A stretch of 64,000 bases of DNA, taken from contig OZ247578.1 in the NCBI GenBank assembly GCA_965233795.1, positions 313,878-377,877 on the forward strand. Reading direction: 5' to 3'. A model generated the notes under the pieces. It did not search any database and had not been told where the DNA came from. It was given only the letters and a program-made list of their open reading frames with translations. This document shows, piece by piece, positions 1 to 64,000 of this stretch. A program made the translations under genes and the position numbers. This DNA comes from an uncultured Polaribacter sp. (lineage in GTDB: Bacteria > Bacteroidota > Bacteroidia > Flavobacteriales > Flavobacteriaceae). Position 1 is the stretch's first letter; each line of letters begins with the position of its first letter.

Positions 1-1
1 A

Positions 2-304
2 TATAAATTAACTAATTCAAATGATTTATTCTTTAAAGATTTTGGATTCAAAGATCAGATAAGAAGAGCTTCTGTTTCAATTTCATCAAATATTGCAGAA
101 GGGTTTGAAAGACAAACAACAAAAGAGTTTATTCGATTTTTATACATTGCTAAAGCATCAGCAGGCGAAGTTCGTTCTCAGTTATATTTAGCTTTCGATA
201 TAAAATATGTAAATAAAAACGAGTTTGAAGAATTAAAGTTAAAAACAAATGAAGTTTCAAAATTAATAAGTGGTTTAATAAAATATTTAAACACAACTTT
301 ATAA
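2..304 (+). CDS. Four-helix-bundle protein (23S rRNA intervening-sequence protein family), 5'-truncated by the window edge
   Basis: The open frame from the window start reads ...[44 protein letters not shown]...LIKYLNTTL and stops with TAA at 302-304. The SNIAEG...A.GS..E motif pattern is typical of this small-protein family. Confidence 0.7.
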
Positions 305-339
305 ACTTTTAACTTTCAAACTTTACAACTAATTAACTT

Positions 340-1788
340 ATGAGTAAGTACACCGAAGACGATTTAAGAGAAGAACTAAAAACCAAAGAGTACGAGTATG
401 GTTTTTATACAGATATAGAAAGTGAAACTTTTGCAAAAGGACTCAACGAAGAGGTGGTAATTGCGATTTCTAAAAAGAAAAACGAGCCACAATGGATGAC
501 CGATTGGCGTTTGGAAGCTTTTCGTGTGTGGGAGAAAATGGAAGAACCCGAATGGGCAAACGTACAGTATGAAAAGCCAAAATTTCAAGAAATTGCTTAT
601 TACTCTGCACCTAAAGAAAAGCCAAAATTAAATAGCTTAGACGAAGTAGATCCAGAATTATTAGACACTTTTAAACGTTTGGGAATCTCTTTAGATGAAC
701 AAAAAAAATTAGCCAATGTTGCTGTAGATATTGTGATGGATTCTGTATCAGTAGCTACTACTTTTAAAGAAACATTAGCAGAAAAGGGCATCATTTTTAT
801 GCCTATTTCAGAAGCCATTCAAGAACATCCAGAATTGGTGAAGAAATATTTAGGAACGGTAGTACCAACCACCGATAATTTTTATGCGGCGTTAAATTCA
901 GCTGTTTTCTCTGACGGATCGTTCTGTTACATTCCAAAAGGTGTAAAATGCCCGATGGAATTATCTACTTATTTTAGAATTAACGAAGGCGGAACAGGTC
1001 AGTTTGAAAGAACTTTGGTTGTTGCAGACAAAGGAAGTTACGTTTCTTATTTAGAAGGGTGTACAGCTCCAAGTAGAGATGAAAATCAGTTGCACGCTGC
1101 CGTAGTAGAACTTATTGCTTTAGACGATGCAGAAATTAAATACTCTACTGTACAAAACTGGTTTCCTGGAAATGCAGAAGGAAAAGGAGGCGTTTATAAC
1201 TTTGTAACCAAAAGAGGTTTGTGTGAAACGAATGCAAAAATTTCTTGGACACAAGTAGAAACAGGTTCTGCAGTAACGTGGAAATACCCAAGTTGTATTT
1301 TAAAAGGGAACAATTCTGTAGGAGAATTTTATTCGATTGCTGTAACAAATAATTTTCAGCAAGCCGATACGGGAACCAAGATGATTCACTTAGGAAAGAA
1401 TACCAAATCAACGATTATTTCAAAAGGAATTTCTGCAGGAAAATCACAAAACTCATATAGAGGATTGGTTCAAATCAATTCTAGAGCAGAAAATGCCCGT
1501 AATTTTTCGCAATGTGATTCCTTATTAATGGGAAATGAATGTGGTGCACACACTTTTCCATATATCGAAACCAAAAACAAATCTGCACAAATAGAACACG
1601 AAGCTACCACCAGTAAAATTGGAGAAGATCAATTGTTTTATTGCAATCAACGCGGAATTGATACCGAGAAAGCCATTGCATTAATCGTAAACGGATTTAG
1701 CAAAGAAGTATTGAATAAATTACCCATGGAATTTGCCGTAGAAGCACAGAAGTTATTGGAAATTAGTTTGGAAGGTTCGGTAGGTTAA
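340..1788 (+). CDS. sufB: Fe-S cluster assembly protein SufB
   Basis: 482 aa. Full-length SufB-like sequence ([45 protein letters not shown]), followed by sufC/sufD/sufS. Confidence 0.97.
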
Positions 1789-1803
1789 AAAATAAATCTA
1801 GTT

Positions 1804-1836
1804 AGACCTGTCAGGTTTTAAAAACCTGACAGGTCT
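1804..1836. repeat. Perfect 33-nt palindrome AGACCTGTCAGGTTTTAAAAACCTGACAGGTCT (family C, copy 1)
   Basis: Read directly. A second, near-identical copy lies at 57541-57571. This copy sits between sufB and the inserted MBL gene. Confidence 0.9.
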
Positions 1837-1848
1837 AAAAATTATAAA

Positions 1849-2688
1849 ATGAAAAAAATAGTATTCCTTTTTTGTATCAGCATTACATTGGCAAGCTGTA
1901 AAAAATCAGAAAAAAAAGCTCAATCATCAACAAAAGCCAAAGTAAAACTACACCAATTAGTTGGCGGTTCTATTTTGGTGAATAAACTAGAAGTTTTTTC
2001 TCAAGATACTACGTATACAGGTCAGACCAAGCAATTTACAGATGTGTATTATGTTGTTTCTCATCCCAAAGGAAATCTCATGTGGGATGCAGGTTTGCCA
2101 GAGAGTTTGGTGGTAGAAAAACCGTTTACAGACCCAAGTGGAGTATATACGATTCAAAGACCCGATTCGTTAGTAAATCAATTAAAAACCATTGGTTTTA
2201 AGATTGAAGACTTTACATATATTGCATTATCACATTCGCATTTCGATCATGTTGGGCATGCAAATTATCTAAAAGATGCCACTTGGTTGGTGCAAGAAAA
2301 CGAGTACAATACCGTAGCAGGAGATACGGTAAAAACAAAAAATCCAATGTTAAGTGCCTTAACGAATGTGAAAAAATTAAATGGTGATTACGATGTTTTT
2401 GGCGACGGAACTGTGGTTATCAAATATATGCCAGGACATACCATCGGGCATCAAGTTTTATATGTAAATTTGGGGCTAGAAAACCCCATTTTATTAACGG
2501 GAGATTTGTATCATTTTGAAGAAAATAGAACAAACAAAGGAGTCCCTTCTTTCAATTATAATGTACAACAAACTTTAGAAAGTATGGAAAAATTTGAAGC
2601 CTTTGCCAAAGAGAAAAACGCAGAAGTCATTATTCAGCATTCCCCCATCGCATATAAAAAACTAGAAAAAATATTAAAAAATAAATAA
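1849..2688 (+). CDS. Metallo-beta-lactamase fold lipoprotein, N-acyl-homoserine lactonase (AiiA-type)-like
   Basis: 279 aa. Lipoprotein signal MKKIVFLFCISITLASC. HSHFDH (HxHxDH) zinc motif, with downstream PGHTIGH, TGDLYH and IIQHSP. Confidence 0.72.
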   Translation: MKKIVFLFCISITLASCKKSEKKAQSSTKAKVKLHQLVGGSILVNKLEVFSQDTTYTGQTKQFTDVYYVVSHPKGNLMWDAGLPESLVVEKPFTDPSGVYTIQRPDSLVNQLKTIGFKIEDFTYIALSHSHFDHVGHANYLKDATWLVQENEYNTVAGDTVKTKNPMLSALTNVKKLNGDYDVFGDGTVVIKYMPGHTIGHQVLYVNLGLENPILLTGDLYHFEENRTNKGVPSFNYNVQQTLESMEKFEAFAKEKNAEVIIQHSPIAYKKLEKILKNK

Positions 2689-2694
2689 GTATAT

Positions 2695-2795
2695 AAAGTA
2701 AGAAAGTAAAAAGTTTATAAAGTAAAGATTTGAAAATATATAAAGTGAAAAGGTTGTATTTCAAGAGTTGAACTTTACAACTTTCAACTTTACAA
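2695..2795. repeat. AAAGT array (2695-2746) facing an ACTTT array (2771-2795), forming an imperfect inverted arrangement
   Basis: AAAGT starts at 2695, 2703, 2710, 2719 and 2742. AACTTT starts at 2771, 2779 and 2786, giving 7-9 nt phasing. Confidence 0.6.
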
Positions 2796-2804
2796 ACAAA
2801 TAGA

Positions 2805-3557
2805 ATGATGTTAAAAATAGAAAATTTACACGCCAATATTGAAGATAAAGACATCCTAAAAGGCTTGAATTTACAAATTAATGCAGGAGAAGTACACGCA
2901 ATTATGGGACCTAATGGTGCAGGAAAGAGTACGCTAGCCAATATTGTTGCAGGAAAGGAAGAGTACGAAGTTACCGAAGGAACTATTGAATTAGAAGGTG
3001 AAGATATTAGCGAGTTAGCTCCAGAAGAAAGGGCGCACAATGGTGTTTTTATGTCTTTTCAATATCCTGTAGAAATCCCAGGAGTTACGGTAACTAATTT
3101 TATCAAAACTGCGATTAACGAATCTAGAAAAGCACAAGGTTTAGAAGAAATGCCTGCCAAGGAAATGTTGCAAAAAATTCGTGAAAAATCGGAGTTGTTA
3201 GAAATCGATAGAAAGTTCTTATCACGTTCGTTGAACGAAGGCTTTTCTGGAGGTGAGAAAAAACGAAACGAAATCTTTCAAATGGCAATGTTAGATCCAA
3301 AACTAGCAATCTTAGATGAAACCGATTCTGGATTAGATATTGATGCCTTGCGTATTGTTGCTAATGGTGTAAACAAACTAAAATCGAAAGACAATGCCGT
3401 TGTTGTAATTACACATTACCAGCGTTTGCTAGATTATATTGTTCCAGATTTTGTACATGTATTGTACGATGGAAAAATTGTAAAAACAGGAGATGCATCA
3501 CTAGCTTTAGAATTGGAAGCAAAAGGGTACGATTGGATAAAGCAGGAACTCGTTTAG
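2805..3557 (+). CDS. sufC: Fe-S cluster assembly ATPase SufC
   Basis: 250 aa. Walker A GPNGAGKST, ABC signature FSGGEKKR, Walker B LAILDETDSGLD. Confidence 0.97.
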   Translation: MMLKIENLHANIEDKDILKGLNLQINAGEVHAIMGPNGAGKSTLANIVAGKEEYEVTEGTIELEGEDISELAPEERAHNGVFMSFQYPVEIPGVTVTNFIKTAINESRKAQGLEEMPAKEMLQKIREKSELLEIDRKFLSRSLNEGFSGGEKKRNEIFQMAMLDPKLAILDETDSGLDIDALRIVANGVNKLKSKDNAVVVITHYQRLLDYIVPDFVHVLYDGKIVKTGDASLALELEAKGYDWIKQELV

Positions 3558-3593
3558 TTTAAAAGTATATAAAGTTTAAAAGTGATACTTTTT

Positions 3594-3640
3594 GTCATTC
3601 TTGTTGCCTGTGCTGAACTTGATTCAGTAATACAGGAATC
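3594..3640. repeat. Composite hairpin element: A-type arms (GTCATTC...CCTGT / ACAGGAATC) with a B-type core (GCTGAACTTGATTCAG) in the loop
   Basis: The sequence GTCATTCTTGTTGCCTGTGCTGAACTTGATTCAGTAATACAGGAATC was read directly. Confidence 0.7.
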
Positions 3641-3670
3641 TAAATAATAAGCAAAAAGTAAAAATAATGA

Positions 3671-3695
3671 GATTCCTGCCTTCGCAGGAATGACA
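3671..3695. repeat. Family A hairpin repeat GATTCCTGCCTTCGCAGGAATGACA
   Basis: 8-bp stem ATTCCTGC/GCAGGAAT with loop CTTC. The ATGACA flank (reverse complement of TGTCAT) is at the right end. Confidence 0.88.
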
Positions 3696-3706
3696 GAAAT
3701 AGGAAA

Positions 3707-5020
3707 ATGGAATTAAAAGAAAAACTCGTATCGTCGTATTTGGCGTTTGAAAACAAGGTAAATATTCATTCAGATATTCACGAAATCCGCTCAAAAGCCT
3801 TACAAAATTTTGAAGCTTTAGGATTTCCTACCAAGCAATTAGAGGCATGGAAATATACTTCGTTAAATGCTTTGTTAAAGAATGATTACAGCATTTTCCC
3901 AGATAAGGAAGTTGCAGTAGTTCTTGCCGATGTTAAAAAATATTTTATTCACGATATCGACTCTTATAAAATTGTTTTTATAGATGGGAAATACAGTTCA
4001 TTTTTATCGGAAACTACTCACGACAAGTTTGATGTGTGTTTGATGTCTTCTGCCTTAGAAAAAAGAAAATACAAACCTATTATTGAAAATTACTTTAATA
4101 AAATTGCCAAGCAAGACCATTTAACCTCTTTAAATACAGCTTTTGTAAATGAAGGAGCTTATATCTATATTCCTAGAAATGTAGAGGTAGAAAAACCCAT
4201 TCAAATCATCAATTTTACCACAGGTTCAGAAGCAGCAACCTTGGTACAACCTAGAAATTTAATTGTTGCTGAGCAGAATGCACATGTGCAGATTATTGAA
4301 CGTCATCAAAGTTTGACATCTCACCCTACATTATCCAATGTGGTTACCGAAATTTTTGCCGCAAAAGATGCTACAGTCGATTTTTATAAGATTCAGAATG
4401 ATGCGGTTACGGCTTCTTTGGTAGACAACACCTATGTAGAGCAAAAGTCGAACAGTGTCGTTTCTGTACATACATTCTCATTTGGCGGAAATATCACTAG
4501 AAATAATTTAAATTTTTACCAACGAGGCGAGCATATCGACTCTATTTTAAAAGGAATTACCATTCTTGAAGGCAAGCAACACGTAGACCATCATACCTTG
4601 GTACATCATATAGAACCCAATTGCGAAAGTCACCAAGATTATAAAGGCATCTATGACGAGCGTGCGACCGGTGTTTTTAACGGGAAAGTAATCGTTGAAA
4701 AAGAAGCACAAAAAACCAATGCCTATCAGCAAAATAACAACGTATTGGTAAGCGATAAAGCTACGATGAATGCCAAACCTCAATTAGAGATTTTTGCAGA
4801 CGATGTAAAATGTTCACACGGTTGTACGATTGGACAATTGGACGAGAATGCGTTGTTTTATATGCAACAACGTGGAATTCCACAAAAAGAAGCGAAGGCT
4901 TTGCTCATGTATGCTTTTGCCAATACGGTGTTAGAAAGTGTAAAAATACCCGAGGTAAAAAACAGAATTACCAAACTCATTGCCAATAAACTAAAGGTAA
5001 ATATTGGGTTTGATTTGTAG
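3707..5020 (+). CDS. sufD: Fe-S cluster assembly protein SufD
   Basis: 437 aa. The C-terminal SufB/SufD beta-helix region is recognisable (KPQLEIFADDVKCSHGCTIGQLDENALFYMQQRGI), and the gene follows sufC. Confidence 0.93.
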   Translation: MELKEKLVSSYLAFENKVNIHSDIHEIRSKALQNFEALGFPTKQLEAWKYTSLNALLKNDYSIFPDKEVAVVLADVKKYFIHDIDSYKIVFIDGKYSSFLSETTHDKFDVCLMSSALEKRKYKPIIENYFNKIAKQDHLTSLNTAFVNEGAYIYIPRNVEVEKPIQIINFTTGSEAATLVQPRNLIVAEQNAHVQIIERHQSLTSHPTLSNVVTEIFAAKDATVDFYKIQNDAVTASLVDNTYVEQKSNSVVSVHTFSFGGNITRNNLNFYQRGEHIDSILKGITILEGKQHVDHHTLVHHIEPNCESHQDYKGIYDERATGVFNGKVIVEKEAQKTNAYQQNNNVLVSDKATMNAKPQLEIFADDVKCSHGCTIGQLDENALFYMQQRGIPQKEAKALLMYAFANTVLESVKIPEVKNRITKLIANKLKVNIGFDL

Positions 5021-5042
5021 ATATTTTTTATAAAATTCGGTT

Positions 5043-5075
5043 AACCCCGAAAGGGTTTCAAACCCTTTCGGGGTT
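5043..5075. terminator. Bidirectional-type intrinsic terminator hairpin between convergent sufD and the M20 hydrolase gene
   Basis: AACCCCGAAAGGGTTTCAAACCCTTTCGGGGTT is a perfect palindrome, followed by a T-run on the plus strand. Confidence 0.8.
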
Positions 5076-5083
5076 TTTGTTTA

Positions 5084-6385
5084 TTACTTTTTCCCCAAAT
5101 AATCCAATGCCAAACTACTCAAGGTTTTTACTCCCAAAACAAAACCACTTTCATCGAGCATAAAATCAGGTGTATGATGTCCTGCGGCATCTTCGGGTTT
5201 TACATCCAGAGGTTTTCCTCCTAAAAAGAAATACAATCCGGGTACTTTTTGTTGGAAAAAAGAAAAGTCTTCTGCACCAGTAATGGCATCAATCTCTTTT
5301 ACCTGATTTTTCCCGGCAATACGTTGTAAAGTGGGTAACATGGTAGCGGTTAATTGTGGGTCGTTAAACGTAATCGGATACCCTTTGTCTATTTCTATAC
5401 TTGCCGTAGCTCTATGGGCTTGTGCAATGGCAGGCACCATTTCTTTCATTCTTTTATTAATGAAAGCCTGCATATCGTAATCTAAAGTTCTAATCGTTCC
5501 AACAATACGCGCATTTTCAGGAATAATATTGCTACGAATTCCAGCATTGATCATTCCAACCGTAATTACTGCTCCTTCTTTTGTGAGTTCCGATTCACGA
5601 CTAATAATAGTTTGTAGTCCGTTGATAATTTGTGCTGAAGTAACAATAGGATCTACACCATGCCAAGGTCTAGAACCGTGCGCTTGTTTTCCCAAAACAT
5701 CTATTTGGTAGGATTGGGAAGCTGCCATAATTCCGCCCGATTTATAGCTAATAGTTCCCACATCAAAACCAGCGCTAATATGCAATCCAAAAATAGCATC
5801 TACATCGGGGTTGGTTAAAACACCCTCTTTTACCATCAATTCAGCACCGCCTTCTTCACCTTTAGGTGCGCCTTCCTCAGCAGGTTGAAAAATAAATTTT
5901 ACCGTGCCTTTTATTTTGTGTTTCATTTTAGAAAGCACTTCCGCAACACCCATTAAAATAGCCACGTGAGAATCGTGTCCGCAAGCATGCATCACGCCTG
6001 TTTCTTTTCCGTTATAGGTAGCCGTTACGTTAGATTTAAAAGGCAAATCATTTCGCTCTGTTACAGGCAACGCATCCATATCGGCTCTTAGTGCTACTAC
6101 TTTTCCGGGCTTTTTTCCTTTTAAAATCCCTACAACTCCTGTAAAGGCAACACCTGTTTGTACTTCAATCCCCAAACTTTTTAAATGTGCTGCAATGTAC
6201 TTTGCAGTTTCAAATTCGCGATTAGAAAGTTCAGGATTTTGATGAAGATGTCTCCGCCATTCAATAACTTTAGGTTCTACTTCGCTAGATAGTTGGTTGA
6301 TTTTTGCATCGTTTTTTTGAGAGAATCCCGTAAAAACTGCTAGGAATAAAAGTGTAAAGAGGGTAGTTGCCTTCATAAAATACAT
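5084..6385 (-). CDS. M20-family amidohydrolase (aminoacylase / hippurate hydrolase-like), exported
   Basis: 433 aa. Signal peptide; MHACGHDSH metal-binding motif; FQPAEEG. The start may instead be the second Met, at 6376. Confidence 0.88.
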   Translation of the reverse strand: MYFMKATTLFTLLFLAVFTGFSQKNDAKINQLSSEVEPKVIEWRRHLHQNPELSNREFETAKYIAAHLKSLGIEVQTGVAFTGVVGILKGKKPGKVVALRADMDALPVTERNDLPFKSNVTATYNGKETGVMHACGHDSHVAILMGVAEVLSKMKHKIKGTVKFIFQPAEEGAPKGEEGGAELMVKEGVLTNPDVDAIFGLHISAGFDVGTISYKSGGIMAASQSYQIDVLGKQAHGSRPWHGVDPIVTSAQIINGLQTIISRESELTKEGAVITVGMINAGIRSNIIPENARIVGTIRTLDYDMQAFINKRMKEMVPAIAQAHRATASIEIDKGYPITFNDPQLTATMLPTLQRIAGKNQVKEIDAITGAEDFSFFQQKVPGLYFFLGGKPLDVKPEDAAGHHTPDFMLDESGFVLGVKTLSSLALDYLGKK

Positions 6386-6473
6386 AAAGTTTGGTTAGTT
6401 ATATGCCAAATATACCAATTTTATCATGTCTTTTAATTTACATCTACTACCTTTGTAATTTAAGCATAGAATC

Positions 6474-7688
6474 ATGTTTCCTGTAGAAAAAATTAGAGCA
6501 GACTTTCCTATTTTACAACGTACTGTAAACGGAAAACCGTTGGTGTATTTAGACAATGCGGCTACTTCGCAAACACCGCAAGTTGTTATGGATGCCATTG
6601 TAGATTATTACAGTAGTTACAATGCCAATATTCATAGAGGTGTGCATACTTTAAGTCAGGAAGCCACCGATAAATACGAAGAAGCTCGAATTAAAATTCA
6701 GCAACATTTTAACGCTGAGAAGGCTCACGAAATTATTTTTACTGCTGGAACTACACACAGTATTAATATTGTTGCTTCGGGATTTTCACAGCTTTTACAA
6801 AAAGGAGACGAAGTAATTATTTCTGCATTAGAGCATCATTCTAATATTGTGCCTTGGCAAATGTTGTGCGAAAAAACAGGTGCTATTTTAAAAGTGATTC
6901 CTATGAATGAAGAGGGCACTTTACAAATGGATGTGTATTACAGTTTGTTAAATAAAAAGACAAAGTTGGTATTTTGTAATCATATTTCGAACGCTTTAGG
7001 AACGATAAACCCTATTGAAGAAATGATTGATGCGGCGCATAAAGTACAGGCAGCAGTCTTAATTGATGGCGCACAAGCATGTCCGCACATACAACCCGAT
7101 GTACAAGCTTTGGATGTTGATTTTTACGTAGCTTCTGCGCATAAAATATGTGGGCCAACGGGCGTTGGAATCTTATACGGAAAAGAAATATGGTTAGAAA
7201 AATTACCGCCCTATCAAGGCGGTGGTGAAATGATAGATACCGTGACGTTTGAAAAAACAACCTATGCAGGTTTGCCTCATAAATTTGAAGCAGGAACACC
7301 TAATATTTGTGGTGGAATTGCTTTTGGGGTTGCTTTAGATTATATGCATGCGATAGGTTTCGACCAAATTTCTGCCTATGAAAATGAATTGCTAGATTAC
7401 GCAACACAAGAATTATTAAAAATAGACGGATTAAAGATTTACGGAACTTCAGAAAAGAAAACTTCGGTAATTTCTTTTAATATAGAAGGCATTCATCCGT
7501 ATGATATAGGAACTATTTTAGACAAACTAGGCGTTGCAGTAAGAACAGGACATCATTGTGCACAACCCATTATGGATTTTTATAAAATACCTGGAACCGT
7601 ACGGGCTTCTTTTGCTTTTTACAATACCAAAGAGGAGATTGATGTATTGGTAGCGGCAGTTGAAAAGGCGAAAATGATGTTGACGTAG
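6474..7688 (+). CDS. sufS: Cysteine desulfurase SufS (class V aminotransferase)
   Basis: 404 aa. PLP lysine context SAHKICGPTG and catalytic Cys loop RTGHHCAQP. Confidence 0.95.
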   Translation: MFPVEKIRADFPILQRTVNGKPLVYLDNAATSQTPQVVMDAIVDYYSSYNANIHRGVHTLSQEATDKYEEARIKIQQHFNAEKAHEIIFTAGTTHSINIVASGFSQLLQKGDEVIISALEHHSNIVPWQMLCEKTGAILKVIPMNEEGTLQMDVYYSLLNKKTKLVFCNHISNALGTINPIEEMIDAAHKVQAAVLIDGAQACPHIQPDVQALDVDFYVASAHKICGPTGVGILYGKEIWLEKLPPYQGGGEMIDTVTFEKTTYAGLPHKFEAGTPNICGGIAFGVALDYMHAIGFDQISAYENELLDYATQELLKIDGLKIYGTSEKKTSVISFNIEGIHPYDIGTILDKLGVAVRTGHHCAQPIMDFYKIPGTVRASFAFYNTKEEIDVLVAAVEKAKMMLT

Positions 7689-7858
7689 TCAAAATTATCA
7701 TTATATATTGGCTATGTTTAGATTCCGAAATAGATTCCAGTTTATATTTTTTATAAAAGATACCAGATACGAACATAGTTCCACATAGCCTATGTTTTCT
7801 ATGTTCCTATGTGGTTAAAAAAATAGATTCTTCGTTTGCTTCAGAATAAAAAATACAC

Positions 7859-8611
7859 TTACTTTTTATCAATAATCGTAGCACTCGCTTGTGCTGTTGG
7901 AAAAACTACTAAATCTTCAATATTTACATGATAAGGTCTTGTAATTACAAAATGAATGATATCGGCAATATCTTCGGCAAGTAGAGGTTGGTATCCTTGA
8001 TAAGGAATTTTTGATTTCTCCTCATCTCCTTTAAATCTAACTTCTGAAAAAGCAGTATGTACCATTCCCGGGTGAATTCCAGCAACGCGAACTCCATGCT
8101 TATTCATATCCATTCGCATGGCTTTATTCAATGCATTTACAGCCGATTTTGTGGCACAATACACATTTCCATTCGGATAGACTTCTTTACCAGCAGTAGA
8201 GCCAATATTTACAATAAAGCCGCTATTTCTTGCAACCATTTGCGGAATAATCGCTTTAGAAACATAGAGCAATCCTTTTATATTGCTATCAATCATGGCA
8301 TCCCAGTCGTCTAAACTTCCATTTTGAATGGGGTCTAAACCGTGTGCATTTCCCGCATTATTAATGAGAATATCAATGTGTTGAAAGTCTTTTGGTAGGC
8401 TGTCAATTGCTTTTTGAACCTCCTCTCTTTTTCCTACATCAAAAGTTAAAATAGTTACTTCTACCAAAGAACTTAATGCTGCTTGAAGCGCTTTTAATTT
8501 TGCTGTTTTTCTTCCACAAAGAATCAATCGAATACCATTCTTTGCAAATAGTTTTGCGGTGGCTTCTCCAATTCCTGATGTTGCGCCTGTGATGAATGCG
8601 GTAGTTTTCAT
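7859..8611 (-). CDS. SDR-family NAD(P)-dependent oxidoreductase (YdfG-like)
   Basis: 250 aa. TGATSGIGEA glycine-rich motif, NNAG, YCATK (YxxxK). Confidence 0.88.
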   Translation of the reverse strand: MKTTAFITGATSGIGEATAKLFAKNGIRLILCGRKTAKLKALQAALSSLVEVTILTFDVGKREEVQKAIDSLPKDFQHIDILINNAGNAHGLDPIQNGSLDDWDAMIDSNIKGLLYVSKAIIPQMVARNSGFIVNIGSTAGKEVYPNGNVYCATKSAVNALNKAMRMDMNKHGVRVAGIHPGMVHTAFSEVRFKGDEEKSKIPYQGYQPLLAEDIADIIHFVITRPYHVNIEDLVVFPTAQASATIIDKK

Positions 8612-8632
8612 TGTTTGTGTTTGGGTTAGAGA

Positions 8633-8657
8633 GATCCTGAAACAAGTTCAGGATGAC
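8633..8657. repeat. Family B hairpin repeat GATCCTGAAACAAGTTCAGGATGAC
   Basis: Stem ATCCTGAA/TTCAGGAT. The GTCAT flank is at the right end (reverse orientation). Lies between the SDR gene and bioB. Confidence 0.88.
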
Positions 8658-8665
8658 GTTGGTTT

Positions 8666-9763
8666 TTATGAAACCTTCGTCATTTTCCCTTTCTGTTTCG
8701 CTTCTTCGTTACGTTCAATGGTATGATCGGGTCGTGTCCATTTGGGTTTTTCTCCCAACGATTCGTATTTCGAGTTTTTAGCTTCTACTGTTTCTGGTTG
8801 CGATTTTTTTACAAAAGGTTTTTGTGGGTTTAACCCTAATAATTCAAACATTTTCATGTCTTCATTAACATCTGGATTAGGAGTAGTTAACAATTTATCC
8901 CCCGCAAAAATAGAATTTGCTCCCGCAAAAAAGCATAGGGCTTGTCCTTCTCTACTCATATCTGTTCTTCCCGCAGATAAACGTACTTGGGTTTGAGGCA
9001 TTACAATACGCGTGGTAGCTACCATACGAATCATATCCCAAATAGCTACAGGTTTTTGATCTTCTAAAGGAGTTCCATCAACCGCTACTAAGGCGTTGAT
9101 AGGCACAGATTCGGGTTGTGGATTTAATGTTGCTAGCGCTACTAACATGCCTGCTCTGTCTTCCGCTTTTTCTCCCATACCAATAATTCCGCCAGAACAA
9201 ACCGTTACATTGGTTTTTCTAACATTGTCAATCGTATCCAAACGGTCTTGATAACCTCTGGTAGAAATCACTTCTTTATAATATTCTTCTGAGGAGTCTA
9301 GATTGTGATTATATGCGTACAGACCCGCTTCTGCCAGACGTTGCGCCTGATTTTCGGTAATCATTCCCAAAGTACAGCAAACTTCCATGTCGAGCTTATT
9401 AATGGTTCTCACCATTTCTAAAACTTGGTCAAATTCTGGCCCGTCTTTTACGTTTCTCCAAGCTGCACCCATACAAACTCTAGAGCTTCCTGAAGCTTTT
9501 GCACGTAAGGCTTGCGCTTTTACATGCGGAACCGTCATTAAATCATTCCCTTCGATATCTGTATGATATCTTGCTGCTTGCGGACAATAGCCGCAATCTT
9601 CTGGGCAACCACCTGTTTTAATAGAAAGTAAAGTAGAAACCTGAACCGTATTTGGGTCGTGGTGTTTTCTATGAATGGTAGCTGCTTCGTATAGCAATTC
9701 CATTAAGGGTTTGTTATAGATGGCTAGAATCTCTTCTTGTGTCCAGTTATGTTTTGCGCTCAT
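8666..9763 (-). CDS. bioB: Biotin synthase BioB (radical SAM)
   Basis: 365 aa. CPEDCGYCPQ radical-SAM cluster motif and full-length BioB-like sequence, with a ~40-aa lysine-rich C-terminal tail. Confidence 0.97.
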   Translation of the reverse strand: MSAKHNWTQEEILAIYNKPLMELLYEAATIHRKHHDPNTVQVSTLLSIKTGGCPEDCGYCPQAARYHTDIEGNDLMTVPHVKAQALRAKASGSSRVCMGAAWRNVKDGPEFDQVLEMVRTINKLDMEVCCTLGMITENQAQRLAEAGLYAYNHNLDSSEEYYKEVISTRGYQDRLDTIDNVRKTNVTVCSGGIIGMGEKAEDRAGMLVALATLNPQPESVPINALVAVDGTPLEDQKPVAIWDMIRMVATTRIVMPQTQVRLSAGRTDMSREGQALCFFAGANSIFAGDKLLTTPNPDVNEDMKMFELLGLNPQKPFVKKSQPETVEAKNSKYESLGEKPKWTRPDHTIERNEEAKQKGKMTKVS

Positions 9764-9820
9764 AAATTTGCGTTGATTTTACGATTCAAAAATAGTTATA
9801 TTCTTAAAATAAAAACACTT

Positions 9821-10918
9821 TTAATTCACCAATTCTCTTCCCAATTGTGCTAAAAAAGGAATGCCAATGGTTTCATATTCATAGATACCATCGTTATATA
9901 TTTGATTTTTATTTACATGAATCGTAGCAGTAATAATATATTTTTTATTGGATTTTTTGTTGATGATATATGCACAGTCGGTTAAATAACCATAAGCATA
10001 ACCTACTTTATTGAAGATTTCTATATGATTGGGCATCGACTCTTTAGTATCACCAAACAAAAAGAATTTTACGTAACTATCATAATACTCATCCACATTA
10101 TAACCTACTTCTTTGGGGAGTATTTTCATGGTGTTGATTAGAAACTCTCGATCTTCTTTAGACAAATGAAATTGTTGTTTTTTAGCATAAAGTTGTGGGA
10201 AAAATATACGCTTCATCATTTCATGTAAGGAAGTAAGAGGCAAATAATTTTTTTTAGAGAAGTCCATGGGCGTTTTTACCAAGCTATCACCAACGGTATA
10301 TCCAATGCCTTTTTGTAAACGGTTTAGTTTTAGAGATTGTATGGAATCATTTACAACAGATTTGGTTTCATAAATGAGGCTATCATTTTTATAAAATGTG
10401 AGTTTTTTAGTTTTTAAAGCCCCTGAATTTGCAACAGACAATCTGTGTGAGATTCGAGCAGAAATTCCTTTATGATGAAGCAACCTATTGATATCGTCTT
10501 TTCCTATATATTCAAACAAACGATTATAAGCATCGTTATCGCTTACGGCAAAAATCTTTTTAATTTCTTTAGCGATGGTTGTTTTTATAGAATCGCCTTC
10601 CACTAAAAACAGTGTATTTCTATCAATCTTTTTTTGTTGATTCATTTTTTCTAACGCTAAAATGGCAATCGGAAATTTTACAGAACTCGCAGGATAAAAA
10701 TAGTTGCTATCATTTACTTGAAAAGAAGCCTCTTTAAAAGAAATCGTATTGTTTTTTTCTAGTACTTCAGAGAATAGTATTTGTATTTCATGTTGTTGAA
10801 TCTTGTCTACAACTGTTTTTATTTTAGGATGTTTAGAGCTTAAAGCGTTTTCTAAATCGTTTTTTTTAGAGCAACTTAAAAGAAGTAATAGCAGGCTTAG
10901 AGAAAGGTTTTTTATCAT
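9821..10918 (-). CDS. Exported class A beta-lactamase-fold serine hydrolase lipoprotein
   Basis: 365 aa. Lipobox LLLLLLSCSKK. SxxK (ASSVKF), SDN (VSDNDAYN) and KxG (NKVGYAYG) motifs occur in class A order. Confidence 0.68.
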   Translation of the reverse strand: MIKNLSLSLLLLLLSCSKKNDLENALSSKHPKIKTVVDKIQQHEIQILFSEVLEKNNTISFKEASFQVNDSNYFYPASSVKFPIAILALEKMNQQKKIDRNTLFLVEGDSIKTTIAKEIKKIFAVSDNDAYNRLFEYIGKDDINRLLHHKGISARISHRLSVANSGALKTKKLTFYKNDSLIYETKSVVNDSIQSLKLNRLQKGIGYTVGDSLVKTPMDFSKKNYLPLTSLHEMMKRIFFPQLYAKKQQFHLSKEDREFLINTMKILPKEVGYNVDEYYDSYVKFFLFGDTKESMPNHIEIFNKVGYAYGYLTDCAYIINKKSNKKYIITATIHVNKNQIYNDGIYEYETIGIPFLAQLGRELVN

Positions 10919-10960
10919 CCTTTGTAATTGATTGAAGAAAGTTAAAATTAAGGAAAATTT

Positions 10961-12139
10961 TTATTTTTCAATGAGTATTGATACCGCATTTCCACCAAAA
11001 CCAACAGCATTTACCAATATTTTTTTAAGTTCTTTGGGTGGTGATTGTTTTTCCGCAAAAGGAACTGGAATTACTTCTTGGTATTTTAGCATGAGTAAGG
11101 CTAATTCTAAACTTAACATTCCTGAAGTACCAAACGTATGTCCTAATTTCCATTTGTTAGTAGTTAAAAAAGGAATTTTGTTAAAAAACACTTTTTGAAT
11201 GGCATTATATTCCGAAAAATCTCCTTTTAACGTACCTGGTGCGTGCATCACAATAGCATCAATTTCATCAGGAGAAGTGAATCCCAAAGCCATTTTCATG
11301 GATCTTTGAAAACATTGAGCTTCGGTAGAAATGGAAGTATGATGTTCTAAAATTTCTGTTGCATAACCTATTCCTGTAATAAGCGCTAATCTGTTTTGTT
11401 GTATGCCTTTTTCTAAACAGCTTACTGCAGCACCTTCACCAAGAACCATGGTGTTTTTTTTCTTTTTGAAATCGAGTGCGCGACAAGGGTACGATACTTC
11501 ATCGCATTCATGGGATACTTCATTGCATTCAGTATAAACTTTTAGGGCTTGCATTTGTGCGATGGTAAAATCAGTTAAAGGCGCTTCACTTCCGCCAACT
11601 AAAAATTTATCGGAGAGTCCTGCTTGTATCCAAGCAATACCATTTAAAACAGCATGTAAGGCGGTAGAGCAGGTGATAGAATGCGAAATTTCTGGACCTT
11701 TTGTTTGTAAATCATGCGCAACCCAAGAAGAAATATTTCCCAAAGTAGTAGTTGGTGAACTTAAAATAGCGGTTTTTTGAGTTTTTAAAAAAGCAGTGTG
11801 GTGCTTTTCAAAAAGAGCTGTAGCGCCTCTTGAAGATCCTATGTTAATTCCAAAATCGTCACCTACTTTCCAACCCGCTTTTAAACAAGCCTTTCTAGCT
11901 ACTAAAATTGCATATAAAACGGTGTTGTCTAAGTTTTTGTATTTTAAAGATGCTGTTTTTAAAGCAACGATTTCTTTTTGATCTTCTTCGGATATTTTTG
12001 CTACCCAAGCAGTAAAATTTTCAAATGCTGTTTTAGAAATAGAATGTTGCTTGCTTTTATATCTTTTCCAAATAGAGGTTTCATTATTTCCTAAAGCGGA
12101 AATAGAAGATATGGCGGTAATGGAAATAGGTTGAAACAA
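10961..12139 (-). CDS. Beta-ketoacyl synthase (KAS I/II-like, Cys-His-His triad) embedded in the biotin cluster
   Basis: 392 aa. Active-site Cys SITCSTALHAV, His in VMHAPGT, Lys/His in NKWKLGHTFGTSG, C-terminal GFGGNA. Confidence 0.85.
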   Translation of the reverse strand: MFQPISITAISSISALGNNETSIWKRYKSKQHSISKTAFENFTAWVAKISEEDQKEIVALKTASLKYKNLDNTVLYAILVARKACLKAGWKVGDDFGINIGSSRGATALFEKHHTAFLKTQKTAILSSPTTTLGNISSWVAHDLQTKGPEISHSITCSTALHAVLNGIAWIQAGLSDKFLVGGSEAPLTDFTIAQMQALKVYTECNEVSHECDEVSYPCRALDFKKKKNTMVLGEGAAVSCLEKGIQQNRLALITGIGYATEILEHHTSISTEAQCFQRSMKMALGFTSPDEIDAIVMHAPGTLKGDFSEYNAIQKVFFNKIPFLTTNKWKLGHTFGTSGMLSLELALLMLKYQEVIPVPFAEKQSPPKELKKILVNAVGFGGNAVSILIEK

Positions 12140-12198
12140 GTCTTTTATTTTAGGTAATGCTTACAAATGTAAAACATTGTTTAATGATTGTTTAAAGA

Positions 12199-12225
12199 TT
12201 TGACAACTTTTCAAAAGTTGTCAAA
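12199..12225. repeat. Family D palindrome TTTGACAACTTTTCAAAAGTTGTCAAA (copy 1)
   Basis: Read directly. It overlaps the bioA stop codon (12221-12223). A second copy lies at 23533-23560. Confidence 0.88.
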
Positions 12226-13486
12226 CTTCTTCTAACACTTGCTCAATAGCGGTATACACTTTTTCCAATTGTTCAGGTGTAATTACATACGGAGCTTGAA
12301 TATAAATAGTATTTCCTAGCGGTCGTAAAAACACACCTTTATTCATAAAAAAATCGAACAATTGATCGCGTAAATTCCCATATCGTTCCATTTGGACATC
12401 CAAATCTAGGGCATAAATTATCCCTTTTTGCCGAGTAGATTTTACTTTGGGATGGTTTTGAATTCGTTTATCAAAGGCTTCATGCGAAGCTACAATCTGC
12501 TGTATGTTTTCTTGTATTTCTGATGAAGTCAACAATTCAATTCCTGCCAAAGCTGCCGTACATGCCAACGGGTTCGCAGAATAGGTATGTCCGTGAAACA
12601 AACCTTTTTTGATATCATCGCTATAAAAAGCATCATAAATTTCTTGAGAGCAACTTGTAATTGCCATGGGTAAAAGCCCTGCGGTTAGTGCCTTGCTTAA
12701 ACAAATAATATCAGGTTTTTCATGCATGTATTCTGAAGCAAAGTATTTTCCTGTCTTTCCAAATCCTGTCATTACCTCATCGGCAACTGTAATAATTTGA
12801 TGTTGTTTAAAAAAGGATAAAATACGATCTAAGCCTTCGACGTTGTGCATTTTCATAGCGGCTGCACCTTGTACCAAAGGCTCGTAGACAAATCCCGCTA
12901 TTTCATATATTTTTACAAGTATTTCTAGTTGTTGTAAAATTGCATCGTGGTTTTCTCCATTAGGAGTAGGAATTCGTTGTACGTCTAAGAAAAAATCTTC
13001 AAACGGACCGTTGTATACCGATAAGCCAGAAACACTCATCGCACCAAAAGTATCGCCATGAAAACCGTCTTCAAAAGCGACTAACGTGCTTCTTTTTTCA
13101 CCTTTATTAAAATGATATTGCAGCGCCATTTTAATTCCAATTTCCACAGCAGAAGAACCATTGTCTGAAAAGAAAATCTTTTGCTGATTTTCAGGTAAAA
13201 TTTCAATGAGTTTTTCTGATAATTCAATAGCAGGTTGGTGTGTAAACCCACTAAAAACTACCTGATCTAATTGTTGCATTTGGTTAGAAACTCTATTTGT
13301 GATGTACTCATTACAATGTCCGTACATAGCAGTATACCACGAAGCAATGGCATCAATATATTCATTGCCATTTTCATCTGTTAAAATACATCCTTTTGCT
13401 CTGATAATTGCCAGTGTTTCAGGATGTGTTTTATGTTGCGTTAGTGGATGCCAAAGGTGTTTTTTATCGCGTTCTTGTAGCATCAT
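12221..13486 (-). CDS. bioA: Adenosylmethionine-8-amino-7-oxononanoate aminotransferase BioA
   Basis: 421 aa. Class III aminotransferase with LWHPLTQ, ADEVMTGFGKTGK and LSKALTAG (PLP Lys). Confidence 0.95.
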   Translation of the reverse strand: MMLQERDKKHLWHPLTQHKTHPETLAIIRAKGCILTDENGNEYIDAIASWYTAMYGHCNEYITNRVSNQMQQLDQVVFSGFTHQPAIELSEKLIEILPENQQKIFFSDNGSSAVEIGIKMALQYHFNKGEKRSTLVAFEDGFHGDTFGAMSVSGLSVYNGPFEDFFLDVQRIPTPNGENHDAILQQLEILVKIYEIAGFVYEPLVQGAAAMKMHNVEGLDRILSFFKQHQIITVADEVMTGFGKTGKYFASEYMHEKPDIICLSKALTAGLLPMAITSCSQEIYDAFYSDDIKKGLFHGHTYSANPLACTAALAGIELLTSSEIQENIQQIVASHEAFDKRIQNHPKVKSTRQKGIIYALDLDVQMERYGNLRDQLFDFFMNKGVFLRPLGNTIYIQAPYVITPEQLEKVYTAIEQVLEEV

Positions 13487-14097
13487 ACTATTTGTTGAAA
13501 TTTTTCTGCATAATCTTTCACTACATTTTTATCAAAATAAGGTTCTTCATCTATACGTCCAAGAACAGGTACACCGGTCATTTTTTTGATGATTTCTTCT
13601 GTAGAAGGGTGCTCATTTCCACTAAAAATAAGCGCAACATCAAACCCTTTTTCTTGTAATAATTTTACGGTTAGTAGTGTGTGATTGATGCTCCCCAAAT
13701 AGTGACGAGATACTACAATTACGGTATAATCTGGAGGGATGATGTCTAAAATAGTATCCGTATCGTTTAAAGGAACTAAGAGTCCTCCAGCACCTTCAAC
13801 AACTAAATGATTGTTTGTTTTAGGAGGCGTGATTTTAGTCAATTCAATGTCAATATTATCAATTGCAGCAGCGGCATGCGGACTCATAGGTGTTTGCAAA
13901 GCATAACTATTTTTATGAAATACCGATTTGGAATTAGAAATCAATTTTTCAACTTTATAGGTATCAGAATTATCCAAATCGCCTGCTTGTATAGGTTTCC
14001 AATAATCGGCTTCTAAAGCTTCTACTAAAATAGCCGAAACAATGGTTTTTCCTACTTCGGTAGAAATGCCAGTAATGAAGTATTTTTTAGAGTTCAT
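13483..14097 (-). CDS. bioD: Dethiobiotin synthase BioD
   Basis: 204 aa. P-loop-like GISTEVGKT and VVEGAGGLLVP. Overlaps the bioA start by 4 nt (ATGA). Confidence 0.93.
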   Translation of the reverse strand: MNSKKYFITGISTEVGKTIVSAILVEALEADYWKPIQAGDLDNSDTYKVEKLISNSKSVFHKNSYALQTPMSPHAAAAIDNIDIELTKITPPKTNNHLVVEGAGGLLVPLNDTDTILDIIPPDYTVIVVSRHYLGSINHTLLTVKLLQEKGFDVALIFSGNEHPSTEEIIKKMTGVPVLGRIDEEPYFDKNVVKDYAEKFQQIV

Positions 14098-14111
14098 ATT
14101 TTCGTTCTATC

Positions 14112-14136
14112 GTCATGCTGAACTTGTTTCAGCATC
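14112..14136. repeat. Family B hairpin repeat GTCATGCTGAACTTGTTTCAGCATC
   Basis: Stem ATGCTGAA/TTCAGCAT, with the GTCAT flank at the left end. Lies between bioD and the GIY-YIG gene. Confidence 0.9.
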
Positions 14137-14150
14137 GCATCTTAATATTA

Positions 14151-14429
14151 TTAGTAATCTAAGGTTTTTAATCTAGGGTTTAATTTCTTAATTAAATTCA
14201 ATTTCCATTCTTTGTGCCAATTTTTTAATTGTTTTTCTCTTGCAATTGCTAGATTAATATCTAAAAATTCTTCAAAATAGATCAAATCTTTTACATTATA
14301 TTTTTTGGTAAATAAAGAAGCAGTTTCTTCATAATGCTCATATAATCTTTTTTCTAAATTGGCTGTCACTCCAATATAAAAGGTTGTTCTATATTTATTT
14401 GTCAATATATAGATATAGCTCTTTTTCAT
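14151..14429 (-). CDS. GIY-YIG nuclease family protein (small stand-alone URI domain)
   Basis: 92 aa. YIYILTN...TFYIGVTANLEKRLYEH...AREKQLKNW matches the GIY-YIG / R / E / N motif order. Confidence 0.9.
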   Translation of the reverse strand: MKKSYIYILTNKYRTTFYIGVTANLEKRLYEHYEETASLFTKKYNVKDLIYFEEFLDINLAIAREKQLKNWHKEWKLNLIKKLNPRLKTLDY

Positions 14430-14442
14430 TCCTTAGCGTTAT

Positions 14443-14470
14443 GTGACCCTGAAACAAGTTCAGGGTGACG
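14443..14470. repeat. Family B hairpin repeat GTGACCCTGAAACAAGTTCAGGGTGACG, inverted relative to 14112-14136
   Basis: Stem ACCCTGAA/TTCAGGGT, with the GTCAC flank at the right end. Lies between the GIY-YIG gene and bioF. Confidence 0.9.
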
Positions 14471-14479
14471 ATTTTAAAT

Positions 14480-15628
14480 TTATTGATCTTTCACAAAAGT
14501 ACACAACAACTCCAAAACAAGTGTAATTTCTTCCTTAGAATTGTAATTGTGTAAACAAAAGCGCAACCGTTCTTCACCTTTAGAAACGGTAGGAGATAGA
14601 ATAGGTTTTATTTCGAATCCTTTTTCTTGTAAGGTTTTAGCAATCTGATGTATATTTTTCTCATTGGGAATAATACAACAATGAATTGCAGAGGTGCTTT
14701 TTATAAAAAAAGAAGCTAACTTCAATCGGTTTATTTCTTCATTAAAAAAGGCAATGTTCTCTTGCAATTGTTTTTGATTAGAAGTATTTTCGAGCGTTTT
14801 ATACCCCATTTTTATCGTAGCTAAAGCGTGTGGAGGAAGTGCTGTTGTGTAGATAAAACTTCTAGAAAAATTGACTAAATAATTTTTTAGATTTTTACTC
14901 CCTAAAATAGCAGCACCATGGCATCCTAATGCTTTCCCGAAAGTTACAATTCTTGCAAAAACACTATTTTCTATACCTAATGTTTGTATTTTTCCACAGC
15001 CTTGTTTTCCAAAAACACCTAAGGAATGCGCTTCGTCTACCACAAAATGTGCTCGGTATTTTTCACAAAGTTTTGCCATAGCAAGTATATCGGGCGTATC
15101 TCCATCCATAGAAAATACGGCTTCTGTAACTACATAGATTTCATTTTTGTCATGCTGAACTCGTTTCAGCATCTCATTCAAATTGTTTACATCATTGTGC
15201 TGAAATTTATACCCTTTTGCTTTGCATAACTGAATGCCGTCTCTAATAGAAGCGTGGATAAATTCGTCATACAAAACAATATCTCCACGTTGTGGAATGG
15301 CTCCAAAAAAACCCAAATTGGCATTGTACCCTGAGTTAAAAATTAGAGCGGCTTCGGATTGATGAAATGTACAAATGTCTTTTTCAACTTCCTCGTACAA
15401 ATCAGAATTTCCAGAAAGCAATCGAGATCCTGTTGCCCCATTCGCAATAAGATGGTTGTTTTTTAGGAATTGATGTACTTTCTCAAAAATTGCAGTAGAT
15501 TTTGCAAAACCCAAATAATCATTCGAAGAAAAGTCGATAGTATTTAAAGGCTTTTGTAAAGAACGAAAAGCATGGTCAACTTTTCGTTTTTCTAATTTTT
15601 CTAAGAGTTTTTTTGGAAAGTGCTCCAT
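14480..15628 (-). CDS. bioF: 8-amino-7-oxononanoate synthase BioF
   Basis: 382 aa. VTEAVFSMDGD, VDEAHSLG, TFGKALG (PLP Lys). Confidence 0.93.
   Translation of the reverse strand: MEHFPKKLLEKLEKRKVDHAFRSLQKPLNTIDFSSNDYLGFAKSTAIFEKVHQFLKNNHLIANGATGSRLLSGNSDLYEEVEKDICTFHQSEAALIFNSGYNANLGFFGAIPQRGDIVLYDEFIHASIRDGIQLCKAKGYKFQHNDVNNLNEMLKRVQHDKNEIYVVTEAVFSMDGDTPDILAMAKLCEKYRAHFVVDEAHSLGVFGKQGCGKIQTLGIENSVFARIVTFGKALGCHGAAILGSKNLKNYLVNFSRSFIYTTALPPHALATIKMGYKTLENTSNQKQLQENIAFFNEEINRLKLASFFIKSTSAIHCCIIPNEKNIHQIAKTLQEKGFEIKPILSPTVSKGEERLRFCLHNYNSKEEITLVLELLCTFVKDQ
15149..15173. repeat. Family B hairpin repeat GTCATGCTGAACTCGTTTCAGCATC located inside the bioF coding sequence
   Basis: Read directly. 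On the minus strand it is translated in frame as MLKRVQHD within ...NNLNEMLKRVQHDKNEIYVVTE... Confidence 0.88.
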
Positions 15629-15700
15629 CTTTACAAAAATACAAAATGTTCCATACAGTAATCATTGTCCGTTTGTATCTTTACACTTTTAAAACAGGTC

Positions 15701-16057
15701 ATGCAAAAAAACACAGATTTAAAAGAGAAATGGGATTTTTTAGTAGCCAAACTAACAGCAGATTTTGCAGACGGTGAAGAATTAAATGTAGATGGAATTA
15801 TCTATTTGATTGGTGTTCAGGAATTAGGACAAGGGCATAGGCGCTTTAAAAAAGATGAAAAAGTAAACTTAATGCACATTGCCATTTGTAAGCTCTTAGA
15901 ACCTTATGGTTATTATGAGTTTGATTATTTTGATGAAGACGGTTGGCCACATTACAAAGTACTTACAGAATTGCCCAATCTAAAAGCAGGCGAACAAACG
16001 GTATTAATGAAAGAAGCGATTGTGAGTTATTTTGACGTTATTGACTTTTTTAAGTAA
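15701..16057 (+). CDS. Hypothetical protein (118 aa from the first ATG)
   Basis: The ORF-track frame 15665-16057 begins at TTG. The first ATG, at 15701, gives MQKNTDLKEKWDF... No recognisable motifs. Confidence 0.55.
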   Translation: MQKNTDLKEKWDFLVAKLTADFADGEELNVDGIIYLIGVQELGQGHRRFKKDEKVNLMHIAICKLLEPYGYYEFDYFDEDGWPHYKVLTELPNLKAGEQTVLMKEAIVSYFDVIDFFK

Positions 16058-16844
16058 CAGATAACTTTCGAATCATTTTTGAAAGCAATTTAGGAAAGAA
16101 TCTTTTTACAAAAACGGCTAATTTTTCTTTGAACCCTCCAATATAAACTTCCTCTTTTTTCTTGTGGATTGCCTTTGCCATGAGTGTTGCGAATTTTGAA
16201 GGAGCAATTCCGTTTTGGGTAGCGGTATCCATTTTTTCTTGAGGTGTTCCATCACCTGTTAAAGCATTGATGGAAACATTGGTATTTACAAAACCAGGAC
16301 AAACTAAAGTAACTGCAATATTATCTTTGTGATGTTCTGCACGTAAACTATCAAAAAAACCATGCAACGCATGTTTAGAAGCCGCATAACTAGAACGCAA
16401 AGGCGTTCCAATCTTCCCAACAATACTTGTAGTGGTTACAAAATGTCCTTTTCCGTTTTTAATAAAATAAGGCAAAACAGCTTTGGTAAGCGCAACAGTT
16501 CCTATATAATTGATTTCTAAAATGCGTTTGTCCACAGCAATTTGAGTATCTTTTACTAGAGAACGTTGACTAATTCCGCCATTATTTACTAAAATATCAA
16601 TCGTTCCAAAGCAAGAAAAAGTTTCGCTAACTTTTATATCAAAAGTGTTATAATCTTCTAAATCTAAGGGAATTATTTTTACCCATGCTGGATTTTTACA
16701 AACTTTTTTTACAGCTTCTAAAGTTTCTTTTCTACGAGAAGATAAAATTAATTTTGCATTTCTACGGGCTAATTCTATCGCCAATGCTTTCCCTATTCCA
16801 GAAGAAGCACCTGTAATCCAAATAACCTTATTTGTAAAATTCAT
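16050..16844 (-). CDS. SDR-family oxidoreductase
   Basis: The ORF-track frame extends to 17084, but the SDR domain begins at the internal Met at 16844 (MNFTNKVIWITGASSGIGKA). NNGG and YAASK (YxxxK) motifs are present. Confidence 0.85.
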   Translation of the reverse strand: MNFTNKVIWITGASSGIGKALAIELARRNAKLILSSRRKETLEAVKKVCKNPAWVKIIPLDLEDYNTFDIKVSETFSCFGTIDILVNNGGISQRSLVKDTQIAVDKRILEINYIGTVALTKAVLPYFIKNGKGHFVTTTSIVGKIGTPLRSSYAASKHALHGFFDSLRAEHHKDNIAVTLVCPGFVNTNVSINALTGDGTPQEKMDTATQNGIAPSKFATLMAKAIHKKKEEVYIGGFKEKLAVFVKRFFPKLLSKMIRKLSVT

Positions 16845-16921
16845 CGTATGTAATTTTAATACCAATGTAGCTATTTTTAATTTAGAAATAGTAATTTTGA
16901 GAAATTCCATATAAAAACAAT

Positions 16922-18268
16922 ATGCTATCTTTTTCAAAAAAACTTGTTTTCCTTTTTTTACTTCCTTCTTTTGTTGCACAAGCACAGTATACAATTGGCG
17001 GAACATTAAAATCTGACAAAAAATTAGAATATGCATTGTTATATAAAGTAGAAGCCATGAAGTTGGCTTTTGTACAAAACACATCTTTGCAAGAAGGCGT
17101 TTTTAATTTTCAATTGCCTGCCGATGCTTCTTCAGGAAGTTACCGTCTTATTTACGATACTAAAAATAATGGATTTGTAGACTTTTTCTTTCACAAAGAA
17201 GATGTTGTTTTTCATTTAGAAAAATCAAAGTCTAGTACTTCACTTCGTTTTGAAAAATCAAAAGAAAATAAAGCGTATCAACAGTTTTTAAATACTTTTT
17301 TGCAGCAACAAAAAGAAATAGATTCTCTACAGTTAAGCTATTTACAAGCTCCTACAGAACAAACAGAAAGAGGATATAAAAAAGCCTTATTAGCGATAGA
17401 AAAAACAAAAGTCTCTTTTTTAAAAAGTAGTAGTGAGGGAATGTTTGTAGCGCAGTTTATAAAAGCGCATTTTCAGTACAATTCACCAAAAATCATCACA
17501 AACGCCAAAGATTATTTTAATAGTACGGTTTCTCACTTTTTTGATGCGATTGATTTTGAAAATGAAACATTGGTAAATGCTGCTTTTTTTATTGACAAAC
17601 TCAATCAATATGTTTTTTATACAAATATCTCTGAGGATGAGAAAACTCAGCAAATATTGTATGAAAAAGCAATGAATACTATTTTAGAAAAAGCAACAAG
17701 TACCGAACTTAAAAAAAATATTATAGAATTATTTATTCATCAATTTGCGGGTCTTAAAAACGTGATTTTGGTAGATTACCTTTTAGAAAATCATTTTAAT
17801 AAGTTGCCAATTGCGTATCAAAATAAAGAATTTAGGGCTTCTATTCTCGCAAATTTAGCCGCTGAAGTAGGGCGTATAGCTCCTGATTTCTCATGGACTG
17901 ATAAAGAAGGACAAAAAGCCCTTTTAGAGTTAGATGATGCAAAATATTATGTATTGGTGTTTTGGAGTACAGGTTGTCCGCATTGCACAAGAGAAGTCCC
18001 CAAATTGTATGATTTTACAAAAAACAATTCCCTTGTAAAAGTAGTTGCATTTGGGATGGAAACCGAAGCGACAAAGTGGGAAAAATTTACAACCCCTTTA
18101 AAAGGTTGGCACCATGCTTTGGGTCTTGGTAAATGGGATAATGAAACAGCAAGAATCTATCAGATTTATAGTACACCAAGTTATTTTGTATTGAACGCTG
18201 ATAAAAAAATTATTGCAAAGCCAGAAAAATTAGAAGCGTTAAAAGCTTTAATTGAAAAGTTGAATTAA
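16922..18268 (+). CDS. Exported thioredoxin-fold (TlpA/ResA-like) thiol-disulfide oxidoreductase with a long N-terminal domain
   Basis: 448 aa. Signal peptide; C-terminal FWSTGCPHC (CxxC) redoxin domain. Confidence 0.8.
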   Translation: MLSFSKKLVFLFLLPSFVAQAQYTIGGTLKSDKKLEYALLYKVEAMKLAFVQNTSLQEGVFNFQLPADASSGSYRLIYDTKNNGFVDFFFHKEDVVFHLEKSKSSTSLRFEKSKENKAYQQFLNTFLQQQKEIDSLQLSYLQAPTEQTERGYKKALLAIEKTKVSFLKSSSEGMFVAQFIKAHFQYNSPKIITNAKDYFNSTVSHFFDAIDFENETLVNAAFFIDKLNQYVFYTNISEDEKTQQILYEKAMNTILEKATSTELKKNIIELFIHQFAGLKNVILVDYLLENHFNKLPIAYQNKEFRASILANLAAEVGRIAPDFSWTDKEGQKALLELDDAKYYVLVFWSTGCPHCTREVPKLYDFTKNNSLVKVVAFGMETEATKWEKFTTPLKGWHHALGLGKWDNETARIYQIYSTPSYFVLNADKKIIAKPEKLEALKALIEKLN

Positions 18269-18281
18269 GGTAACTTGTACA

Positions 18282-18305
18282 ATTCCTGCCTTCGCAGGAA
18301 TGACA
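18282..18305. repeat. Family A hairpin repeat ATTCCTGCCTTCGCAGGAATGACA
   Basis: Identical to the core of 3671-3695. Confidence 0.88.
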
Positions 18306-18368
18306 GCGGTTTTTTAAAAATTATTATTTAAAATGGTGAAAATCAAATTTTTATACATATAACATGCA

Positions 18369-18728
18369 TTAAAAATGCAAAAAAGCATCTTCTAAATGTT
18401 CTATTTTAAACTCATTTTCTTCTTTTAAAATAGCAATAATATCAAATCGAACCTCTACCTCTAAATCTTTTGAAGTAACATACGCATCAATAGCACTTAC
18501 TAATAATTTTATTTTTTTAGGATTTACAAAATCTTGTGGATTTCCAAACACATCAGAAGATCTCGTTTTTACTTCTACAACAGCTAAGGTGTTTTCTTGT
18601 TGTGCAATAATATCTACTTCTGCTTTTAAATAACGATAGTTTTTTTCTAGAATTTTATAGCCTTTTTCTAGTAAGTAATCTACCGCTAATTGTTCTCCTT
18701 TTTTACCAAGTTCGTTATGTATAGCCAT
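18369..18728 (-). CDS. YraN-family (UPF0102) endonuclease-like protein
   Basis: 119 aa. GEQLAVDYLLEKGYKILEKNYR...EVDIIA...VVEVKTR...RFDIIAI is the typical YraN pattern. Confidence 0.88.
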   Translation of the reverse strand: MAIHNELGKKGEQLAVDYLLEKGYKILEKNYRYLKAEVDIIAQQENTLAVVEVKTRSSDVFGNPQDFVNPKKIKLLVSAIDAYVTSKDLEVEVRFDIIAILKEENEFKIEHLEDAFLHF

Positions 18729-18824
18729 TTTTTTATTTAATTTAAAGTTGAAAAGTGCTTAAACGTAAATTCGATGTAAAACATTTTGGTTACTAATCGC
18801 TTAATTTTTTACTTTGAAAGTAAA

Positions 18825-18848
18825 TGTCATTCCTGCGAAAGCAGGAAT
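18825..18848. repeat. Family A hairpin repeat GTCATTCCTGCGAAAGCAGGAATC
   Basis: Exact reverse complement of 18869-18892. Confidence 0.92.
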
Positions 18849-18868
18849 CTAAGTGTTTCAATTTTAAT

Positions 18869-18893
18869 AGATTCCTGCTTTCGCAGGAATGAC
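18869..18893. repeat. Family A hairpin repeat GATTCCTGCTTTCGCAGGAATGACA
   Basis: Together with 18825-18848 it forms a perfect 24-nt inverted pair around a 20-nt spacer. Confidence 0.92.
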
Positions 18894-18933
18894 AAATACA
18901 ATTAGGAACTTATATTATTTTCTTAAATCGAAA

Positions 18934-20304
18934 TCACAGTCTTAATTTTTCAATATATTTTTTAGTTTCTTTTAAAACTTTAGGAGCTAGTACAATGGTA
19001 GTAAGCATTGTAGGAATTGCCATGAGTGCAAAAAAACTATCAATCAAATTAATCATCATATCTAAGGTAGTTGTTGCTCCTATGATAATACTCAGAATAT
19101 AAAAATAATTGTAGTAATGTTTCTTATCTGCTCCTAGTAAAAACGACATACATTTTGTGCCGTAATAGGAATAAGAAAATAATGACGAAATACTAAAAAC
19201 AGCAATGCAAATTAGTAATAGATATTTTCCAATTGCAGGCATTGCGCTAGAAAAAGCAGCAGCTGTTAAACTTACACCATTGGCATCAGAGGTTTGCCAA
19301 ACACCAGTGACTAAAATTGCCAAAGCGGTTAATGTACATACCACAATGGTATCTATAAAAGGTCCCAGCATCGCTACCAAGCCTTCTCTTACAGGTTCTG
19401 ATGTTTTTGCAGCACCATGCGCCATAGGAGCTGTACCCACACCTGCTTCATTAGAAAATGCTCCTCTTTTAATTCCTAAAATAATGAGACTTCCCAAAGC
19501 ACCTCCAAAGAGTGCATCTCCTTTTATAAAATTTGCAGAAAATGCATCCGTAAAAATAAGTTTAAGGTATCTAGGTACGACTTCGATATTGACTCCTAAA
19601 ATAAAGAGAATCAATACAAAATATAAAACCACCATTGCGGGGACTAATTTAGAAGCCACTTTGCTAATTCTATCCAATCCGCCTAAAATAACAATCGAGG
19701 TAATACTCACTAAAACAATTCCAACAGTTAGATCAGACACAAAACTTTTTGCGATGCCGTTGGGAACCAATACAATGTCATTGATAGCTTGTGTAAGTTG
19801 ATTTACATTGAAAACAGGTAGCGCGCCAACCAATCCACAAATACTAAAAAAAATGGCAAAGGGTTTCCAATGTTTTCCTAAACCTTCCATAATAAAGTAC
19901 ATAGGGCCACCTTGTAGGTTGCCTTCACTATCTTTTCCACGATATAAAATGGCTAAAGTTGCCGTAAAGAATTTTGTAGACATCCCAATAATAGCGCTTA
20001 TCCACATCCAAAAGACTGCCCCCGGACCACCTAGAGCAATGGCAACCGCAACACCTGCTATATTTCCCATACCTACAGTTGCAGAAAGCGCTGTAGTAAG
20101 TGCTTGAAAATGAGAAATTTCACCTGCATCTTCTGGATTGTCGTATTTTCCTCTTAAAATCTGAATGGCATGCCCAAAAAAACGAAAGGGTAAGAATTGA
20201 GAACGAATGAGTAAATAAATTCCGCCGCCGATTAATAAAATTAATAAAGGAATTCCCCATATAAAGGAAGAAAAATCAGCAATAGCATCCTTTATAAAAT
20301 TCAT
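18934..20304 (-). CDS. Alanine/glycine:cation symporter (AGCS family)
   Basis: 456 aa polytopic membrane protein. ISHFQALTTALSATVGMGNIAGVA and GAFSNEAGVGTAP are AGCS signatures. Confidence 0.92.
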   Translation of the reverse strand: MNFIKDAIADFSSFIWGIPLLILLIGGGIYLLIRSQFLPFRFFGHAIQILRGKYDNPEDAGEISHFQALTTALSATVGMGNIAGVAVAIALGGPGAVFWMWISAIIGMSTKFFTATLAILYRGKDSEGNLQGGPMYFIMEGLGKHWKPFAIFFSICGLVGALPVFNVNQLTQAINDIVLVPNGIAKSFVSDLTVGIVLVSITSIVILGGLDRISKVASKLVPAMVVLYFVLILFILGVNIEVVPRYLKLIFTDAFSANFIKGDALFGGALGSLIILGIKRGAFSNEAGVGTAPMAHGAAKTSEPVREGLVAMLGPFIDTIVVCTLTALAILVTGVWQTSDANGVSLTAAAFSSAMPAIGKYLLLICIAVFSISSLFSYSYYGTKCMSFLLGADKKHYYNYFYILSIIIGATTTLDMMINLIDSFFALMAIPTMLTTIVLAPKVLKETKKYIEKLRL

Positions 20305-21317
20305 TCAAAAATAATTTTAGAGGATTTTTTTTCTGCAATAAGGACCACTTTTCTACCAAAAACGATTGCTTTGTTAATGGGTTCATGACCTGCGGGAAAA
20401 TCAAAAATAACAGGAAAATGATATTCCTTTACCACATCTAATATGAGTTCTTCTACAGAAGTTCCCCAAGTAGGATTGTTTGTTTTAATATTGGAAATAT
20501 CGCCAACAATCAGTCCTTTGCAATTTTCAAAATACCCTGCTCTTTTTAAACTTTGCAACATTCTATCGATGCTGTATTTGTATTCTCCTATTTCTTCAAT
20601 AAATAAAATTTTATGATCTGTTGAAATTTCACTTTTAGAGCTTAACATAGAAGCTAAAATTGAGAGGTTTCCACCTACCAATACACCACTTGTTGTACCT
20701 AATCTATTATACTCAGAAGCAGGGATTTTATACCCAAAAGGACCACCAAACAAAGCGTTCTTTAAGGTTTCTAAAGTGATTGAAATATCTTTCTCTGTTT
20801 CAAAATTAATGGGCATTGTAGCATGTAAACTAGCAAAACCTAAGTTGTGAATATGACTGTGAAATGCAGTAATATCTGAATAACCAATAATCCATTTAGG
20901 ATGTTTTTTAAACATTGTAAAATCCAATTTGTCTAAAATCCGTACACTTCCATAACCCCCTCTTGCTGTCCAAATAGCTTTAATAGTTTGATTGTCTAAT
21001 GCTTTTTGAAAGTCTTCTGTTCGTTGTGCATCTGTTCCTGCAAAATGATTGTTTTGTGTAAATAGATGTTTTCCTAAAACCACATGCAATCCCCAACTTT
21101 TGGCAATTGTTGTTGCTTTTTCAATAACGGCTTCCTTATTTTTTAAAATCCCTGCAGGTGCTAAAATAGCAATCGTATCGCCTTTTTTAAGTAAAGGAGG
21201 TTGCTTTATTTCCATAGTTTTAGAAGGAATGGGTTTCGATTTTTCTTGCATAAATCCGTTAAAAGAAATTAGTAAAAGGAATAAACAATAGAAAGGTTTC
21301 TTTTTTTTTCTGTACAT
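20301..21317 (-). CDS. LD-carboxypeptidase (peptidase S66, LdcA-like), exported
   Basis: 338 aa. Signal peptide; GYSDITA nucleophile motif; C-terminal FPAGHE. Confidence 0.88.
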   Translation of the reverse strand: MYRKKKKPFYCLFLLLISFNGFMQEKSKPIPSKTMEIKQPPLLKKGDTIAILAPAGILKNKEAVIEKATTIAKSWGLHVVLGKHLFTQNNHFAGTDAQRTEDFQKALDNQTIKAIWTARGGYGSVRILDKLDFTMFKKHPKWIIGYSDITAFHSHIHNLGFASLHATMPINFETEKDISITLETLKNALFGGPFGYKIPASEYNRLGTTSGVLVGGNLSILASMLSSKSEISTDHKILFIEEIGEYKYSIDRMLQSLKRAGYFENCKGLIVGDISNIKTNNPTWGTSVEELILDVVKEYHFPVIFDFPAGHEPINKAIVFGRKVVLIAEKKSSKIIFE

Positions 21318-21384
21318 AAAAACACTTTTGGTAAATGTATCTATTTTCAGCGGGTTAAAAAAATAGCTTCTGATGACTTTTTTG

Positions 21385-21392
21385 TACTTTTG
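21385..21392 (+). promoter_or_regulatory. Candidate Bacteroidota -7 promoter box TACTTTTG upstream of metG
   Basis: Matches TAnnTTTG, 40 nt upstream of the metG ATG. No clear -33 element was seen. Confidence 0.3.
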
Positions 21393-21431
21393 CTTGCCTA
21401 AAATGATGCCACACCAAATTTAGAAACCGCA

Positions 21432-23501
21432 ATGGATACACCCAAAAGATATACGATTACTGCTGCTTTACCTTATACAAACGGACCTATTCATATTGGG
21501 CATTTAGCAGGGGTGTATGTTCCCGCAGATATTTATGCACGTTATTTACGATTAAAAGGACGAGATGTTATTTACATCTGTGGCTCGGATGAACATGGTG
21601 TTGCCATTCCGATGCGTGCAAAAAAAGAGGGTGTTTCTCCGCAAGTCATTATTGATAAATACCATGAAATCATTAAAAAGTCTTTTCAAGAATTTGGAAT
21701 TTCTTTCGATAATTATTCTAGAACTTCTGCGGAAATTCATCATAAAACAGCTTCAGAATTCTTTACAGAATTATACAATAAAGGTGAATTTATAGAGGAG
21801 GTAACCGCACAATTATATGATGCTGAAGCGCAACAATTTTTGGCCGATCGTTTTGTGGTAGGAACTTGTCCGAAATGTGGTTTTGAAGAGAGTTATGGAG
21901 ATCAGTGCGAAAACTGTGGAACGAGTCATAATGCTACCGATTTAATTAACCCAAAATCTGCGATAACAGGAAATGTTCCCACAATTAAAGAAACCAAACA
22001 CTGGTTTTTACCTTTAGATAAACATGAAGACTTTTTAAGAAAATGGATTTTAGAAGGTCATAAATCAGATTGGAAATCTAACGTATTAGGACAATGTAAA
22101 TCTTGGATTGACGATGGCTTACGCCCAAGAGCAGTTACAAGAGATTTGGATTGGGGAATTCCTGTGCCCTTAAAAGATGCCGAAGGAAAAGTTTTGTATG
22201 TGTGGTTTGATGCACCTATTGGTTATATTTCTGCAACTAAAGAATGGGCAGAGAAAACAGGGAAAAACTGGGAAGATTATTGGAAAAAAGACAACACCAA
22301 ATTGGTGCATTTTATTGGAAAAGACAATATTGTTTTTCACTGTCTAATTTTTCCGTCGATGTTAAAAGCACATGGCAATTATATTTTGCCAGAAAATGTA
22401 CCAGCCAATGAATTCTTAAATTTAGAAGGTAATAAGCTATCTACTTCTAAAAATTGGGCAGTTTGGTTGCACGAATATTTAGAAGCTTTTCCTAATCAGC
22501 AAGATGTATTGCGTTATACCTTAACTGCAAATGCACCAGAAAACAAAGACAACGATTTTACTTGGAAAGATTTTCAGGCGAAAAACAACAATGAGTTGGT
22601 GGCTATTTTTGGAAATTTCATCAATCGTGTGGTGGTATTAACACATAAATATTTCGAAGGCATTGTTCCTACACCAAATGATTTTACAGAAATAGATGAA
22701 GCAACCTTAGATACATTAAAAGAATTTCCAGCAAGTATATCAAAATCGATAGAACGTTACCGATTTAGAGAGGCTTCTCAAGAACTCATGAACTTGGCAC
22801 GTTTGGGAAATAAATATTTAGCCGATGAAGAACCTTGGAAAGTCATTAAAGAAGATGAAGAACGTGTAAAAACAATTTTATTTGTGGCATTACAGATTGC
22901 TACAGGTTTGGCAATTTTATCGGAACCTTTTCTGCCTTTTACTACTAATAAACTTAAAAATATTTTAAATGTCAGTTCGAACGACAGTGAGAAATCTTTG
23001 GCATGGAACGACGTAGCAGAAAAAGAAATATTGCTTCCAGAAGGACATATAATTAATAAGGCTTCTTTGTTGTTTTCTAAAATTGAAGACGAACAAATTA
23101 CAGCGCAATTGGAAAAGTTAGCAGCTACTAAAAAAGAAAATGAGTCTATAAATGCAACTGTTGAACCTCAAAAAGAGACCATCGATTTTGAGGACTTTAC
23201 AAAGTTAGATATGCGTATTGGTACTATTTTGGAGGCGATAAAAGTACCCAAAACAAAAAAGTTATTGCAATTAAAAGTTGATGTAGGCATTGATGTAAGA
23301 ACCATTGTATCTGGCATTGCAGAAAGTTTTTCACCAGAAGAAATCATTGGACAGCAAGTAACAGTTTTGTGTAATTTAGCTCCCAGAAAAATAAAAGGCA
23401 TTGAAAGTGAGGGTATGATTTTAATGACCGATACACCCGATGGAAAACTTTCTTTTTTAGAGCCTGAACAATCAGTTGCCAATGGCGGAAAAATAAGTTA
23501 A
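21432..23501 (+). CDS. metG: Methionine-tRNA ligase with C-terminal tRNA-binding (EMAP/Trbp111-like) domain
   Basis: 689 aa. HIGH variant [11 protein letters not shown], Zn knuckles CPKCG...CENCG, KMSKS variant KLSTSK. Confidence 0.98.
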
Positions 23502-23532
23502 GTTTTTTACTTGGATAAAAAACACCTATCTG

Positions 23533-23560
23533 ATTTGACAACTTTTAAAAGTTGTCAAAT
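23533..23560. repeat. Family D perfect 28-nt palindrome ATTTGACAACTTTTAAAAGTTGTCAAAT (copy 2)
   Basis: Read directly. Lies between metG and the ABC-F gene. Confidence 0.9.
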
Positions 23561-23574
23561 CCCAAAAAGAATTC

Positions 23575-25431
23575 ATGAATTATATCTCTGTAGAAAATAT
23601 TTCCAAATCGTATGGAGAACGTGTCTTGTTTAAAGACCTTTCTTTTGGAATTAATAAGGATCAAAAAATTGCTTTTGTCGCCAAAAATGGGAGTGGAAAA
23701 ACTTCTATCTTAAATATTATTGCGGGTTTAGATACTTCAGATACAGGACAAGTAGTAAGTAGAAAAGGAATTCAAATTGCCTATTTAGCCCAGCAAATGG
23801 ATTTGAATTTGAATTTAACCATTGAAGAAACTATCTTTTCTACAGAAAATAAAATCTTATCCATTGTAAAACAATATGAAGAAGCCCTAAAAAACCCCGA
23901 TGATTCAGAAGCCTATCAAAAAGCCTTTGAATTGATGGAGCAGCACAATGCTTGGGATTTTGAAACGCAGTACAAACAGATTTTATCGAAATTAAAATTG
24001 CATGATTTGTCTTTAAAGATTTCGATGCTTTCTGGAGGACAAAGAAAGCGACTTTCTCTTGCCATGGTTTTAATTAGTAAACCCGATTTGCTGATTTTAG
24101 ACGAACCTACGAATCATTTAGATTTAGAAATGATTGAATGGTTAGAAGCTTTTTTTGCCAAAGAAAAAATCACGCTGTTTATGGTAACGCACGATCGCTA
24201 CTTTTTAGAGCGTGTTTGCAACGAAATTATAGAATTAGATCATGGAAAACTCTACAAATACAAAGGAAATTATTCTTATTATTTAGAGAAAAAAGAGGAG
24301 CGAATTACCTTAGAACAGGTTACTTTAGGAAAGGCGAAAAGTTTGTTCAAAAAAGAGCTGGATTGGATGCGGAAGCAACCGAAAGCAAGAACTACAAAAT
24401 CGAAATCTAGAATTGATGATTTCTATGAAATCAAAGAAAAAGCAAAACAACGAAGAAAAGACCATGTTGTTCAGCTAGAAATTAACATGGAGCGTTTGGG
24501 AAGCAAAATTTTAGAGCTACACAAGGTGCATAAATCTTTTGGAGAGACCACTATTTTAAAAGGTTTCGATTATGTTTTTAAACGCGGAGAACGCATTGGA
24601 ATTATTGGTAAAAACGGTACAGGAAAATCGTCTTTTTTAAATGTAATTACACAAAAATCGGAAGTAGATGCAGGCAAGGTAGTTTTGGGAGAAACCGTAA
24701 AATACGGCTATTATACACAAGCAGGAATTCAAATTAAAGAAGGTCAAAAGGTTATTGAAGTTGTAAAAGAGTTTGGTGAATATATTCCGTTAAGTAAAGG
24801 CAAAAAAATATCGGCATCACAATTATTAGAACGCTTTTTATTTGATAAAAAAAAGCAATATGATTTTGTTGAAAAATTAAGTGGTGGCGAGCAAAAACGT
24901 TTGTATTTATGCGCAGTATTAATTCAAAATCCTAATTTTTTAATTTTAGATGAACCTACAAATGATTTAGACGTAGTGACTTTAAATGTGCTAGAAAATT
25001 TTTTGCTAGATTTTCCAGGCAACTTATTAGTAGTTTCTCACGATCGTTATTTTATGGATAAAATTGTAGATGCCTTATTTGTTTTTAGAGGCGATGGCGT
25101 TGTGGAGAATTTCCCAGGAAATTATTCCGATTTTAGAAGTTATGAAAGTTCGAAACCTAAAGTACTTATAGAAAAAAAGAATGTAGAAAAGCAGGTGAAA
25201 ACAAGTGCTAAAAACCCCTTAACTTTTGATGAAAAAAGAGAATACGGAGGTTTAGAGAAGGCTATTGAAAGGCTACAAAACAAAAAAAATCAAATAGAAA
25301 ATCAGTTTGTAAACAATGAAATTCTACCAGAAGATATCGAAGAAAAATCGGTAGCACTTCAACAAATTATTTCCGATTTGGAAATCAAAGAAGAACGTTG
25401 GCTAGAACTCTCTATGAAATTGGAAGAGTAA
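23575..25431 (+). CDS. ABC-F family ATPase (two ABC domains, no TMD)
   Basis: 618 aa. Two Walker A motifs (AKNGSGKTS, GKNGTGKSS), two LSGG signatures and a charged linker. Confidence 0.93.
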   Translation: MNYISVENISKSYGERVLFKDLSFGINKDQKIAFVAKNGSGKTSILNIIAGLDTSDTGQVVSRKGIQIAYLAQQMDLNLNLTIEETIFSTENKILSIVKQYEEALKNPDDSEAYQKAFELMEQHNAWDFETQYKQILSKLKLHDLSLKISMLSGGQRKRLSLAMVLISKPDLLILDEPTNHLDLEMIEWLEAFFAKEKITLFMVTHDRYFLERVCNEIIELDHGKLYKYKGNYSYYLEKKEERITLEQVTLGKAKSLFKKELDWMRKQPKARTTKSKSRIDDFYEIKEKAKQRRKDHVVQLEINMERLGSKILELHKVHKSFGETTILKGFDYVFKRGERIGIIGKNGTGKSSFLNVITQKSEVDAGKVVLGETVKYGYYTQAGIQIKEGQKVIEVVKEFGEYIPLSKGKKISASQLLERFLFDKKKQYDFVEKLSGGEQKRLYLCAVLIQNPNFLILDEPTNDLDVVTLNVLENFLLDFPGNLLVVSHDRYFMDKIVDALFVFRGDGVVENFPGNYSDFRSYESSKPKVLIEKKNVEKQVKTSAKNPLTFDEKREYGGLEKAIERLQNKKNQIENQFVNNEILPEDIEEKSVALQQIISDLEIKEERWLELSMKLEE

Positions 25432-25443
25432 TAAAATTATATT

Positions 25444-25469
25444 GTCATTCCTGCCTTCTAAGGAATGAC
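25444..25469. repeat. Family A variant hairpin GTCATTCCTGCCTTCTAAGGAATGAC
   Basis: The GTCATTCC/GGAATGAC arms pair with each other. Lies between the convergent ABC-F and exonuclease genes. Confidence 0.8.
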
Positions 25470-25483
25470 AGTACCTAATAAAA

Positions 25484-26200
25484 CTAAACACGTACAATAT
25501 CACTTTCTTGTAAAAGCGGTTCATTATTAAAACGCAATAGGATTTGCGCTACAGCAATGGTGTCTTTTTCGCAATACGCTACAATTCTATCAAGGTTTTT
25601 TTCTTGGTAGTATACCTGCGCTACTTCGCTACCGTTAATATCGTCCTTTGGTGAAGGAATCCCTAGAATACCCGTTAATAATTTTAAAGAAGAATAGTGC
25701 TTATAATCGCCAAACTTCCATAATTCTAGCGTGTCTAAATGAGGTACTTGCCAAGGTTTTTTACCAAAGAGATTTAATTTTTTAGGCAATGTTATTTGAT
25801 GGATAATCATTCTACGCGCTAGAAAAGGGAAATCAAATTCTTTTCCGTTATGGGCACACAAAAGATGTTGTTGTTTGTTAAAATGCGTATCTAAAAGCGT
25901 TTTAAAATTTGTTAAGATTTTGTGTTCATCATCACCAGAAAACGAGGTAACTCTCAACTGTTTTTCAGTGGTTGTTTCTACAAAATACCCCACAGAAATA
26001 CAAATAATTTTGCCGAACTCTGCCCAAATTCCAGCTCGAGCATAAAATACTTCTAAGGGTGTTTCTGCATCTCTTTGATACGCTGTTTTATCATTGAATA
26101 GTGTTTGTATTTCTTCTGGAACATCTTCCCAATAGGCATATTCTGGCACAGTTTCGATATCTAAAAATAAAATATTTTTAAAGTTAATTTTTAGATTCAT
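25484..26200 (-). CDS. RNase H-like 3'-5' exonuclease (PolB-exonuclease-like, DEDDy-type)
   Basis: 238 aa. LFLDIETV (Exo I), AHNGKEFDFPFLARR (Exo II), YCEKDT (Exo III). Confidence 0.75.
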   Translation of the reverse strand: MNLKINFKNILFLDIETVPEYAYWEDVPEEIQTLFNDKTAYQRDAETPLEVFYARAGIWAEFGKIICISVGYFVETTTEKQLRVTSFSGDDEHKILTNFKTLLDTHFNKQQHLLCAHNGKEFDFPFLARRMIIHQITLPKKLNLFGKKPWQVPHLDTLELWKFGDYKHYSSLKLLTGILGIPSPKDDINGSEVAQVYYQEKNLDRIVAYCEKDTIAVAQILLRFNNEPLLQESDIVRV

Positions 26201-27030
26201 TTCTGAATGACTAGTTTTTGTGTCATTATTTTTTCACCTTCGATAATTCGTACAATATAAATCCCTTTTTGCATTGCAGAGATATCTATTGAAGTGCTAT
26301 TTTCAGTAAATATTTTTGAGTATATCTTTTTTCCTAACACATTAAATAGTGTTACTTTTTTTTGACCAGTACTTGTTGTGGAAATTGTAATTTTTTCACC
26401 AATTACAGGATTTGGATAAACTTTAAATCCCTTTATGGTATATTCATTTGTAGCAGCGGTAGCAAAATTAGCAGTTCTAAAAGTAGGGCTTTTTACTTCA
26501 TATGTACCATCATCTTTTCTTTGGATAGATTCCGTAGTTTTTGCACTATTTATGTTTTCATTATACTGTACGGTTTCTCCAAAGCCCGATAGTAAAACGC
26601 TATCATCACTTTGCCCTGTGTCATAAATAACCACATCAATTAGATTATCAGTAGTAATTTCCGTATCATTCGGAAATGAAGAAGCATCTTCTTGATATAC
26701 GGCTACAGCATCAGCACCATTTTGTAAAGTGCTTAGTGCAAGGTCTGTAGCAGCATTGTAAATTTCACTACTTGCTAACATAAAGAACCCATTAGCGTCT
26801 GTGGTAAATCCATCTAAATCGTAAGAAGCATAGCTTTTATCATCACTTCCATTAAATAGTACAACAACGTAACCGTCTAAAGAAGTGTTAGGCGTCCATA
26901 AAAGCTCAATAAATTCTGCATTATCAGTACCATCTTGATCTGCATCAATCTCATTAATTACAATTTGAGAGTAGGTAAATGAAGTAAATAATACAGTGAA
27001 TACAAGGGTAAGTGTGTAATTCTTTTTCAT
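26197..27030 (-). CDS. Secreted lamin-tail-domain (LTD)-like protein with T9SS C-terminal sorting domain
   Basis: 277 aa. Signal peptide; IVINEIDADQDGTDNAEFIELL is LTD-like; the C-terminal FKVYPNPV...GIYIVRI...QKLVIQK is a type A T9SS CTD pattern. 4-nt overlap with the downstream exonuclease gene. Confidence 0.7.
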   Translation of the reverse strand: MKKNYTLTLVFTVLFTSFTYSQIVINEIDADQDGTDNAEFIELLWTPNTSLDGYVVVLFNGSDDKSYASYDLDGFTTDANGFFMLASSEIYNAATDLALSTLQNGADAVAVYQEDASSFPNDTEITTDNLIDVVIYDTGQSDDSVLLSGFGETVQYNENINSAKTTESIQRKDDGTYEVKSPTFRTANFATAATNEYTIKGFKVYPNPVIGEKITISTTSTGQKKVTLFNVLGKKIYSKIFTENSTSIDISAMQKGIYIVRIIEGEKIMTQKLVIQK

Positions 27031-27210
27031 AATTTAATTTTTTAGTTTTTCAAATATAAACTTTTTTATGAAACTTTAAAATAAATTTCAAAAACTTCAT
27101 AATTTAAGTTATCTAAACTTTAAGCAATTGTTAAGGATGTAAATTAAAATGCTAGAAAGATTTCATTTCAGTTTTAATGATTATTTTTGAGAGAACAATC
27201 TTAAAAAGAT

Positions 27211-27906
27211 ATGAGTAATACAGACATTAAAATTTTGTTAGTAGATGATGAGCCCGATATTCTAGAAATTGTTGGATACAATTTAAAATCGAACGGTTAT
27301 CAGGTTTTTACAGCTTCAAATGGTGTTGAAGCGGTAAAAAAAGCTAAAAAAATAAATCCTCATTTAATTTTGTTAGACATTATGATGCCAGAAATGGATG
27401 GTATCGAGGCTTGCGAAAAAATAAGAGCGATTAAAAGCTTAGAACATGTAATTATTGCTTTTTTAACAGCTCGATCAGAAGATTATTCACAAGTGGCAGG
27501 GTTTGATGTAGGTGCAGATGACTATATTACGAAGCCCGTAAAACCTAAAGTATTGGTGAGTAAAGTAAAATCTTTATTAAGAAGGTTAAAAAGCAGTAAT
27601 GAAGAAGCATCTGAGGCAACTACCACAATAGGAAATATTGTAATTAATAGAGAAGAATACGTTGTTTTTAAAGCAGGTGAAAAAATTGTTTTACCAAGAA
27701 AAGAGTTTGAATTATTATCGTTATTAACATCAAAACCCGATAAAGTTTTCAAACGAGAAATTATTCTAGACAAAGTTTGGGGAAATGAGGTGGTTGTTGG
27801 CGGACGAACCATTGATGTACATATTCGAAAGCTGAGAGAAAAAATAGGCGATCATCATTTTAAAACTGTAAAAGGAGTAGGATATAAATTTGTTTTAGAC
27901 GCTTAA
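27211..27906 (+). CDS. OmpR/PhoB-family response regulator
   Basis: 231 aa. Receiver domain (DDEPDI...LLDIMMPEMDG) plus winged-helix output (TIDVHIRKLREKI...VKGVGYKF). Confidence 0.93.
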   Translation: MSNTDIKILLVDDEPDILEIVGYNLKSNGYQVFTASNGVEAVKKAKKINPHLILLDIMMPEMDGIEACEKIRAIKSLEHVIIAFLTARSEDYSQVAGFDVGADDYITKPVKPKVLVSKVKSLLRRLKSSNEEASEATTTIGNIVINREEYVVFKAGEKIVLPRKEFELLSLLTSKPDKVFKREIILDKVWGNEVVVGGRTIDVHIRKLREKIGDHHFKTVKGVGYKFVLDA

Positions 27907-27924
27907 AATAACCGTATTAACTTT

Positions 27925-28965
27925 ATGAAGTTAAAAAAAACCTATTCTTACGCACTTTCATCCTCTTTTTATCTAACCATTATTGCAGTTCTAGCAATTA
28001 CTGTTTCGTATTTCCTGTTTTTTAAAACCTTAGGAGTAGGTGTTTTAGTCATTTTTACAATGGTCTTATTTTTAAGTGCCTTTTTTATTATTCAATATAG
28101 AACTGAAAAATTTATTTACAAACGTGTTAAAAAAATCTATGATGAAATTTCAATTCTTGATATCGGCGACTTTAATAAAAAAACGGTAACCACCGATATT
28201 GAAAAACTTTCTGAAAAAGTAAAAGATTTTGTAGAGGGCAAACGATTAGAAATACAATCTTTAACTGAAAGAGATTCTTTTCGTCAAGATTTTTTGGGAA
28301 ATGTAGCACATGAGTTAAAAACACCTCTTTTTACCGTACAAGGTTATATTTTAACTTTGATTGAAGGCGCTGCCGAAGACAAACAAATTAGAACAAAATA
28401 TTTAGATAGGGCTAATAAAGGAGTAGAAAGACTCACAGCAATTATAAAAGACTTAGATATGATTGCGAAACTAGAAACACATGGCATAAAAATGAATATT
28501 GAAAACTTTAATATGCTTGAATTGATTCAGAATGTGTTTGATTTGTTTGAAATGAGGGCTAAAAAAAGAAATATTACACTGCAATTTGATCGTATTTATG
28601 AGTTTCCTGTTTTTGTAAAAGGAGACATAGAAAAAATAGAACAAGTACTTATTAATTTAGTGGTAAACTCTATAAAATATGGTAAGCCCAATGGAATAAC
28701 TACAGTAGGAATAGATACCTATGACCATAAAAAATTTATAGTGAAAGTAATAGATAATGGAGAAGGCATTCATCAAGAACACATTCCACGATTATTTGAA
28801 CGTTTTTATCGTGTAGATCAAAGTAGATCTAGAGATCAAGGAGGTTCTGGCTTGGGGTTATCTATTGTAAAACATATCGTAGAAGCACACAATCAAAACA
28901 TATTTTTAAAAACTGTTTTTGGTGAAGGTTCCGAATTTTCATTTACGATGGAAAAGGCGAAATAA
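27925..28965 (+). CDS. Sensor histidine kinase (HisKA + HATPase_c)
   Basis: 346 aa. Two TM helices, H-box FLGNVAHELKTP, N-box LVVNSIKY, G-boxes DNGEGI and GGSGLGLSIV. Confidence 0.9.
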   Translation: MKLKKTYSYALSSSFYLTIIAVLAITVSYFLFFKTLGVGVLVIFTMVLFLSAFFIIQYRTEKFIYKRVKKIYDEISILDIGDFNKKTVTTDIEKLSEKVKDFVEGKRLEIQSLTERDSFRQDFLGNVAHELKTPLFTVQGYILTLIEGAAEDKQIRTKYLDRANKGVERLTAIIKDLDMIAKLETHGIKMNIENFNMLELIQNVFDLFEMRAKKRNITLQFDRIYEFPVFVKGDIEKIEQVLINLVVNSIKYGKPNGITTVGIDTYDHKKFIVKVIDNGEGIHQEHIPRLFERFYRVDQSRSRDQGGSGLGLSIVKHIVEAHNQNIFLKTVFGEGSEFSFTMEKAK

Positions 28966-29991
28966 ATCTGCGTTGAGTGCTGTTTTTTCTGCTTTCAATC
29001 CCTTGTAATTTTCAATTTCTTCTAATTTTTTTAAGGTAAAATCTTTTAAGTTCGTAAAAGGAGCTAATTGTCTTTTTTTGAGATGTTTTGCTAAATATTC
29101 TTGTTCTGTTTGATATTTTGTAGGAATAAAAAACACTTTTTTGTGCAATACAGCTACATCCATTATAGAGGAATATCCCGATCTACAAAGAACTATTTTT
29201 GAGGCATTGATGCGTTTTTCTAATTCTTTAGAAAGTAAAAAATTATAGATACAAATATTGTTTTTAAACGTTTTCTTTTGTCCGTCTTCTATTTTTCCTT
29301 GTACTAAAACAATATTTTGCGAGGTGTTTTTAAAGGTTTCTACAAGGCGATTTTCGAGTTGTGTTCGATTGGGTTCTGGACCTGATAATATGATTAATAT
29401 ATCTGTAGTGATAGGGATATTTTCTTTTTTAAACCGACTTAAAACACCGATGTATTTCTTTTTAATATGCTTGTTTTTTGTCTGTGATAATTTTCCTGAA
29501 AATTCATTATTAGGTGTATCTGGAATCCAACATTCATCAAATTTTTTGATAATAGATTGGTGAACTTTACTTGTGAAAAAAGTAGTAAAGCCTGAAAGTA
29601 CTTGTAATTGATGTGTAATGTAAACAGAAGTTACTTTTGTGCTTCGAACTCCAAAACGGTTATCGGAAATAATACCTACAATATTCTTTTCTTTTTTAAG
29701 AAAATTTGCAATTGTTTTTCTTTCTTTTTTTACTGCCGAAAAAAATTTGGGAAGTTGTAAAAACAATCGCCATTTTAAATGTTTTCCGTAAGAAATTGAG
29801 TAGGAGGGCAGTTCTAAAAAAGTTAATTCAGGAAACTCCTTTTGAAGAAAAACCAAGGCTTTTCCATCAGAAGCAATAATAGGTGTGAAATTGTTTTTTA
29901 TAAGTAAATGAACGATAGGAATACAACGAGAAGCATGTCCTAATCCCCAATTTAAAGGCGCAACAATTACTTTTTTTTCCATTATTGTCAT
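28939..29991 (-). CDS. GT-B fold glycosyltransferase (MurG/UDP-glycosyltransferase-like)
   Basis: 350 aa. N-terminal APLNWGLGHASRCIP is typical of GT28/GT1-like enzymes. The first ATG lies inside repeat 29987-30009, so the true start is probably the ATG at 29982 (MEKKVIV). Confidence 0.72.
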   Translation of the reverse strand: MTIMEKKVIVAPLNWGLGHASRCIPIVHLLIKNNFTPIIASDGKALVFLQKEFPELTFLELPSYSISYGKHLKWRLFLQLPKFFSAVKKERKTIANFLKKEKNIVGIISDNRFGVRSTKVTSVYITHQLQVLSGFTTFFTSKVHQSIIKKFDECWIPDTPNNEFSGKLSQTKNKHIKKKYIGVLSRFKKENIPITTDILIILSGPEPNRTQLENRLVETFKNTSQNIVLVQGKIEDGQKKTFKNNICIYNFLLSKELEKRINASKIVLCRSGYSSIMDVAVLHKKVFFIPTKYQTEQEYLAKHLKKRQLAPFTNLKDFTLKKLEEIENYKGLKAEKTALNADLFRLFHRK

Positions 29992-30009
29992 TCCTGTGAA
30001 ACAGGAATC
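29987..30009. repeat. Family A hairpin repeat GTCATTCCTGTGAAACAGGAATC
   Basis: Stem ATTCCTGT/ACAGGAAT, a compensated C>T / G>A change relative to the other A copies. Confidence 0.88.
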
Positions 30010-30016
30010 TCATCAT

Positions 30017-31291
30017 TTAAGTTAAATCGAAACCAATATCTTTTCGGTAATTCATTTTTTCGAACTGAATGTTTTGGATACTTTGATACGATTTTTGAAG
30101 TGCTTCTTCTATAGAATCTCCAAAAGAAGTAATGGCTAGTACTCTACCACCATTGGTTTTTACGGTGTCTCCCTCTAATTTGGTTCCTGCGTGAAATACC
30201 ATAGATGTTGTGATGTTTTCAAGTCCAGAAATGACTTTGTTTTTCTCGTAACTTTCAGGATAACCTCCGGAAACAATCATGACTGTAGTCGCTGTTTTTT
30301 CTGTGACAGCAAATGATTTCTCATGTAAGGTTTGTGTAGCTACACCTTCAAATAAATCAAATAAATCCGATTCAATTCTTGGCAATACAGCTTCCGTTTC
30401 TGGGTCGCCCATACGTACATTATATTCTACTACAGACGGATTCCCGTTATCGTTCATCAAACCAATAAAAATAAAACCTCTATAATCAGTTCCGTCTTTT
30501 CGAAGCCCTTCAATGGTAGGTTTCACTACTTGCTCTTCAACCTTTTCAATAAAATCTTTATTGGCAAAAGGTACTGGAGAAATAGCACCCATTCCGCCTG
30601 TATTTAATCCTTTATCACCTTCACCAATACGTTTGTAATCTTTTGCTGAAGGTAAAACCTTATAACTTTTACCATCTGTTAGAACAAAAACTGACAATTC
30701 AATTCCTTTTAAAAATTCTTCAATAACGACTGTTGAAGAGGCTTCGCCAAATTTCTGATGAGATACCATTTCTTCCAATGCCGTTTTGGCTTCTTCTAAA
30801 GATTCTAAAATAAGCACTCCTTTTCCTGCTGCTAGCCCGTCTGCTTTTAACACATAAGGAGCTTCTAAAGTTTCTAAAAAGGAAAAACCTTCAGTGAGGT
30901 TTTCTTTTGTAAAAGATTGATAACGAGCTGTAGGAATTCCATGTTTTTGCATAAATTGCTTCGAAAAATCTTTGCTCCCTTCTAATAAAGCGCCATCTTT
31001 TTTAGGACCAATCACTGCAATGTTTTTTAAGGCTTCGTCTGCTAAAAAGAAATCATGGATACCTGCTACTAAAGGAACTTCTGGGCCTACAACTACCATT
31101 TCTATTCTCTTTTCTAAAACAAGTGTTTTGATTGCTTTAAAGTCGGTTACATTAATAGAAACATTCGTTGCAATTGTATGAGTACCTGCATTTCCTGGTG
31201 CTACAAAAAGTTCATTTACTTTTTTACTTTGACTAAGTTTGTATGCAAAGGCATGTTCTCTTCCTCCAGAACCTATGATTAGAATATTCAT
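30017..31291 (-). CDS. purD: Phosphoribosylamine-glycine ligase PurD
   Basis: 424 aa. MNILIIGSGGREHA N-terminus, ATP-grasp motifs and full-length PurD-like sequence. Confidence 0.97.
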   Translation of the reverse strand: MNILIIGSGGREHAFAYKLSQSKKVNELFVAPGNAGTHTIATNVSINVTDFKAIKTLVLEKRIEMVVVGPEVPLVAGIHDFFLADEALKNIAVIGPKKDGALLEGSKDFSKQFMQKHGIPTARYQSFTKENLTEGFSFLETLEAPYVLKADGLAAGKGVLILESLEEAKTALEEMVSHQKFGEASSTVVIEEFLKGIELSVFVLTDGKSYKVLPSAKDYKRIGEGDKGLNTGGMGAISPVPFANKDFIEKVEEQVVKPTIEGLRKDGTDYRGFIFIGLMNDNGNPSVVEYNVRMGDPETEAVLPRIESDLFDLFEGVATQTLHEKSFAVTEKTATTVMIVSGGYPESYEKNKVISGLENITTSMVFHAGTKLEGDTVKTNGGRVLAITSFGDSIEEALQKSYQSIQNIQFEKMNYRKDIGFDLT

Positions 31292-31340
31292 GAATTATAT
31301 AAATTATTTTCGACAAAGATATTCCAATTTTTGCAGGAAA

Positions 31341-32084
31341 TTAAACTCCCCACTTTAAAAAATATTTAATAGCAGAAAAGAGATGTGTTAAGAATAAACG
31401 AACACTTTTTGAAGAGCCTTTCCTATGAATATGTACAATGCTTTCTTTAGGATAATACAATTTATTTTTACCTAAAGCATCTACTTTTTTACAAATATCA
31501 GCATCTTCCATATATAAAAAATAACGTTCGTCAAAACCTTTTAAAGTTAATAAATCTGTTGTTTTGAATAGTAAGAAACAACCATGTATAAATTCAGGAT
31601 AAAAAGAACTATTCAAATCTAAGTTTTGATATGTTCTTTGAAGAGTATATTTTTTAAAAACCCCTATTCTTCTGAATACCATACCTAAAATAGAGGGATA
31701 TTTTCTACATGTATGTTGTTGCTTTCCATCAGATAATAACACTTTTGGAGCAATTAAGGCAACTCCTGGTTCTTTTTGAAGCTGTTGAATTAAACTAGGA
31801 ATTACTGTAGGGATAAATGTGACGTCTGGATTTAAAACTAAATGAAAATCAGACTTTTGTTTAATTTTCTCTAAGATTAAATTATGTCCAGAACCAAAAC
31901 CAATATTTTTGCCTATAAAAATATAAATGATTTCTTCATGGATATATTGATTTCTTAAGTTATCATTTGGCGAGTTATCAATTAAATAAATCCGTTTTTT
32001 TATAGGAGTATTTAAAAGACTATCTATTGTTTTTTTAAGAGTGTTGTAATTTTCTTTATAAAGAACGATAGAAGCTGTGAGCAT
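31341..32084 (-). CDS. Family 2 glycosyltransferase
   Basis: 247 aa. N-terminal SIVLYKEN...IDNSPND and the later EDADICKK (DxD-like/ED) are typical of rhamnosyltransferase-like GT2 enzymes. Confidence 0.82.
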   Translation of the reverse strand: MLTASIVLYKENYNTLKKTIDSLLNTPIKKRIYLIDNSPNDNLRNQYIHEEIIYIFIGKNIGFGSGHNLILEKIKQKSDFHLVLNPDVTFIPTVIPSLIQQLQKEPGVALIAPKVLLSDGKQQHTCRKYPSILGMVFRRIGVFKKYTLQRTYQNLDLNSSFYPEFIHGCFLLFKTTDLLTLKGFDERYFLYMEDADICKKVDALGKNKLYYPKESIVHIHRKGSSKSVRLFLTHLFSAIKYFLKWGV

Positions 32085-32087
32085 TAT

Positions 32088-33461
32088 TTAATAGGCTTTT
32101 TCTTCTCCGTTTACAACATTAAAAACGGTTTGAAATATAATTTTAATGTCTAGAAAAAATGACCAGTTTTCAATATAAAAAATATCCAAACGTACTCTGT
32201 TTTTAATGTCTTTCCTTTCTTTAACTTCACCTCGGTAACCACTTACCTGTGCCAAGCCAGTAATACCTGGTTTTACTTGATGACGCTCAATATAATTATC
32301 TACTTCTTTTTGGTAATCTTTTGATAGACTTCGTAGGTGAGGTCTTGGTCCTACAACGCTCATATATCCTTGTAAAACATTTAAAAACTGAGGGAGCTCA
32401 TCAATACTTGTCTTTCTTAAAAAACCACCTAATTTAGTAACTCTTTTATCGTTTTTAGTTGCATGAATTTCAGCAGGAAAAGCATTAAATTTCATAGATC
32501 TAAACTTATAGCAAACAAATTGTTCTCCGTTAATACCCTCTCTTTTTTGTTTAAAAATTAAAGGCCCTTTAGAATCTAATTTCATTAAAACCCAAAGAAT
32601 AGGAACTAACCAAGACAAAATGAATAAACAAATTAATAATGAAAAGATAATATCAAAAATTCTTTTAGTATACTGATTCTCTAAAAAATCGAAAGGAAGT
32701 TTTTTAACATTTAATACCATTAAGGTATCATTATAGAATTCTACACTTTGATTTTTACTATATAACTCGCTAGAATTAGGAATTAATTTTATAACGATGC
32801 TTTTTTGATTTGCTAACTTTTTAATTTGTTTAACTTCGTCCTTATTTAAATCCACTAAAGAACAATATACTTCGTCTATTTGGTTTTCTATAATATAATC
32901 AATACTGTCATTAATCTTTCCTAAATACTCTTTCTTGCCTTCTTTAGTGTTAGAGAAAAAACCAATGTACTTATATCCTAAACTCTTTTTATTTTTAAAT
33001 AATTTAATAATGCTTTTGGATGTGTCATCTTGCCCTAAAACTACAACTGTCCTGAAGTTTTTACCTAGCGATCTATATTTTTGAAGAATATAAAAACTTA
33101 TAAATTTAAAGATACTGACGGAAATAATAATTGTGTAAAGTATTAAAGCTTGATTATTAATAACAATGCCTTCACTAAGAATACCAAAATATGTAAAGTA
33201 TCCTAAAACAAATAATAAAGATTGTTTTATGAGTAGGGTAAATATTCTAAAAACGGTTGTAAAGCGATAGGTTTTGTAAAACCCTGTTAACGCTGTTGAT
33301 ACAATCCAAAAAAAGCTAATATAGATAAGGAAAGTGGCATTTAAATAGTTGCTGTCAGGAATAAAATAAATTGTCCCTATAATTATTAAAATATCAATTA
33401 ATAATTGTAATGGTTTTATAAAGGGGGAGAATCTTTTTTTCAATCTATATCTTTTACACAA
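32088..33461 (-). CDS. Undecaprenyl-phosphate sugar phosphotransferase (WbaP/WcaJ-like priming enzyme)
   Basis: 457 aa. N-terminal TM helices; C-terminal bacterial sugar transferase domain (KRIFDIIFS..., LRKTSIDELPQFLNVLQGYMSVVGPRP, PGITGLAQV). Confidence 0.9.
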   Translation of the reverse strand: MCKRYRLKKRFSPFIKPLQLLIDILIIIGTIYFIPDSNYLNATFLIYISFFWIVSTALTGFYKTYRFTTVFRIFTLLIKQSLLFVLGYFTYFGILSEGIVINNQALILYTIIISVSIFKFISFYILQKYRSLGKNFRTVVVLGQDDTSKSIIKLFKNKKSLGYKYIGFFSNTKEGKKEYLGKINDSIDYIIENQIDEVYCSLVDLNKDEVKQIKKLANQKSIVIKLIPNSSELYSKNQSVEFYNDTLMVLNVKKLPFDFLENQYTKRIFDIIFSLLICLFILSWLVPILWVLMKLDSKGPLIFKQKREGINGEQFVCYKFRSMKFNAFPAEIHATKNDKRVTKLGGFLRKTSIDELPQFLNVLQGYMSVVGPRPHLRSLSKDYQKEVDNYIERHQVKPGITGLAQVSGYRGEVKERKDIKNRVRLDIFYIENWSFFLDIKIIFQTVFNVVNGEEKAY

Positions 33462-33473
33462 AGATAAGTTGTT

Positions 33474-34643
33474 TTAATTTAAAATTCTATCCATCATTCT
33501 GTCAAGACTAAATAATTGAGATGCAATCTTTTTTTGAATGTTTGTATTTGAGACTTTGTTAGTAATTTTCATTAATGATTTAGTAATATCTTTTTTATCC
33601 CAAGAATTAATAACTGTGGATATAGAATATTCTTTAAATAAATTTTCAATTTCGCTATTGCTATCTGTAATTACTAATATTTGACAACCTGATGCTAGTA
33701 AATTAGGTAACTTTGAAGGTAGAGATCCTTTAGAAGTATTGGGTAATTGAGGAACTATTTGAACAGTACTTCTATAGTATAATTCTTCTATATTTTTTTT
33801 AGGAACCAAACTATGAAACTTTATTTTTGCGTTTTTATTTTTACTTTTTAAAGTTTCAAAAATAGATCCTTGTGAAAAAAAATGAAATTCTGAATTTTTT
33901 ATATTCTGAGAAGCATAATTAAAGGCTTCATACAATCCACTAGGATTTTGTTTCTCGCCTAATGCTCCGGAATAAACAATATGAATATGGTTTGAATTTA
34001 AAAGTTCTTTTAAATCTTCTGTTTTATTTTTTGAAATTGTTACAAAAGGATACTGAACTTCTAATTTATTACTGTTAAGCTTATAAGTGTTTTTAGCTTC
34101 TTGTTTCATTTCTTCAGATAGAAAAATTAGTTTATTACAAGAATTAAAACATTTTCTTTCCACTTTATATATAAAGAAGCTTATCAGTTTGTTAAAAAAA
34201 CCTTTTTTATTTGACGAGTAGACTTGTTGTAAATCATGCACCATTCCTATTTTTTTAATTTGCTTTTTTAAAAATGGAAGCACTGTATAAAAGGCTAAAC
34301 TTGGCGGGAACACAGGAATGATAATGTCAATATTTTTTTGATATCTTTTTATTCTTTTTATAATGAAGAGCATATACCAAAATTCTAAAATAAATCTTCT
34401 AATAACTGTTTTATTAGAATATTTAATGTTTTTCCCTCCTCTTATAATGGTTATATTTTCTAGTTGTTCACTACTTTTTTTAGGTTTCCAATTTGGGTAG
34501 AATGGGTGCGAGCATAAAACAGTTACTTTATGACCTTTTTCGGCTAGTTTTAAAGCTAAATCAGTATTGAATTTTCCAGTTGAAATAGGTTCTGGATAAA
34601 AAAAAGGGGAAAGAATTAGAATTCTTTTTTTATCGCTATTCAT
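33474..34643 (-). CDS. GT4-family glycosyltransferase (WcaI-like)
   Basis: 389 aa. N-terminal ILILSPFFYPEPISTGKF is WcaI-like, and the C-terminus has GT-B features. Confidence 0.82.
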   Translation of the reverse strand: MNSDKKRILILSPFFYPEPISTGKFNTDLALKLAEKGHKVTVLCSHPFYPNWKPKKSSEQLENITIIRGGKNIKYSNKTVIRRFILEFWYMLFIIKRIKRYQKNIDIIIPVFPPSLAFYTVLPFLKKQIKKIGMVHDLQQVYSSNKKGFFNKLISFFIYKVERKCFNSCNKLIFLSEEMKQEAKNTYKLNSNKLEVQYPFVTISKNKTEDLKELLNSNHIHIVYSGALGEKQNPSGLYEAFNYASQNIKNSEFHFFSQGSIFETLKSKNKNAKIKFHSLVPKKNIEELYYRSTVQIVPQLPNTSKGSLPSKLPNLLASGCQILVITDSNSEIENLFKEYSISTVINSWDKKDITKSLMKITNKVSNTNIQKKIASQLFSLDRMMDRILN

Positions 34644-35214
34644 TAATTCTATCTCTTATTATTTTAGCAGGAGATCCTATGCATATTTTATTTTTTGGCA
34701 AATCTTTAAATACACTACTTCTTGCTCCTACAACAGTTCCTTTGCCAATATTAATTCCTGGTGCAATATATACATCGGTTGCAATCCAACATTCATTATG
34801 GATTGTGATTTTATTTTGATAAATTGGGAAATCTAATTTTGTATAATCGTGTGATCCTGTACAGAGGTAAGATTTTTGAGAAATTACTACATTCTGTCCT
34901 ATTTCTATTTCTCCTAAACTATACAAAGTAACATTATCGCCAACCCAACTATAATCTCCAATAGTTATTTTCCAAGGATAAGTTATGGTTACATTAGGTC
35001 TTATAATGACTTTTTTTCCAATTTTCGCACCAAATAAACGAAGTAAAAATCGTCTCCAACCATACATAAATTGTGGTGATGTTTTAAACAATATCGACTG
35101 TACAAGCCACCAAATTTGTACAATAAAAGGGTTTTTTCCTCTAAAGTTTTTTGGGAGTTTGAAGGTGTTTAGTTGTTGATACATTATATATAAAATTTTT
35201 ATATTATTTAACAA
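34636..35214 (-). CDS. Hexapeptide-repeat O-acetyltransferase (WcaF-like)
   Basis: 192 aa. WRRFLLRLFGAKIGKKVIIRP...ITYPWKITIGDYSWVGDNV...LCTGSHDY matches the WcaF pattern. Confidence 0.88.
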   Translation of the reverse strand: MLNNIKILYIMYQQLNTFKLPKNFRGKNPFIVQIWWLVQSILFKTSPQFMYGWRRFLLRLFGAKIGKKVIIRPNVTITYPWKITIGDYSWVGDNVTLYSLGEIEIGQNVVISQKSYLCTGSHDYTKLDFPIYQNKITIHNECWIATDVYIAPGINIGKGTVVGARSSVFKDLPKNKICIGSPAKIIRDRINE

Positions 35215-35224
35215 AGTTTATTTA

Positions 35225-36235
35225 TTATTTAATAAATCTTTTGAAATTTGAATAAGCATAAACTGAAGAAAAAATTATAAAACATATAAGAATATAACAA
35301 TCAACTCTACTGTAAACATCTTTTATATTGAAATTAGCTATTAAAATATATGAGCAAATTGCCAATAAAAACGGATGAAAAAGAAATATATTTAAACTAT
35401 TTCTTCCTGACCAAGCTAAAAACTTTGTAATTATATTAGATTTTTTTTCAATAAGAAATGTTAGTTTATAAATTGTTATGAATGCTATAAAAGAACTAAA
35501 AATAAAGGCTATATAATTATTAAACCTAAAAATTGACATATCTATTCTTCCGTTCCAAAGAATAATAAAACATGAAATAATTGCTAATATAAAAACATCA
35601 AAATATGTAAATTTTTTAATACTATTTTTCTCATTAAAATAATTTCCTGATATCATAAAGAAATATGCCAAAATTGATTGAGGCCACATCCAGTAGTAAT
35701 ATACTTCGCTTAAAGTTAAATATTTGTATAAGAGTAGGTTTAGTATTAGAACAATTCCTATATAATATAAAGTTACTTTTATTTTTAATAAAACTTGAAA
35801 TAAAAACCAAAAAAGTCTAGATACAAATAATGCAATTAAGAACCATAATCCTGTTCCTTTTATATCAACTCTTGTTGCAAAAATAATAGATTTCATAAAG
35901 AGTTTAAATTGTTTAATAAAATCGTAGCTATACGGATAAAGTTCTTGACTCCTAAAAAAAGTGGGTAATTGAACTAAAAATGAAGCAATAAAAACCCAAA
36001 AAATGCTAGCTAATAAGAAAGGAATTAACAATCTCTTAATTGTCTTTAAAAAAGTCATTTTATCTTTCATAAAAAAACCAGAGACAATAAAAAATAACGG
36101 CATATGAAAAGAGTAAATAAAAGTGTTTAAAAACACTTTATCTTTAATGAATAAAAACATTCCGCTATGACCTATTATTACAAGAATAATAGCAATTCCT
36201 TTTGTAATATCTACATTTAAATTTTTTGAATTCAT
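35225..36235 (-). CDS. Acyltransferase-3 family membrane O-acyltransferase
   Basis: 336 aa with ~10 TM helices. The N-terminal DITKGIAIILVIIGH motif is typical of the AT3 family. Confidence 0.83.
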   Translation of the reverse strand: MNSKNLNVDITKGIAIILVIIGHSGMFLFIKDKVFLNTFIYSFHMPLFFIVSGFFMKDKMTFLKTIKRLLIPFLLASIFWVFIASFLVQLPTFFRSQELYPYSYDFIKQFKLFMKSIIFATRVDIKGTGLWFLIALFVSRLFWFLFQVLLKIKVTLYYIGIVLILNLLLYKYLTLSEVYYYWMWPQSILAYFFMISGNYFNEKNSIKKFTYFDVFILAIISCFIILWNGRIDMSIFRFNNYIAFIFSSFIAFITIYKLTFLIEKKSNIITKFLAWSGRNSLNIFLFHPFLLAICSYILIANFNIKDVYSRVDCYILICFIIFSSVYAYSNFKRFIK

Positions 36236-36242
36236 ATATTTT

Positions 36243-37316
36243 TTACTTTTTCAAAATTTCGGCTAATTTATTAATAAAGTCTTTTGGTTTAAAATTATTT
36301 TTAGCGTAGCGAGAGTTATATAGCATCGTATCTTTAAGTTCATGTATATGCATTGCTAAATATTCTAATATTTTCGCTATTTCAATAGGAGATTTTTTAG
36401 GTACAATGAATCCATTTTTTTCTGAACAAATATCTAAAATACCTGCATGATTGGTTGTAATAATTATATTACTTGTAAGCATTGCTTCTAATAAAGCGAT
36501 AGGCTGTCCCTCCATTTTATAATAAGTTGGTAGCACAAAAATATTTCCCCAATTTAACAATTCTTTTTTTTCATTTCCTTCAACAGTACCAATGTAAGTT
36601 GTATTATTTAAATTATTTAATTTATTTTTAATTTCTTCTGAAGAGTTTTCATCAATATTCCCTGCAATTCTAGCGAAATACTTTATTTCCTTTTTCTCTA
36701 TTATTTGTAATGCATCTAAAAGTGATAGAATTCCTTTTTCTTTCATTAGATTACTTAAATAAATAATTCTTAATTCGCTAGTATTTAGGATATCCTCTTC
36801 AGAAATTAAATATTCTTGTGCAAAATTAGGCAATGAAAATATTTTTTTAGCATTTAAGAAAGGTTGAAGATTTGGTTTTAAGGAGTCTGAAAGTACAATT
36901 CCTTTCCTAAATTTAGAAATAAGAAAATGAAAAATTTTTTTTTTGATTCCTGATAATAAATGGTACTGGGTTCCTAAATAATTTCCATGAACATGAATAA
37001 TCATTTCTTTTTTTAATAACGCGCCCAAACAAATAAAAACCCCATATTTAAGCACTCCAAAAAAGGTTTGCCCTGGAGTTATATATATCGTTTGATGATA
37101 AAATATTTTATAAAATTTTAAATTTATTTTTAAATAAAACAAAAATTTCTGAAGAGAAAACTCACCAATATCTTCTTTAAAAGAAGTAAGTGAAGTGTTT
37201 ATGGTTCTCACTTTAAATAATGCATTCTTACCTAATAATTCTTTTACTACTTGATTAGCTAAAGAAACACCAGAAATGGGTTTTGGAAATGGTCCTATCA
37301 GTAAAATTTTATTCAT
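36243..37316 (-). CDS. GT4/GT1-family glycosyltransferase
   Basis: 357 aa. C-terminal FVLPTYYKMEGQPIALLEAM (E-x7-E region). Confidence 0.83.
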   Translation of the reverse strand: MNKILLIGPFPKPISGVSLANQVVKELLGKNALFKVRTINTSLTSFKEDIGEFSLQKFLFYLKINLKFYKIFYHQTIYITPGQTFFGVLKYGVFICLGALLKKEMIIHVHGNYLGTQYHLLSGIKKKIFHFLISKFRKGIVLSDSLKPNLQPFLNAKKIFSLPNFAQEYLISEEDILNTSELRIIYLSNLMKEKGILSLLDALQIIEKKEIKYFARIAGNIDENSSEEIKNKLNNLNNTTYIGTVEGNEKKELLNWGNIFVLPTYYKMEGQPIALLEAMLTSNIIITTNHAGILDICSEKNGFIVPKKSPIEIAKILEYLAMHIHELKDTMLYNSRYAKNNFKPKDFINKLAEILKK

Positions 37317-37364
37317 CTATTTTTCTATATTAGGGTAAAACTTAAGTAAGTTTTCAAAAGCATT

Positions 37365-38585
37365 CTAAATATTTTTATTCATTCTTATTTTACTAAAAAC
37401 TATTAATATTAGGTAAAATAAAATAACCCCCGATTGTCTAAGTAATATATTCTCTGTTATAAAATTTATACAAAAAAAAATGATTAGTAATATTAAGAGC
37501 TCATTTCTAAATTTAACTGCTTTTCGAAAATTAAAAATTAAAAAACTAATAAATACTATAAGCCCAATAATCCCCGTTTTTAATAAAATGTCTAAATATT
37601 GATTATGAGAATTGTATTGCCTAAGTAAAAGGGTGTCATCAATGTTTTTATAACAATTATTTAATGCTGTTTGAGAGTTTCCTACACCATAACCTAATAA
37701 CAATTTTTCTTCAGCCAATTTTAAACTACACTGATATGCTTTAATTCTAATTCCGTTAGAATAATTGGTGTTAATTTGAGTATATGTTTCAATAGTAAAA
37801 AGTTCTTTCATTCTTCTATTAAAAAGAAATAGAGATAAAACAGAAAGAATTAATATTGTAAGAAATATGAACCTTTTTTTAGTTGATTTGAATTGAAAAA
37901 AAACGAAAATGATTAAGACGATAAATAAAGAAATTATAACTCCTTTACTCAAAATAAACAGTAAAAATAAACTATTGATTAATATAGAACCATATATCAT
38001 ATTCGTTTCAAGTATAGATTTATTTTTTCTTTGCCTATACAATTCTAAACCAAAAATAATTCCAACAGCACTAAATATAGATGCATAGATTGGATGTTGA
38101 TTGATTAAAGGAATTTTTTCTATTAATGTTCTTGCTTTATTTGTATACCAATTATCATAATAAAATGTATTCTCATCCAAAAAAACATATAAAAAAATAA
38201 TTAATGCAAATAAAGATGAGCTTAATATAAAACCTTTCAAAAAAGTAAAAAATAATTCTCTATTTATTCTAAAGTTAGGATTAAAAACATGAAATATAAG
38301 AGGGATAACTAGTATTGATAGACATGTTTCTAAATTATTCAATGCATTTTTCCCAATAGAATCCCCTATCATTAAAGATAATAAGAATAATATGTATAAA
38401 GAATTATTTATAAAAAACCATTTCCATTCTATTTTCTTTTTATCAAAGAAAAAAAAGCTACTTATTAGTAATAAAATTATTGGAAGTCCTTTAATTTTAT
38501 TTGGTAGTAAAGGAAATATAGAGAAAAATAAAATCAAGGAACTGAAAATATTTTGTTTAGTTATCTTAGATTTAGCTATTCTCAT
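37365..38585 (-). CDS. O-antigen ligase/polymerase family membrane protein (Wzy_C-like)
   Basis: 406 aa polytopic protein. It has a large loop with SHNQYLDILLKTGIIGL, the pattern typical of the Wzy_C domain. Confidence 0.68.
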   Translation of the reverse strand: MRIAKSKITKQNIFSSLILFFSIFPLLPNKIKGLPIILLLISSFFFFDKKKIEWKWFFINNSLYILFLLSLMIGDSIGKNALNNLETCLSILVIPLIFHVFNPNFRINRELFFTFLKGFILSSSLFALIIFLYVFLDENTFYYDNWYTNKARTLIEKIPLINQHPIYASIFSAVGIIFGLELYRQRKNKSILETNMIYGSILINSLFLLFILSKGVIISLFIVLIIFVFFQFKSTKKRFIFLTILILSVLSLFLFNRRMKELFTIETYTQINTNYSNGIRIKAYQCSLKLAEEKLLLGYGVGNSQTALNNCYKNIDDTLLLRQYNSHNQYLDILLKTGIIGLIVFISFLIFNFRKAVKFRNELLILLIIFFCINFITENILLRQSGVILFYLILIVFSKIRMNKNI

Positions 38586-39883
38586 TAAATATTTATTTTA
38601 AATTTATATTTTCCAAACCAAACATTGATTTTTAATATTATCCAAAGGAAGAAGAAAACTAATAATTCATCTGAGAACGGCATTCTAAAAATTAATATTC
38701 CAATTATAAATAAAATAACCCCGGAAATAGCTCCAAAGTTTTTTAAAGCTCTAGTTAATAAATAATCTAGTATTAATAAAAATATAGGAAGTAATATTAT
38801 TCCAAATAGATAAAAGTTCATATACATTTCACCCATTATAGTAGTTACTAATGAAGCCCCACCGTACTCCTTAGCTGCAATAACTGTAATACTTTCGGGT
38901 TTTGATAGCCAAATTGATCTAGGCAAGTAAAAAAATAAAGGTTTTAAATATGTTGTTCCATATAAGAAATTATCGTATTTATTAAAAATTTCAAACATTA
39001 CATTAACATTTATGGATTCTGAAATCTCTAAAAAGAACATTGAAGGTTTCGGCGGTTCTAGAGAAATAGCTCTAAATAGAGAAGCCATAAAAATTGGAAT
39101 TGTGGGTAGTCCTTGAGCAAAAAGAGGCCCTCTCATGTGTTTAAAAATAGAAGCAAAATATCCAAGAATAAAAACCACTGGTAAGATAATGGGGGAAAAT
39201 ACGATTATATAACTTGGAAACCTTCTTAGTAAAATAAGTCCAATTGTTATTGCAGTACAAAATAAATATATTCTATTGCCTGTAAAGAACATATCTAAAG
39301 CCACAAAAGGTACGATTAAAAAGACAAATTTTATAAAACTATATTGTTTATTTATCCATTTATGAAAAAGAGAAGCAATAATTAAAATTTTCGATGAATT
39401 TAGAACAAAGGCTAATAACACGGCAAAAGCCCCAGAGGATATAAAAAAATTATGTCTGTTTTCGTACCAATCTCCTCCTTTTAATAAACCAGACCCAACA
39501 AAAATTATTAACATTCCGAGAATATAGACAGCTAAATAACTTTTTATTGTTGGTTTAATTTGCACACCTTTTTTTCCTTTATATTTTAATTTTGGAAAAT
39601 ATAAATAAGTGATGATAGAAAATATAAAAGCTAACAATATAAAAGCTGCTTGAATATTATCTTTTAAAATCATATCTACTAAATCTGTACCCCCAAAACC
39701 TGCTCTTGTAAGCGGTATTTTTCCTGTAAAAATCATCACCCATACAGGTAAGAAAACAAAAAAAAGCAGTCCAAAAGAAATACCTACTTTAAAGTTTAGA
39801 CCCTCTTTAAAAAAAAGAGCTAGAAATATTAATATAATTAAAATAAACTCAACTATAAATAATGTTAATATTAACTTTTGCAT
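38585..39883 (-). CDS. Polytopic membrane protein, putative oligosaccharide repeat-unit polymerase (Wzy-like)
   Basis: 432 aa with ~11 TM helices, and located in the glycan locus. Its stop overlaps the next gene's start by 1 nt (TAATG). The assignment rests on topology and context only. Confidence 0.5.
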   Translation of the reverse strand: MQKLILTLFIVEFILIILIFLALFFKEGLNFKVGISFGLLFFVFLPVWVMIFTGKIPLTRAGFGGTDLVDMILKDNIQAAFILLAFIFSIITYLYFPKLKYKGKKGVQIKPTIKSYLAVYILGMLIIFVGSGLLKGGDWYENRHNFFISSGAFAVLLAFVLNSSKILIIASLFHKWINKQYSFIKFVFLIVPFVALDMFFTGNRIYLFCTAITIGLILLRRFPSYIIVFSPIILPVVFILGYFASIFKHMRGPLFAQGLPTIPIFMASLFRAISLEPPKPSMFFLEISESINVNVMFEIFNKYDNFLYGTTYLKPLFFYLPRSIWLSKPESITVIAAKEYGGASLVTTIMGEMYMNFYLFGIILLPIFLLILDYLLTRALKNFGAISGVILFIIGILIFRMPFSDELLVFFFLWIILKINVWFGKYKFKINI

Positions 39884-39929
39884 ATATGTTAGTATTGAGT
39901 CAAAGCCTTATTATATAGAAGATTAATTT

Positions 39930-40991
39930 TTATAAAACGAGTTTGATAAATGTATTTGACATTGCTTCGGTAGAGTAGTTTTCTTTACAGGCTTTAGTAA
40001 TTAAATCTCTTTTACCTACCCATTTTTCTTTGTTTTCAAAAAAAGATAATATTTTTTCTCCGCAAGATGTTATATCGTTAGTGGTGAAAAATAAACCATT
40101 CACGTTTTCTTCAAAGGCTTCTATTTCTGGTGAATGATTTTCAGTTTTAGATACTAACATTGGAACTCCGAAACCGAAGCTTTGAGTAATAGAAAGTCCT
40201 ACGTAACCAGAAGAAACACTTAGCAGAGAACTGAAATAAAGGTTTTTCAATTCTTTATAATCAGATACATGACCTTTTAATAAAACTTTTTCAGTAAGTT
40301 TATTCTCAAGTATATAAGACAATAATTTTTCATGTTCTTCTCCAGAACCAGCAATAATTAAACAACAGTTCTTAGGAAGTTTTGTCATTATACTATGGAA
40401 AGATTTCACTAAAAACATGATTTTCTTCAATTTAGTGAGTCTTCCTACGTAAATGATATTATTTATTTTTTCTGTATCATTATTAGTTGACATTTCTGAA
40501 GAATTAATAACTGCATTCGATGCGACTTCAATACTTTTATTTGGTAGCTGCTGCTGTAATTCTTGTTTTTGTTGCTTGGTGTAAACAATTATTTTATTTC
40601 CAAGAACTTTCATTATCTTTCTTATTCTTTCTGTTTTAGAGTTTTTGCCATTTCTTGGCCAAGCATGCCCCCACAAATAAACTTTTTTACCTAATATTTT
40701 TCTACCAATTAAGATAAACCAATTAGTTAGAATTCTAGGGTTCATTTCAACTATAACAATTCCTTCTTTAAAAATTAATTCCGTAAAATGACTTTGAATC
40801 AATACCTTCCCAAATAAGAATAAGTTTTTAACCTTAACTTTTTGAATTGTTTCATCATCTTTTAGGGATTTTTCAAAATAAGAGTTTCCAGAGTATAATT
40901 CAAATTTACTTCCTAATTCATTTCTTATATTTTCAAAAAAAATTTTCCTATAATCGGGTGTAATTGATTGCAATATAGTTAGTCGCTTCAT
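39930..40991 (-). CDS. GT4/GT1-family glycosyltransferase
   Basis: 353 aa. GT-B C-terminal domain (IYVGRL...KK..., GFGVPMLVS...EIEAFEE). Confidence 0.8.
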   Translation of the reverse strand: MKRLTILQSITPDYRKIFFENIRNELGSKFELYSGNSYFEKSLKDDETIQKVKVKNLFLFGKVLIQSHFTELIFKEGIVIVEMNPRILTNWFILIGRKILGKKVYLWGHAWPRNGKNSKTERIRKIMKVLGNKIIVYTKQQKQELQQQLPNKSIEVASNAVINSSEMSTNNDTEKINNIIYVGRLTKLKKIMFLVKSFHSIMTKLPKNCCLIIAGSGEEHEKLLSYILENKLTEKVLLKGHVSDYKELKNLYFSSLLSVSSGYVGLSITQSFGFGVPMLVSKTENHSPEIEAFEENVNGLFFTTNDITSCGEKILSFFENKEKWVGKRDLITKACKENYSTEAMSNTFIKLVL

Positions 40992-42262
40992 GGAATAATT
41001 TTTTTACTAAAATTGTTAAAACTAATATATGCCAAAATTAAAATAAATAATTCTGTAAAACTTGCAGAAATTGCTACTCCATATATTGAGTAAGGTTTTA
41101 TCAGAAATAAAACAAGAGAAAGATTTACACTACCTCCAATAATTAATATTTTTAACCTTTTATTATATTCTTTAACAGCTGGTAAAAATAAAGTAACAAA
41201 TAACATATTTGTAGAAGAGAATAATGCTATAGAAGCTAAAATCTGTAGTACAGGATAATAACCTGTTATAAGTTCATTATTAAAAACTAAATGTAAAATA
41301 GACTCAGAAAAGGTAAAAGTTAAAGTCATAATAATGAATCCAGATATTAAAACAGGGGTTTTTAACTTATTGATTATAAAAACAATATGTTTTTTTTCTT
41401 TAATTGAAATATTAGGAAAAATCGCCTGATATAAAGGTAGATAAATACTTTTTATTGCTATTATTAGCTTCTCCATACTTGCATAGATTCCAGCTAACGA
41501 GTCTGTTGTAAACAATCCTAATATTAGTGTATTTAATGAAGTATAAAGGCTTACAACAATATTAGAAAAAAACAAACTAAAACTTTCTTTAATTATTTTT
41601 ATAATTTGATTAAAGTTTGGTTTTTTATAATTGATATATTTTAAACTTATTATAAACCCTATAGTTCCAGATATAATAAACCCAAAACTATTAAAAACAG
41701 GCACTAATTTATAATCTGATTCTTCTTTGATAAAAAGAAATATAAAAATTGTAAAAATAAGCTTAGCTGTTAGGTTAATAAAAGTTATAACTCTCATTTT
41801 TTCAATTCCTTGAAAAAACCAAGTAGGAAATAAATTTTGCCCTATTACAATACCAAAACTGAATAGATAAACTATTTTATTAATAAAAAATCTTTCAATA
41901 GTAAAACACAAAATTAATAACGTTAAAAACGCAAAAAAAAGTAACAGTCCTTTAATAGAAAAAATATTCCAAAAATACTCTGAAAGATTTTTCTTTTTCT
42001 TTTTTAATATAGATACTTCTCTAGTAGCACTAATATTAAACCCAAAATCAACAAAAATTCCAAGAAAAATAGCTAAAGAGTGAGCCATCATAACAATCCC
42101 ATAATTATTAGTCCCTAATACTCTAACAAGATAAGGGAATGTAACTAAGGGGATAATAAAGTTGCATCCTTGAATTATCAACAAATAAAAATAATTCTCA
42201 AATACAATAGTTTTATAAAACGGCTTCCATTTGATCAAATCATCTAAATATTTAAATACCAC
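40988..42262 (-). CDS. wzx: Oligosaccharide flippase Wzx (MOP superfamily)
   Basis: 424 aa with ~12 TM helices. The N-terminal [28 protein letters not shown] is typical of polysaccharide flippases. Confidence 0.83.
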
Positions 42263-43287
42263 TCATACATTTTACGAATTCCATCTTCCAACTCAACTTT
42301 ATATTCCCATCCCAATTTCTTTAATTTAGAAACATCCGTAACTTTACGTAGCGTTCCATCAGGCTTTTCAGTATTGAATACAAAACCACCTTTATATCCT
42401 ACTATTTTTTTTATTAACTCAGCCAATTCTTTGATAGAAATATCGATTCCAGTACCAATATTGATATGCGTATTTCGAATCTCCTTTTGATTTGCGGTTA
42501 AATCTTTAAAATTCACGTTTTCCATGACAAAGACGGAAGCATCCGCCATATCTTCCGACCATAAAAACTCACGTTTTGGTTTTCCAGATCCCCATATTTC
42601 TACCGTATTTTTGGTAATTCCATATTTTGATAAAATATCAAAAGATTTATTGAAAGAGGTTATTTGTAAATCTTTTATCACAGCTTCTTTTTGTCCTTCT
42701 TGTAGTAATTTTGCTAAATGAATTTTTCGAATTAAAGCAGGTAAAACATGCGATTTTTCTAAATCGAAATTGTCATTAGGACCATACAGATTGGTTGGCA
42801 TTACCGATAAAAAATTGGTATCATACTGAATGTTATAACTCTCGCACATTTTAATACCTGCAATTTTAGCAATGGCATACGGTTCATTTGTATATTCTAA
42901 TGTATTTGTTAAGAGAGCGTTTTCTTTAATAGGTTGCATAGCAGTTTTTGGGTAAATACAGGTGCTTCCTAGAAATAATAATTTTTCAACACCATATACA
43001 TAACTTTGATGTATCACATTATTTTGAATCATCAAATTGTGATAAATAAAATCCGCTCTATAAGTATTATTAGCTTCAATACCACCTACTTTTGCAGCAG
43101 CTAAAAACACGTATTGCGGTTTTTCTTTTTCGAAAAAATTAGCTGTTTCTTTTTGGTTGGTTAAGTCGAGTTCCTTATGGGTTCGAGTAACAATATTTGC
43201 ATATCCTTTTTGTTGTAAGTTTTTAAGTATGGCACTACCCACTAAGCCTCTATGACCTGCAATAAATATTTTATCTTCTTTATTCAT
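42244..43287 (-). CDS. fcl: GDP-L-fucose synthase
   Basis: 347 aa. [18 protein letters not shown] (YxxxK), full-length Fcl-like sequence. Confidence 0.93.
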
Positions 43288-44395
43288 AGTTGTTTAAAAT
43301 ATTGTGACCACCATCTTTTAGGTACAATTCTTTTCTCATTAATTGTAAATCATTTGCCATCATCTCCTTTACTAATTCTTGTAAACTATATTCTGGGATC
43401 CAACCTAATTTTTCTTTTGCTTTTGTGGCATCGCCAATTAATAAATCTACCTCTGTAGGCCTGTAATAGTGAGGATCTACACAAACAACTTCTTTTCCTA
43501 TTTCTAAATTAAAATCGGAATTATTACAAGATGAGACATACCCTTTTTCCTCTTTGCCTTCTCCTTTAAACTCTAAGGTAATCCCTACTTCTAAAAAAGC
43601 CATTTTCACAAAATCCCTTACAGTAGTTGTCTTTCCTGTAGCAATTACCCAATCTTCGGGTGTATCTGCTTGTAAAATCATCCACATCATTCTTACATAA
43701 TCTTTTGCATGCCCCCAGTCTCTCTTCGCATCTAAATTTCCTAAATATATTTTTTCTTGTAATCCTAAGGCTATTTTAGACGTAGCTCTTGTAATTTTTC
43801 TAGTCACAAAAGTTTCTCCTCTTAAAGGCGATTCATGGTTAAATAAAATACCATTGCAAGCAAATAAATTATAAGCTTCTCTATAGTTTATCGTAATCCA
43901 ATAGGCATATATTTTTGCAACTCCGTAAGGGCTTCTAGGGTAAAAAGGTGTTTTCTCTGTTTGAGGAACTTCTTGCACTTTTCCGTACAATTCTGAAGTA
44001 GAAGCTTGATAAATTTTTGTTTTTTTCTCTAGGTTTAAAATACGAATAGCCTCTAATAGACGTAATGTACCCATAGCATCTACATTAGCGGTATATTCTG
44101 GAGTTTCAAAAGAAACATGTACATGACTCATGGCAGCCAAATTATAAATTTCATCGGGCTTGACTTCTTGAATAATTCGAATTAAATTAGAAGTGTCAGT
44201 CATGTCACCATAGTGTAAAAATAATTTTCTGTCTTCTACATGGGGATCTTCATACAAATGATCAATTCGTTGTGTATTAAAACTAGAGGCTCTTCTTTTT
44301 ATTCCATGAACTTCGTACCCTTTCTCTAAAAGAAACTCTGTTAAATACGTTCCATCTTGTCCTGTAATACCAGTTACTAAAGCAACTTTCTTCAT
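43280..44395 (-). CDS. gmd: GDP-mannose 4,6-dehydratase
   Basis: 371 aa. [54 protein letters not shown]. Confidence 0.97.
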
Positions 44396-44424
44396 TTTAG
44401 TAGTATATTTTATATGAGTGTTTT

Positions 44425-45462
44425 TTATTTTTTATATTGATTTAAAAAACTGTTAAGATTTCTTAATAAAAGAAAAAGAATCATCATTGTAATGGCGAAT
44501 AATCCTATTAAAAAAATATAATTCTTTTCAATGTTTTTTATTTCATATCCAATCGTTTGAAAACTAGCAATTACATTAATTACTTCTGATTTTTCAGAAA
44601 GGTCTTCATTTATCTTTTTCAATTCGTTGTTAATAATGCTGTAGGTTCCAAATAATTCCAATTCTTTAGAGGTTTTTTTTTGCCCTCCTAAATCTATATT
44701 AGTGCCTTGAGTCTCTTTTTTTGCTTCTGCTAATAAAACCTCTTTATATACCTTCTGTAAGGTATCTAATTCAATCAAATTTTTTCGTAATAAAGAATCT
44801 GTTCGATTTAAGTTCTCATTCGTTAATGTTTTTACTCTATTAAAATAATTATTGTTTGTAATTGCTTTAAGAATTACAGATTCTAAATCCCTAAACACAT
44901 TTGATTTTGTTGCTTCTACATGGACTTGTTGTATCTTATAATCATACTCTGTAAACATATTTTTAAATTGTTCAAAAGAATAGCTTTGAACGGTTAGTGT
45001 ATCTACCGATAATACCAATTTATTATAAGACGTTAAAATATCATTTTCGGTTTTGACTGGAAAAATGGTGAACTTTTTTAAAGAAGCAGCATCTTGTTTA
45101 GAAAGATTAAATGTTTTTGCGAGTAAAGCAGTATCTTTTTGTTTTACAAGATCATTATAATAATTGATATTATTATACAATTGTCTAGCACTATTAAAAT
45201 TAGGTTGCAATAATAAATCTGAGCCAAATTTTTTGTCAGATTTGAATTCTATAAAAGAACCTAAAAGGCCTCCTATAATTCCAGCAATTATAATTTTTTT
45301 TGCATTGAATTTAAAGAATAATAAAATAGAGATAAGAAAATGAAAAACGCCTTTCAATATCTTTCCTACAAAGTTAAAGAGGTTTGAAAACCCTTTCCCA
45401 ATAATTAAAAATAGAGAACCTAAATCTACTTCTTCTTCGTTATTGTTTGCTTTTGTTGACAT
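44425..45462 (-). CDS. Wzz-like polysaccharide chain-length determinant candidate (membrane protein with coiled-coil middle domain)
   Basis: 345 aa. N-terminal TM helices, a long polar/coiled region and one C-terminal TM helix (PCP-like topology). It sits at the 5' end of the glycan locus. Confidence 0.55.
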
Positions 45463-45501
45463 AATGATTTATTATATTGTTTTTATAATCTTTTGAAATT
45501 T

Positions 45502-47181
45502 TTAAAAAATTTGTTCCAATATTTTTTGAGTAATGGCATAGGTGGGTGTAACTCCTGTCATTCCCAAACCCCCAGAAGCTAATGTTGCTCCTGTTTCTAA
45601 AGGATTGTCCGAAGCATAATATGCATATCTTACTTTTACGTTTTCTGAAATGTTTCCTCTTATTTTAGAGGCAGATTGAATGGCTTTTTGATAGTGTGCG
45701 CCTTCCATTTCTAATCCAATAACATTCCATGTAGAATCGTGAAAGAATTTTAAAAGGTCTTTATTTTGTAAAGAAGTTCCTAAAACGGAAACCATAGCAC
45801 CGTCAAAAACATGTACACCAAATCCTTCTAAGTCTTTTTTAGAAAGTTCATTTTTAAAAGGATAATTGTCTGCAGTACCTTCAAAAATATGCGCAGAAGG
45901 AATCATAATATCTCCTTTTTTCCCTTCTAAAATACCTGCTTTTCCCATAATAGATATAGAAGCTACATTTAGGCGCGTGTTTGTGTCATGTGTTTGATAG
46001 GGCTTTAATAATTCGTCCATGGTTTCGTATGCTTGTTCTCCAAATGCATAGTCCATAACAATTAAAACAGGGTCTTCTTTTACGGAGTGTTTTTTTGTAA
46101 ACGTTGTTGTATCAAGATTTATTTTACCAGTATCTATAATTTGTACATTAATATTGGTTCCAGAAGTGTCTTTTAAATAAATCAACCCATTTTTAGAGGC
46201 ATAATTTTTTACTGCTGTTTGATATTCTTTGCTATTTTCATCACTTAATAATTCAAACAATTCAAAACCCTTGTTCGTTTTAGCTTCTTTTGGTAATGCA
46301 GCTTCTGCATAAATGGTATTTAAAACACTGTGCATATTTGCACTGATAATATGAATAGGTCTTTCTAATAGGTTGTTTTCTAATAATGTTTTTTTAATCG
46401 TATTTGCCCAAATTTCTCCATAAATGTGATGTCCAATTTCTTCGACTAAACTTGCCGTAAAATGGATGACTCTTTTTTGATTTTGATACGATTCATTGAT
46501 GGCTAATTTTCCTAACCAATAGATAATTTCAAAAAATCGGTTTGGATTTTCGTCTGTAGAAAATGCATTATAGGTACTTAACACTTCTTGATAGGTTCTT
46601 CCTAAAATAGTAGATAAATGCACTAAGGTAATTGCTCTCTCTTTTTCAGTTATCTTTTTTTGATAGAGCACAATACTTTGAAGATTTTCCCATTCTCTAG
46701 TACAATTTCCTTCTTCATTAAGAACAACACGTTCTTTTATTTTATGCGATTCTATAAACAGAAAAGTCAAATGTGTTAAAATATCATAGATTTCAGACCG
46801 TCCTCTTGTAATTTCTATATTCATTTGATCTTTATCAATTCTGTAGCAATTTCTTCTTCTTTTAGGTGGAATAATTGATTTAAAATGGAGTTCTGAATAC
46901 CCTTCATTAGTAGTTAAATTGATATATCTACATTCTTCAATTCCTTCTGGTAAGCGTTCAATAACATAGATTAAACCGTTTAATTCTACTTGTTCTTCCG
47001 CAATAGAACCGTAAATTTCTGGGCGCAACAATAACAAAGATTTTCGTAAAGTTTCTCCAGAAACGCCCATGGGTTTGTAAAAGCCTCTGGTAAATAAATG
47101 ACGCATAGAAATATATAATTTTTCTATGGCGTTTGTAGATTCTTGTGCTCTGGTTCTATGAGTATTTTTATGTGCAGTCAT
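45502..47181 (-). CDS. Uncharacterised 559-aa protein with a C-terminal nucleoside phosphorylase/nucleosidase (PNP_UDP_1)-like domain
   Basis: C-terminal ISIMGKAGILEGKKGDIMIPSAHI, VIGLEMEGAHY and YYASDNPLE parallel the G-x-G...GD, EME and SD-x-PL motifs of the AMP nucleosidase/PNP family. I do not recognise the N-terminal ~330 aa. Confidence 0.55.
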   Translation of the reverse strand: MTAHKNTHRTRAQESTNAIEKLYISMRHLFTRGFYKPMGVSGETLRKSLLLLRPEIYGSIAEEQVELNGLIYVIERLPEGIEECRYINLTTNEGYSELHFKSIIPPKRRRNCYRIDKDQMNIEITRGRSEIYDILTHLTFLFIESHKIKERVVLNEEGNCTREWENLQSIVLYQKKITEKERAITLVHLSTILGRTYQEVLSTYNAFSTDENPNRFFEIIYWLGKLAINESYQNQKRVIHFTASLVEEIGHHIYGEIWANTIKKTLLENNLLERPIHIISANMHSVLNTIYAEAALPKEAKTNKGFELFELLSDENSKEYQTAVKNYASKNGLIYLKDTSGTNINVQIIDTGKINLDTTTFTKKHSVKEDPVLIVMDYAFGEQAYETMDELLKPYQTHDTNTRLNVASISIMGKAGILEGKKGDIMIPSAHIFEGTADNYPFKNELSKKDLEGFGVHVFDGAMVSVLGTSLQNKDLLKFFHDSTWNVIGLEMEGAHYQKAIQSASKIRGNISENVKVRYAYYASDNPLETGATLASGGLGMTGVTPTYAITQKILEQIF

Positions 47182-47220
47182 TTTTCTTTTTACCGAGCAA
47201 AGTTAAGCATTATAAATCAA

Positions 47221-48855
47221 TTACTTTGGATTTATGGTTTGCTGATATTGTTTTTTATTTTTTAATAATTTAAGGGCTTCGGAAATAACAATATCATTTT
47301 TTAGATGGTTTTTATAAAACCCTTCTTTATAATAATACCTTTTTAAAATTTCTTCTTTTAATTTAATTTTTATAAAATCTTTGTTTTTAGAAATTTCAGT
47401 AATCTTATGAGCTTTTAATTTTTCTTTGAGCTGAAAATATTCTTTAGTAACTAATTTTTCTTTTTCTAAAGAACCATATGCTTTTGTAAATAGTTTTTCT
47501 GGTTTGGTAACAAAAGTTGTGTCTGTTTTTAAGTATCGTTGAAATTCTTTAAAATCAGTGTTAGAAAATGTAAAATCAGATGCTTTGGCTATGCTAGGGT
47601 TTTTATAATAAAAGTCGGTTGCAAAATTAAAGATTGCATTCGATTGCAATAGCGTTTTTGTTTCAGTTGTTGGCTTTGTATAAGATACTTCTATATCGGG
47701 TAAAATACCACCGCCATCAAAAACAGTTCTTCCGTTTTTTGTTGTAAATGTATTCACGCCACTGTCAGAAAATTTAGGAACGTTTCCGTTTTCATCTCTA
47801 TTTGCATAATCTAATTCTTGAATGCACCTTCCGCTAGGCGTATAATATTTAGAAATGGTTACTTTTAGCTGTGTTCCGTAGGTTAATTCTCTGTAGCGTT
47901 GTACCAGGCCTTTTCCAAAAGAACGTTTGCCCATAATAACCGCTCTATCATAATCTTGCAAGGCACCACTTACAATTTCTGAAGCAGAAGCAGAAGATCC
48001 GTTCACCAAAACTACAATAGGAATCTCTAAATCTAATGCTTTGTTGGTAGCTTTATAAGTAGCACTCCATTTTTTTATTTTTGCTTTTGTGCTTACAATA
48101 ACACTTTCTTTAGGCAAGAAAAAATTCGAAATTCGAATGGCTTCTAATAACGAACCACCAGGATTATTTCGTAAATCGAAAATAAGTTCTTTCATACCTT
48201 CTTTTTTTAAAGCTCTAAAAGCTTTCTTTACTTCAGAAGAGGCTTTCTCATTAAACCGAGTTAAAGTAATATACCCTATTTTTTCATCAATCATTTTGTA
48301 AAACGGAACCGGATTTACAGTTACTTTTTCTCTTGTTAATTGTTTTGCTATTGTTTTTCCTTGCCTTGTTACTTCTGCTGAAAAAGAACTGTTTGGCGTT
48401 CCTTTTAAAAATAAAGAAAGCTGCTCTCTTTTCATGTTTTGTAAAGATTGTCCATCAATTTTTGTAATCACATCTCCTACAAGTAAGCCCGCTTTATCGG
48501 CAGTATACCCTTTGTAAATTTCAGCAATTGTAATTCCTCTATTGTCGTATTTTACAGCAACTCCAATACCACCATATTCTCCTTCTCTAGCAATTTTAGC
48601 ATCCTCTACATCTTGTTCGTTGTAATAATTTGTATAAGGGTCTAAATCTTTTAGCGTATTTTTTATGGCTTTTGTGGTGAGTTCTGCAGGGTTTATTTCA
48701 TCTACATAGTACATGTTTAATTCTTTAAACAAGGTTGTATAGATTTCTAATTGTTTGGCGATTTCGAAAAATTTCGATTGAAATGAAAATGATATAAATA
48801 CCAATCCAATGAATAAAATAAAGACGGTTTTCTTTTTAAAATAGTATGGTTTCAT
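47221..48855 (-). CDS. ctp: S41-family C-terminal processing peptidase with PDZ domain
   Basis: 544 aa. PDZ (GLLVGDVITKIDG), catalytic Ser region VLVNGSSASASEIVSGALQD, Lys region GKRSFGKGLVQ. Confidence 0.92.
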   Translation of the reverse strand: MKPYYFKKKTVFILFIGLVFISFSFQSKFFEIAKQLEIYTTLFKELNMYYVDEINPAELTTKAIKNTLKDLDPYTNYYNEQDVEDAKIAREGEYGGIGVAVKYDNRGITIAEIYKGYTADKAGLLVGDVITKIDGQSLQNMKREQLSLFLKGTPNSSFSAEVTRQGKTIAKQLTREKVTVNPVPFYKMIDEKIGYITLTRFNEKASSEVKKAFRALKKEGMKELIFDLRNNPGGSLLEAIRISNFFLPKESVIVSTKAKIKKWSATYKATNKALDLEIPIVVLVNGSSASASEIVSGALQDYDRAVIMGKRSFGKGLVQRYRELTYGTQLKVTISKYYTPSGRCIQELDYANRDENGNVPKFSDSGVNTFTTKNGRTVFDGGGILPDIEVSYTKPTTETKTLLQSNAIFNFATDFYYKNPSIAKASDFTFSNTDFKEFQRYLKTDTTFVTKPEKLFTKAYGSLEKEKLVTKEYFQLKEKLKAHKITEISKNKDFIKIKLKEEILKRYYYKEGFYKNHLKNDIVISEALKLLKNKKQYQQTINPK

Positions 48856-48916
48856 AAGCTCTTACGATTTACCATTCAACAATTATACAGTTGTAGAATT
48901 ATAGAATTTATGCTTT

Positions 48917-49291
48917 TTATTTTTTTACTTCACGAATGAATAAGGTTAATAATTTTTCCATTTTTTTATAAATCTCTTCGTATTTCCATTCTTCTTTTCC
49001 AATATAAGAAATCATAAAAATATAGGGTTCTTTTAATTCGTCATAAACAATCTGCTTTTGCAAGCGATACGTTTCGCGTAGCAATCTTTTAATACGATTT
49101 CTCTCTACGGCCAATTTAAAATTTCGTTTTGGTACAGAAACTGCAACCTGACAAGGAAATTTAGAAGTATGTGCTGATTGCACATATACCATTCTTAAAG
49201 GAAAAGCCTTTATAGATGTTCCATCTTTATAAAGTTTTTCTATTAATTTTTTACTTTTTAATCGTTCTTCCTTGCCAAAGGTCATTCTCAT
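48917..49291 (-). CDS. rnpA: Ribonuclease P protein component
   Basis: 124 aa, basic. FGKEERLKSKKLIEKL...AFPLRMVY...AVERNRIKRLLRE is the RnpA pattern. Confidence 0.85.
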   Translation of the reverse strand: MRMTFGKEERLKSKKLIEKLYKDGTSIKAFPLRMVYVQSAHTSKFPCQVAVSVPKRNFKLAVERNRIKRLLRETYRLQKQIVYDELKEPYIFMISYIGKEEWKYEEIYKKMEKLLTLFIREVKK

Positions 49292-49567
49292 AATTACAAA
49301 CTTACTAGAAAAGGATAACTTTTTAAGGATTTCTAGTCGCTATCTTTAAAAAAGTTCCCTATTTTTAGTCTCTAAAAATGAAGAATTTCAATATGATTTT
49401 TGTTAAAAATTAAACAATAATTAATAAATTTGTTAAAATTTTTTATAAAAGTATTTGTATGAAATTTCCACAACTAAATTTCTATACACAGAAGAATGAC
49501 TTTATGGAAGTTGCACCTGTTTGCCGACAGGCAGGTCTGACAAATAAAAAACAAATTATATAGACAG

Positions 49568-50746
49568 ATGAAACCAGATGTATTCCAAGCCCCAGATTAT
49601 TATCAGATAGATGATTTACTTTCTGAAGAGCATAAATTAGTAAGAGATGCTTCTCGTGAGTGGGTAAAACGTGCTGTCTCTCCAATCATTGAAGATTATG
49701 CACAACGTGCAGCCTTTCCTGAACAAATTATTGGTGGTTTGGCAGAAATTGGCGCTTTTGGACCTTATATTCCTGAGGAATATGGCGGTGCAGGATTAGA
49801 TCAAATTTCTTACGGACTAATTATGCAAGAGATTGAACGTGGAGATTCTGGTGTTCGTTCTACGGCTTCTGTACAATCTTCTTTAGTGATGTATCCTATT
49901 TACAAATATGGAAATGAAGCACAACGTAAAAAATATTTGCCGAAACTGGCTTCTGGAGAGTGGATGGGTTGTTTTGGATTAACAGAGCCTAATCATGGTT
50001 CTAATCCTGGCGGAATGGAGACCAAATTTAAAGATATGGGCGACCATTATTTGTTAAATGGTGCTAAAATGTGGATTTCCAACGCGCCTTTTGCACAAGT
50101 TGCTGTGGTATGGGCAAAAGATGAAAATAATCGAATTCACGGATTGATTGTAGAGCGGGGAATGGAAGGTTTTTCTACACCAGAAACGCATAATAAATGG
50201 TCTTTAAGAGCTTCTTCTACTGGAGAATTAACTTTTGATAATGTAAAAGTGCCTAAAGAAAATTTATTACCAAATAAATCTGGATTAGGCGCCCCTTTAG
50301 GGTGTTTAGATTCAGCAAGATACGGAATTGCTTGGGGTGCTATTGGCGCTGCAATGGATTGTTATGATACTGCTTTGCGATACAGTAAAGAACGCATGCA
50401 ATTTGGCAAGCCCATTGGGCAGTTTCAATTACAACAAAAAAAGTTAGCAGAAATGATTACCGAAATTACCAAAGCACAATTATTGGCTTGGCGTTTGGGG
50501 GTTTTACGAAATGAAGACAAAGCAACTTCTGCACAAATTTCTATGGCAAAAAGAAATAATGTAGAAATGGCAATTAATATTGCTAGAGAAGCTAGGCAAA
50601 TGTTAGGCGGTATGGGAATTTCTGGTGAATATTCCATCATGCGCCATTCTATGAATTTAGAAAGCGTAATTACCTATGAAGGAACCCATGACATTCATTT
50701 GCTCATCACAGGATTGGATATTACAGGATTGAATGCGTTTAAATAG
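49568..50746 (+). CDS. gcdH: Acyl-CoA dehydrogenase, glutaryl-CoA dehydrogenase-like
   Basis: 392 aa. GCFGLTEPNHGSNPGGMETK, YEGTHDIHLL C-terminal motif. Confidence 0.88.
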   Translation: MKPDVFQAPDYYQIDDLLSEEHKLVRDASREWVKRAVSPIIEDYAQRAAFPEQIIGGLAEIGAFGPYIPEEYGGAGLDQISYGLIMQEIERGDSGVRSTASVQSSLVMYPIYKYGNEAQRKKYLPKLASGEWMGCFGLTEPNHGSNPGGMETKFKDMGDHYLLNGAKMWISNAPFAQVAVVWAKDENNRIHGLIVERGMEGFSTPETHNKWSLRASSTGELTFDNVKVPKENLLPNKSGLGAPLGCLDSARYGIAWGAIGAAMDCYDTALRYSKERMQFGKPIGQFQLQQKKLAEMITEITKAQLLAWRLGVLRNEDKATSAQISMAKRNNVEMAINIAREARQMLGGMGISGEYSIMRHSMNLESVITYEGTHDIHLLITGLDITGLNAFK

Positions 50747-50789
50747 AGTTATAGGTTTTGTTATATATTTATATGTTTAATTGACATAT

Positions 50790-51614
50790 ATGAATATAAC
50801 AGAAAAATGCTTAAAGTGTTTACAAATTCAAGATTGGAATGAGCTTAATTTAATTCTTTCTGATGAAAAAAATTGCTTAGAACTTCGTGATGACCCAATT
50901 TTTTCAATTTTTGAAAACAATTTAGTTGAAGAAATAAAAAATATTGATAATTCTAAAAATGATTCTGCTTCGATTGTTCTAGCTAGAATTTTTCAGTTAA
51001 ATCAAAAAAATAAAACTTTAGTTCTTTCTAGTTCTTGTATTAAAAAAATTGCAGAATATTTATTTGAGAAATTCCCTTCCGAAGAGTATGCTAAACATTT
51101 GGAAGGTAATAAAAAAGCGAATGAATATCTAATTAATAAAGAAAGTCAAATAGATAGAGTAATTGAAAAAACTATACTTTCTGCAAATCTTGACATTAAA
51201 ATTGGCAAGAATGATAGATTAAACTTCTCAAAATCAATTTTTAATTCTCCACCAGAGTATGAATTGTATAAAGCTTCTTTGAAAATATTTCCTGATAAAA
51301 TCATATACCCAAATGTTGCATTATCAACAATTATTAATTTTAAAGTTAATAAATTTTTAGATTCAAAACATCAGACATTCTTTCTCAAATCTACATTGGA
51401 TTTATGTGTGGTTAATAAAGAAACATTTATTCCTGAATTATTTATAGAGTTAGATAGTAGTTGGCACGATAAACCAAAGCAAATTGAAAAAGATAAAATG
51501 AAAGATTATATTTTTGAAATGGCTGGTTTGAAACTTATTAGATTGAGAAAAAAACAAAATAAAAAAATGCTAGAAATATTTGAATTATATTTAAAAACAA
51601 TGGAGTCAATATAG
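50790..51614 (+). CDS. Hypothetical protein with C-terminal DUF2726-like (PD-(D/E)xK-type) domain
   Basis: The ORF-track frame starts at TTG 50781; the first ATG is at 50790. The C-terminal LDLCVVNKETFIPELFIELDSSWHDKPKQIEKDKMKDYIFEMAGLKLIRL fits the D...E-x-D-x-x-H...D...G-hhh-R pattern of DUF2726. Confidence 0.55.
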   Translation: MNITEKCLKCLQIQDWNELNLILSDEKNCLELRDDPIFSIFENNLVEEIKNIDNSKNDSASIVLARIFQLNQKNKTLVLSSSCIKKIAEYLFEKFPSEEYAKHLEGNKKANEYLINKESQIDRVIEKTILSANLDIKIGKNDRLNFSKSIFNSPPEYELYKASLKIFPDKIIYPNVALSTIINFKVNKFLDSKHQTFFLKSTLDLCVVNKETFIPELFIELDSSWHDKPKQIEKDKMKDYIFEMAGLKLIRLRKKQNKKMLEIFELYLKTMESI

Positions 51615-51739
51615 ATTTATAAAAGTCTTTAAATAATTGTGAAATCGAAAAATAGTTTAATAACTCTATTTATAATTAATCATATTTTTAGCTACTCTAA
51701 AAACTCAAGAATTTAATAATCATATCTTTGTAAACTCCA

Positions 51740-52864
51740 ATGAAAGCACAACAGATTACATATATATCGCTTGGCACAAATCAAGGAAATAAAATTCAAA
51801 ACCTACAAAAAGCAATTGATTTTATTGGAAAAAGGATAGGTGATGTGCTAAAAATTGCTCCTGTTTATAAAACACCTTCTTGGGGATTTGACAGTCATGA
51901 TTTTTTAAATACATGCGCTAAAGTCGCCACCTATTTATCGGCAGAAAAAGTAATGACTCTTTTGCTAGAAATAGAAACAGCCTTAGGAAGAGAAAGAAAA
52001 GAAACAAAAAACTATACAGACAGACCTATTGATTTAGATATCCTACTGTTTGAAGATGAAATTATTCTTTCTAAACAATTACAGATTCCACATCCTAGAA
52101 TGTTAACGCGTAAATTTGTTTTAGTGCCTTTAGCAGAAATCGCCAAAGAAGTAAGGCATCCTCTACAGAAAAAAAGCATCCAAGAATGTTTAGAAGATTG
52201 TTCCGATAGTGCTACTATTTCTCTATTTCCTGAAAAATTAAAACGTCCAATTTCCATTACAGAGAAATACAACTATATAGCTATTGAAGGAAATATTGGT
52301 TCTGGAAAAACATCTTTAGCCAAACGAATTTCCCATCAATTCAATACAAAAATTGTTTTAGAACGTTTTGCTGAAAATCCGTTTTTACCAAAGTTTTACC
52401 AAGACAAAGAGCGTTATGCTTTCCCTTTAGAAATGAGTTTTTTAGCAGATCGATATCAACAATTAATGGACGATTTGGCGCAATTCGATTTGTTTAAAAA
52501 CTGTATTGTTTCGGATTATTATATTTTTAAATCGCTCATTTTTGCGCAAGTTACTTTGGTTAAAGATGAATATGCTTTGTATAGAAAAATGTTTGATGTA
52601 TTGTATAAAGACATTACAAAACCAGATTTGTATGTTTATTTATATCAAAATACAGATAGATTGCTAGAGAATATTAAAAAACGAGGAAGAGATTATGAGC
52701 AAAATATTGAGTCTCAATACTTAGAAAAAATTCATGAAGGGTATATCAATTTTATAAAGACGCAACCGAATTTGAACACCTTAATTATTGATATTTCTGA
52801 ATTGGATTTTGTAGCAAACGAAGAAGATTATCTAAAAATTCTGAATACAATAAGGTTGCATTAA
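51740..52864 (+). CDS. folK: Fusion protein: HPPK (2-amino-4-hydroxy-6-hydroxymethyldihydropteridine diphosphokinase) N-terminal domain + deoxynucleoside kinase C-terminal domain
   Basis: 374 aa. Residues 1-~160 are HPPK-like (YISLGTNQGN, PVYKTPSWGF, RPIDLDILLF, IPHPRM). From ~176 the sequence is dNK-like (IAIEGNIGSGKTSLAKRI, ERFAENPFLPKFY, DR motif). There is no stop between the two parts. Confidence 0.85.
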   Translation: MKAQQITYISLGTNQGNKIQNLQKAIDFIGKRIGDVLKIAPVYKTPSWGFDSHDFLNTCAKVATYLSAEKVMTLLLEIETALGRERKETKNYTDRPIDLDILLFEDEIILSKQLQIPHPRMLTRKFVLVPLAEIAKEVRHPLQKKSIQECLEDCSDSATISLFPEKLKRPISITEKYNYIAIEGNIGSGKTSLAKRISHQFNTKIVLERFAENPFLPKFYQDKERYAFPLEMSFLADRYQQLMDDLAQFDLFKNCIVSDYYIFKSLIFAQVTLVKDEYALYRKMFDVLYKDITKPDLYVYLYQNTDRLLENIKKRGRDYEQNIESQYLEKIHEGYINFIKTQPNLNTLIIDISELDFVANEEDYLKILNTIRLH

Positions 52865-53199
52865 CTCTTTTTTAATTCTAATTTTTCAGCAAAATACTCA
52901 CAAAAATCACGCATGGTTGCCGCCATTTTTTCATCATTGGTAGCCCGTTCAAAAGTACTTGCCATCGCGGTTAATGTTTGGTGAAAAAACTGTTTCATCT
53001 CATCAACAGGCATTTCTTTCGTCCATAAATCCATACGTAAGGTGTCTTTTTGTAAATGATCCCAAACAGAAATCATAATCGCTTTAGAAGATTCATTTTC
53101 AATACCGCCATCTGCTGCTGTCCAAGAAATTTCTTCGGGAACTTTATTTTCATCTAAACCAACTTTAAATTTTATTTCTGAAGTATGTTTTACTGCCAT
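52861..53199 (-). CDS. gldC: Gliding motility protein GldC
   Basis: 112 aa. SEIKFKVGLDENKVPEEISWTA...; adjacent to gldB, as in Flavobacterium. Confidence 0.88.
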   Translation of the reverse strand: MAVKHTSEIKFKVGLDENKVPEEISWTAADGGIENESSKAIMISVWDHLQKDTLRMDLWTKEMPVDEMKQFFHQTLTAMASTFERATNDEKMAATMRDFCEYFAEKLELKKS

Positions 53200-54161
53200 T
53201 ATCTTTTGGGTTTGTATTTTGATTTTTTAAATAATTCTGAAGGGTCTATTTGTAGTAATTCTTGTAAAGATACAGTATTGTTTTTCATATAAGCATTTAC
53301 AATTTGTGTACCCATCCAAGAGCCAATTCTACTTGGTGATAAATTGTCTTGCGATAAATAAAATTTAGAAAACGGCCCTATATCTATAAAGCGTTTGTCC
53401 AATGCTAAATCTGAACTATATAACAATTGATTTTCTATAAAATATTTCCAAATTTGTTCTTCGTTTGCCTTTGCCCAAGCTAATTTTTCTTCCGCATAAC
53501 CCCATTTTTCTTTTTCTGAAAGAAGCGGTAAATACAAATCTCTTACATACCCTTTTTTACCTTCTTGAACAATTTTACTAATAAATCGTTGGTCTTTTAC
53601 AGGTTGTATTTGACGCTCTATAATTGTATTGGCAACATCTACAACAATATGTTCTTTGTGGTTGTTTTGTTTGACATATTTTGGATAACTGCCATAAAAA
53701 GGATGCTCTTTACCTAAATACGCATCTAAGGAAATTAACAGTAAATTATCTGCGTATACAATTCGATTGTTATAATCAATGTTGGTTAATAGTGTAATAA
53801 CATTGGGTACTTTAAACTTAGGATTGTAATATTTTACATGCTGAAATATGTTTTTTAATTGTCCTTTTACCTTTGAAAAATCAGCATAAACCTTTTGTGT
53901 TTCGTCAAACAATTCTTGTTCGTCTTTGTCATTTATTTTTGAAATCCAAATATTATCTGGAGTTTGAGCAGGAAACAATAAAGGATATTCTTTTTTGAGT
54001 TTTGGTAACGTTTGTTGAGTAGCCTTATAAAAGTCAATATCAAATCTTTTTACAGAGAAATCAACATTGATATGAGAAACATCTATCAACTGTTTTTCTT
54101 CATTGTTACAAGATGTAAAAAGAAGGACGCATATTAAAAATGATAAAAAAACTTTCGCCAT
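53199..54161 (-). CDS. gldB: Gliding motility lipoprotein GldB
   Basis: The ORF-track frame extends to 54221. The Met at 54161 gives the lipoprotein signal MAKVFLSFLICVLLFTSCNN. GldB-like length, in the gldB-gldC / nadE context. Confidence 0.86.
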   Translation of the reverse strand: MAKVFLSFLICVLLFTSCNNEEKQLIDVSHINVDFSVKRFDIDFYKATQQTLPKLKKEYPLLFPAQTPDNIWISKINDKDEQELFDETQKVYADFSKVKGQLKNIFQHVKYYNPKFKVPNVITLLTNIDYNNRIVYADNLLLISLDAYLGKEHPFYGSYPKYVKQNNHKEHIVVDVANTIIERQIQPVKDQRFISKIVQEGKKGYVRDLYLPLLSEKEKWGYAEEKLAWAKANEEQIWKYFIENQLLYSSDLALDKRFIDIGPFSKFYLSQDNLSPSRIGSWMGTQIVNAYMKNNTVSLQELLQIDPSELFKKSKYKPKR

Positions 54162-54220
54162 GTTTTGTATCTTAGCTGGGTATAAATAACGAACGTCAAA
54201 AATACTAAAATAGTTTTTCA

Positions 54221-55009
54221 ATGAATACTGAAAAAGTAACGAAACATATTGTAAACTGGTTAAAAGCGTATGCTGAAACTGCCCATGTAAAAGGATTTGT
54301 TGTGGGAGTTTCGGGAGGTATAGATTCTGCAGTTACTTCTACTTTATGTGCAAAAACAGGATTGCCTGTATTGTGTGTAGAAATGCCCATTCATCAAGAG
54401 CAAAATCAAGTTTCAAGAGCGCAAGAACATATTAAAGATTTAAAACATCGTTTTTCGAATGTTCAAAGTGGTCAGGTAAACCTTTCGGACACTTTCGAAA
54501 CATTTAAAAGTAGCGTTCCTTCTATGAAGGATGTTGCCAAAGTAGATTTGTCTTTGGCAAATACAAGAGCTAGATTACGGATGACTACGTTATATTATTT
54601 GGCAGGATTGCATGATGCCTTGGTTGCTGGAACTGGAAATAAAGTAGAAGATTTTGGAGTAGGATTTTATACAAAGTATGGTGATGGAGGCGTAGATGTA
54701 AGCCCTATAGCGGATTTAATGAAATCTGAAGTGTACGCATTGGCACATTATTTACAAATTTCAGAGGCTATTCAAAAGGCAGCTCCTACAGACGGTTTGT
54801 TTGGAGATAGCAGAACCGATGAAGATCAAATAGGCGCTTCTTATGATGAATTAGAATGGGCAATGCAAATGCAAAATTTAGGTAAAAAAATAACTGACTT
54901 TTCTGGTAGAGAAAAAGAAGTTTATCAAATTTATACGCATCTAAACACTAGGAATCAGCATAAAATGCTGCCCATACCCGTTTGTGAAATTCCAGATAGT
55001 TTAAAATAA
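54221..55009 (+). CDS. nadE: Ammonia-dependent NAD+ synthetase
   Basis: 262 aa. PP-loop VVGVSGGIDSAV, full-length NadE-like sequence. Confidence 0.95.
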   Translation: MNTEKVTKHIVNWLKAYAETAHVKGFVVGVSGGIDSAVTSTLCAKTGLPVLCVEMPIHQEQNQVSRAQEHIKDLKHRFSNVQSGQVNLSDTFETFKSSVPSMKDVAKVDLSLANTRARLRMTTLYYLAGLHDALVAGTGNKVEDFGVGFYTKYGDGGVDVSPIADLMKSEVYALAHYLQISEAIQKAAPTDGLFGDSRTDEDQIGASYDELEWAMQMQNLGKKITDFSGREKEVYQIYTHLNTRNQHKMLPIPVCEIPDSLK

Positions 55010-55132
55010 GTTTAAACTTACCATTCTTTTTTTTATTTCTACATACATCCTTCTTTTAGAACCATTAGAGAGCGCTAAAGGAATTTGAACAAATAATAAA
55101 ATGACTTTTAAAAGGTGTAGTAATTTTTTCAT
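55001..55132 (-). CDS. Candidate small protein (43 aa) MKKLLHLLKVILLFVQIPLALSNGSKRRMYVEIKKRMVSLNLF
   Basis: Hand-translated; it is below the ORF-track length cut-off. Paralogous to 55192-55320. A TAnnTTTG box lies 40 nt upstream. Confidence 0.4.
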   Translation of the reverse strand: MKKLLHLLKVILLFVQIPLALSNGSKRRMYVEIKKRMVSLNLF

Positions 55133-55172
55133 AAACAAATACTTTTACTTTTTGATGTAACAATAATTACTG

Positions 55173-55180
55173 CAAATTTA
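55173..55180 (-). promoter_or_regulatory. Candidate -7 promoter box (TAAATTTG on the minus strand) for small ORF 55001-55132
   Basis: Plus-strand CAAATTTA is the reverse complement of TAAATTTG, which matches TAnnTTTG. It lies 40 nt upstream of the small-ORF ATG. Confidence 0.3.
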
Positions 55181-55191
55181 AAATTTGTTGT

Positions 55192-55320
55192 TTAAAAAAA
55201 CAAGAAATGGATTCTTTTTTTTATTTGAATGTAGATTCTTCTTTTAGAGCCATTAGAGATCGCTAGGGGAATTTGAATAAGCAGAAAAACTGTTTTTAAA
55301 ATACTTACTACTGTTTTCAT
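55192..55320 (-). CDS. Candidate small protein (42 aa) MKTVVSILKTVFLLIQIPLAISNGSKRRIYIQIKKRIHFLFF
   Basis: Hand-translated. It shares the core L-[FL]-[VI]-QIPLA-[LI]-SNGSKRR-x-Y-x-x-IKKR with the neighbouring small ORF. Confidence 0.4.
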   Translation of the reverse strand: MKTVVSILKTVFLLIQIPLAISNGSKRRIYIQIKKRIHFLFF

Positions 55321-55548
55321 AATGAATTTGATTTTTATAACTTTTTAAATTTTATAACACTTTTACTAAACAGACTCTTTTATCAAAGAAAACTTACAAT
55401 AAAGAGTATGTTTTTTATTAAGACAATTAAATCATAAAAAAGCCTACCTTGTTTTATAAGGTTCAGTACAAAGATGTATTATAAAAAAAGATTTTAAAAA
55501 GGAAATATACTGAAAGAAGAGGGTGAAAACCCCTTTTTTAAATAAGGA

Positions 55549-57525
55549 TTAGACTACTCTTTTTAATTTGGTATACAAACGCATTCTTAAACTTGTATAA
55601 TCCATGATTAATTGTAAATCTATAGCATTTTTATTTTTAGAATTCTCTTGAATTAAGGTGTCTATTTTTTTCTTTATCAAGACTCTTCTAAGGTTTAGAA
55701 TAGCATCTGTAACCAGTTTTGGTAAGATTTCAACAGCTTCTGTAACATAAATATTTTTTCGTTCCCAGTTGCTTAAAAAGTACTTTTCATCATCCATTAA
55801 AATAGCGGTTACTATGGTAGCAATATCCTGGTTTTGGTGGGTAATAAAAGAATCGATAGCAATTTTTTCAGATTGATTTAATTGATGAATCATTTCGTAA
55901 TAAATAAACTGAAAGACAGGGTTGGTAAACTCAATTTCGTCTTCTTGTAAGTTTAAATACAATTCTTTAGAAATGGTATTGCTGTATTTTTCTTCTACGA
56001 TTTTTGTGATCCCATTTTCATTTTCTTCTTCAATAAAATCAACAAAAGAGACTTCTTCATTTCCGTATAAAAGTAAAATCCGAATAATCTCTTTTTCTAA
56101 TAAAAAGAGTGTATCTATTTCTTTAACTTGTTCTTGTGATACTTGTGTTAAGTTGGTTGATGGTGCCTCTTGTGTTGGATAGCTTTTCTTTTCTTCTTTT
56201 GTTTTTTTAGATAAAAGTTGTGCCAACTCGCTAAATAAAACTCGTTCAGAGATATCCATAATCCGGGCACATTCTTGCACATAAACTTCTCGCTGAATGC
56301 TATCTGGAATTTTAGAAATACTGGTAACAATATCCCTAATCAACCCTGCTTTTTTTATAGGGTCGTTTTTAGTGTCTTTTAATAATAAAGAGACTTTAAA
56401 ATTGATGAAATCTTGTGCAGATTCTTCTAAATAGGTTTTTAATTCGGCATCTGAATGCGATTTTGCAAAACTGTCTGGATCTTCTCCGTCAGGAAATTGC
56501 ACTACCTTTACATTCATCCCTTGTTCTAAAATAAGGTCGATTCCGCGAATAGAAGCTCTAATTCCTGCTGCATCACCATCAAAAAGAACTGTAATGTTTT
56601 TGGTGAGCCTGTTAATCAATCGAATTTGATCGGCTGTTAAAGCGGTTCCTGAAGAAGCAACAACATTTTCTATAGCTGATTGATGAAACGAAATAACATC
56701 TGTATAACCTTCTACCAAGTAGCAATTGTCTTGCTTGGCAATTTCTTTTTTAGCTTGATAAATTCCGTATAAACTTTTACTCTTATGATAAATGTCACTT
56801 TCTGGTGAGTTGAGGTATTTTGCAGCTTTTTTATCGTTGGTTAAAATACGTCCGCCAAAACCCAAAATACGACCAGACATTGAATGAATAGGAAACATTA
56901 CACGCCCTTTAAAACGATCGAATTGTTTGTTTCCTTTGCCGTTAGACAAAGTCTCTTTTACAATAGTTAATCCTGTAGCCGCTAAATATTTTAAATCGTA
57001 TCCTTTGCTAAGTGCCGCATTGGTAAAAGCATCCCATTCATCTAAACAATATCCTAAATCAAACTTTTCAATAATATCGTTTCTAAAACCACGCTCTTTA
57101 AAATAAGATCCGCCAATGGCTTTTCCTAGTTGTGTATTTTTTAGAACATCGCAAAAATAATCTTTGGCAAAACTAGAAACCAAAAACATACTTTCACGTT
57201 CGTTTACTTTTTCTTTTTCTTCATCGGATTGCTCCGTTTCTTCAATGGCTATGTTGTATTTTTTTGCTAAATATCTAATAGCTTCTGGGTACGAATAATG
57301 TTCGTGTTCCATTAAAAAAGAAATCGCATTTCCGCCTTTTCCAGTACTAAAATCTTTCCAAATTTGTTTTACTGGAGACACCATAAAAGAAGGGGTTTTT
57401 TCGTCTGTAAACGGACTCAATCCTTTAAAGTTACTTCCTGCTTTTTTTAACTGAACAAATTCACCAATAACCTCTTCTACTCGGGCAGATTCAAAAACAC
57501 GGTCTATGGTACTTCTAGAAATCAT
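55549..57525 (-). CDS. dnaG: DNA primase DnaG
   Basis: 658 aa. Zinc-ribbon region (...KGLSPFTDEKTPSFMVSP), TOPRIM (LVEGYTDV, LFDGDAAG). Confidence 0.96.
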   Translation of the reverse strand: MISRSTIDRVFESARVEEVIGEFVQLKKAGSNFKGLSPFTDEKTPSFMVSPVKQIWKDFSTGKGGNAISFLMEHEHYSYPEAIRYLAKKYNIAIEETEQSDEEKEKVNERESMFLVSSFAKDYFCDVLKNTQLGKAIGGSYFKERGFRNDIIEKFDLGYCLDEWDAFTNAALSKGYDLKYLAATGLTIVKETLSNGKGNKQFDRFKGRVMFPIHSMSGRILGFGGRILTNDKKAAKYLNSPESDIYHKSKSLYGIYQAKKEIAKQDNCYLVEGYTDVISFHQSAIENVVASSGTALTADQIRLINRLTKNITVLFDGDAAGIRASIRGIDLILEQGMNVKVVQFPDGEDPDSFAKSHSDAELKTYLEESAQDFINFKVSLLLKDTKNDPIKKAGLIRDIVTSISKIPDSIQREVYVQECARIMDISERVLFSELAQLLSKKTKEEKKSYPTQEAPSTNLTQVSQEQVKEIDTLFLLEKEIIRILLLYGNEEVSFVDFIEEENENGITKIVEEKYSNTISKELYLNLQEDEIEFTNPVFQFIYYEMIHQLNQSEKIAIDSFITHQNQDIATIVTAILMDDEKYFLSNWERKNIYVTEAVEILPKLVTDAILNLRRVLIKKKIDTLIQENSKNKNAIDLQLIMDYTSLRMRLYTKLKRVV

Positions 57526-57540
57526 TATTCTTGAGTTATA

Positions 57541-57571
57541 GACCTGCTAGGTTTTAAAAACCTGACAGGTC
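57541..57571. repeat. Family C palindrome GACCTGCTAGGTTTTAAAAACCTGACAGGTC (copy 2; left arm reads GCTAG where copy 1 reads GTCAG)
   Basis: Read directly. Lies between dnaG and clpX. Confidence 0.88.
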
Positions 57572-57581
57572 TCTCTTAATT

Positions 57582-58820
57582 TTAAGAGGCAGCTCTTAAT
57601 TTTTTAAGGGTAGTCTTTGTTAGTTTTGCTTCAGCGTATTTTTTAGTGACGTTAAATGTTGTTTTATTAGAACTTGGCAATTCAAACATAGCGTCTGTAA
57701 AAATAGCTTCACATAAAGAGCGTAATCCCCTTGCGCCTAATTTGTATTCTACGGCTTTATCTACAATATATTGTAAGGCTTTTTCATCTATGTCAAACGC
57801 AACATCATCCATAGAAAACAACTTTTTATATTGCTTAATGAGCGAATTTTTAGGTTCCGTTAAAATTGCACGCAAGGTTTTTGCATCTAATGGATTCATA
57901 TAACTTAGTACAGGCAATCGACCAATAATTTCTGGAATCAATCCAAATTCTTTTAAATCCGAAGGAATAATATATTGCAATAAGTTTTCTTCATTAATTT
58001 GATCATCATCTAAAGAAGCGCTAAAACCTACAGCTTGCATGTTTAAACGTTTGCTAATAACTTTATCAATTCCAGAAAAAGCACCGCCAGCAATAAATAA
58101 AATATCTTTGGTATTTACTTCTATGAATTTTTGATCAGGGTGTTTTCTTCCTCCTTTTGGCGCCACATTTACAATAGATCCTTCTAATAATTTTAGCAAG
58201 GCTTGTTGTACGCCTTCACCAGAAACATCTCTGGTAATAGAAGGGTTGTCTCCTTTACGTGCTATTTTGTCTATTTCATCAATAAAAACAATACCTCTTT
58301 CTGCTTTTTCTACGTCGTAATCTGCGGCTTGTAATAAACGACTTAAAATACTTTCTACATCTTCTCCTACATAACCTGCTTGGGTTAAAACCGTAGCATC
58401 TACAATAGAAAAAGGAACATTTAACATTCTAGCAATAGTTCTAGCAATTAAGGTTTTTCCTGTACCAGTTTCACCTACCAAAACAATATTGCTTTTTTCT
58501 ATTTCTACATGGTCTTCATCATCTTGTTTTTGTAAAAGTCTTTTGTAATGATTGTAAACCGCAACTGCCATTCCTTTTTTGGTTTGGTCTTGTCCAATAA
58601 TATATTGGTCTAAAAATTCTTTAATTTGGAGCGGCTTTTTAAGCGTTAGGTCTTCCGTTAAATCAATGGTTTTTGTTTCTTTGATTTCTTCCTCTACGAT
58701 TCCGTGTGCTTGCTCAATACATTTATCACAGATATGAGCGTCCATTCCTGCAATTAATAAATCGGTTTCGGTTTTTTTACGACCGCAAAACGAGCATTCT
58801 AAATTTTCTTCTTTGGACAT
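57582..58820 (-). CDS. clpX: ATP-dependent Clp protease ATP-binding subunit ClpX
   Basis: 412 aa. Zn-finger CSFCGR...CDKC, Walker A GETGTGKT, Walker B FIDEIDK. Confidence 0.98.
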
Positions 58821-58923
58821 TTATTTCAGGTTTTAGTGATTAGTTAACTAGGAATTAGCTTGCAAGAATTTCTTACTTTTTACAATTCAACCAATTACTA
58901 ACTTACTAGTTACTAATTACTTT

Positions 58924-59583
58924 TTATTTTCTTTTTAAAATTTCATCAATCATCCCGTATGCTTTTGCTTCTTCTGCTTTCATCCAATAATCTCTATCAG
59001 AATCTTTATGTACTTTTTTTACAGTTTGCCCAGAATGATTGGCAATAATTGCATACAATTCGTCTTTTAATTTTAGAATTTCGCGTGTTGTAATTTCTAT
59101 ATCGGATGCTTGCCCTTGTGCCCCCCCTAAAGGTTGGTGAATCATGATTCTTGAATGCGGTAAGGCAGATCGTTTCCCTTTTTCTCCTGCACACATTAAA
59201 ACAGCTCCCATAGAAGCTGCCATTCCTGTACAAATTGTAGCAACATCGGGTTTTATAAACTGCATGGTATCGTAAATACCTAAACCTGCATATACGCCTC
59301 CGCCCGGAGAATTGATATAAATAGAAATGTCTTTAGAGGCATCTACACTTTCTAAAAACAACAATTGCGCTTGAATGACATTGGCAACTTGGTCGTTAAT
59401 ACCTGTTCCTAAAAAAATAATTCTATCCATCATTAAACGCGAAAAAACATCCATTTGTGTAATGTTCATCTGGCGTTCTTCCATAATATAAGGTGTTAAA
59501 CTACTCGTTATTTTACCATAATATGTACTGCTAATTCCATGATGTTTTGTGGCATATTTTTCGAATTCCTTTCCGTAATCCAT
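58924..59583 (-). CDS. clpP: ATP-dependent Clp protease proteolytic subunit ClpP
   Basis: 219 aa. Catalytic GMAASMG (Ser), IMIHQP (His), DRD region. Confidence 0.97.
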
Positions 59584-59657
59584 GTGTAAGTATTTTTTAT
59601 AAGTTTCAACGGTAAATATAAGAACTATTCTATGAATAAATAATTCCTGTAGAATGC

Positions 59658-59688
59658 TAAAAAAACCTGAATATATTATTCAGGTTTT
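59658..59688 (-). terminator. Intrinsic terminator downstream of tig
   Basis: 10-bp stem AACCTGAATA/TATTCAGGTT. It is flanked by A7 on the plus strand, which becomes a U-run on the minus-strand transcript. Confidence 0.75.
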
Positions 59689-59751
59689 TAGTGATGATAA
59701 TATTCTAAAAACAATACTGAATGAAATTCAGCAGAAGGTTCAGAATATATT

Positions 59752-61071
59752 TTATTTATAAACTTCTTTTACAAATTCTTCGTACGTAACTTTTTTAGTT
59801 TTAAAAGTCATGTTTTCTTTGTAAAAAGTAATTAACTTTTGACTAACTAATTGGTCTTGTAGTTTTTTAGCTTCGTCTTGATTTGCTAAAATTCTACCAG
59901 CAATATCATCCAATTCTTTTTCTTCTGGATTCATGTTGCCAAATTGCGCCATTTGAGATTTTATAAATCCTTTCGCATAGTTTACCAATTCTTCATAGTC
60001 CAATTTAATATCGTTATCCTTCATAATCTTTCCTTCGATTAATTGGTAACGCAGTCCTTTTTCAGATTTTGTATATTCTTCTGCGGCTTGTTCTAAAGAA
60101 AGTTCTTTTTCGCCAGCAGTAGCTAACCATTTTGTTAAGAATTCTGAAGGCAAATCAAATTTTGTATTGTCTACTAAATACTCAGTTATTGCATTTAATA
60201 ATTGCTGATCTGCTTGTGTTTGAAATTGCTTTTCTGCGTCTTCTTTAATCTTCTCTCTTAATTCTGTGGCAGTAGTAACGCTTCCGTCTGTAAATAATTT
60301 TGTAAATAACTCTTGGTCTAAATCTGCCAATTCTATTTCCGTAATTTCTTCAATGCTAAAGTCTACCTTACTATTTAATCCTTTCGCAGTTTCTAGGTCT
60401 AAGCCTAAAGCATTTTGCAGTTTTGTATCATCTGTAAACAAGCCTTTTGTCTTTAGAGCAATGGTATCGCCAATTTTAGCTCCTAAAAATAATTTTAAGT
60501 TTGTTTTTCCTTTTAAATCTTTAACATCAATGGTCGATTTTTTATCAATGTCTTCCCCATTTGAGAATGTTCCTGTAACTTTAGAGGTTTCAGAAACAGC
60601 ATCAACTGCAGACATTTTTCCATATCTAGATTGTAAGTTTTCTACCTCTTTATCAATTAGGCTATCTTCTGCAACAATATTGTATTGCGTAACTTTCTTT
60701 TTAGCGGTTAAATTAACTTCGAATTGAGGAGCCAATCCTATTTCAAAATCAAAAGAAAGCGTAGGGGTATCCCAAGAGAAACTCTCATCAATTTTTGGTA
60801 AAGGATTTCCTAAAATATCTAATTTCTCATCGGTTAAGAATTTATTTAAAGATTCTTGTAACAGTTTGTTTACTTCATCTATCATTATAGATTTTCCATA
60901 CTGTTTTTTTACCATTCCCATAGGCACATATCCTTTCCTAAAACCAGGAATATCTGCTTTTTTACGGTAATCATTCAACACCTTTGTTACTTTCGGTTGG
61001 TAATCTTCTTCCGTAATGGTAACCTTTACAATAGCATTTAATGCGTCTATGTCTTCTTTTGTAATATTCAT
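59752..61071 (-). CDS. tig: Trigger factor
   Basis: 439 aa. N-terminal ribosome-binding motif GFRKGYVP; in the tig-clpP-clpX order. Confidence 0.95.
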   Translation of the reverse strand: MNITKEDIDALNAIVKVTITEEDYQPKVTKVLNDYRKKADIPGFRKGYVPMGMVKKQYGKSIMIDEVNKLLQESLNKFLTDEKLDILGNPLPKIDESFSWDTPTLSFDFEIGLAPQFEVNLTAKKKVTQYNIVAEDSLIDKEVENLQSRYGKMSAVDAVSETSKVTGTFSNGEDIDKKSTIDVKDLKGKTNLKLFLGAKIGDTIALKTKGLFTDDTKLQNALGLDLETAKGLNSKVDFSIEEITEIELADLDQELFTKLFTDGSVTTATELREKIKEDAEKQFQTQADQQLLNAITEYLVDNTKFDLPSEFLTKWLATAGEKELSLEQAAEEYTKSEKGLRYQLIEGKIMKDNDIKLDYEELVNYAKGFIKSQMAQFGNMNPEEKELDDIAGRILANQDEAKKLQDQLVSQKLITFYKENMTFKTKKVTYEEFVKEVYK

Positions 61072-61283
61072 TTCTATAAATCTCTAATTCTTAAAAAAGT
61101 GAGTGCAAAATTAGTCATTTTAATCAGTTCTACAAAGGTTTCCTTAAATGCCTTTTTATGAATTCTATCATCTTTATTGTTTTTTTGTAAGGAAGTATAA
61201 AAAAGTTCGTACTAAACTAAGTACCCCGTTAATATAATTTAAAAAAGCCCCTTAAATTCTAGATAAATTGTTTTCATTAAATT

Positions 61284-61316
61284 AAGAGCCTTTCCTCATT
61301 AGGGCTCTTTTTTTTG
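61284..61316 (+). terminator. Orphan plus-strand intrinsic-terminator-like hairpin in ORF-free DNA
   Basis: Stem AAGAGCC/GGCTCTT (61284-61290 / 61303-61309), followed by a T-run. Confidence 0.5.
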
Positions 61317-61392
61317 TCTAAACATTTAGGTAATTTGTCTATAGTAATTATTGCATAGACGTTTTATACTGTTGTTTAGTTGGTTTTTAAAT

Positions 61393-61400
61393 TACTTTTG
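61393..61400 (+). promoter_or_regulatory. Candidate -7 promoter box TACTTTTG
   Basis: Matches TAnnTTTG, about 50 nt upstream of the terminator hairpin at 61450-61477. Confidence 0.3.
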
Positions 61401-61406
61401 AAGTGT

Positions 61407-61477
61407 AGTTCGAAAACTAAAACGATTGTATAGATTTGATTAATGGAAAGGAGTTCTCTTAGGAGAGCTCTTTTTTT
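61407..61477 (+). ncRNA. Candidate ~70-nt small RNA (promoter box + strand-specific terminator)
   Basis: 9-bp stem GGAGTTCTC/GAGAGCTCT (61450-61458 / 61463-61471) with a TTAG loop. Two G-U pairs make it foldable only as plus-strand RNA. It is followed by T7, and there is no ORF. Confidence 0.3.
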
Positions 61478-61666
61478 GTTTTCATTGATATTGCAAAAGA
61501 AACGTCATTCAACTTGCTTGAAATATTCTTTAAATTGTATAAAAATTGTAATTTTTAACAGCGGCAAAAAATAATATTGCTACTTTTAGCAAAGTAGAAT
61601 ATTGTAAAAAGCGAATTTTAAAATGCAATCTGCACAACAAGTCACGATAAATCACCCTATTTTCCA

Positions 61667-62533
61667 ATGAAACGCAGAAAATTTATAGAAACCACCGCAC
61701 TCTCTAGTCTTTTACTCATTTCCTGTAAGAAAGGGTTAGAGAAACCTACTTTTCAAAAAGAGGATTTTATCTTAAAAAACAACATTCACCATAGTGTTTG
61801 CCAATGGTGTTTTGGAGACTTTCCCTTAGAAGATTTTTTACAAGAATTGAATACAATAGGAGTAAAAGCCATTGATTTAGTAGGTCCTAAGGATTGGCCT
61901 TTGCTTAAAAAATATAATATTGACTGTTCTATGTGTAACGGTGCAGAAATAAGTTTAACAAAGGGTTGGAATAACCCTAAATACCATGCGCAATTGATAG
62001 ACAATTACTCTAAAATGATTCCGAAAGTTGCTAAGGCAGGATATAAAAACTTAATTTGTTTTAGTGGCAATAGAGAAGGCATGAACGATGAAGTGGGGTT
62101 GCAAAATTGTGTAAAAGGACTTTCTAAGATTATTCCAATTGCAGAGAAGTATGGAGTTGTTATTCAAATGGAACTATTTAATCAAATAGATCACCCAGGT
62201 TATATGTGCGATTCTTCTGAATGGGGAGTTGCTTTGTGCAAGGCATTGAATTCTGAAAATTTTAAACTGTTATACGATATTTATCATATGCAAATTCAGG
62301 AAGGAGATATTATTAGAACGATTCGAAATTGCCATCAGTATTTTGGGCATTATCATACGGCAGGTGTTCCTGGGAGAAATGAAATTGACAATACCCAAGA
62401 ACTCTATTATCCTGCAATTATGCGTGCCATTTTAGAAACAGGCTATAAAGGTTATGTAGCGCAAGAATTTATTCCGCTTGCTACTAATAAAATTCAGTCT
62501 TTAAAAGATTCCTTTTTAATTTGTGATGTGTAA
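61667..62533 (+). CDS. Xylose-isomerase-like TIM-barrel protein (hydroxypyruvate isomerase family) with Tat/lipoprotein-like signal
   Basis: 288 aa. MKRRKFIETTALSSLLLISC signal; the later QMELFN...HYHTAGVPGRNE is typical of this family. Confidence 0.78.
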   Translation: MKRRKFIETTALSSLLLISCKKGLEKPTFQKEDFILKNNIHHSVCQWCFGDFPLEDFLQELNTIGVKAIDLVGPKDWPLLKKYNIDCSMCNGAEISLTKGWNNPKYHAQLIDNYSKMIPKVAKAGYKNLICFSGNREGMNDEVGLQNCVKGLSKIIPIAEKYGVVIQMELFNQIDHPGYMCDSSEWGVALCKALNSENFKLLYDIYHMQIQEGDIIRTIRNCHQYFGHYHTAGVPGRNEIDNTQELYYPAIMRAILETGYKGYVAQEFIPLATNKIQSLKDSFLICDV

Positions 62534-62542
62534 TGTTGTTAA

Positions 62543-62582
62543 AAAGTTAAAAAGTTAAAAAGTCTGAAAGTTGAAAAGTTAC
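62543..62582. repeat. Five tandem octamers AAAGTTAA-AAAGTTAA-AAAGTCTG-AAAGTTGA-AAAGTTAC
   Basis: AAAGT starts at 62543, 62551, 62559, 62567 and 62575, an exact 8-nt period. Confidence 0.8.
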
Positions 62583-62649
62583 CATCACTTTCTAAATCCA
62601 AAAAGTTAAAACGAGTTCAATAAGTAGAAATCAAACTCTAACATAAAAA

Positions 62650-64000
62650 ATGATAGCCTTAAGTACTTTAGATTATTTTATTATTATTTCTTTTTTTGTA
62701 ACAACACTGTTTATAGGTATTTGGGTGGCTAAAAAATCTGGAAAAAATACCACGGAGTTTTTTTTGTCAGGAAGAAATATGCCTTGGTGGTTACTGGGTG
62801 TTTCTATGGTAGCCACTACTTTTTCTACAGATACACCAAACTTTGTAACCAATTTGGTAAGAGAAAACGGTGTTTCTGGAAATTGGGAATGGTGGGCGTT
62901 TTTAATTACAGGTTTACTTACTGTTTTTGTCTACGCCAAACTTTGGAGGAAATCGAATGTACATACAGATATTGAGTTTTACGAATTGCGATATGGAGGA
63001 AAACCTGCAAAATTTTTAAGAGGATTTCGGTCTATTTATTTAGGCGTTATTTTTAATGTACTTGCCATGTCTGGCGTTACTTTAGCAGCGATAAAAATTG
63101 GCGGAGTTATGTTGGGATTAGCGCCTTGGCAAACGGTTGTAATTGCTGGATTTATTACAGTTTTTTTTAGTGCTTTAGGAGGTTTTAAAGGGGTTGTTTA
63201 TACCGATTTTCTATTGTTCTTTGTGGCTATGATTGGTGCTATAGGCGCAGCTTATTTTTGTGTAAATTTACCCGAAGTTGGCGGTGTAGAAAACCTAATA
63301 ACACACCCAAACGTGGTAGATAAAATGGCTATTTTACCAGATTTTAGCAATACAGAAATGCTTATTACGGTATTGATTATTCCTTTAGCGGTACAATGGT
63401 GGAGTTCTTGGTATCCTGGAGCAGAACCTGGCGGCGGTGGCTATATTGCACAACGAATGTTGGCGGCAAAAGATGAAAATCATGCCATGGGCGCTACGTT
63501 CTTTTTCAACATCATGCATTATGCTTTGCGTCCTTGGCCTTGGATTTTAGTAGCTTTAGCATCTTTAGTTGTATTTCCAGATATTGCCAGTATTCAAGAA
63601 GCTTTTCCTAGCATTACAGCAGATAAATTAGGGCACGATTTGGCATATTCTGCAATGCTTACAAAATTGCCTAGCGGCTTGTTAGGGTTGGTATTGGCGT
63701 CTTTAGGAGCTGCTTATATGAGTACTATTTCTACACACTTAAATTGGGGGTCTTCTTATATCGTAAACGATTTTTACAAACAACAAATCAATCCCAATGC
63801 TTCAGAGAAAAAATTAGTGCGTATTGGAAGAATTTCTACAGTTTTGTTGATGGTTTTAAGTGCTGTTTTGGCTTTGTACTTACAAGACGCGATGCAAATT
63901 TTTAAATTTATTTTAATGTTTGGTGCCGGAACAGGTCTTATTTTTATACTACGATGGTTTTGGTGGCGAATTAATGCTTGGAGCGAAATTTCTGCCATGT
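62650..64000 (+). CDS. Sodium:solute symporter (SSS family), 3'-truncated by the window edge
   Basis: Hand-translated from ATG 62650: MIALSTLDYFIIISFFVTTLFIGIWVAKKSGKNTTEFFLSGRNMPWWLLGVSMVATTFSTDTP... The frame stays open to the end of the window. It is not in the ORF track because it has no stop. Confidence 0.88.
   Translation, partial: MIALSTLDYFIIISFFVTTLFIGIWVAKKSGKNTTEFFLSGRNMPWWLLGVSMVATTFSTDTPNFVTNLVRENGVSGNWEWWAFLITGLLTVFVYAKLWRKSNVHTDIEFYELRYGGKPAKFLRGFRSIYLGVIFNVLAMSGVTLAAIKIGGVMLGLAPWQTVVIAGFITVFFSALGGFKGVVYTDFLLFFVAMIGAIGAAYFCVNLPEVGGVENLITHPNVVDKMAILPDFSNTEMLITVLIIPLAVQWWSSWYPGAEPGGGGYIAQRMLAAKDENHAMGATFFFNIMHYALRPWPWILVALASLVVFPDIASIQEAFPSITADKLGHDLAYSAMLTKLPSGLLGLVLASLGAAYMSTISTHLNWGSSYIVNDFYKQQINPNASEKKLVRIGRISTVLLMVLSAVLALYLQDAMQIFKFILMFGAGTGLIFILRWFWWRINAWSEISAM

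Follow-up and report, generated by a model that had tools for sequence, protein, structure and literature searches.

Oriented hairpin repeats around an ssn-like gene in a Polaribacter biotin operon: probable recognition repeats of Ssn-type GIY-YIG nucleases

The DNA analysed here, referred to as the window, is a stretch of 64,000 nucleotides from an uncultured Polaribacter sp. (GCA_965233795.1 OZ247578.1:313878-377877). Its biotin operon harbours the sole ssn-like ORF of the window, bracketed by inverted, head-outward hairpins 308 nt apart. Altogether, the window carries eleven hairpins, one of them composite and the others clean or nearly so, where the chance expectation for 64 kb is 0. They fall into family A, with the consensus GTCATTCCTGC-N4-GCAGGAATC, and family B, with the consensus GTCATSCTGAACTTGTTTCAGSATC (stem AYSCTGAA, loop of 5 nt); shuffles gave 0.00 for either consensus. 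The features are the following.

3594-3640, plus strand: composite of degenerate family A arms (GTCATTCTTGT ... ACAGGAATC) around a family B-like core (GCTGAACTTGATTCAG)
3671-3694, minus strand: family A (NTS-like) copy in the sufC/sufD spacer, exact consensus, ssDNA fold
8633-8657, minus strand: solo family B copy in the spacer between bioB and an SDR gene, consensus match, ssDNA fold
14111-14136, plus strand: family B hairpin downstream of ssn, 15 nt past its stop and inverted relative to the upstream copy, cGTC-ATGCTGAA-CTTGT-TTCAGCAT-Cgc, consensus match at 14112-14136, head away from the gene
14151-14429, minus strand: ssn homolog encoding a 92-aa single-domain GIY-YIG protein, inserted between bioF and bioD
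14443-14470, minus strand: family B hairpin upstream of ssn, 15 nt ahead of its ATG and 10 nt past the bioF stop, cGTC-ACCCTGAA-CTTGT-TTCAGGGT-Cac, consensus match at 14445-14469, head away from the gene
15149-15173, plus strand: family B copy within bioF, consensus match, in frame (..NEMLKRVQHDKNE..), the minus strand encoding EMLKRVQHD
18281-18304, minus strand: family A copy downstream of yraN, one mismatch to the consensus, T replacing the conserved C after the stem
18826-18849, plus strand: family A copy, first member of an inverted pair upstream of yraN, exact consensus
18870-18893, minus strand: family A copy, second member of the same pair, exact consensus
25444-25469, strand unassigned: double-headed, degenerate family A copy (GTCATTCCT..AGGAATGAC), three mismatches to the consensus, inner stem uncompensated
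29987-30009, plus strand: family A variant in the spacer between a glycosyltransferase gene and purD, ATTCCTGT/ACAGGAAT, with a T-A pair and a 3-nt loop

The copies are confined to 1-30 kb of the window, and no family A or B hairpin was found at 30-64 kb, polysaccharide cluster included. The pair upstream of yraN has its heads outward and its tails facing; a similar pair occurs in locus L012 at 12680/12724. Split or nested hairpins resembling the composite were also seen in bioF of locus L010 and in L012. The clearest terminator-like hairpin of the 3-22 kb region, at 5043-5075, has a 15-bp stem and is unlike the repeat copies. The first-pass annotation had placed all eleven elements correctly to within 1-2 nt. 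The copy at 15149-15173 is part of the bioF coding sequence and hence not intergenic.

As ssDNA, all copies except the composite are predicted to fold into an 8-bp stem (-6 to -8.9 kcal/mol, z-scores -3.2 to -7.3); the composite forms 5+6 pairs with an internal loop between them (z -2.6). The layout is that of CGTC-REPs, with an unpaired head, a stem starting with AT, a loop of 4-5 nt and a short unpaired tail; the exceptions are one stem starting with AC and one loop of 3 nt. In an independent set of 258 hairpins, extracted with GAA-N5-TTC as the sole anchor, the outer stem positions were 87-90% paired with 3-4 Watson-Crick types each, and the stems covaried between fixed head and tail positions (head C.60, G.78, T.85, C.76; C after the stem.81). 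A fixed C-C mismatch closes the stem in this set, and tails reading CTC or CTA are commoner than CCA. The earlier description of the elements as oriented and REP-like, a short 5' head that does not vary preceding a stem that covaries, was borne out. The claim that stems differ only by paired changes stands as far as compensation is concerned, which recurred in these independent data, but it is not strictly true because 25444-25469 carries GC opposite TA. Of the 10 non-composite copies, 8 combine the GTC head with a C directly after the stem; at that position, 18281-18304 has T and 25444-25469 has G. An oriented hairpin with an invariant short head and a covarying stem is the signature of a protein recognising folded ssDNA.

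A candidate for such a protein is encoded at 14151-14429, a putative nuclease of the Ssn family. As described by Chenal et al. (2025, Nat Commun 16:2388, PMC11893778), Ssn (CDD cd10448) is a single-domain GIY-YIG nuclease of ~94 aa which binds NTS/SRM repeats as ssDNA hairpins and cuts just 5' of the head, its gene lying between inverted repeat copies. The window protein matches Pfam PF01541 GIY-YIG (E=2.2e-15, residues 3-78), and has no further domain. Aligned along its whole length with ORFs that lie between canonical NTS hairpins (GTCATTCCCGCGAAAGCGGGAATC), it shows 41-53% identity, with E values of about 1e-27 to 1e-30. Its residues Y7, Y18 and E65, invariant in alignments with homologs, align to positions 6, 17 and 64 of an NTS-flanked homolog 94 aa long, which is the numbering of the catalytic Y6/Y17/E64 of Nm SsnA. 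The homologs measure 90-110 aa; with a cutoff of E<=1e-3, the family counts 9133 cluster representatives. Judged by its homology with Neisseria SsnA, the product is presumably active as a nuclease. When SsnA was studied by mutagenesis, the 3 nt upstream of the palindrome mattered for cleavage, and no position mattered more for binding than the C that follows it (PMC11893778); the conserved head and the conserved C after the stem in the 258 hairpins agree with this.

The first-pass annotation had instead pointed to REPs that owe their mobility to a RAYT (IS200/IS605-type Y1 transposase) with its gene in another part of the genome, had seen no such enzyme in the window and had known of no description of the family as a mobilisable system in Flavobacteriia. 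The short invariant 5' head, the covarying hairpin and some inverted pairs do resemble REPs. However, the head is (C/T)GTC and not GTAG, no transposase is associated with CGTC REPs in Di Nocera et al. (PMC3733652), and the partner found here, between the inverted family B copies, is a GIY-YIG gene of the Ssn family (PMC11893778), whose association with the hairpins is both tight and specific. A phmmer search with E. coli RayT gave no match, neither in the window (E<=10) nor among related loci totalling ~2 Mb (E<=0.01), and Pfam annotation of 50 window genes (340-55009) revealed no transposase and no Y1_Tnp. Mobilisation by a RAYT is thus highly improbable. Nor is the family new: a catalogue of CGTC-tagged REPs from five phyla, Bacteroidetes among them, appeared in 2013 (Di Nocera, De Gregorio, Rocco, BMC Genomics 14:522, PMC3733652), and their link to Ssn was shown in 2025 (PMC11893778).

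It could also be argued that the hairpins act mainly as RNA, as terminators, stabilisers of mRNA 3' ends or operon processing sites, and that the link to Ssn is incidental. Most copies occupy short spacers within transcription units or at their ends (suf, bio), where they would be part of the transcript, 3672-3691 (minus strand) scores terminator-like, and REP and CGTC elements have been proposed as RNA elements (PMC3733652). Nevertheless, a T-run follows the hairpin in only 1 of the 9 copies scanned (3-22 kb), the copies occur in both orientations with respect to transcription, the stem is flanked by an asymmetric, conserved head and tail, one copy (15149-15173) is within a coding sequence, and no Rfam family was matched. 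Moreover, the RNA version of the repeat is not bound by SsnA (PMC11893778). A mainly RNA-level function is therefore improbable, although the hairpins may have a secondary effect in RNA.

The association of the gene with the hairpins extends well beyond the window. Among ssn homologs from 80 species, a hairpin was found within 80 nt upstream of ssn in 56 and within 80 nt downstream in 63 (strict hairpin definition); under the same definition, 36 species have head-outward hairpins on both sides. The median gap is 15-16 nt. The density of B-type hairpins is 7.8 per kb within 150 nt of ssn versus 0.017-0.16 per kb at 0.5-10 kb, a difference of about 100 times. The ssn orthologs in the bio operon are syntenic across more than ten genera, with 65-88% identity, and the combination of an ACCC-type hairpin upstream and an ATGC-type hairpin downstream recurs in orthologous cassettes of other genera. 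The B stems comprise the variants ACCC, ATGC and ATCC. In Neisseria, altering the palindrome while keeping the hairpin abolished activity (PMC11893778), which by analogy casts some doubt on a single enzyme serving all these stems.

Family A has a different probable partner. Elsewhere among Flavobacteriaceae, copies of this repeat bracket a second Ssn paralog between trpB and trpA, a type absent from the window. Ssn genes with exact family A stems on their flanks occur in low-GC metagenome contigs, a Winogradskyella genome and marine Flavobacteriaceae MAG-type contigs; the ssn-flanking A-type copies of loci L203 and L204 end in CCA. Scanning metagenomes for NTS-type inverted pairs 290-320 nt apart yielded at least 120 loci, and the enclosed ORF matched the profile of the window protein family in 87 of 124 NTS-type units (E 1e-8 to 1e-34). 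GIY-YIG proteins of Rickettsia, a genus that Chenal et al. name (PMC11893778), are close relatives of the A-type Ssn.

The degenerate sequence published for SRM searches, HGTCWYN(0-2)YYVSBRHN(0-5)WNVSBRGN(0-2)RNCYNB (Chenal 2025, PMC11893778), had 0 matches in the window and 0/80 near ssn in B-type loci. Both consensus sequences fail it, family A at exactly the two bases of a compensated pair, as judged by inspection. As positive controls, the canonical NTS and 102 of 120 NTS-type loci were matched. The reported proportion of ssn genes associated with their repeats, 71% (PMC11893778), is probably an underestimate, because the pattern finds none of the Flavobacterial hairpins examined.

Taken together, the window hairpins are most probably recognition repeats of Ssn-type GIY-YIG nucleases, of the class of CGTC-tagged REPs or NTS/SRM repeats (probability about 0.8). 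Family B would be the cognate repeat of the Ssn homolog at 14151-14429, two inverted, outward-headed copies bracketing ssn as a cassette in the biotin operon and others being scattered nearby, whereas family A would be an NTS-like repeat whose cognate enzyme is the paralog that related Flavobacteriaceae carry between trpB and trpA. From the homology to Neisseria SsnA, we infer the following mechanism. At a single-stranded stage (replication, conjugation, transformation or ssDNA phage), the strand reading (C/T)GTC-stem-loop-stem-C would fold, and the ~92-aa nuclease would bind it, recognising the C that follows the stem together with part of the stem sequence, and cut at a distance of a few nucleotides on the 5' side of the GTC head. 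It would not act on dsDNA, RNA or the complementary strand. In Flavobacteriia, the enzyme may limit recombination of incoming ssDNA, propagate the hairpins, or both.

The last of these roles leads to a more far-reaching, tentative extension, according to which the hairpin-ssn-hairpin unit is or was a mobile GIY-YIG ssDNA transposon with distinct left and right ends, Ssn spreading the solo hairpins. The architecture resembles an insertion sequence, a likeness drawn by Chenal et al. for the ssn cassette (PMC11893778). Upstream and downstream stems are unlike in 34 of the 36 head-outward cassettes (ACCC upstream and ATGC downstream in 14), and copy density declines with distance from ssn. Within the bio operon, the cassette is found at one or the other of two junctions, and at both in L012; protein identities of the bio-operon ssn do not group by junction. 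The first-pass annotation had held that strict synteny and invariance among related genomes would mean no evidence of mobility; the ssn-flanking copies are indeed syntenic across genera, but the solo copies are lineage-specific, and no solo B copy like 8633-8657 follows bioB at the orthologous site in 13 other genomes. The BioF loop that holds the copy at 15149-15173 is a hot spot, carrying intact, degenerate, inverted or nested hairpins in either orientation in other genera, in several of them as true insertions. In the window, that copy presumably adds no length to this loop, as judged by eye against E. coli BioF. The nested or split hairpins also fit mobility. On the other hand, the synteny and strong conservation of the bio-operon ssn look like long-term residence, the window has a single ssn copy, and neither target-site duplications nor recent identical insertions were observed. 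We know of no strand-transfer chemistry for GIY-YIG hydrolytic nucleases, and no Ssn is known to transpose. Mobility is thus rather unlikely, and we are just as hesitant about its corollary, a mobile unit that settled in essential biosynthetic operons (bio, trp) and seeds copies preferentially nearby, in coding loops (bioF) and in existing hairpin loops.

The assignment to Ssn-type nucleases places two sequence-divergent hairpin/nuclease pairs of marine Flavobacteriaceae in the Ssn/SRM system, a branch that escapes the published search pattern. To our knowledge, Neisseria and Wolbachia are the only bacteria in which this system has been characterised to date. Ssn enzymes are sought as programmable ssDNA cutters, and the two candidate enzyme/site pairs, one with a 4-nt and one with a 5-nt loop, may differ in specificity. 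The conserved bio and trp cassettes, their unlike left and right ends and the recurrent in-frame hot spot in bioF provide a data set bearing on whether Ssn merely cuts at repeats or also spreads them. If the mobile reading were true, a new transposase or homing class would start with Ssn as its first member, and the spread of CGTC-type REPs across phyla would be explained.

Among known systems, the REP/BIME elements of enterobacteria and Pseudomonas have a GTAG head and are served by RAYT (TnpA_REP), an HUH/Y1 transposase. They follow the same logic as the window repeats, in which a small nuclease gene lies between inverted hairpins, the 4-nt head does not vary and is read on ssDNA, and solo copies are numerous in the spacers between genes, but neither the GTAG head nor the HUH/Y1 enzyme was found here. 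RPE-4 and RPE-6 of Rickettsia were equated with CGTC REPs by Di Nocera (PMC3733652). Like them, the 15149-15173 copy is an in-frame intragenic repeat, in a functional-looking bioF. It differs in apparently adding no loop length (by-eye comparison with E. coli BioF).

CGTC REPs share with our hairpins the unpaired CGTC/TGTC head, stems of 8-9 bp starting from AT, loops of 4 or 5 nt, the short unpaired tail, inverted dimers and occasional in-frame intragenic copies. The 4-nt loops are those of CGTC-1, to which Neisseria dRS3 belongs (PMC3733652). Their tail consensus is CCA, in contrast to mostly CTC/CTA here, and Di Nocera et al. found no dedicated enzyme (PMC3733652), whereas a linked GIY-YIG gene is identified for the window hairpins. 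With Ssn and its NTS/SRM repeats, the window shares a single-domain GIY-YIG protein of ~92-100 aa that keeps the Tyr/Tyr/Glu matching the catalytic residues of SsnA, a gene between inverted oriented hairpins with further copies scattered and clustered nearby, a (C/T)GTC head, an 8-bp stem starting with AT, a loop of 4-5 nt and C after the stem. Family A is one compensated pair (C-G to T-A) away from NTS (CGTCATTCCCGCGMAVGCGGGAATC), while family B differs in its AYSCTGAA stem and 5-nt loop, and both lie outside the degenerate SRM pattern. The host belongs to Flavobacteriia, a class without mention in the main text of Chenal et al., and the window-type cassettes reside within biosynthetic operons (bio, trp), at positions kept across genera.

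All eleven GC-rich hairpin elements proposed in the first-pass annotation were found in the window, each where it had been placed. The family A consensus, GTCATTCCTGC-N4-GCAGGAATC, matched exactly three times (0.00 in shuffled sequences) and more weakly at 18281-18304 and 25444-25469, and the family B consensus, GTCATSCTGAACTTGTTTCAGSATC, matched four times (0.00 in shuffled sequences). Folding as single-stranded DNA gave the predicted hairpin for every non-composite copy (−6 to −8.9 kcal/mol, z-scores −3.2 to −7.3) and two short helices flanking an internal loop for the composite element 3594-3640 (z −2.6). No hairpin copy was found beyond 30 kb in the window; that half contains housekeeping genes, gldB and gldC among them, and a polysaccharide cluster. 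Conserved parts outside the stem are the head, a short (C/T)GTC 5′ of it, and a C 3′ of it. The following copies have features of their own:

25444-25469: degenerate copy that has a head at each end and uncompensated changes
18281-18304: copy lacking the C after the stem
15149-15173: family B copy within the bioF coding sequence, in frame

The window contains two further kinds of palindrome. The AT-centred (C/T)AGGTTTTAAAAACCTG occurs twice in intergenic spacers (1812-1828 and 57548-57564; 0.03 expected by chance) and is unrelated to the GTCAT families. The perfect 15-bp stem at 5043-5075, with T-runs on both sides and located between the convergent sufD and M20 peptidase genes, is the clearest terminator-like hairpin of the region, probably bidirectional, and unlike the GTCAT hairpins.

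The first-pass annotation saw no RAYT-type enzyme in the window and overlooked the enzyme that is present. A 92-aa GIY-YIG gene (Pfam annotation; 14151-14429, minus strand), the only ssn in the window, is bracketed by the family B copies 14112-14136(+) and 14445-14469(−), both with their heads pointing outward from the gene and 15 nt away from it. This cassette sits in the biotin operon between bioF (14480-15628) and bioD (13483-14097). The enzyme proposed at first, the RAYT transposase of enterobacterial REPs, was the wrong one. Mobilisation of the hairpins by a RAYT is extremely improbable, as the window hairpins carry the wrong head for it and phmmer with E. coli rayT as a query found no homolog in six-frame ORFs of the window or of approximately 2 Mb of comparison loci.

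A word-index search provided 2651 homologs of the Ssn protein, the best of which (73-100% identity) came from marine Flavobacteriaceae, and an exhaustive search provided 9133 cluster representatives at E ≤ 1e-3. Two Logan contigs, DRR671598 and DRR671575, represent a strain that is 98.6% identical to window 13520-15175 across 1650 nt and whose Ssn protein and flanking hairpins are the same as those of the window. Among solved structures no Ssn was found, the nearest being the UPF0213 protein 1ywl (E=0.027), and the matches from NCBIfam and PADLOC were all weak and confined to the region of the GIY-YIG motif. Only 23 Ssn relatives, all distant, were detected in 2.9 million viral contigs, and the system is therefore not phage-borne.

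The association of gene and hairpin was analysed in 80 loci from 80 species, mostly Bacteroidota (chiefly Flavobacteriaceae), other phyla contributing a few. Nearly all share one architecture, with cGTCAyyCTGAActtgtTTCAGrrTC approximately 15 nt upstream of the start codon and an inverted copy approximately 16 nt past the stop codon. The density of hairpins of the B type, the kind flanking the window ssn, drops steeply away from the gene:

Hairpins near ssn (strict definition) and B-type hairpin density
Within 80 nt upstream: 56/80 loci, 49 of them head-outward
Within 80 nt downstream: 63/80 loci, 53 of them head-outward
Head-outward on both sides: 36/80 loci
0-150 nt from ssn: 7.8 per kb
150-500 nt from ssn: 0.96 per kb
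1-2 kb from ssn: 0.16 per kb
7-10 kb from ssn: 0.017 per kb

The upstream and downstream stems are unlike each other in 34 of the 36 head-outward cassettes, e.g. ACCC upstream with ATGC downstream in 14. Stem covariation was assessed with 258 unique hairpins chosen by GAA-N5-TTC near ssn and nothing else. The outer stem positions, which lie outside this anchor, were paired in 87-90% of the hairpins, compared with 12-50% in controls in which the partner column was displaced by one; one outer pair was G-C in 89, C-G in 80, T-A in 41 and A-T in 13 hairpins. Outside the stem, conservation was seen at the C-G-T-C head, at a fixed C-C mismatch and at the C that follows the stem. Covariation combined with a conserved head and tail therefore indicates selection on the structure with a fixed flank, as the first-pass annotation had correctly proposed. 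That this structure serves as a terminator or another RNA element is unlikely. A T-run accompanies just one of the nine copies scanned, and intrinsic terminators were rejected on this ground. Copies occur in both orientations, and one of them lies within a coding sequence. Rfam provided no matching family: nothing reached the gathering threshold in the window and seven loci, and nothing meaningful appeared around the cassette at E ≤ 10.

It is rather doubtful that the cassette is mobile with Ssn as the agent spreading the hairpins. The B-type ssn lies within the bio operon (window 12221-15628) in 17 loci that represent more than ten Flavobacteriaceae genera (L003-L016, L028, L039 and L042, loci of other genomes or metagenome contigs), which speaks for long-term residence. 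On the other hand, the cassette occupies two alternative junctions, bioD/bioA in most loci and bioF/bioD in the window, L010 and L012, with L012 carrying cassettes at both, and the identities between Ssn proteins show no grouping by junction (the window protein is 85% identical to that of L003 and 77% to that of L012). The solo copy after bioB is missing from 13 orthologous sites, split or nested hairpins recur, and in most of the genera examined one surface loop of BioF harbours either hairpins (intact, degenerate, inverted or nested) or other repeats:

Window 15100-15230: BioF surface-loop hot spot, bioF residues ~150-162; same loop in L003-L016, L039 and L042
Window versus L007, L009, L014: B-type hairpins in either orientation
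L004, L008, L012, L015: degenerate remnants
L010: hairpin whose loop carries an insert
L003, L005, L016, L039, L042: unrelated GC-rich repeats
L006, L011, L028: no repeat in this loop

The two junctions, the missing bioB copy, the variety in the BioF loop and the nested hairpins speak for hairpin turnover in evolution; they do not indicate the moving agent. A further repeat, ..TCGAGCGCAGTCGAGA.. (SRAQSRS-like peptides), was observed in this loop of BioF in three genera (L042 ~8440-8520, L039 ~830-870, L016 ~8200-8250) and is possibly a further hairpin family. Hairpins broken in or near the loop by another short sequence were seen in three cases (window 3594-3640, L010 ~2410-2470, L012 ~11270-11345), which hints that existing hairpins may be preferred insertion sites.

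Family A is connected with a paralog. Exact ATTCCTGC stems bracket Ssn genes in low-GC metagenome contigs, and a profile of these A-flanked proteins detected homologs with 80-86% identity in Winogradskyella, Olleya, Flaviramulus and an abundant marine Flavobacteriaceae MAG. One Winogradskyella genome and MAG-type contigs of marine Flavobacteriaceae have the A-type gene at the trpB/trpA junction, with inverted ctGTCATTCCTGCG..GGCAGGAATCCA on its flanks. The paralog (97-100 aa, with family A flanks) lies within 8777-11198 of L203, and L204 and L206 have it likewise; in L203 a Bacteroid-trp leader RNA (3579-3698) lies upstream of the trp operon. Many genera with the A-type paralog also have a B-type Ssn; the source genome of the window was not among the best 120 A-type homologs. 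Three family A copies surround yraN (UPF0102, predicted nuclease; 18369-18728), a single copy on the downstream side and, upstream, an inverted pair (18281-18893). YraN was judged unlikely as the enzyme partner of family A, given the Ssn paralog that carries exact A-type flanks.

Ssn proteins have been described as single-domain GIY-YIG nucleases of ~94 aa (cd10448) with inverted hairpin repeats flanking their genes (Chenal et al. 2025, PMC11893778). The Neisseria repeat, NTS (CGTCATTCCCGCGMAVGCGGGAATCYRG), is an oriented form of dRS3; SsnA binds it as ssDNA only, cuts a few nt 5′ of it and reduces transformation by NTS-bearing DNA. Cleavage needs three nt upstream of the palindrome, and binding relies most on the C 3′ of it (PMC11893778). 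Scanning metagenomes for inverted pairs of the NTS type with a spacing of 290-320 nt gave at least 120 loci. The enclosed ORF matched the profile of the window-protein family in 87 of 124 units (E 1e-8 to 1e-34), with 41-53% full-length identity to the window protein. Y7, Y18 and E65 are invariant; in an NTS-flanked homolog of 94 aa the aligned positions are 6, 17 and 64, which is the numbering of Y6, Y17 and E64 in SsnA. These alignments indirectly suggest that the window protein belongs to cd10448.

Judged from sequence comparison, the window hairpins and ssn probably (at roughly 0.8) belong to the known Ssn/SRM (CGTC-REP) system, as new members from Flavobacteriia. The main text of the Ssn paper makes no mention of Bacteroidetes (PMC11893778). 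The published degenerate SRM pattern matches a canonical NTS, and it has hits in 102 of 120 loci of the NTS type, but it matches neither hairpin family in the window (0 matches); near ssn it was absent from all 80 B-type loci (0/80) and from the A-type flanks of L203 and L204. CGTC-tagged REPs, whose stems measure 8-9 bp and start with AT and whose loops are 4 or 5 nt long, were catalogued in five phyla including Bacteroidetes, were said to 'lack a dedicated transposase' and include the in-frame intragenic copies RPE-4/6 (Di Nocera et al. 2013, PMC3733652). Family B corresponds to their 5-nt-loop type and family A to the 4-nt-loop type, one compensated pair apart from NTS.

Follow-up and report, generated by a model that had tools for sequence, protein, structure and literature searches.

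A KAS II-fold ketosynthase in the biotin operon of Polaribacter and other Flavobacteriaceae as a candidate source of the pimeloyl thioester

The window analysed here, a stretch of 64,000 nucleotides from an uncultured Polaribacter sp. of the family Flavobacteriaceae (contig OZ247578.1), carries a cluster of biotin synthesis genes on its minus strand (Table 1). A preliminary description of the sequence gave the gene order as bioF, bioD, bioA, a ketosynthase (KAS), bioB and an SDR, and this order was recovered, although two inserted genes had been missed. These encode a GIY-YIG protein and a beta-lactamase-like lipoprotein and are outside the biotin pathway, the lipoprotein gene being found in just 1 of 80 named KAS loci. 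bioF was syntenic with bioD and bioA in every relative examined, and bioA is separated from the ketosynthase gene by a spacer of 81 nt. Two further neighbours were considered as partners of the operon and rejected. The SDR, first suggested as a possible ketoreductase for the ketosynthase, was not syntenic with it, lying no further than 10 kb away in a single genome of the 18 sampled and being missing from all 80 named loci. A 130-aa ORF divergent from bioF (15665-16057), considered as a regulator, had no family match and recurred at a single one of the 80 named loci.

Table 1 Features of the biotin cluster, the ketosynthase gene and the glutaryl-CoA dehydrogenase gene, with positions counted from the first nucleotide of the window
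Feature	Position	Strand	Remarks
YdfG-like SDR	7859..8611	-	Neighbourhood not conserved
bioB	8666..9763	-	TIGR00433, 401.5 bits versus cut-off 225
Beta-lactamase-like lipoprotein gene	9821..10918	-	Between KAS and bioB; lineage-specific
Biotin-operon KAS (ketosynthase)	10961..12139	-	392 aa; TTG start; KAS II fold
21-nt tandem duplication (~2.2 copies) in KAS	11496..11541	-	Encodes ECNEVSH/ECDEVSY
Codons of conserved S128-P129-x-T131-T132-L-G134-N135 loop	11735..11758	-	FabF has SPFF/hydrophobic residues there
Codons of invariant S102-S103-R104-G105-A106-T107 block	11819..11836	-	R104 codon at 11828-11830
bioA	12221..13486	-	TIGR00508, 539 bits versus cut-off 405; directly 5' of KAS
bioD	13483..14097	-	TIGR00347, 118.5 bits versus cut-off 83.3
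GIY-YIG ORF	14151..14429	-	92 aa; between bioF and bioD; lineage-specific
bioF	14480..15628	-	First operon gene; TIGR00858, 348.6 bits, under the strict cut-off of 426; syntenic with bioD and bioA
Glutaryl-CoA dehydrogenase (GcdH)	49568..50746	+	428 bits with PDB 2eba; 423 bits with human GCDH

The identification of the ketosynthase as a KAS I/II-type protein with an intact Cys-His-His triad was confirmed by Pfam, by motifs and by alignment. Both halves of the protein matched their families (ketoacyl-synt N, PF00109, E = 2e-18; ketoacyl-synt C, PF02801, E = 7.6e-13), and the catalytic triad is complete (Cys157, His299 and His334, plus Lys329), lying in the motifs SITC157STALH, MH299APGT and K329LGH334TFGTSG and accompanied by a GFGG gate at residues 380-383. 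C157, H299, H334, K329 and G380-F381-G382-G383 were invariant in 19 KAS sequences at 33-67% identity and align to the corresponding FabF residues. The AF2 model (pLDDT 89.6, pTM 0.92) found its best PDB folds in FabF, with TM scores of 0.85-0.88 at 20-24% identity. The tandem duplication within the gene falls in a loop of hypervariable length and leaves the frame intact, with AF2 pLDDT below 50 at residues 208-214. With its two-domain thiolase fold, Cys-His-His triad, lysine and GFGG gate, the protein is a member of the KAS I/II (FabF/FabB) superfamily. The likeness to FabF (KAS II, TIGR03150) extends from fold and triad to equivalents of Lys335, the GFGG/F400 gate and Asp311/Glu314. However, the biotin-operon KAS scored 132 bits against the TIGR03150 cut-off of 493.75, compared with 599 for the genome's own housekeeping FabF, to which it is 27% identical, and whereas FabF is linked to acpP, the biotin-operon KAS is linked to the bio operon.

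The two proteins also differ in the lining of the acyl pocket. In FabF, I108 and F202 gate the pocket at C7-C8 of the bound acyl chain (PMC9006962), and in the alignment this back gate is replaced by R104 and M196 in the biotin-operon KAS, R104 aligning without gaps to Ile108 of E. coli FabF. The S102-T107 block was invariant in the 19 sequences at 33-67% identity, and in a profile search with the ketosynthase, whose best 150 representatives were all members of the arginine family, arginine occupied the FabF Ile108 position in 150 of the 150 best representative clusters (50% identity). Similarly, the SPFF loop of FabF is an SPxTT loop in the biotin-operon KAS, where AF2 confidence is lowest (residues 129-132). 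Arg104 and the nearby serine and threonine residues, placed by alignment to FabF, may thus form a pocket that holds a carboxylate. A comparable arrangement is known from BioZ, which neutralises the glutaryl carboxylate through S84, R147 and S287 (PMC8024396); in both enzymes the carboxylate is thought to be bound by arginine and serine, with S102, S103 and R104 plus threonine predicted to do so in the biotin-operon KAS.

Searches for other routes to the pimelate moiety covered the whole complete genome (2.6 Mb). In that genome the best match to the BioC profile (TIGR02072), with 56.7 bits where the cut-off is 184.95, was UbiE/MenG, and a Bacteroidota BioC query returned no match. A hidden BioC was also considered and rejected, as the top methyltransferase matches were UbiE/MenG or generic. 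The esterases BioH, BioK and BioJ have no substrate when BioC is absent. Genome-wide, the best match to the BioG family (PF04301) scored 15 bits, below the cut-off of 27, the BioW family (PF03744) had no match, and the FxxGx[RH]xCxG haem motif of P450/BioI occurred in no ORF of at least 250 aa. The earlier observation that bioC, bioG, bioW and bioI are missing from the cluster therefore holds for the cluster and, by profile and motif searches, for the whole genome, but the accompanying list of pimelate routes was incomplete, as it left out BioE/BioL (PMC12704756) and the Desulfovibrio bio cluster (PMC10102598).

BioE/BioL fills the same gap in the Weeksellaceae, a sister family within the same order, and does so from the same position beside bioF-bioD. 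It is a ferritin-like diiron oxygenase route in which BioE cleaves long acyl chains oxidatively, BioL being MocR-type (PMC12704756, PMC12915131); protein and chemistry are unrelated to the ketosynthase, and the genes were absent from this genome and from the 80 KAS loci. For these searches, queries were drawn from syntenic bioL/bioEFD clusters of relatives, and across the whole genome tblastn with two synteny-defined BioE proteins gave a best E of 0.5, while one BioL query gave only a 38-bit partial match. Elsewhere in the genome, the six-ligand ferritin pattern was carried by RNR-R2, by a MiaE-like protein and by ORFs that matched by chance. The MiaE-like ferritin (genome positions 1445497-1446090) was rejected as a BioE candidate, as it matches MiaE and has no similarity to synteny-defined BioE. 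The whole genome encodes a single ordinary FabF (599 bits) as well as two FabH genes, both of which look ordinary, there being no curated BioZ model to score them against, and a motif screen of the genome returned one canonical AcpP only.

Co-occurrence profiling across the family tied the ketosynthase to the bio genes. It was present in 90 of 151 genera, all 90 of which encoded bioB, and in none of the 56 bioB-negative genera (Fisher p = 5e-36, a value that overstates independence because the operon is inherited or lost as a unit), so that the association is partly a reflection of physical linkage. Among the five bioB-positive genomes without the ketosynthase, three had no bioF-bioD-bioA cluster within the regions examined, one had an assembly break inside bioA and one carried bioC in its bio cluster. 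The sole genome with bioFAD but without the ketosynthase has BioC instead, and BioC, searched with the Bacteroidota query, occurred in 1 of the 151 genera, a genus that lacks the ketosynthase.

Gene order was similarly stable. The order bioF-bioD-bioA-KAS was conserved in all 18 sampled genomes, and bioA was the immediate upstream neighbour of the ketosynthase in 77 of the 80 named loci. In other families the gene adjoined bioA in 8 of 12 genomes, even where bioB had relocated, while in 3 of these 12 non-flavobacteriaceal genomes a homologue lay away from bio genes. One genome of the same genus and one of the same family lacked both the ketosynthase and bioD; in the cluster-less genome of the same genus, the 100 kb examined for an empty site lacked collinearity and had no match by BLAST. 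Divergence of the ketosynthase correlated with that of BioA, BioD and BioF (rho 0.85, 0.81 and 0.69, respectively), and at 50% identity the family falls into more than 150 clusters, with members in at least 543 species-level genomes. It is consequently very improbable that the operon carries the gene along as a hitch-hiking paralogue of fatty-acid or polyketide type that takes no part in making biotin. Such a paralogue would agree with the general KAS I/II superfamily membership and with an operon that tolerates unrelated insertions such as the GIY-YIG and beta-lactamase-like genes, but true insertions occurred sporadically, at 1 to 6 of the 80 loci, whereas the ketosynthase is intact beside bioA in more than 150 clusters (50% identity) from several families, is missing from all bio-negative genomes and is replaced exactly where BioC or BioE occurs.

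The proposal tentatively favoured here is that the product of the gene is a condensing enzyme of KAS II fold, dedicated to biotin synthesis, which accepts a glutaryl-type primer and supplies the pimeloyl thioester without methyl-ester chemistry of the BioC/BioH type. The preliminary suggestion that the ketosynthase replaces the missing pimelate-arm genes draws strong support from the phyletic profile, synteny, the mutual exclusion with BioC and the remodelled polar pocket with its arginine, while its function can be put forward only as a putative one. For the substrate, the product and the part played by the arginine, we infer the following sequence of events. Cys157 would be loaded with a short omega-carboxy acyl primer whose carboxylate is free, most likely glutaryl-CoA or glutaryl-ACP. 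The invariant Arg104, together with the serine and threonine residues around it, would bind the distal carboxylate, these residues taking the place of the hydrophobic I108/F202 gate of FabF. Malonyl-ACP would then be decarboxylated by His299, His334 and Lys329, and condensation would yield 3-oxopimeloyl-ACP. This product would be reduced to pimeloyl-ACP by the housekeeping FabG, FabZ and FabI, as shown for the product of BioZ, and BioF, BioA, BioD and BioB from the same operon would complete biotin.

Among possible primers, glutaryl-CoA/ACP ranks first and malonyl is its main rival. The glutaryl primer is favoured because this genome encodes GcdH, as do 85 of the 90 KAS-positive genera, and because the cluster lacks dedicated genes for an ACP, a ketoreductase and a dehydratase and so resembles the single-gene BioZ solution, in which ordinary FAS enzymes handle C7 intermediates only. 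The GcdH assignment is well separated from the next unrelated acyl-CoA dehydrogenases, which score ~249 bits, and although the gene is unlinked to the bio operon and serves as context only, it places glutaryl-CoA among the metabolites of this cell. Five KAS-positive genera lacked GcdH, three of them represented by genomes that are at least 99% complete, and catabolic glutaryl-CoA is thus not an obligatory source everywhere. GcdH co-occurrence was set aside as a means of discriminating between glutaryl and malonyl priming, since it has little power where the gene is near-universal in the family.

As with BioZ, a single condensing-enzyme gene is found in the bio operon of organisms without BioC, BioH, BioW or BioI (PMC7645780, PMC8024396), and the product of the biotin-operon KAS would likewise be finished by ordinary FabG, FabZ and FabI. 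In contrast, BioZ is a KAS III enzyme of ~330 aa with a FabH fold and a Cys-His-Asn triad, while the biotin-operon KAS has 392 aa, a KAS II fold and Cys-His-His, and the two are not orthologous. The substrate of BioZ was shown by experiment (PMC7645780, PMC8024396), whereas that of the flavobacterial ketosynthase is one that we infer.

A second comparison is offered by the extended bio cluster DVU2558-2565 of Desulfovibrio. This cluster is reportedly covered by Rodionov 2004 and by Lin and Cronan 2011. It includes the FabF-like ketosynthase DVU2563, for which support is genetic (RB-TnSeq) and the biochemistry unsolved (PMC10102598). Compared by gene content and description, the two systems share a KAS I/II-type gene placed among bioF, bioA, bioD and bioB in a genome without bioC/bioH. 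The Desulfovibrio module, for which a methyl-ester-free route to pimeloyl-ACP has been proposed and which its authors regard as limited to a few anaerobic phyla (PMC10102598), brings a dedicated ACP, one FabG-like gene and two that resemble FabZ, and also depends on a nitroreductase-like gene, whereas the flavobacterial operon has the ketosynthase alone; no dedicated ACP, FabG-like or FabZ-like gene was found in the window cluster or at the 80 named loci.

These comparisons bear on a possible, if less probable, account in which the pathway role is the same and the primer is malonyl-ACP or malonyl-CoA with a free carboxylate, the ketosynthase on its own performing both condensations (C3 to C5 to C7) in place of BioC and BioH, with no need for catabolic glutaryl-CoA. 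It is consistent with the three essentially complete KAS-positive genomes without GcdH, with the weak association between the ketosynthase and GcdH (p = 0.049) and with the Desulfovibrio cluster, for which elongation of malonyl-ACP free of methyl esters has been proposed (PMC10102598), and the long, flexible arginine side chain could track a carboxylate at both C3 and C5. However, the Desulfovibrio-type route comes with the ACP, FabG-like and FabZ-like genes that the flavobacterial cluster lacks, and such dedicated genes suggest that short intermediates with a free carboxylate are handled poorly by ordinary FAS enzymes. In addition, the F400 gate, conserved in the biotin-operon KAS, normally excludes a malonyl primer from the acylated ketosynthase (PMC9006962). 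A bolder form of the same idea, that the lone ketosynthase, by way of its arginine-capped polar pocket, uses first malonyl and then glutaryl primers unprotected, performs both condensations in place of BioC and BioH and is the main source of the biotin chain in marine Flavobacteriia, must be regarded as unlikely; if true, neither a methyl ester nor catabolic glutaryl-CoA nor a dedicated carrier protein would be needed.

A biotin role with some other primer or partner, for example a masked (esterified or amidated) dicarboxylate or acyl transfer between CoA and ACP, is improbable. By itself, operon linkage indicates a role related to biotin, and many of these operons contain small conserved genes, such as a DUF2007-like gene present in 43 of the 80 KAS loci. 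However, the DUF2007-like and Cupin_8 neighbours are missing from this genome and were rejected as required partners, and no linked methyltransferase or esterase was found at the 80 loci. The predicted arginine-lined polar pocket argues for an anionic rather than a masked substrate, and the decarboxylation machinery (H299, H334, K329 and F381) is complete and invariant.

In biotin synthesis it is the source of the pimelate moiety that varies and is still incompletely described, the notable routes so far being BioC/BioH, BioI/BioW, BioZ (2020-21) and BioE (2025). The gene class had been described as biochemically uncharacterised; no paper on the flavobacterial family was found in a full-text literature search, although Desulfovibrio provides a precedent for a bio cluster that includes a gene of KAS I/II type (PMC10102598). 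Flavobacteriia reportedly rank among the chief marine producers of biotin, with bioFADB in 69% (PMC9561691), while Flavobacteriia genomes show none of the tested published pimelate routes, a gap that the ketosynthase family would close. It would also show how the pocket of a fatty-acid ketosynthase can be re-tuned for a carboxylate, which would be useful for dicarboxylic-acid engineering, and it would correct pathway-gap calls in predictions of vitamin auxotrophy for marine and freshwater communities.

The ketosynthase (KAS) gene is a strongly conserved and real member of the biotin operon. On the minus strand of the window, the cluster runs bioF, a GIY-YIG open reading frame (ORF), bioD, bioA, KAS, a beta-lactamase-like lipoprotein gene, bioB and an SDR gene, with intergenic gaps of 42–81 nt and a 4-nt overlap between bioD and bioA. 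The preliminary description had this gene order right but omitted the two small inserted genes (GIY-YIG and beta-lactamase-like). The order bioF-bioD-bioA-KAS(-bioB) recurred in 18/18 diverse genomes, and bioA was the immediate upstream neighbour of KAS in 77 of 80 named loci (including Zobellia, Tenacibaculum, Maribacter, Flavobacterium, Cellulophaga and Arenibacter), the remainder being cut by contig ends. KAS also followed bioA in 8/12 cases from other families, even where bioB had shifted to the operon front. Across an even sample of 151 genera of the family, KAS matches were bimodal: 90 genera had orthologues scoring 250–875 bits, whereas matches to FabF paralogues reached approximately 75–81 bits. 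All 90 KAS-positive genera were among the 95 with bioB, and KAS was found in none of the 56 bioB-negative genera (Fisher p = 5e-36; because KAS lies in physical linkage with the bio genes, these genes are not present or absent independently of one another, and p-values here are descriptive only). A class-level sample contained a KAS homologue in 19 of 301 genomes, all 19 of which encoded bioD, while one same-genus and one same-family genome lacked both genes. Pairwise divergence of KAS tracked that of BioA, BioD and BioF (rho 0.85, 0.81 and 0.69), about as tightly as BioA tracked BioF (0.74), and its mean identity equalled that of BioF. On a family profile, over 150 clusters formed at 50% identity scored ≥375 bits, and at least 543 species-level genomes in the genome collection contained a KAS match.

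ORFs comparable to the GIY-YIG insertion lay between bioD and bioA in 5/80 related loci (two copies in one locus), which suggests a small mobile gene landing repeatedly in the biotin operon. Only 1/80 loci carried a beta-lactamase-family gene at the KAS/bioB position, and only 1/80 had beside bioF the 130-aa ORF that diverges from it in the window, for which Pfam and NCBIfam returned no match. The 81-nt spacer ahead of KAS holds a perfect palindrome with 12-nt arms (TTTGACAACTTT TCA AAAGTTGTCAAA), which starts at the bioA stop codon and is followed by no T-run on the coding strand, together with a TAcaTTTG motif some 20 nt ahead of the KAS start. These elements might form a stem-loop or act as an internal promoter. 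An in-frame 21-nt tandem duplication (ECNEVSH/ECDEVSY) falls in a KAS surface loop with AlphaFold2 confidence <50, which carries from 0 to >60 extra residues among relatives and three heptads in the closest of these (75% identity). A DUF2007-like small protein (~130–140 aa, C-terminal Cys pairs) was encoded between bioF and bioD in 43/80 operons, and a Cupin_8/JmjC-like gene that may be accessory to bioB followed it on the same strand in 37/80 loci; both genes are absent from the Polaribacter sp. genome. The SDR, proposed in the preliminary description as a ketoreductase for KAS, is YdfG-like and was a neighbour in only 1/18 genomes and 0/80 named loci, and is therefore placed outside the system.

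Features of the window and of related loci (L numbers).
Feature	Position	Strand	Remarks
KAS	10961-12139	-	open 392-aa frame, TTG start
GIY-YIG ORF	14151-14429	-	stand-alone, 92 aa, inserted between bioF and bioD
Beta-lactamase-family lipoprotein gene	9821-10918	-	PF13354; inserted between KAS and bioB
Palindrome	12199-12225		
Tandem duplication	11496-11541		
130-aa ORF	15665-16057		
Glutaryl-CoA dehydrogenase (GcdH)	49568-50746	+	428 bits to PDB 2eba
BioE-type ferritin-like gene	L105 8381-9004	+	upstream of bioF
BioE-type ferritin-like gene	L106 7714-8352	-	beside bioA
DUF2007-like gene	L137 4593-5021		example; 42 more loci of L137-L216
Cupin_8/JmjC-like gene	L139 11571-12263		example
Cupin_8/JmjC-like gene	L088 11075-11926		bioB-only genus G126

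Both ketoacyl-synthase Pfam domains were found in KAS, which scored 132 bits against the FabF equivalog TIGR03150 (cut-off 493.75) and reached the cut-off of no NCBIfam model. Alignment to solved FabF structures placed Cys157, His299, Lys329, His334 and the GFGG gate on catalytic residues. The enzyme retains all that is required to condense with malonyl-ACP by a decarboxylative Claisen reaction. The AlphaFold2 model was confident (pLDDT 89.6, pTM 0.92), and its top structural matches were FabF proteins (TM 0.85–0.88, 20–24% identity), with FabB behind at 0.82.

The genome holding the window is complete (single contig, 2.61 Mb), and of the known pimelate genes missing from the cluster in the preliminary description, bioC, bioG, bioW and bioI were also missing genome-wide. 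The best match to the BioC model TIGR02072 (56.7 bits, cut-off 185) is UbiE/MenG, and Bacteroidota-type BioC proteins of relatives found no match in the whole genome. Likewise, the genome gave only a sub-threshold match for BioG (PF04301, 15 bits) and none for BioW, its ORFs all lack the P450 haem-ligand motif expected of BioI, and queries with synteny-defined genes of relatives revealed no counterpart of BioE or BioL. Its two KAS III genes are unlinked to bio genes and are ordinary FabH by TIGR00747, BioZ itself having no curated model. The gene for its one true FabF (599 bits) closely follows the single canonical acpP. In Weeksellaceae, the sister family, a BioE/BioL route was reported in December 2025 (PMC12704756, PMC12915131). 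Synteny identified BioE in two relatives (L105 and L106), the first belonging to the same order and the second to a different family within the class, where it shows the published six-ligand pattern and lies directly upstream of bioF-bioD (in L106 also beside bioA), divergent from a MocR regulator. These two proteins (207 and 212 aa, 51% identical) are still without a Pfam or NCBIfam model.

Five genomes, each standing for a genus, encoded bioB but not KAS. The cluster of G005 is of a different, Bacteroides-like kind and includes bioC, and a query of the 151 genera with that BioC detected it in G005 only. The G102 assembly is fragmented, its bioF-bioD-bioA contig breaking off inside bioA. In G126 (L088), G031 (L102) and G120 (L104), no bioF-bioD-bioA cluster was seen in the regions examined, an apparently bioB-only genotype that fits the dethiobiotin salvage described previously (PMC9561691). 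In G126 and G120, bioB adjoins a TonB-dependent receptor, with a MocR-type regulator in at least the former; such genera possibly possess a dedicated outer-membrane importer. G126 also carries a DUF2007-like gene a few kb upstream of bioB and a Cupin_8/JmjC-like gene after it.

Besides the catalytic set, the KAS residues S102, R104, G105, T107, E111, S128, P129, T132, G134 and S154 are invariant across 19 sequences of 33–67% identity, and the Arg at position 104 was present, within [ST][SA]R, in 150/150 representative clusters. R104 aligns without gaps to E. coli FabF Ile108, where an I108F substitution is reported to limit elongation to C6 to C8 (PMC9006962), while M196 aligns to Phe202 and the FabF SPFF segment becomes SPxTT. 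For BioZ, a role for S84, R147 and S287 in neutralising glutaryl-CoA's free carboxylate has been proposed (PMC8024396); a shortened, Ser/Arg/Thr-lined pocket on a KAS II scaffold, with geometry derived by homology, would be its obvious analogue.

KAS could be primed by glutaryl-CoA or glutaryl-ACP and perform one condensation with malonyl-ACP, as in BioZ. The clear GcdH gene implies that the cell contains glutaryl-CoA, and glutaryl priming is favoured by the presence of GcdH in this genome and in 85/90 KAS-positive genera. However, five KAS-positive genera lack GcdH (three with essentially complete genomes), and the gene is nearly universal in the family with or without KAS (p = 0.049, descriptive), both of which count against glutaryl priming and would suit a malonyl-primed KAS performing two rounds of condensation. 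The Desulfovibrio module thought to begin at malonyl-ACP carries its own ACP, ketoreductase and dehydratases (PMC10102598), whereas the flavobacterial operon brings none of these, which again favours a glutaryl primer. On balance, we therefore tentatively prefer glutaryl priming, at somewhat under even chances, and regard malonyl priming as the less likely alternative. GcdH itself occurred in 136/151 genera and was 80–93% identical across almost all of them, a degree of conservation well beyond that of the bio genes.

A KAS within a bio cluster is an idea already known from BioZ and Desulfovibrio. The chemistry of BioZ, a KAS III, is proven; the flavobacterial KAS has another fold and another triad. 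The Desulfovibrio DVU2563 protein is a FabF-like KAS that was predicted in 2004 and that RB-TnSeq showed in 2023 to be required when biotin is lacking (PMC10102598). It comes with an ACP, a ketoreductase and dehydratases dedicated to the module, whereas the flavobacterial KAS stands alone, in aerobic Bacteroidota. Full-text searches found no paper on the flavobacterial family, which is also absent from the four routes given in the 2025 BioE papers (PMC12704756, PMC12915131). Taking both priming models together, KAS is likely to form the pimeloyl thioester, starting from a primer whose omega-carboxylate is free, and very probably represents the enzyme so far missing from the pimelate arm in the Flavobacteriaceae and some other Bacteroidota.

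Follow-up and report, generated by a model that had tools for sequence, protein, structure and literature searches.

A probable Ssn-type cassette, a GIY-YIG nuclease gene between inverted CGTC-tagged hairpins, in the biotin operon of an uncultured Polaribacter

The DNA analysed here (the window) is a stretch of 64,000 nucleotides from an uncultured Polaribacter sp., and between its genes bioF (14480–15628) and bioD (13483–14097) lies a small ORF (14151–14429, minus strand) on the strand common to all three. As proposed in a sequence-only reading of the same DNA, the ORF encodes a GIY-YIG protein of 92 amino acids; the Pfam domain PF01541 is matched with E = 2.2e-15 over residues 3–78 and a second domain is absent. 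The AlphaFold model consists of one compact GIY-YIG domain (pLDDT 92), with UPF0213, Slx1 and UvrC-N as its nearest folds. Searches with NCBIfam and PADLOC profiles gave only sub-threshold or weak, homing-endonuclease-like matches to the N-terminal part of the protein, and TIGR01453 scored 27.9 bits against a cut-off of 56 bits, over residues 3–39 only. The gene, hereafter referred to as ssn-like, is intact and under purifying selection, dN/dS of the ssn-like genes being 0.04–0.18, and a protein search revealed 2651 relatives at E ≤ 1e-5.

Two hairpin modules, inverted relative to each other, flank the gene. The 5' module (14441–14470, minus strand; CGTCACCCTGAACTTGTTTCAGGGTCACAT in minus-strand reading) is made up of a CGTC tag, the stem ACCCTGAA, the loop CTTGT, the return stem TTCAGGGT and CACAT, and the 3' module (14111–14140, plus strand; CGTCATGCTGAACTTGTTTCAGCATCGCAT) of a CGTC tag, the stem ATGCTGAA, the loop CTTGT, the return stem TTCAGCAT and CGCAT. 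Both arms share the order CGTC, 8-bp stem, 5-nt loop, return stem and then C, and both tags are outermost, an arrangement that had been recognised in the earlier reading; the inverted repeat as a whole (14109–14140 and 14441–14472) is 32 nt long and 84% complementary. Since the conserved modules run from 14111 to 14140 and from 14441 to 14470, the unit comprises 360 bp rather than the 359 bp first given. As ssDNA each arm folds into an 8-bp hairpin (-7.1 kcal/mol, z about -4), and the 15-nt core common to the arms occurs 5 times in the window when two mismatches are allowed, compared to 0.26 expected, while 5 or more occurrences were seen in 0 of 100 shuffled sequences. No terminator-like site was found in 13900–14700 and the units are without T-runs, and because the gene is also co-oriented with the bio operon the cassette is probably expressed by read-through transcription.

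When analysing the complete window at least 10 hairpin copies appeared, some starting with CGTC (at 14111, and at 14470 and 8658 on the minus strand) and others with TGTC (at 15148, 18825 and 29986, and at 18893 on the minus strand). Two gene-less pairs noticed previously are both present. The first (18825–18893) is a head-to-head dimer of a 4-nt-loop class (TGTCATTCCTGCGAAAGCAGGAATCTA) that folds as one long hairpin (-32 kcal/mol, z = -12.9), and its perfect arms measure 27 nt around a spacer of 16 nt, not 24 and 20 nt as first described. The second (3594–3695), situated between the ORFs 2805–3557 and 3707–5020, has a composite left arm, in which a 4-nt-loop hairpin encloses a 5-nt-loop core. 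The arms around the gene belong to a 5-nt-loop class with a CTGAA stem, while the 4-nt-loop class with a TTCCTGC stem is found in the two gene-less units. Solo modules are located at 8630–8658 (minus strand, 5-nt-loop class, CGTCATCCTGAACTTGTTTCAGGATCTCT), 18277–18306 (minus strand, 4-nt-loop class) and 29986–30013 (plus strand, TGTCATTCCTGTGAAACAGGAATCTCAT). A further module lies within the coding sequence of bioF (15148–15177, plus strand), where it is translated in frame as NEMLKRVQHDK; in-frame copies were also seen in trpF of two related loci (L052 and L056). No Rfam family reached its gathering score in the window and around the unit only chance snoRNA matches were obtained.

Single-domain GIY-YIG nucleases form the recently described Ssn family (CDD cd10448, GIY-YIG_unchar_3), whose founder, SsnA of Neisseria, binds a CGTC-tagged hairpin as ssDNA only and cuts just upstream of it (Chenal et al. 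2025, PMC11893778). A pairwise comparison showed 41% identity between SsnA of N. gonorrhoeae and the window protein over 88 of the 92 residues (E = 8e-24), and in a tblastn search of a 7.3-Gb database N. gonorrhoeae was matched with E = 2e-14 and 86–89% query coverage. For membership Chenal et al. required a blastp match to Neisseria SsnA below E = 1e-10 that covers 75% or more of the query; the window protein falls within both limits, the comparator being the 94-aa ortholog of N. gonorrhoeae and not the N. meningitidis reference CAX49033.1. Y6, Y17 and E64 of the Neisseria ORF, which were the targets of mutagenesis in PMC11893778, align with Y7, Y18 and E65 of the window protein. Y18 and E65 do not vary among 35 homologues, and at least 90% of these share Y7.

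The association between gene and hairpins was surveyed in 87 homologous genes from 80 Flavobacteriaceae loci, using 552 ORFs from the same loci as controls. Outward-facing hairpins on both sides were found for 56/87 homologues and for 0/552 control ORFs; a 5' hairpin is present in 64 of the 87, in most of them 31–40 nt ahead of the ATG, and an outward-facing 3' hairpin in 66. The association is thus systematic and supports the earlier proposal of a hairpin-pair element able to carry a nuclease gene, and the layout hairpin-gene-hairpin is conserved through dozens of genera. Co-orientation with both neighbours applies to 74 of the 87 genes, with cassettes sitting co-oriented at junctions within the bio, trp and his operons in slots that vary by genome (F-D, D-A and A-KAS in bio; D-C, C-F, F-B and B-A in trp).

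Logos of the hairpins (64 and 65 arms) revealed that the GTC preceding the palindrome and the C following it are the most conserved positions, and since these are the features found to be critical in SsnA mutagenesis (PMC11893778) they support the Ssn-type assignment. The conservation begins sharply at CGTC, the C preceding GTCA reaching 1.4–1.8 bits, and the logos show neither a target-site duplication nor any conserved or duplicated bases beyond CGTC...GACG. Every copy opens its stem with an A-T pair, followed by T-A in the TGC/TTCC types and by C-G in the CCC type, and the hairpins end in the tails CGCAT, CACAT or CTCAT; at one locus (L084) the start codon of bioD is supplied by a hairpin. 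The stem type is not the same in the left arm as in the right, and in the bio-operon clade a CCC-stem 5' arm is always paired with a TGC-stem 3' arm. Moreover, the hairpin class co-varies with the nuclease clade, the loops being of 5 nt in 128/128 arms for the relatives of the window protein and of 4 nt in 54/69 arms for those of a paralogue with 53% identity. Neighbouring hairpins in 677 kb are arranged head-to-head in 114 cases, compared to 64 tail-to-tail and 39 tandem pairs, with spacers of 21–80 nt or about 300 nt between adjacent hairpins.

The search string published for Ssn-related motifs (SRMs), HGTCWYN(0-2)YYVSBRHN(0-5)WNVSBRGN(0-2)RNCYNB, finds 0 matches in the window and a single one in the 610 kb of flavobacterial loci. 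It was composed by hand for searching and does not define the motif biologically, and the canonical NTS does match it; that it misses the window hairpins indicates that the flavobacterial hairpin class is divergent. Six metagenomic proteins with hairpins matching the string on both sides are 43–48% identical to the window protein (E about 1e-23 to 1e-26).

From these comparisons of sequence we conclude, with a probability of about 0.85, that the unit is an Ssn-type cassette, in which the gene for a 92-aa GIY-YIG nuclease lies between two inverted copies of its own predicted recognition hairpin. The hairpins are taken as CGTC-tagged REPs and as the counterpart of SRMs. By analogy with SsnA the protein would bind the hairpin solely in ssDNA, such as arises when DNA is replicated, repaired or taken up by transformation or conjugation, recognising the palindrome, the CGTC tag before it and the C directly behind it, and would introduce a Mg2+-dependent nick a few nucleotides 5' of the tag. 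As a nick of the SsnA type falls 5' of the outermost CGTC tags, the predicted cuts lie just beyond the unit, near 14108 (plus strand) and near 14473 (minus strand). An action of the nuclease on the hairpins themselves, one of the options first put forward, is thus made plausible by the biochemistry of the founder SsnA (PMC11893778), to which the window protein is a clear homologue. The nuclease may either move the unit or have been domesticated, as in Neisseria, to restrict how far incoming single strands recombine; in Neisseria its role is to modulate natural transformation, a role that may not necessarily be transferable to the system in the window. Against an Ssn assignment it can be noted that the identity to SsnA is a mere 41%, that the hairpins are missed by the SRM string and have tails unlike those described, that the nearest solved structures, UPF0213 and Slx1, belong to a different GIY-YIG branch and that the gene-less dimers of the window are of the 4-nt-loop class, for which a cognate second ssn gene was sought but none was found inside the window.

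When aligning related bioD-bioF junctions, as the sequence-only reading had proposed, the site was found to be polymorphic but no clean empty site was seen among the genomes compared, the closest of which hold other inserts. Two genomes (L082 and L083) are 96–97% identical to the window at the nucleotide level in blastn, with breaks at about 14504 or 14487 and at 14088, which fall a few codons within bioF and bioD; the segment that differs (14089–14503) contains the cassette, short spacers, the last bioF codons and the first bioD codons. At this junction L082 has a gene-less hairpin pair of 100 nt, 80% identical to the dimer at 18825–18893, and L083 an unrelated ORF of 134 aa, so that three different contents occur in three genomes whose flanking DNA is mutually about 96–97% identical. 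A further strain (L001) shows 0 mismatches to the window over 14027–14517, compared to 23 in 1160 flanking nt (2% flank divergence). The gene-less dimers, present in multiple near-identical copies, have the left and right stem types of the resident cassette; two of them in L027 retain the 5'UTR plus 17 nt from the beginning of the ORF (54/56) and also the 3' end (34/37) and are therefore taken as internal-deletion derivatives of the cassette. Cassettes sharing a genome are more closely related to one another than to those of other genomes, and are old (dS 0.2–1.2). Cassettes and gene-less dimers are thus gained, lost or replaced at operon junctions among close strains. Related loci have large gaps between bioF and bioD and between bioA and KAS, and a search of these for other cargo gave an ordinary small Zn-ribbon-like ORF and an opposite-strand gene but no hairpin cassettes.

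Mobility of the cassette is suggested by such data, and the mobile-cassette option of the sequence-only reading is to that extent hinted at by the junction polymorphism, which falls short of a demonstration. An extension of the Ssn-cassette reading, compatible with it, is that the unit is an actively moving element, equivalent to the RAYT/REPIN "REPtron" but based on a GIY-YIG enzyme, in which Ssn moves both the cassette and the gene-less dimers, the latter as non-autonomous, MITE-like units, between operon junctions. We hold this to be possible, with the balance somewhat against it. It would account for the three contents of one junction, the mismatch-free tract in a strain with 2% flank divergence, the different bio and trp slots occupied in different genomes with same-genome copies as closest relatives, the end-matched dimers and the L027 derivatives, as well as for the sharp end of the conservation at CGTC...GACG. 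However, the hydrolysis of DNA by GIY-YIG enzymes proceeds without a covalent intermediate, which leaves them with no known strand-transfer chemistry, and the inverted arms leave a single cleavable site per strand in each unit. The age of the same-genome copies and the retention of orthologous positions across genera, the latter fitting a long residence, also argue against present activity, as do the missing target-site duplication and clean empty site, and the differences between the window, L082 and L083 are equally explicable as differential deletion through recombination between repeats. Of the traits of MITEs and insertion sequences, inverted ends and deletion derivatives are present while a recognised transposase fold is absent.

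That the gene instead is a free-standing homing endonuclease gene, making a dsDNA break at a cassette-free junction whose repair would copy the cassette from the filled allele, is improbable. The unit resembles homing endonucleases such as the phage T4 Seg proteins and relatives of I-TevI in its GIY-YIG core, in being a small selfish-looking gene amid conserved genes and in its patchy presence, differing between close relatives at a conserved site; the identical tract in L001, covering the cassette and up to about 60 nt of flank, looks like co-conversion, and the weak profile matches are to homing-endonuclease models. In contrast to these enzymes, the 92-aa protein has no DNA-binding domain, the tested family members leave dsDNA uncut (PMC11893778) and the gene is flanked by its own repeats. 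Since cassettes of one type are found at numerous unrelated junctions there is no single homing target site, and the alternative alleles hold other inserts instead of an intact target. Still less credible is that the hairpins serve the operon as RNA, by processing or stabilising the mRNA or by coupling translation, with the nuclease gene between them by chance. In its favour, the units are transcribed with the operon at gene junctions without T-runs and carry ATG/TGA triplets in their tails (and the bioD start codon in L084), and Di Nocera et al. (2013, PMC3733652) considered that many REPs act as RNA. This leaves unexplained both the near-exclusive link to one gene family and the co-variation of clade and hairpin class, both arm orientations occur on one transcript, SsnA does not bind RNA (PMC11893778), no Rfam family is matched and the wobble-type stem mismatches lack strand asymmetry (23 G:T in the sense strand vs 29 A:C), a weak test that only disfavours a role in mRNA.

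With the Ssn-type cassette as the preferred reading, the kind of system has already been published (2025); what appears new is the hairpin class missed by the SRM string, the co-oriented cassettes at junctions within the bio, trp and his operons, the three contents of one junction across three near-identical genomes and the gene-less dimers that match the ends of the resident cassette, some being internal-deletion derivatives. A very abundant flavobacterial small gene and its hairpins can be assigned to a newly defined family, and because the SRM pattern misses a whole hairpin class the reported association figures of 71% and 42% may be underestimates. The assignment also links the paper on CGTC-tagged REPs (2013) with that on Ssn (2025), no mutual citation being apparent in the available text of the two. 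The strain polymorphism, the end-matched dimers and the deletion derivatives provide comparative evidence on the movement of hairpin-ssn-hairpin units, and every combination of clade and hairpin may offer a new specificity to tools that cut ssDNA. A more speculative proposal, which we put forward tentatively, is that Ssn cassettes are selfish units that have kept their mobility, and that in Ssn the CGTC-tagged REP superfamily has the dedicated enzyme it had long been missing. If true, this would be a second, mechanistically independent counterpart to RAYT/REPIN, built on a hydrolytic GIY-YIG nuclease reading ssDNA hairpins, with Ssn seeding gene-less dimers and colonising conserved junctions of biosynthetic operons where host transcription provides its expression.

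Among known systems, the UPF0213/Slx1-like proteins (PDB 1ywl, 1zg2) share the minimal GIY-YIG domain and its size and are the closest solved folds, but the sequence match is marginal (E = 0.027) and they represent another subfamily not known to be repeat-flanked. RPE-4 and RPE-6 of Rickettsia, equated with CGTC families by Di Nocera et al. (PMC3733652), likewise place in-frame hairpins in proteins, as in bioF and trpF here; this is a side feature in the present case, most copies in the window being intergenic. The anatomy is close to that of RAYT/REPIN and IS200/IS605, with a tetranucleotide tag followed by a hairpin read as ssDNA, inverted copies flanking a gene, abundant gene-less dimers and co-evolution of enzyme and repeat. 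The unit is nevertheless not a member of these groups, since its sole gene encodes a hydrolytic GIY-YIG nuclease, for which no strand-transfer mechanism is known, and not an HUH/Y1 transposase, and the tag is CGTC instead of GTAG.

The CGTC-tagged REPs, stated to "lack a dedicated transposase" (Di Nocera, De Gregorio and Rocco 2013, PMC3733652), agree with the hairpins described here in the CGTC/TGTC tag, a stem of 8–9 bp, a loop of 4 or 5 nt and an unpaired tail, as well as in forming mostly head-to-head dimers, often heterodimers, in occurring in Bacteroidetes and in occasional in-frame intragenic copies. They differ in that a dedicated partner gene is present here, and implicitly also in the Ssn paper of 2025, that the tail in the window is not CCA and that the CCC-type stem begins AC...GT and not AT.

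Compared to the Ssn systems described so far, in which Chenal et al. (PMC11893778) likened NTS-ssnA-NTS to an insertion sequence, the hairpins of the window, with their CTGAA stem, CTTGT loop and CACAT tail, escape the published string, and their tails are T/CACAT or CTCAT where those of the described families are CCA/CYRG. The flavobacterial layout is far more regular than the N. gonorrhoeae locus and has left and right arms of different types; its niche is within biosynthetic operons, whereas the NTS clusters noted in Neisseria lie near membrane-protein genes, and its hosts, the Flavobacteriaceae, are unmentioned in the main text of PMC11893778. What the two have in common is a single-domain GIY-YIG nuclease of about 94 aa, clearly homologous in sequence and identical in its catalytic Y, Y and E, oriented flanking hairpins tagged with CGTC and with a C following the palindrome, and hundreds of gene-less copies expected per genome.

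The biotin operon of the AT-rich window (31% G+C) includes bioF (14480-15628), bioD (13483-14097), bioA (12221-13486) and a KAS-like gene (10961-12139), all on the reverse strand, and between bioF and bioD there is a 92-aa GIY-YIG ORF on the same strand (14151-14429; PF01541, E=2.2e-15). The ORF is surrounded by an inverted repeat (14109-14140 / 14441-14472, 84% complementary over 32 nt), both arms of which are hairpins with an 8 bp stem and a 5 nt loop, each giving -7.1 kcal/mol (z about -4) when folded as ssDNA. A 15-nt core common to the arms is found in five copies in the window against 0.26 expected. No terminator-like site was found in the region around this cassette. The sequence TACTTTTG at 14494-14501 (-), in the final bioF codons and ~60 nt upstream of the start of the nuclease gene, fits the Bacteroidetes -7 promoter consensus, TAnnTTTG, and is a putative promoter; it is host sequence, occurring also in a close relative (L083) without the cassette.

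When one genome per species was scanned for homologues, 79 loci were found, nearly all in Flavobacteriaceae, whose proteins share 60-88% identity with the window protein, and the hairpins of 87 homologous genes (these loci and the window) were counted using a strict detector (GTCA, then a stem of 7 bp in which no more than one mismatch was allowed). A forward hairpin is present 5' of the gene in 64 of the 87, mostly 31–40 nt ahead of the ATG, and a reverse hairpin immediately past the stop codon or overlapping it in 66; both are found in 56. The 552 long control ORFs of the same loci included 23 with a hairpin facing outward on the 5' side and 10 with one facing outward on the 3' side, but no case with both. 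Homologues missed by the detector mostly carry nested or degenerate hairpin copies. The sequence-only reading of a GIY-YIG gene bracketed by inverted hairpins inside the biotin operon is confirmed, with slightly corrected coordinates, and the association it proposed proved systematic. Logos show conservation starting abruptly at C-GTCA and continuing through to TCnCAT, with no conserved bases outside CGTC...GACG, which identifies CGTC...GACG as the ends of the unit. Neighbouring hairpins are arranged head-to-head in 114 cases, tail-to-tail in 64 and in tandem in 39, and the head-to-head spacers fall into two groups, 21–80 nt (dimers without a gene, 46 cases) and ~293–319 nt (the gene cassette).

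The window hairpins fit the description of the CGTC-tagged REPs (Di Nocera et al. 2013, PMC3733652), which consist of a CGTC/TGTC tag, a stem of 8–9 bp, a loop of 4–5 nt and a tail. Those REPs are arranged as head-to-head dimers, many of them heterodimers, occur in Bacteroidetes, sometimes inside genes, and, as stressed by the authors, 'lack a dedicated transposase'. The nuclease resembles SsnA of N. meningitidis, a GIY-YIG protein (cd10448) with 94 aa and a single domain that was described by Chenal et al. 2025 (PMC11893778). SsnA binds the NTS hairpin repeat (CGTCATTCCCGCGMAVGCGGGAATCYRG) solely as ssDNA, cuts a few nt upstream of it and is inactive on dsDNA and RNA; the three bases ahead of the palindrome are needed for cutting, and the C after it for binding. 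In the same study 71% of Ssn homologues had a nearby Ssn-related motif (SRM) and 42% had it on both sides, NTS-ssnA-NTS was explicitly likened to IS elements and RAYT/REP, and in Neisseria the system was found to reduce transformation by NTS-bearing DNA (PMC11893778).

A search of PLSDB with the window protein matched two N. gonorrhoeae chromosomes (E=2e-14); the entries, NZ_CP119140.1 and NZ_CP119142.1, are 2.17-Mb replicons labelled plasmids but evidently chromosomes. The ORF found there has 94 aa, the same Y6, Y17 and E64 as in PMC11893778 and NTS copies all around, and its pairwise alignment with the window protein gives 41% identity over 88 residues (E=8e-24). Six metagenomic proteins are 43–48% identical to the window protein and have hairpins satisfying the published SRM string on both flanks. 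Among the homologues Y18 and E65 do not vary and the conservation of Y7 is at least 90%; a structure model of the window protein shows a confident GIY-YIG fold, the nearest solved structures being UPF0213, Slx1 and UvrC-N. Of the family features compared here only the published SRM string is lacking, with no match in the window and one site in 610 kb of flavobacterial loci. Since the homology features are present and the most conserved hairpin positions in the logos are the functionally critical GTC tag and 3' C, we assign the window gene, despite the failure of the string, to the Ssn family as a probable member whose hairpins form a divergent class.

Close relatives, chosen by a BioD search, differ at the bioF|bioD junction. 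L082, with 96–97% nucleotide identity to the window on both flanks, has a 100-nt dimer of the 4-nt-loop class without a gene replacing window 14089-14503, while L083, equally close (about 96–97%), has a 134-aa ORF without hairpins and L084 (84% identical) has the L083-type ORF together with a solo hairpin. This turnover of contents occurs on a strain time scale, and the difference may be due to insertion/replacement or equally to differential deletion. The clean empty site looked for following the sequence-only reading was not seen among the close relatives compared, other contents being present instead. Two short metagenomic contigs, L001 and L002, carry the window's cassette; L001 shows no differences over 14027-14517, a stretch covering the cassette with flanks of up to about 60 nt, and 23 among 1160 nt of flanking sequence (about 2%), in this single comparison consistent with a recent recombination tract.

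The L083 ORF (1590-1994) belongs to a conserved type of about 125–135 aa that contains CxxC pairs and matches no Pfam family, and which is common at the bioF-bioD position in many other genera (L006, L009, L012 and others) and absent from the window. In L084 the solo hairpin (2285-2320) overlaps the bioD start, its GCATGAC providing the ATG, and hairpin tails (ATGAGA, CATGAC) often bear stop or start codons of neighbouring genes.

The two 'empty' pairs named in the sequence-only reading do exist, one at 18825-18893 and the other at 3594-3695, but their hairpins are of a second class, whose stem is TTCCTGC and whose loop has 4 nt. Within a genome, dimers without a gene form near-identical multicopy sets and match the resident cassette in left and right stem types. 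In Tenacibaculum insulae (L027, 3664-3934) two tandem dimers beside the cassette match it at both ends, keeping its 5' hairpin, its 5'UTR and the opening 17 nt of its ORF (54/56 identical) together with its 3' end (34/37); judged by sequence, these are internal-deletion derivatives of the cassette, and the dimers in general resemble non-autonomous copies. A UPF0102 (YraN-like nuclease) gene (18369-18728, -) has a solo hairpin (18277-18306) on one side and the dimer at 18825-18893 on the other; it was rejected as hairpin cargo, the nearest tags pointing inward, and is a neighbour only. In several genomes composite hairpins have an inner module (TGTGCTGAA..TTCAGTAT) within the loop of an outer CGTC hairpin (window 3594-3650 and the 5' arms of L006, L008, L019, L053 and L080), either because the loop is an insertion-tolerant site or as a long-form hairpin variant.

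The ssn gene is located within the bio operon in about 45 loci, at bioF|bioD, bioD|bioA, bioA|KAS or beside a small Zn-ribbon-like ORF, and in the trp operon in a sister clade, where trpB|trpA is the usual site and D|C, C|F and F|B are occupied as well; a few further cassettes appear, from the ORF sequences, to be in the his operon. Co-orientation with both neighbours was found for 74 of the 87 genes. Arm types follow the protein tree: the CCC-stem arm is 5' and the TGC-stem arm 3' throughout the bio clade, and the trp clade shows the reverse. Some genomes have two copies, and same-genome copies usually cluster, indicating local duplication; they are not recent (dS 0.2–1.2), and dN/dS values of 0.04–0.18 show that purifying selection on the genes is strong.

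Kordia jejudonensis (L056, 4001-7150) has cassettes at three successive trp junctions (trpC|ssn|trpF|ssn|trpB|ssn|trpA), of which the third holds a paralogue (53% identical) flanked by hairpins of the other, 4-nt-loop class. Such hairpins predominate around 79 metagenomic relatives of this paralogue, with compensatory stem variants including ATTCCTGC, ATTTCCGC, ATTCCCGC, ATACCTGC and ATGCCTGC. Nuclease clade and hairpin class co-vary: 5-nt loops were found in 128/128 arms around relatives of the window protein and 4-nt loops in 54/69 arms around relatives of the paralogue.

Hairpins are also translated inside proteins. A CGTC hairpin at 15148-15177 (+), within the bioF coding sequence and encoding in frame the peptide NEMLKRVQHDK, is also present in L082 and L083, and in other genera a recognisable or decayed hairpin is found at the same BioF loop, with an insert 22 aa longer in L005. 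TrpF of L052 and L056 contains a hairpin-encoded in-frame EMLNQVQHD following HIERSR from another palindrome, resembling the peptides described for Rickettsia palindromic elements.

By homology, the protein would bind the folded hairpins in ssDNA and nick just outside the CGTC tags, near 14108 (+) and near 14473 (-). Action of the hairpins at the RNA level is disfavoured, as wobble-type mismatches in the stems lack strand asymmetry, a single transcript carries arms of either orientation and RNA is not bound by SsnA. A classical homing endonuclease is also disfavoured, the window protein having no DNA-binding domain and the family not cutting dsDNA. The feature is real and its interpretation in the sequence-only reading, a hairpin-pair element that can carry a nuclease gene, is correct. 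In silico the nuclease is intact and selected, the architecture is conserved, the gene is terminator-free and co-oriented, and the contents of the junction change between strains. The ssn cassette may have kept its mobility, or it may have been domesticated to regulate ssDNA recombination.

Systems of this kind were described in 2025, and repeats of this type as early as 2013. What appears to be new is the flavobacterial hairpin class overlooked by the published motif, the operon-junction niche in bio, trp and putatively his operons, the constant combination of a left and a right arm of different type, exchanged from one clade to the other, the signs from genome comparison that the junction turns over and that dimers derive from deletion, and the explicit equation of SRM with CGTC-tagged REP, which is absent from the main text of the 2025 paper.
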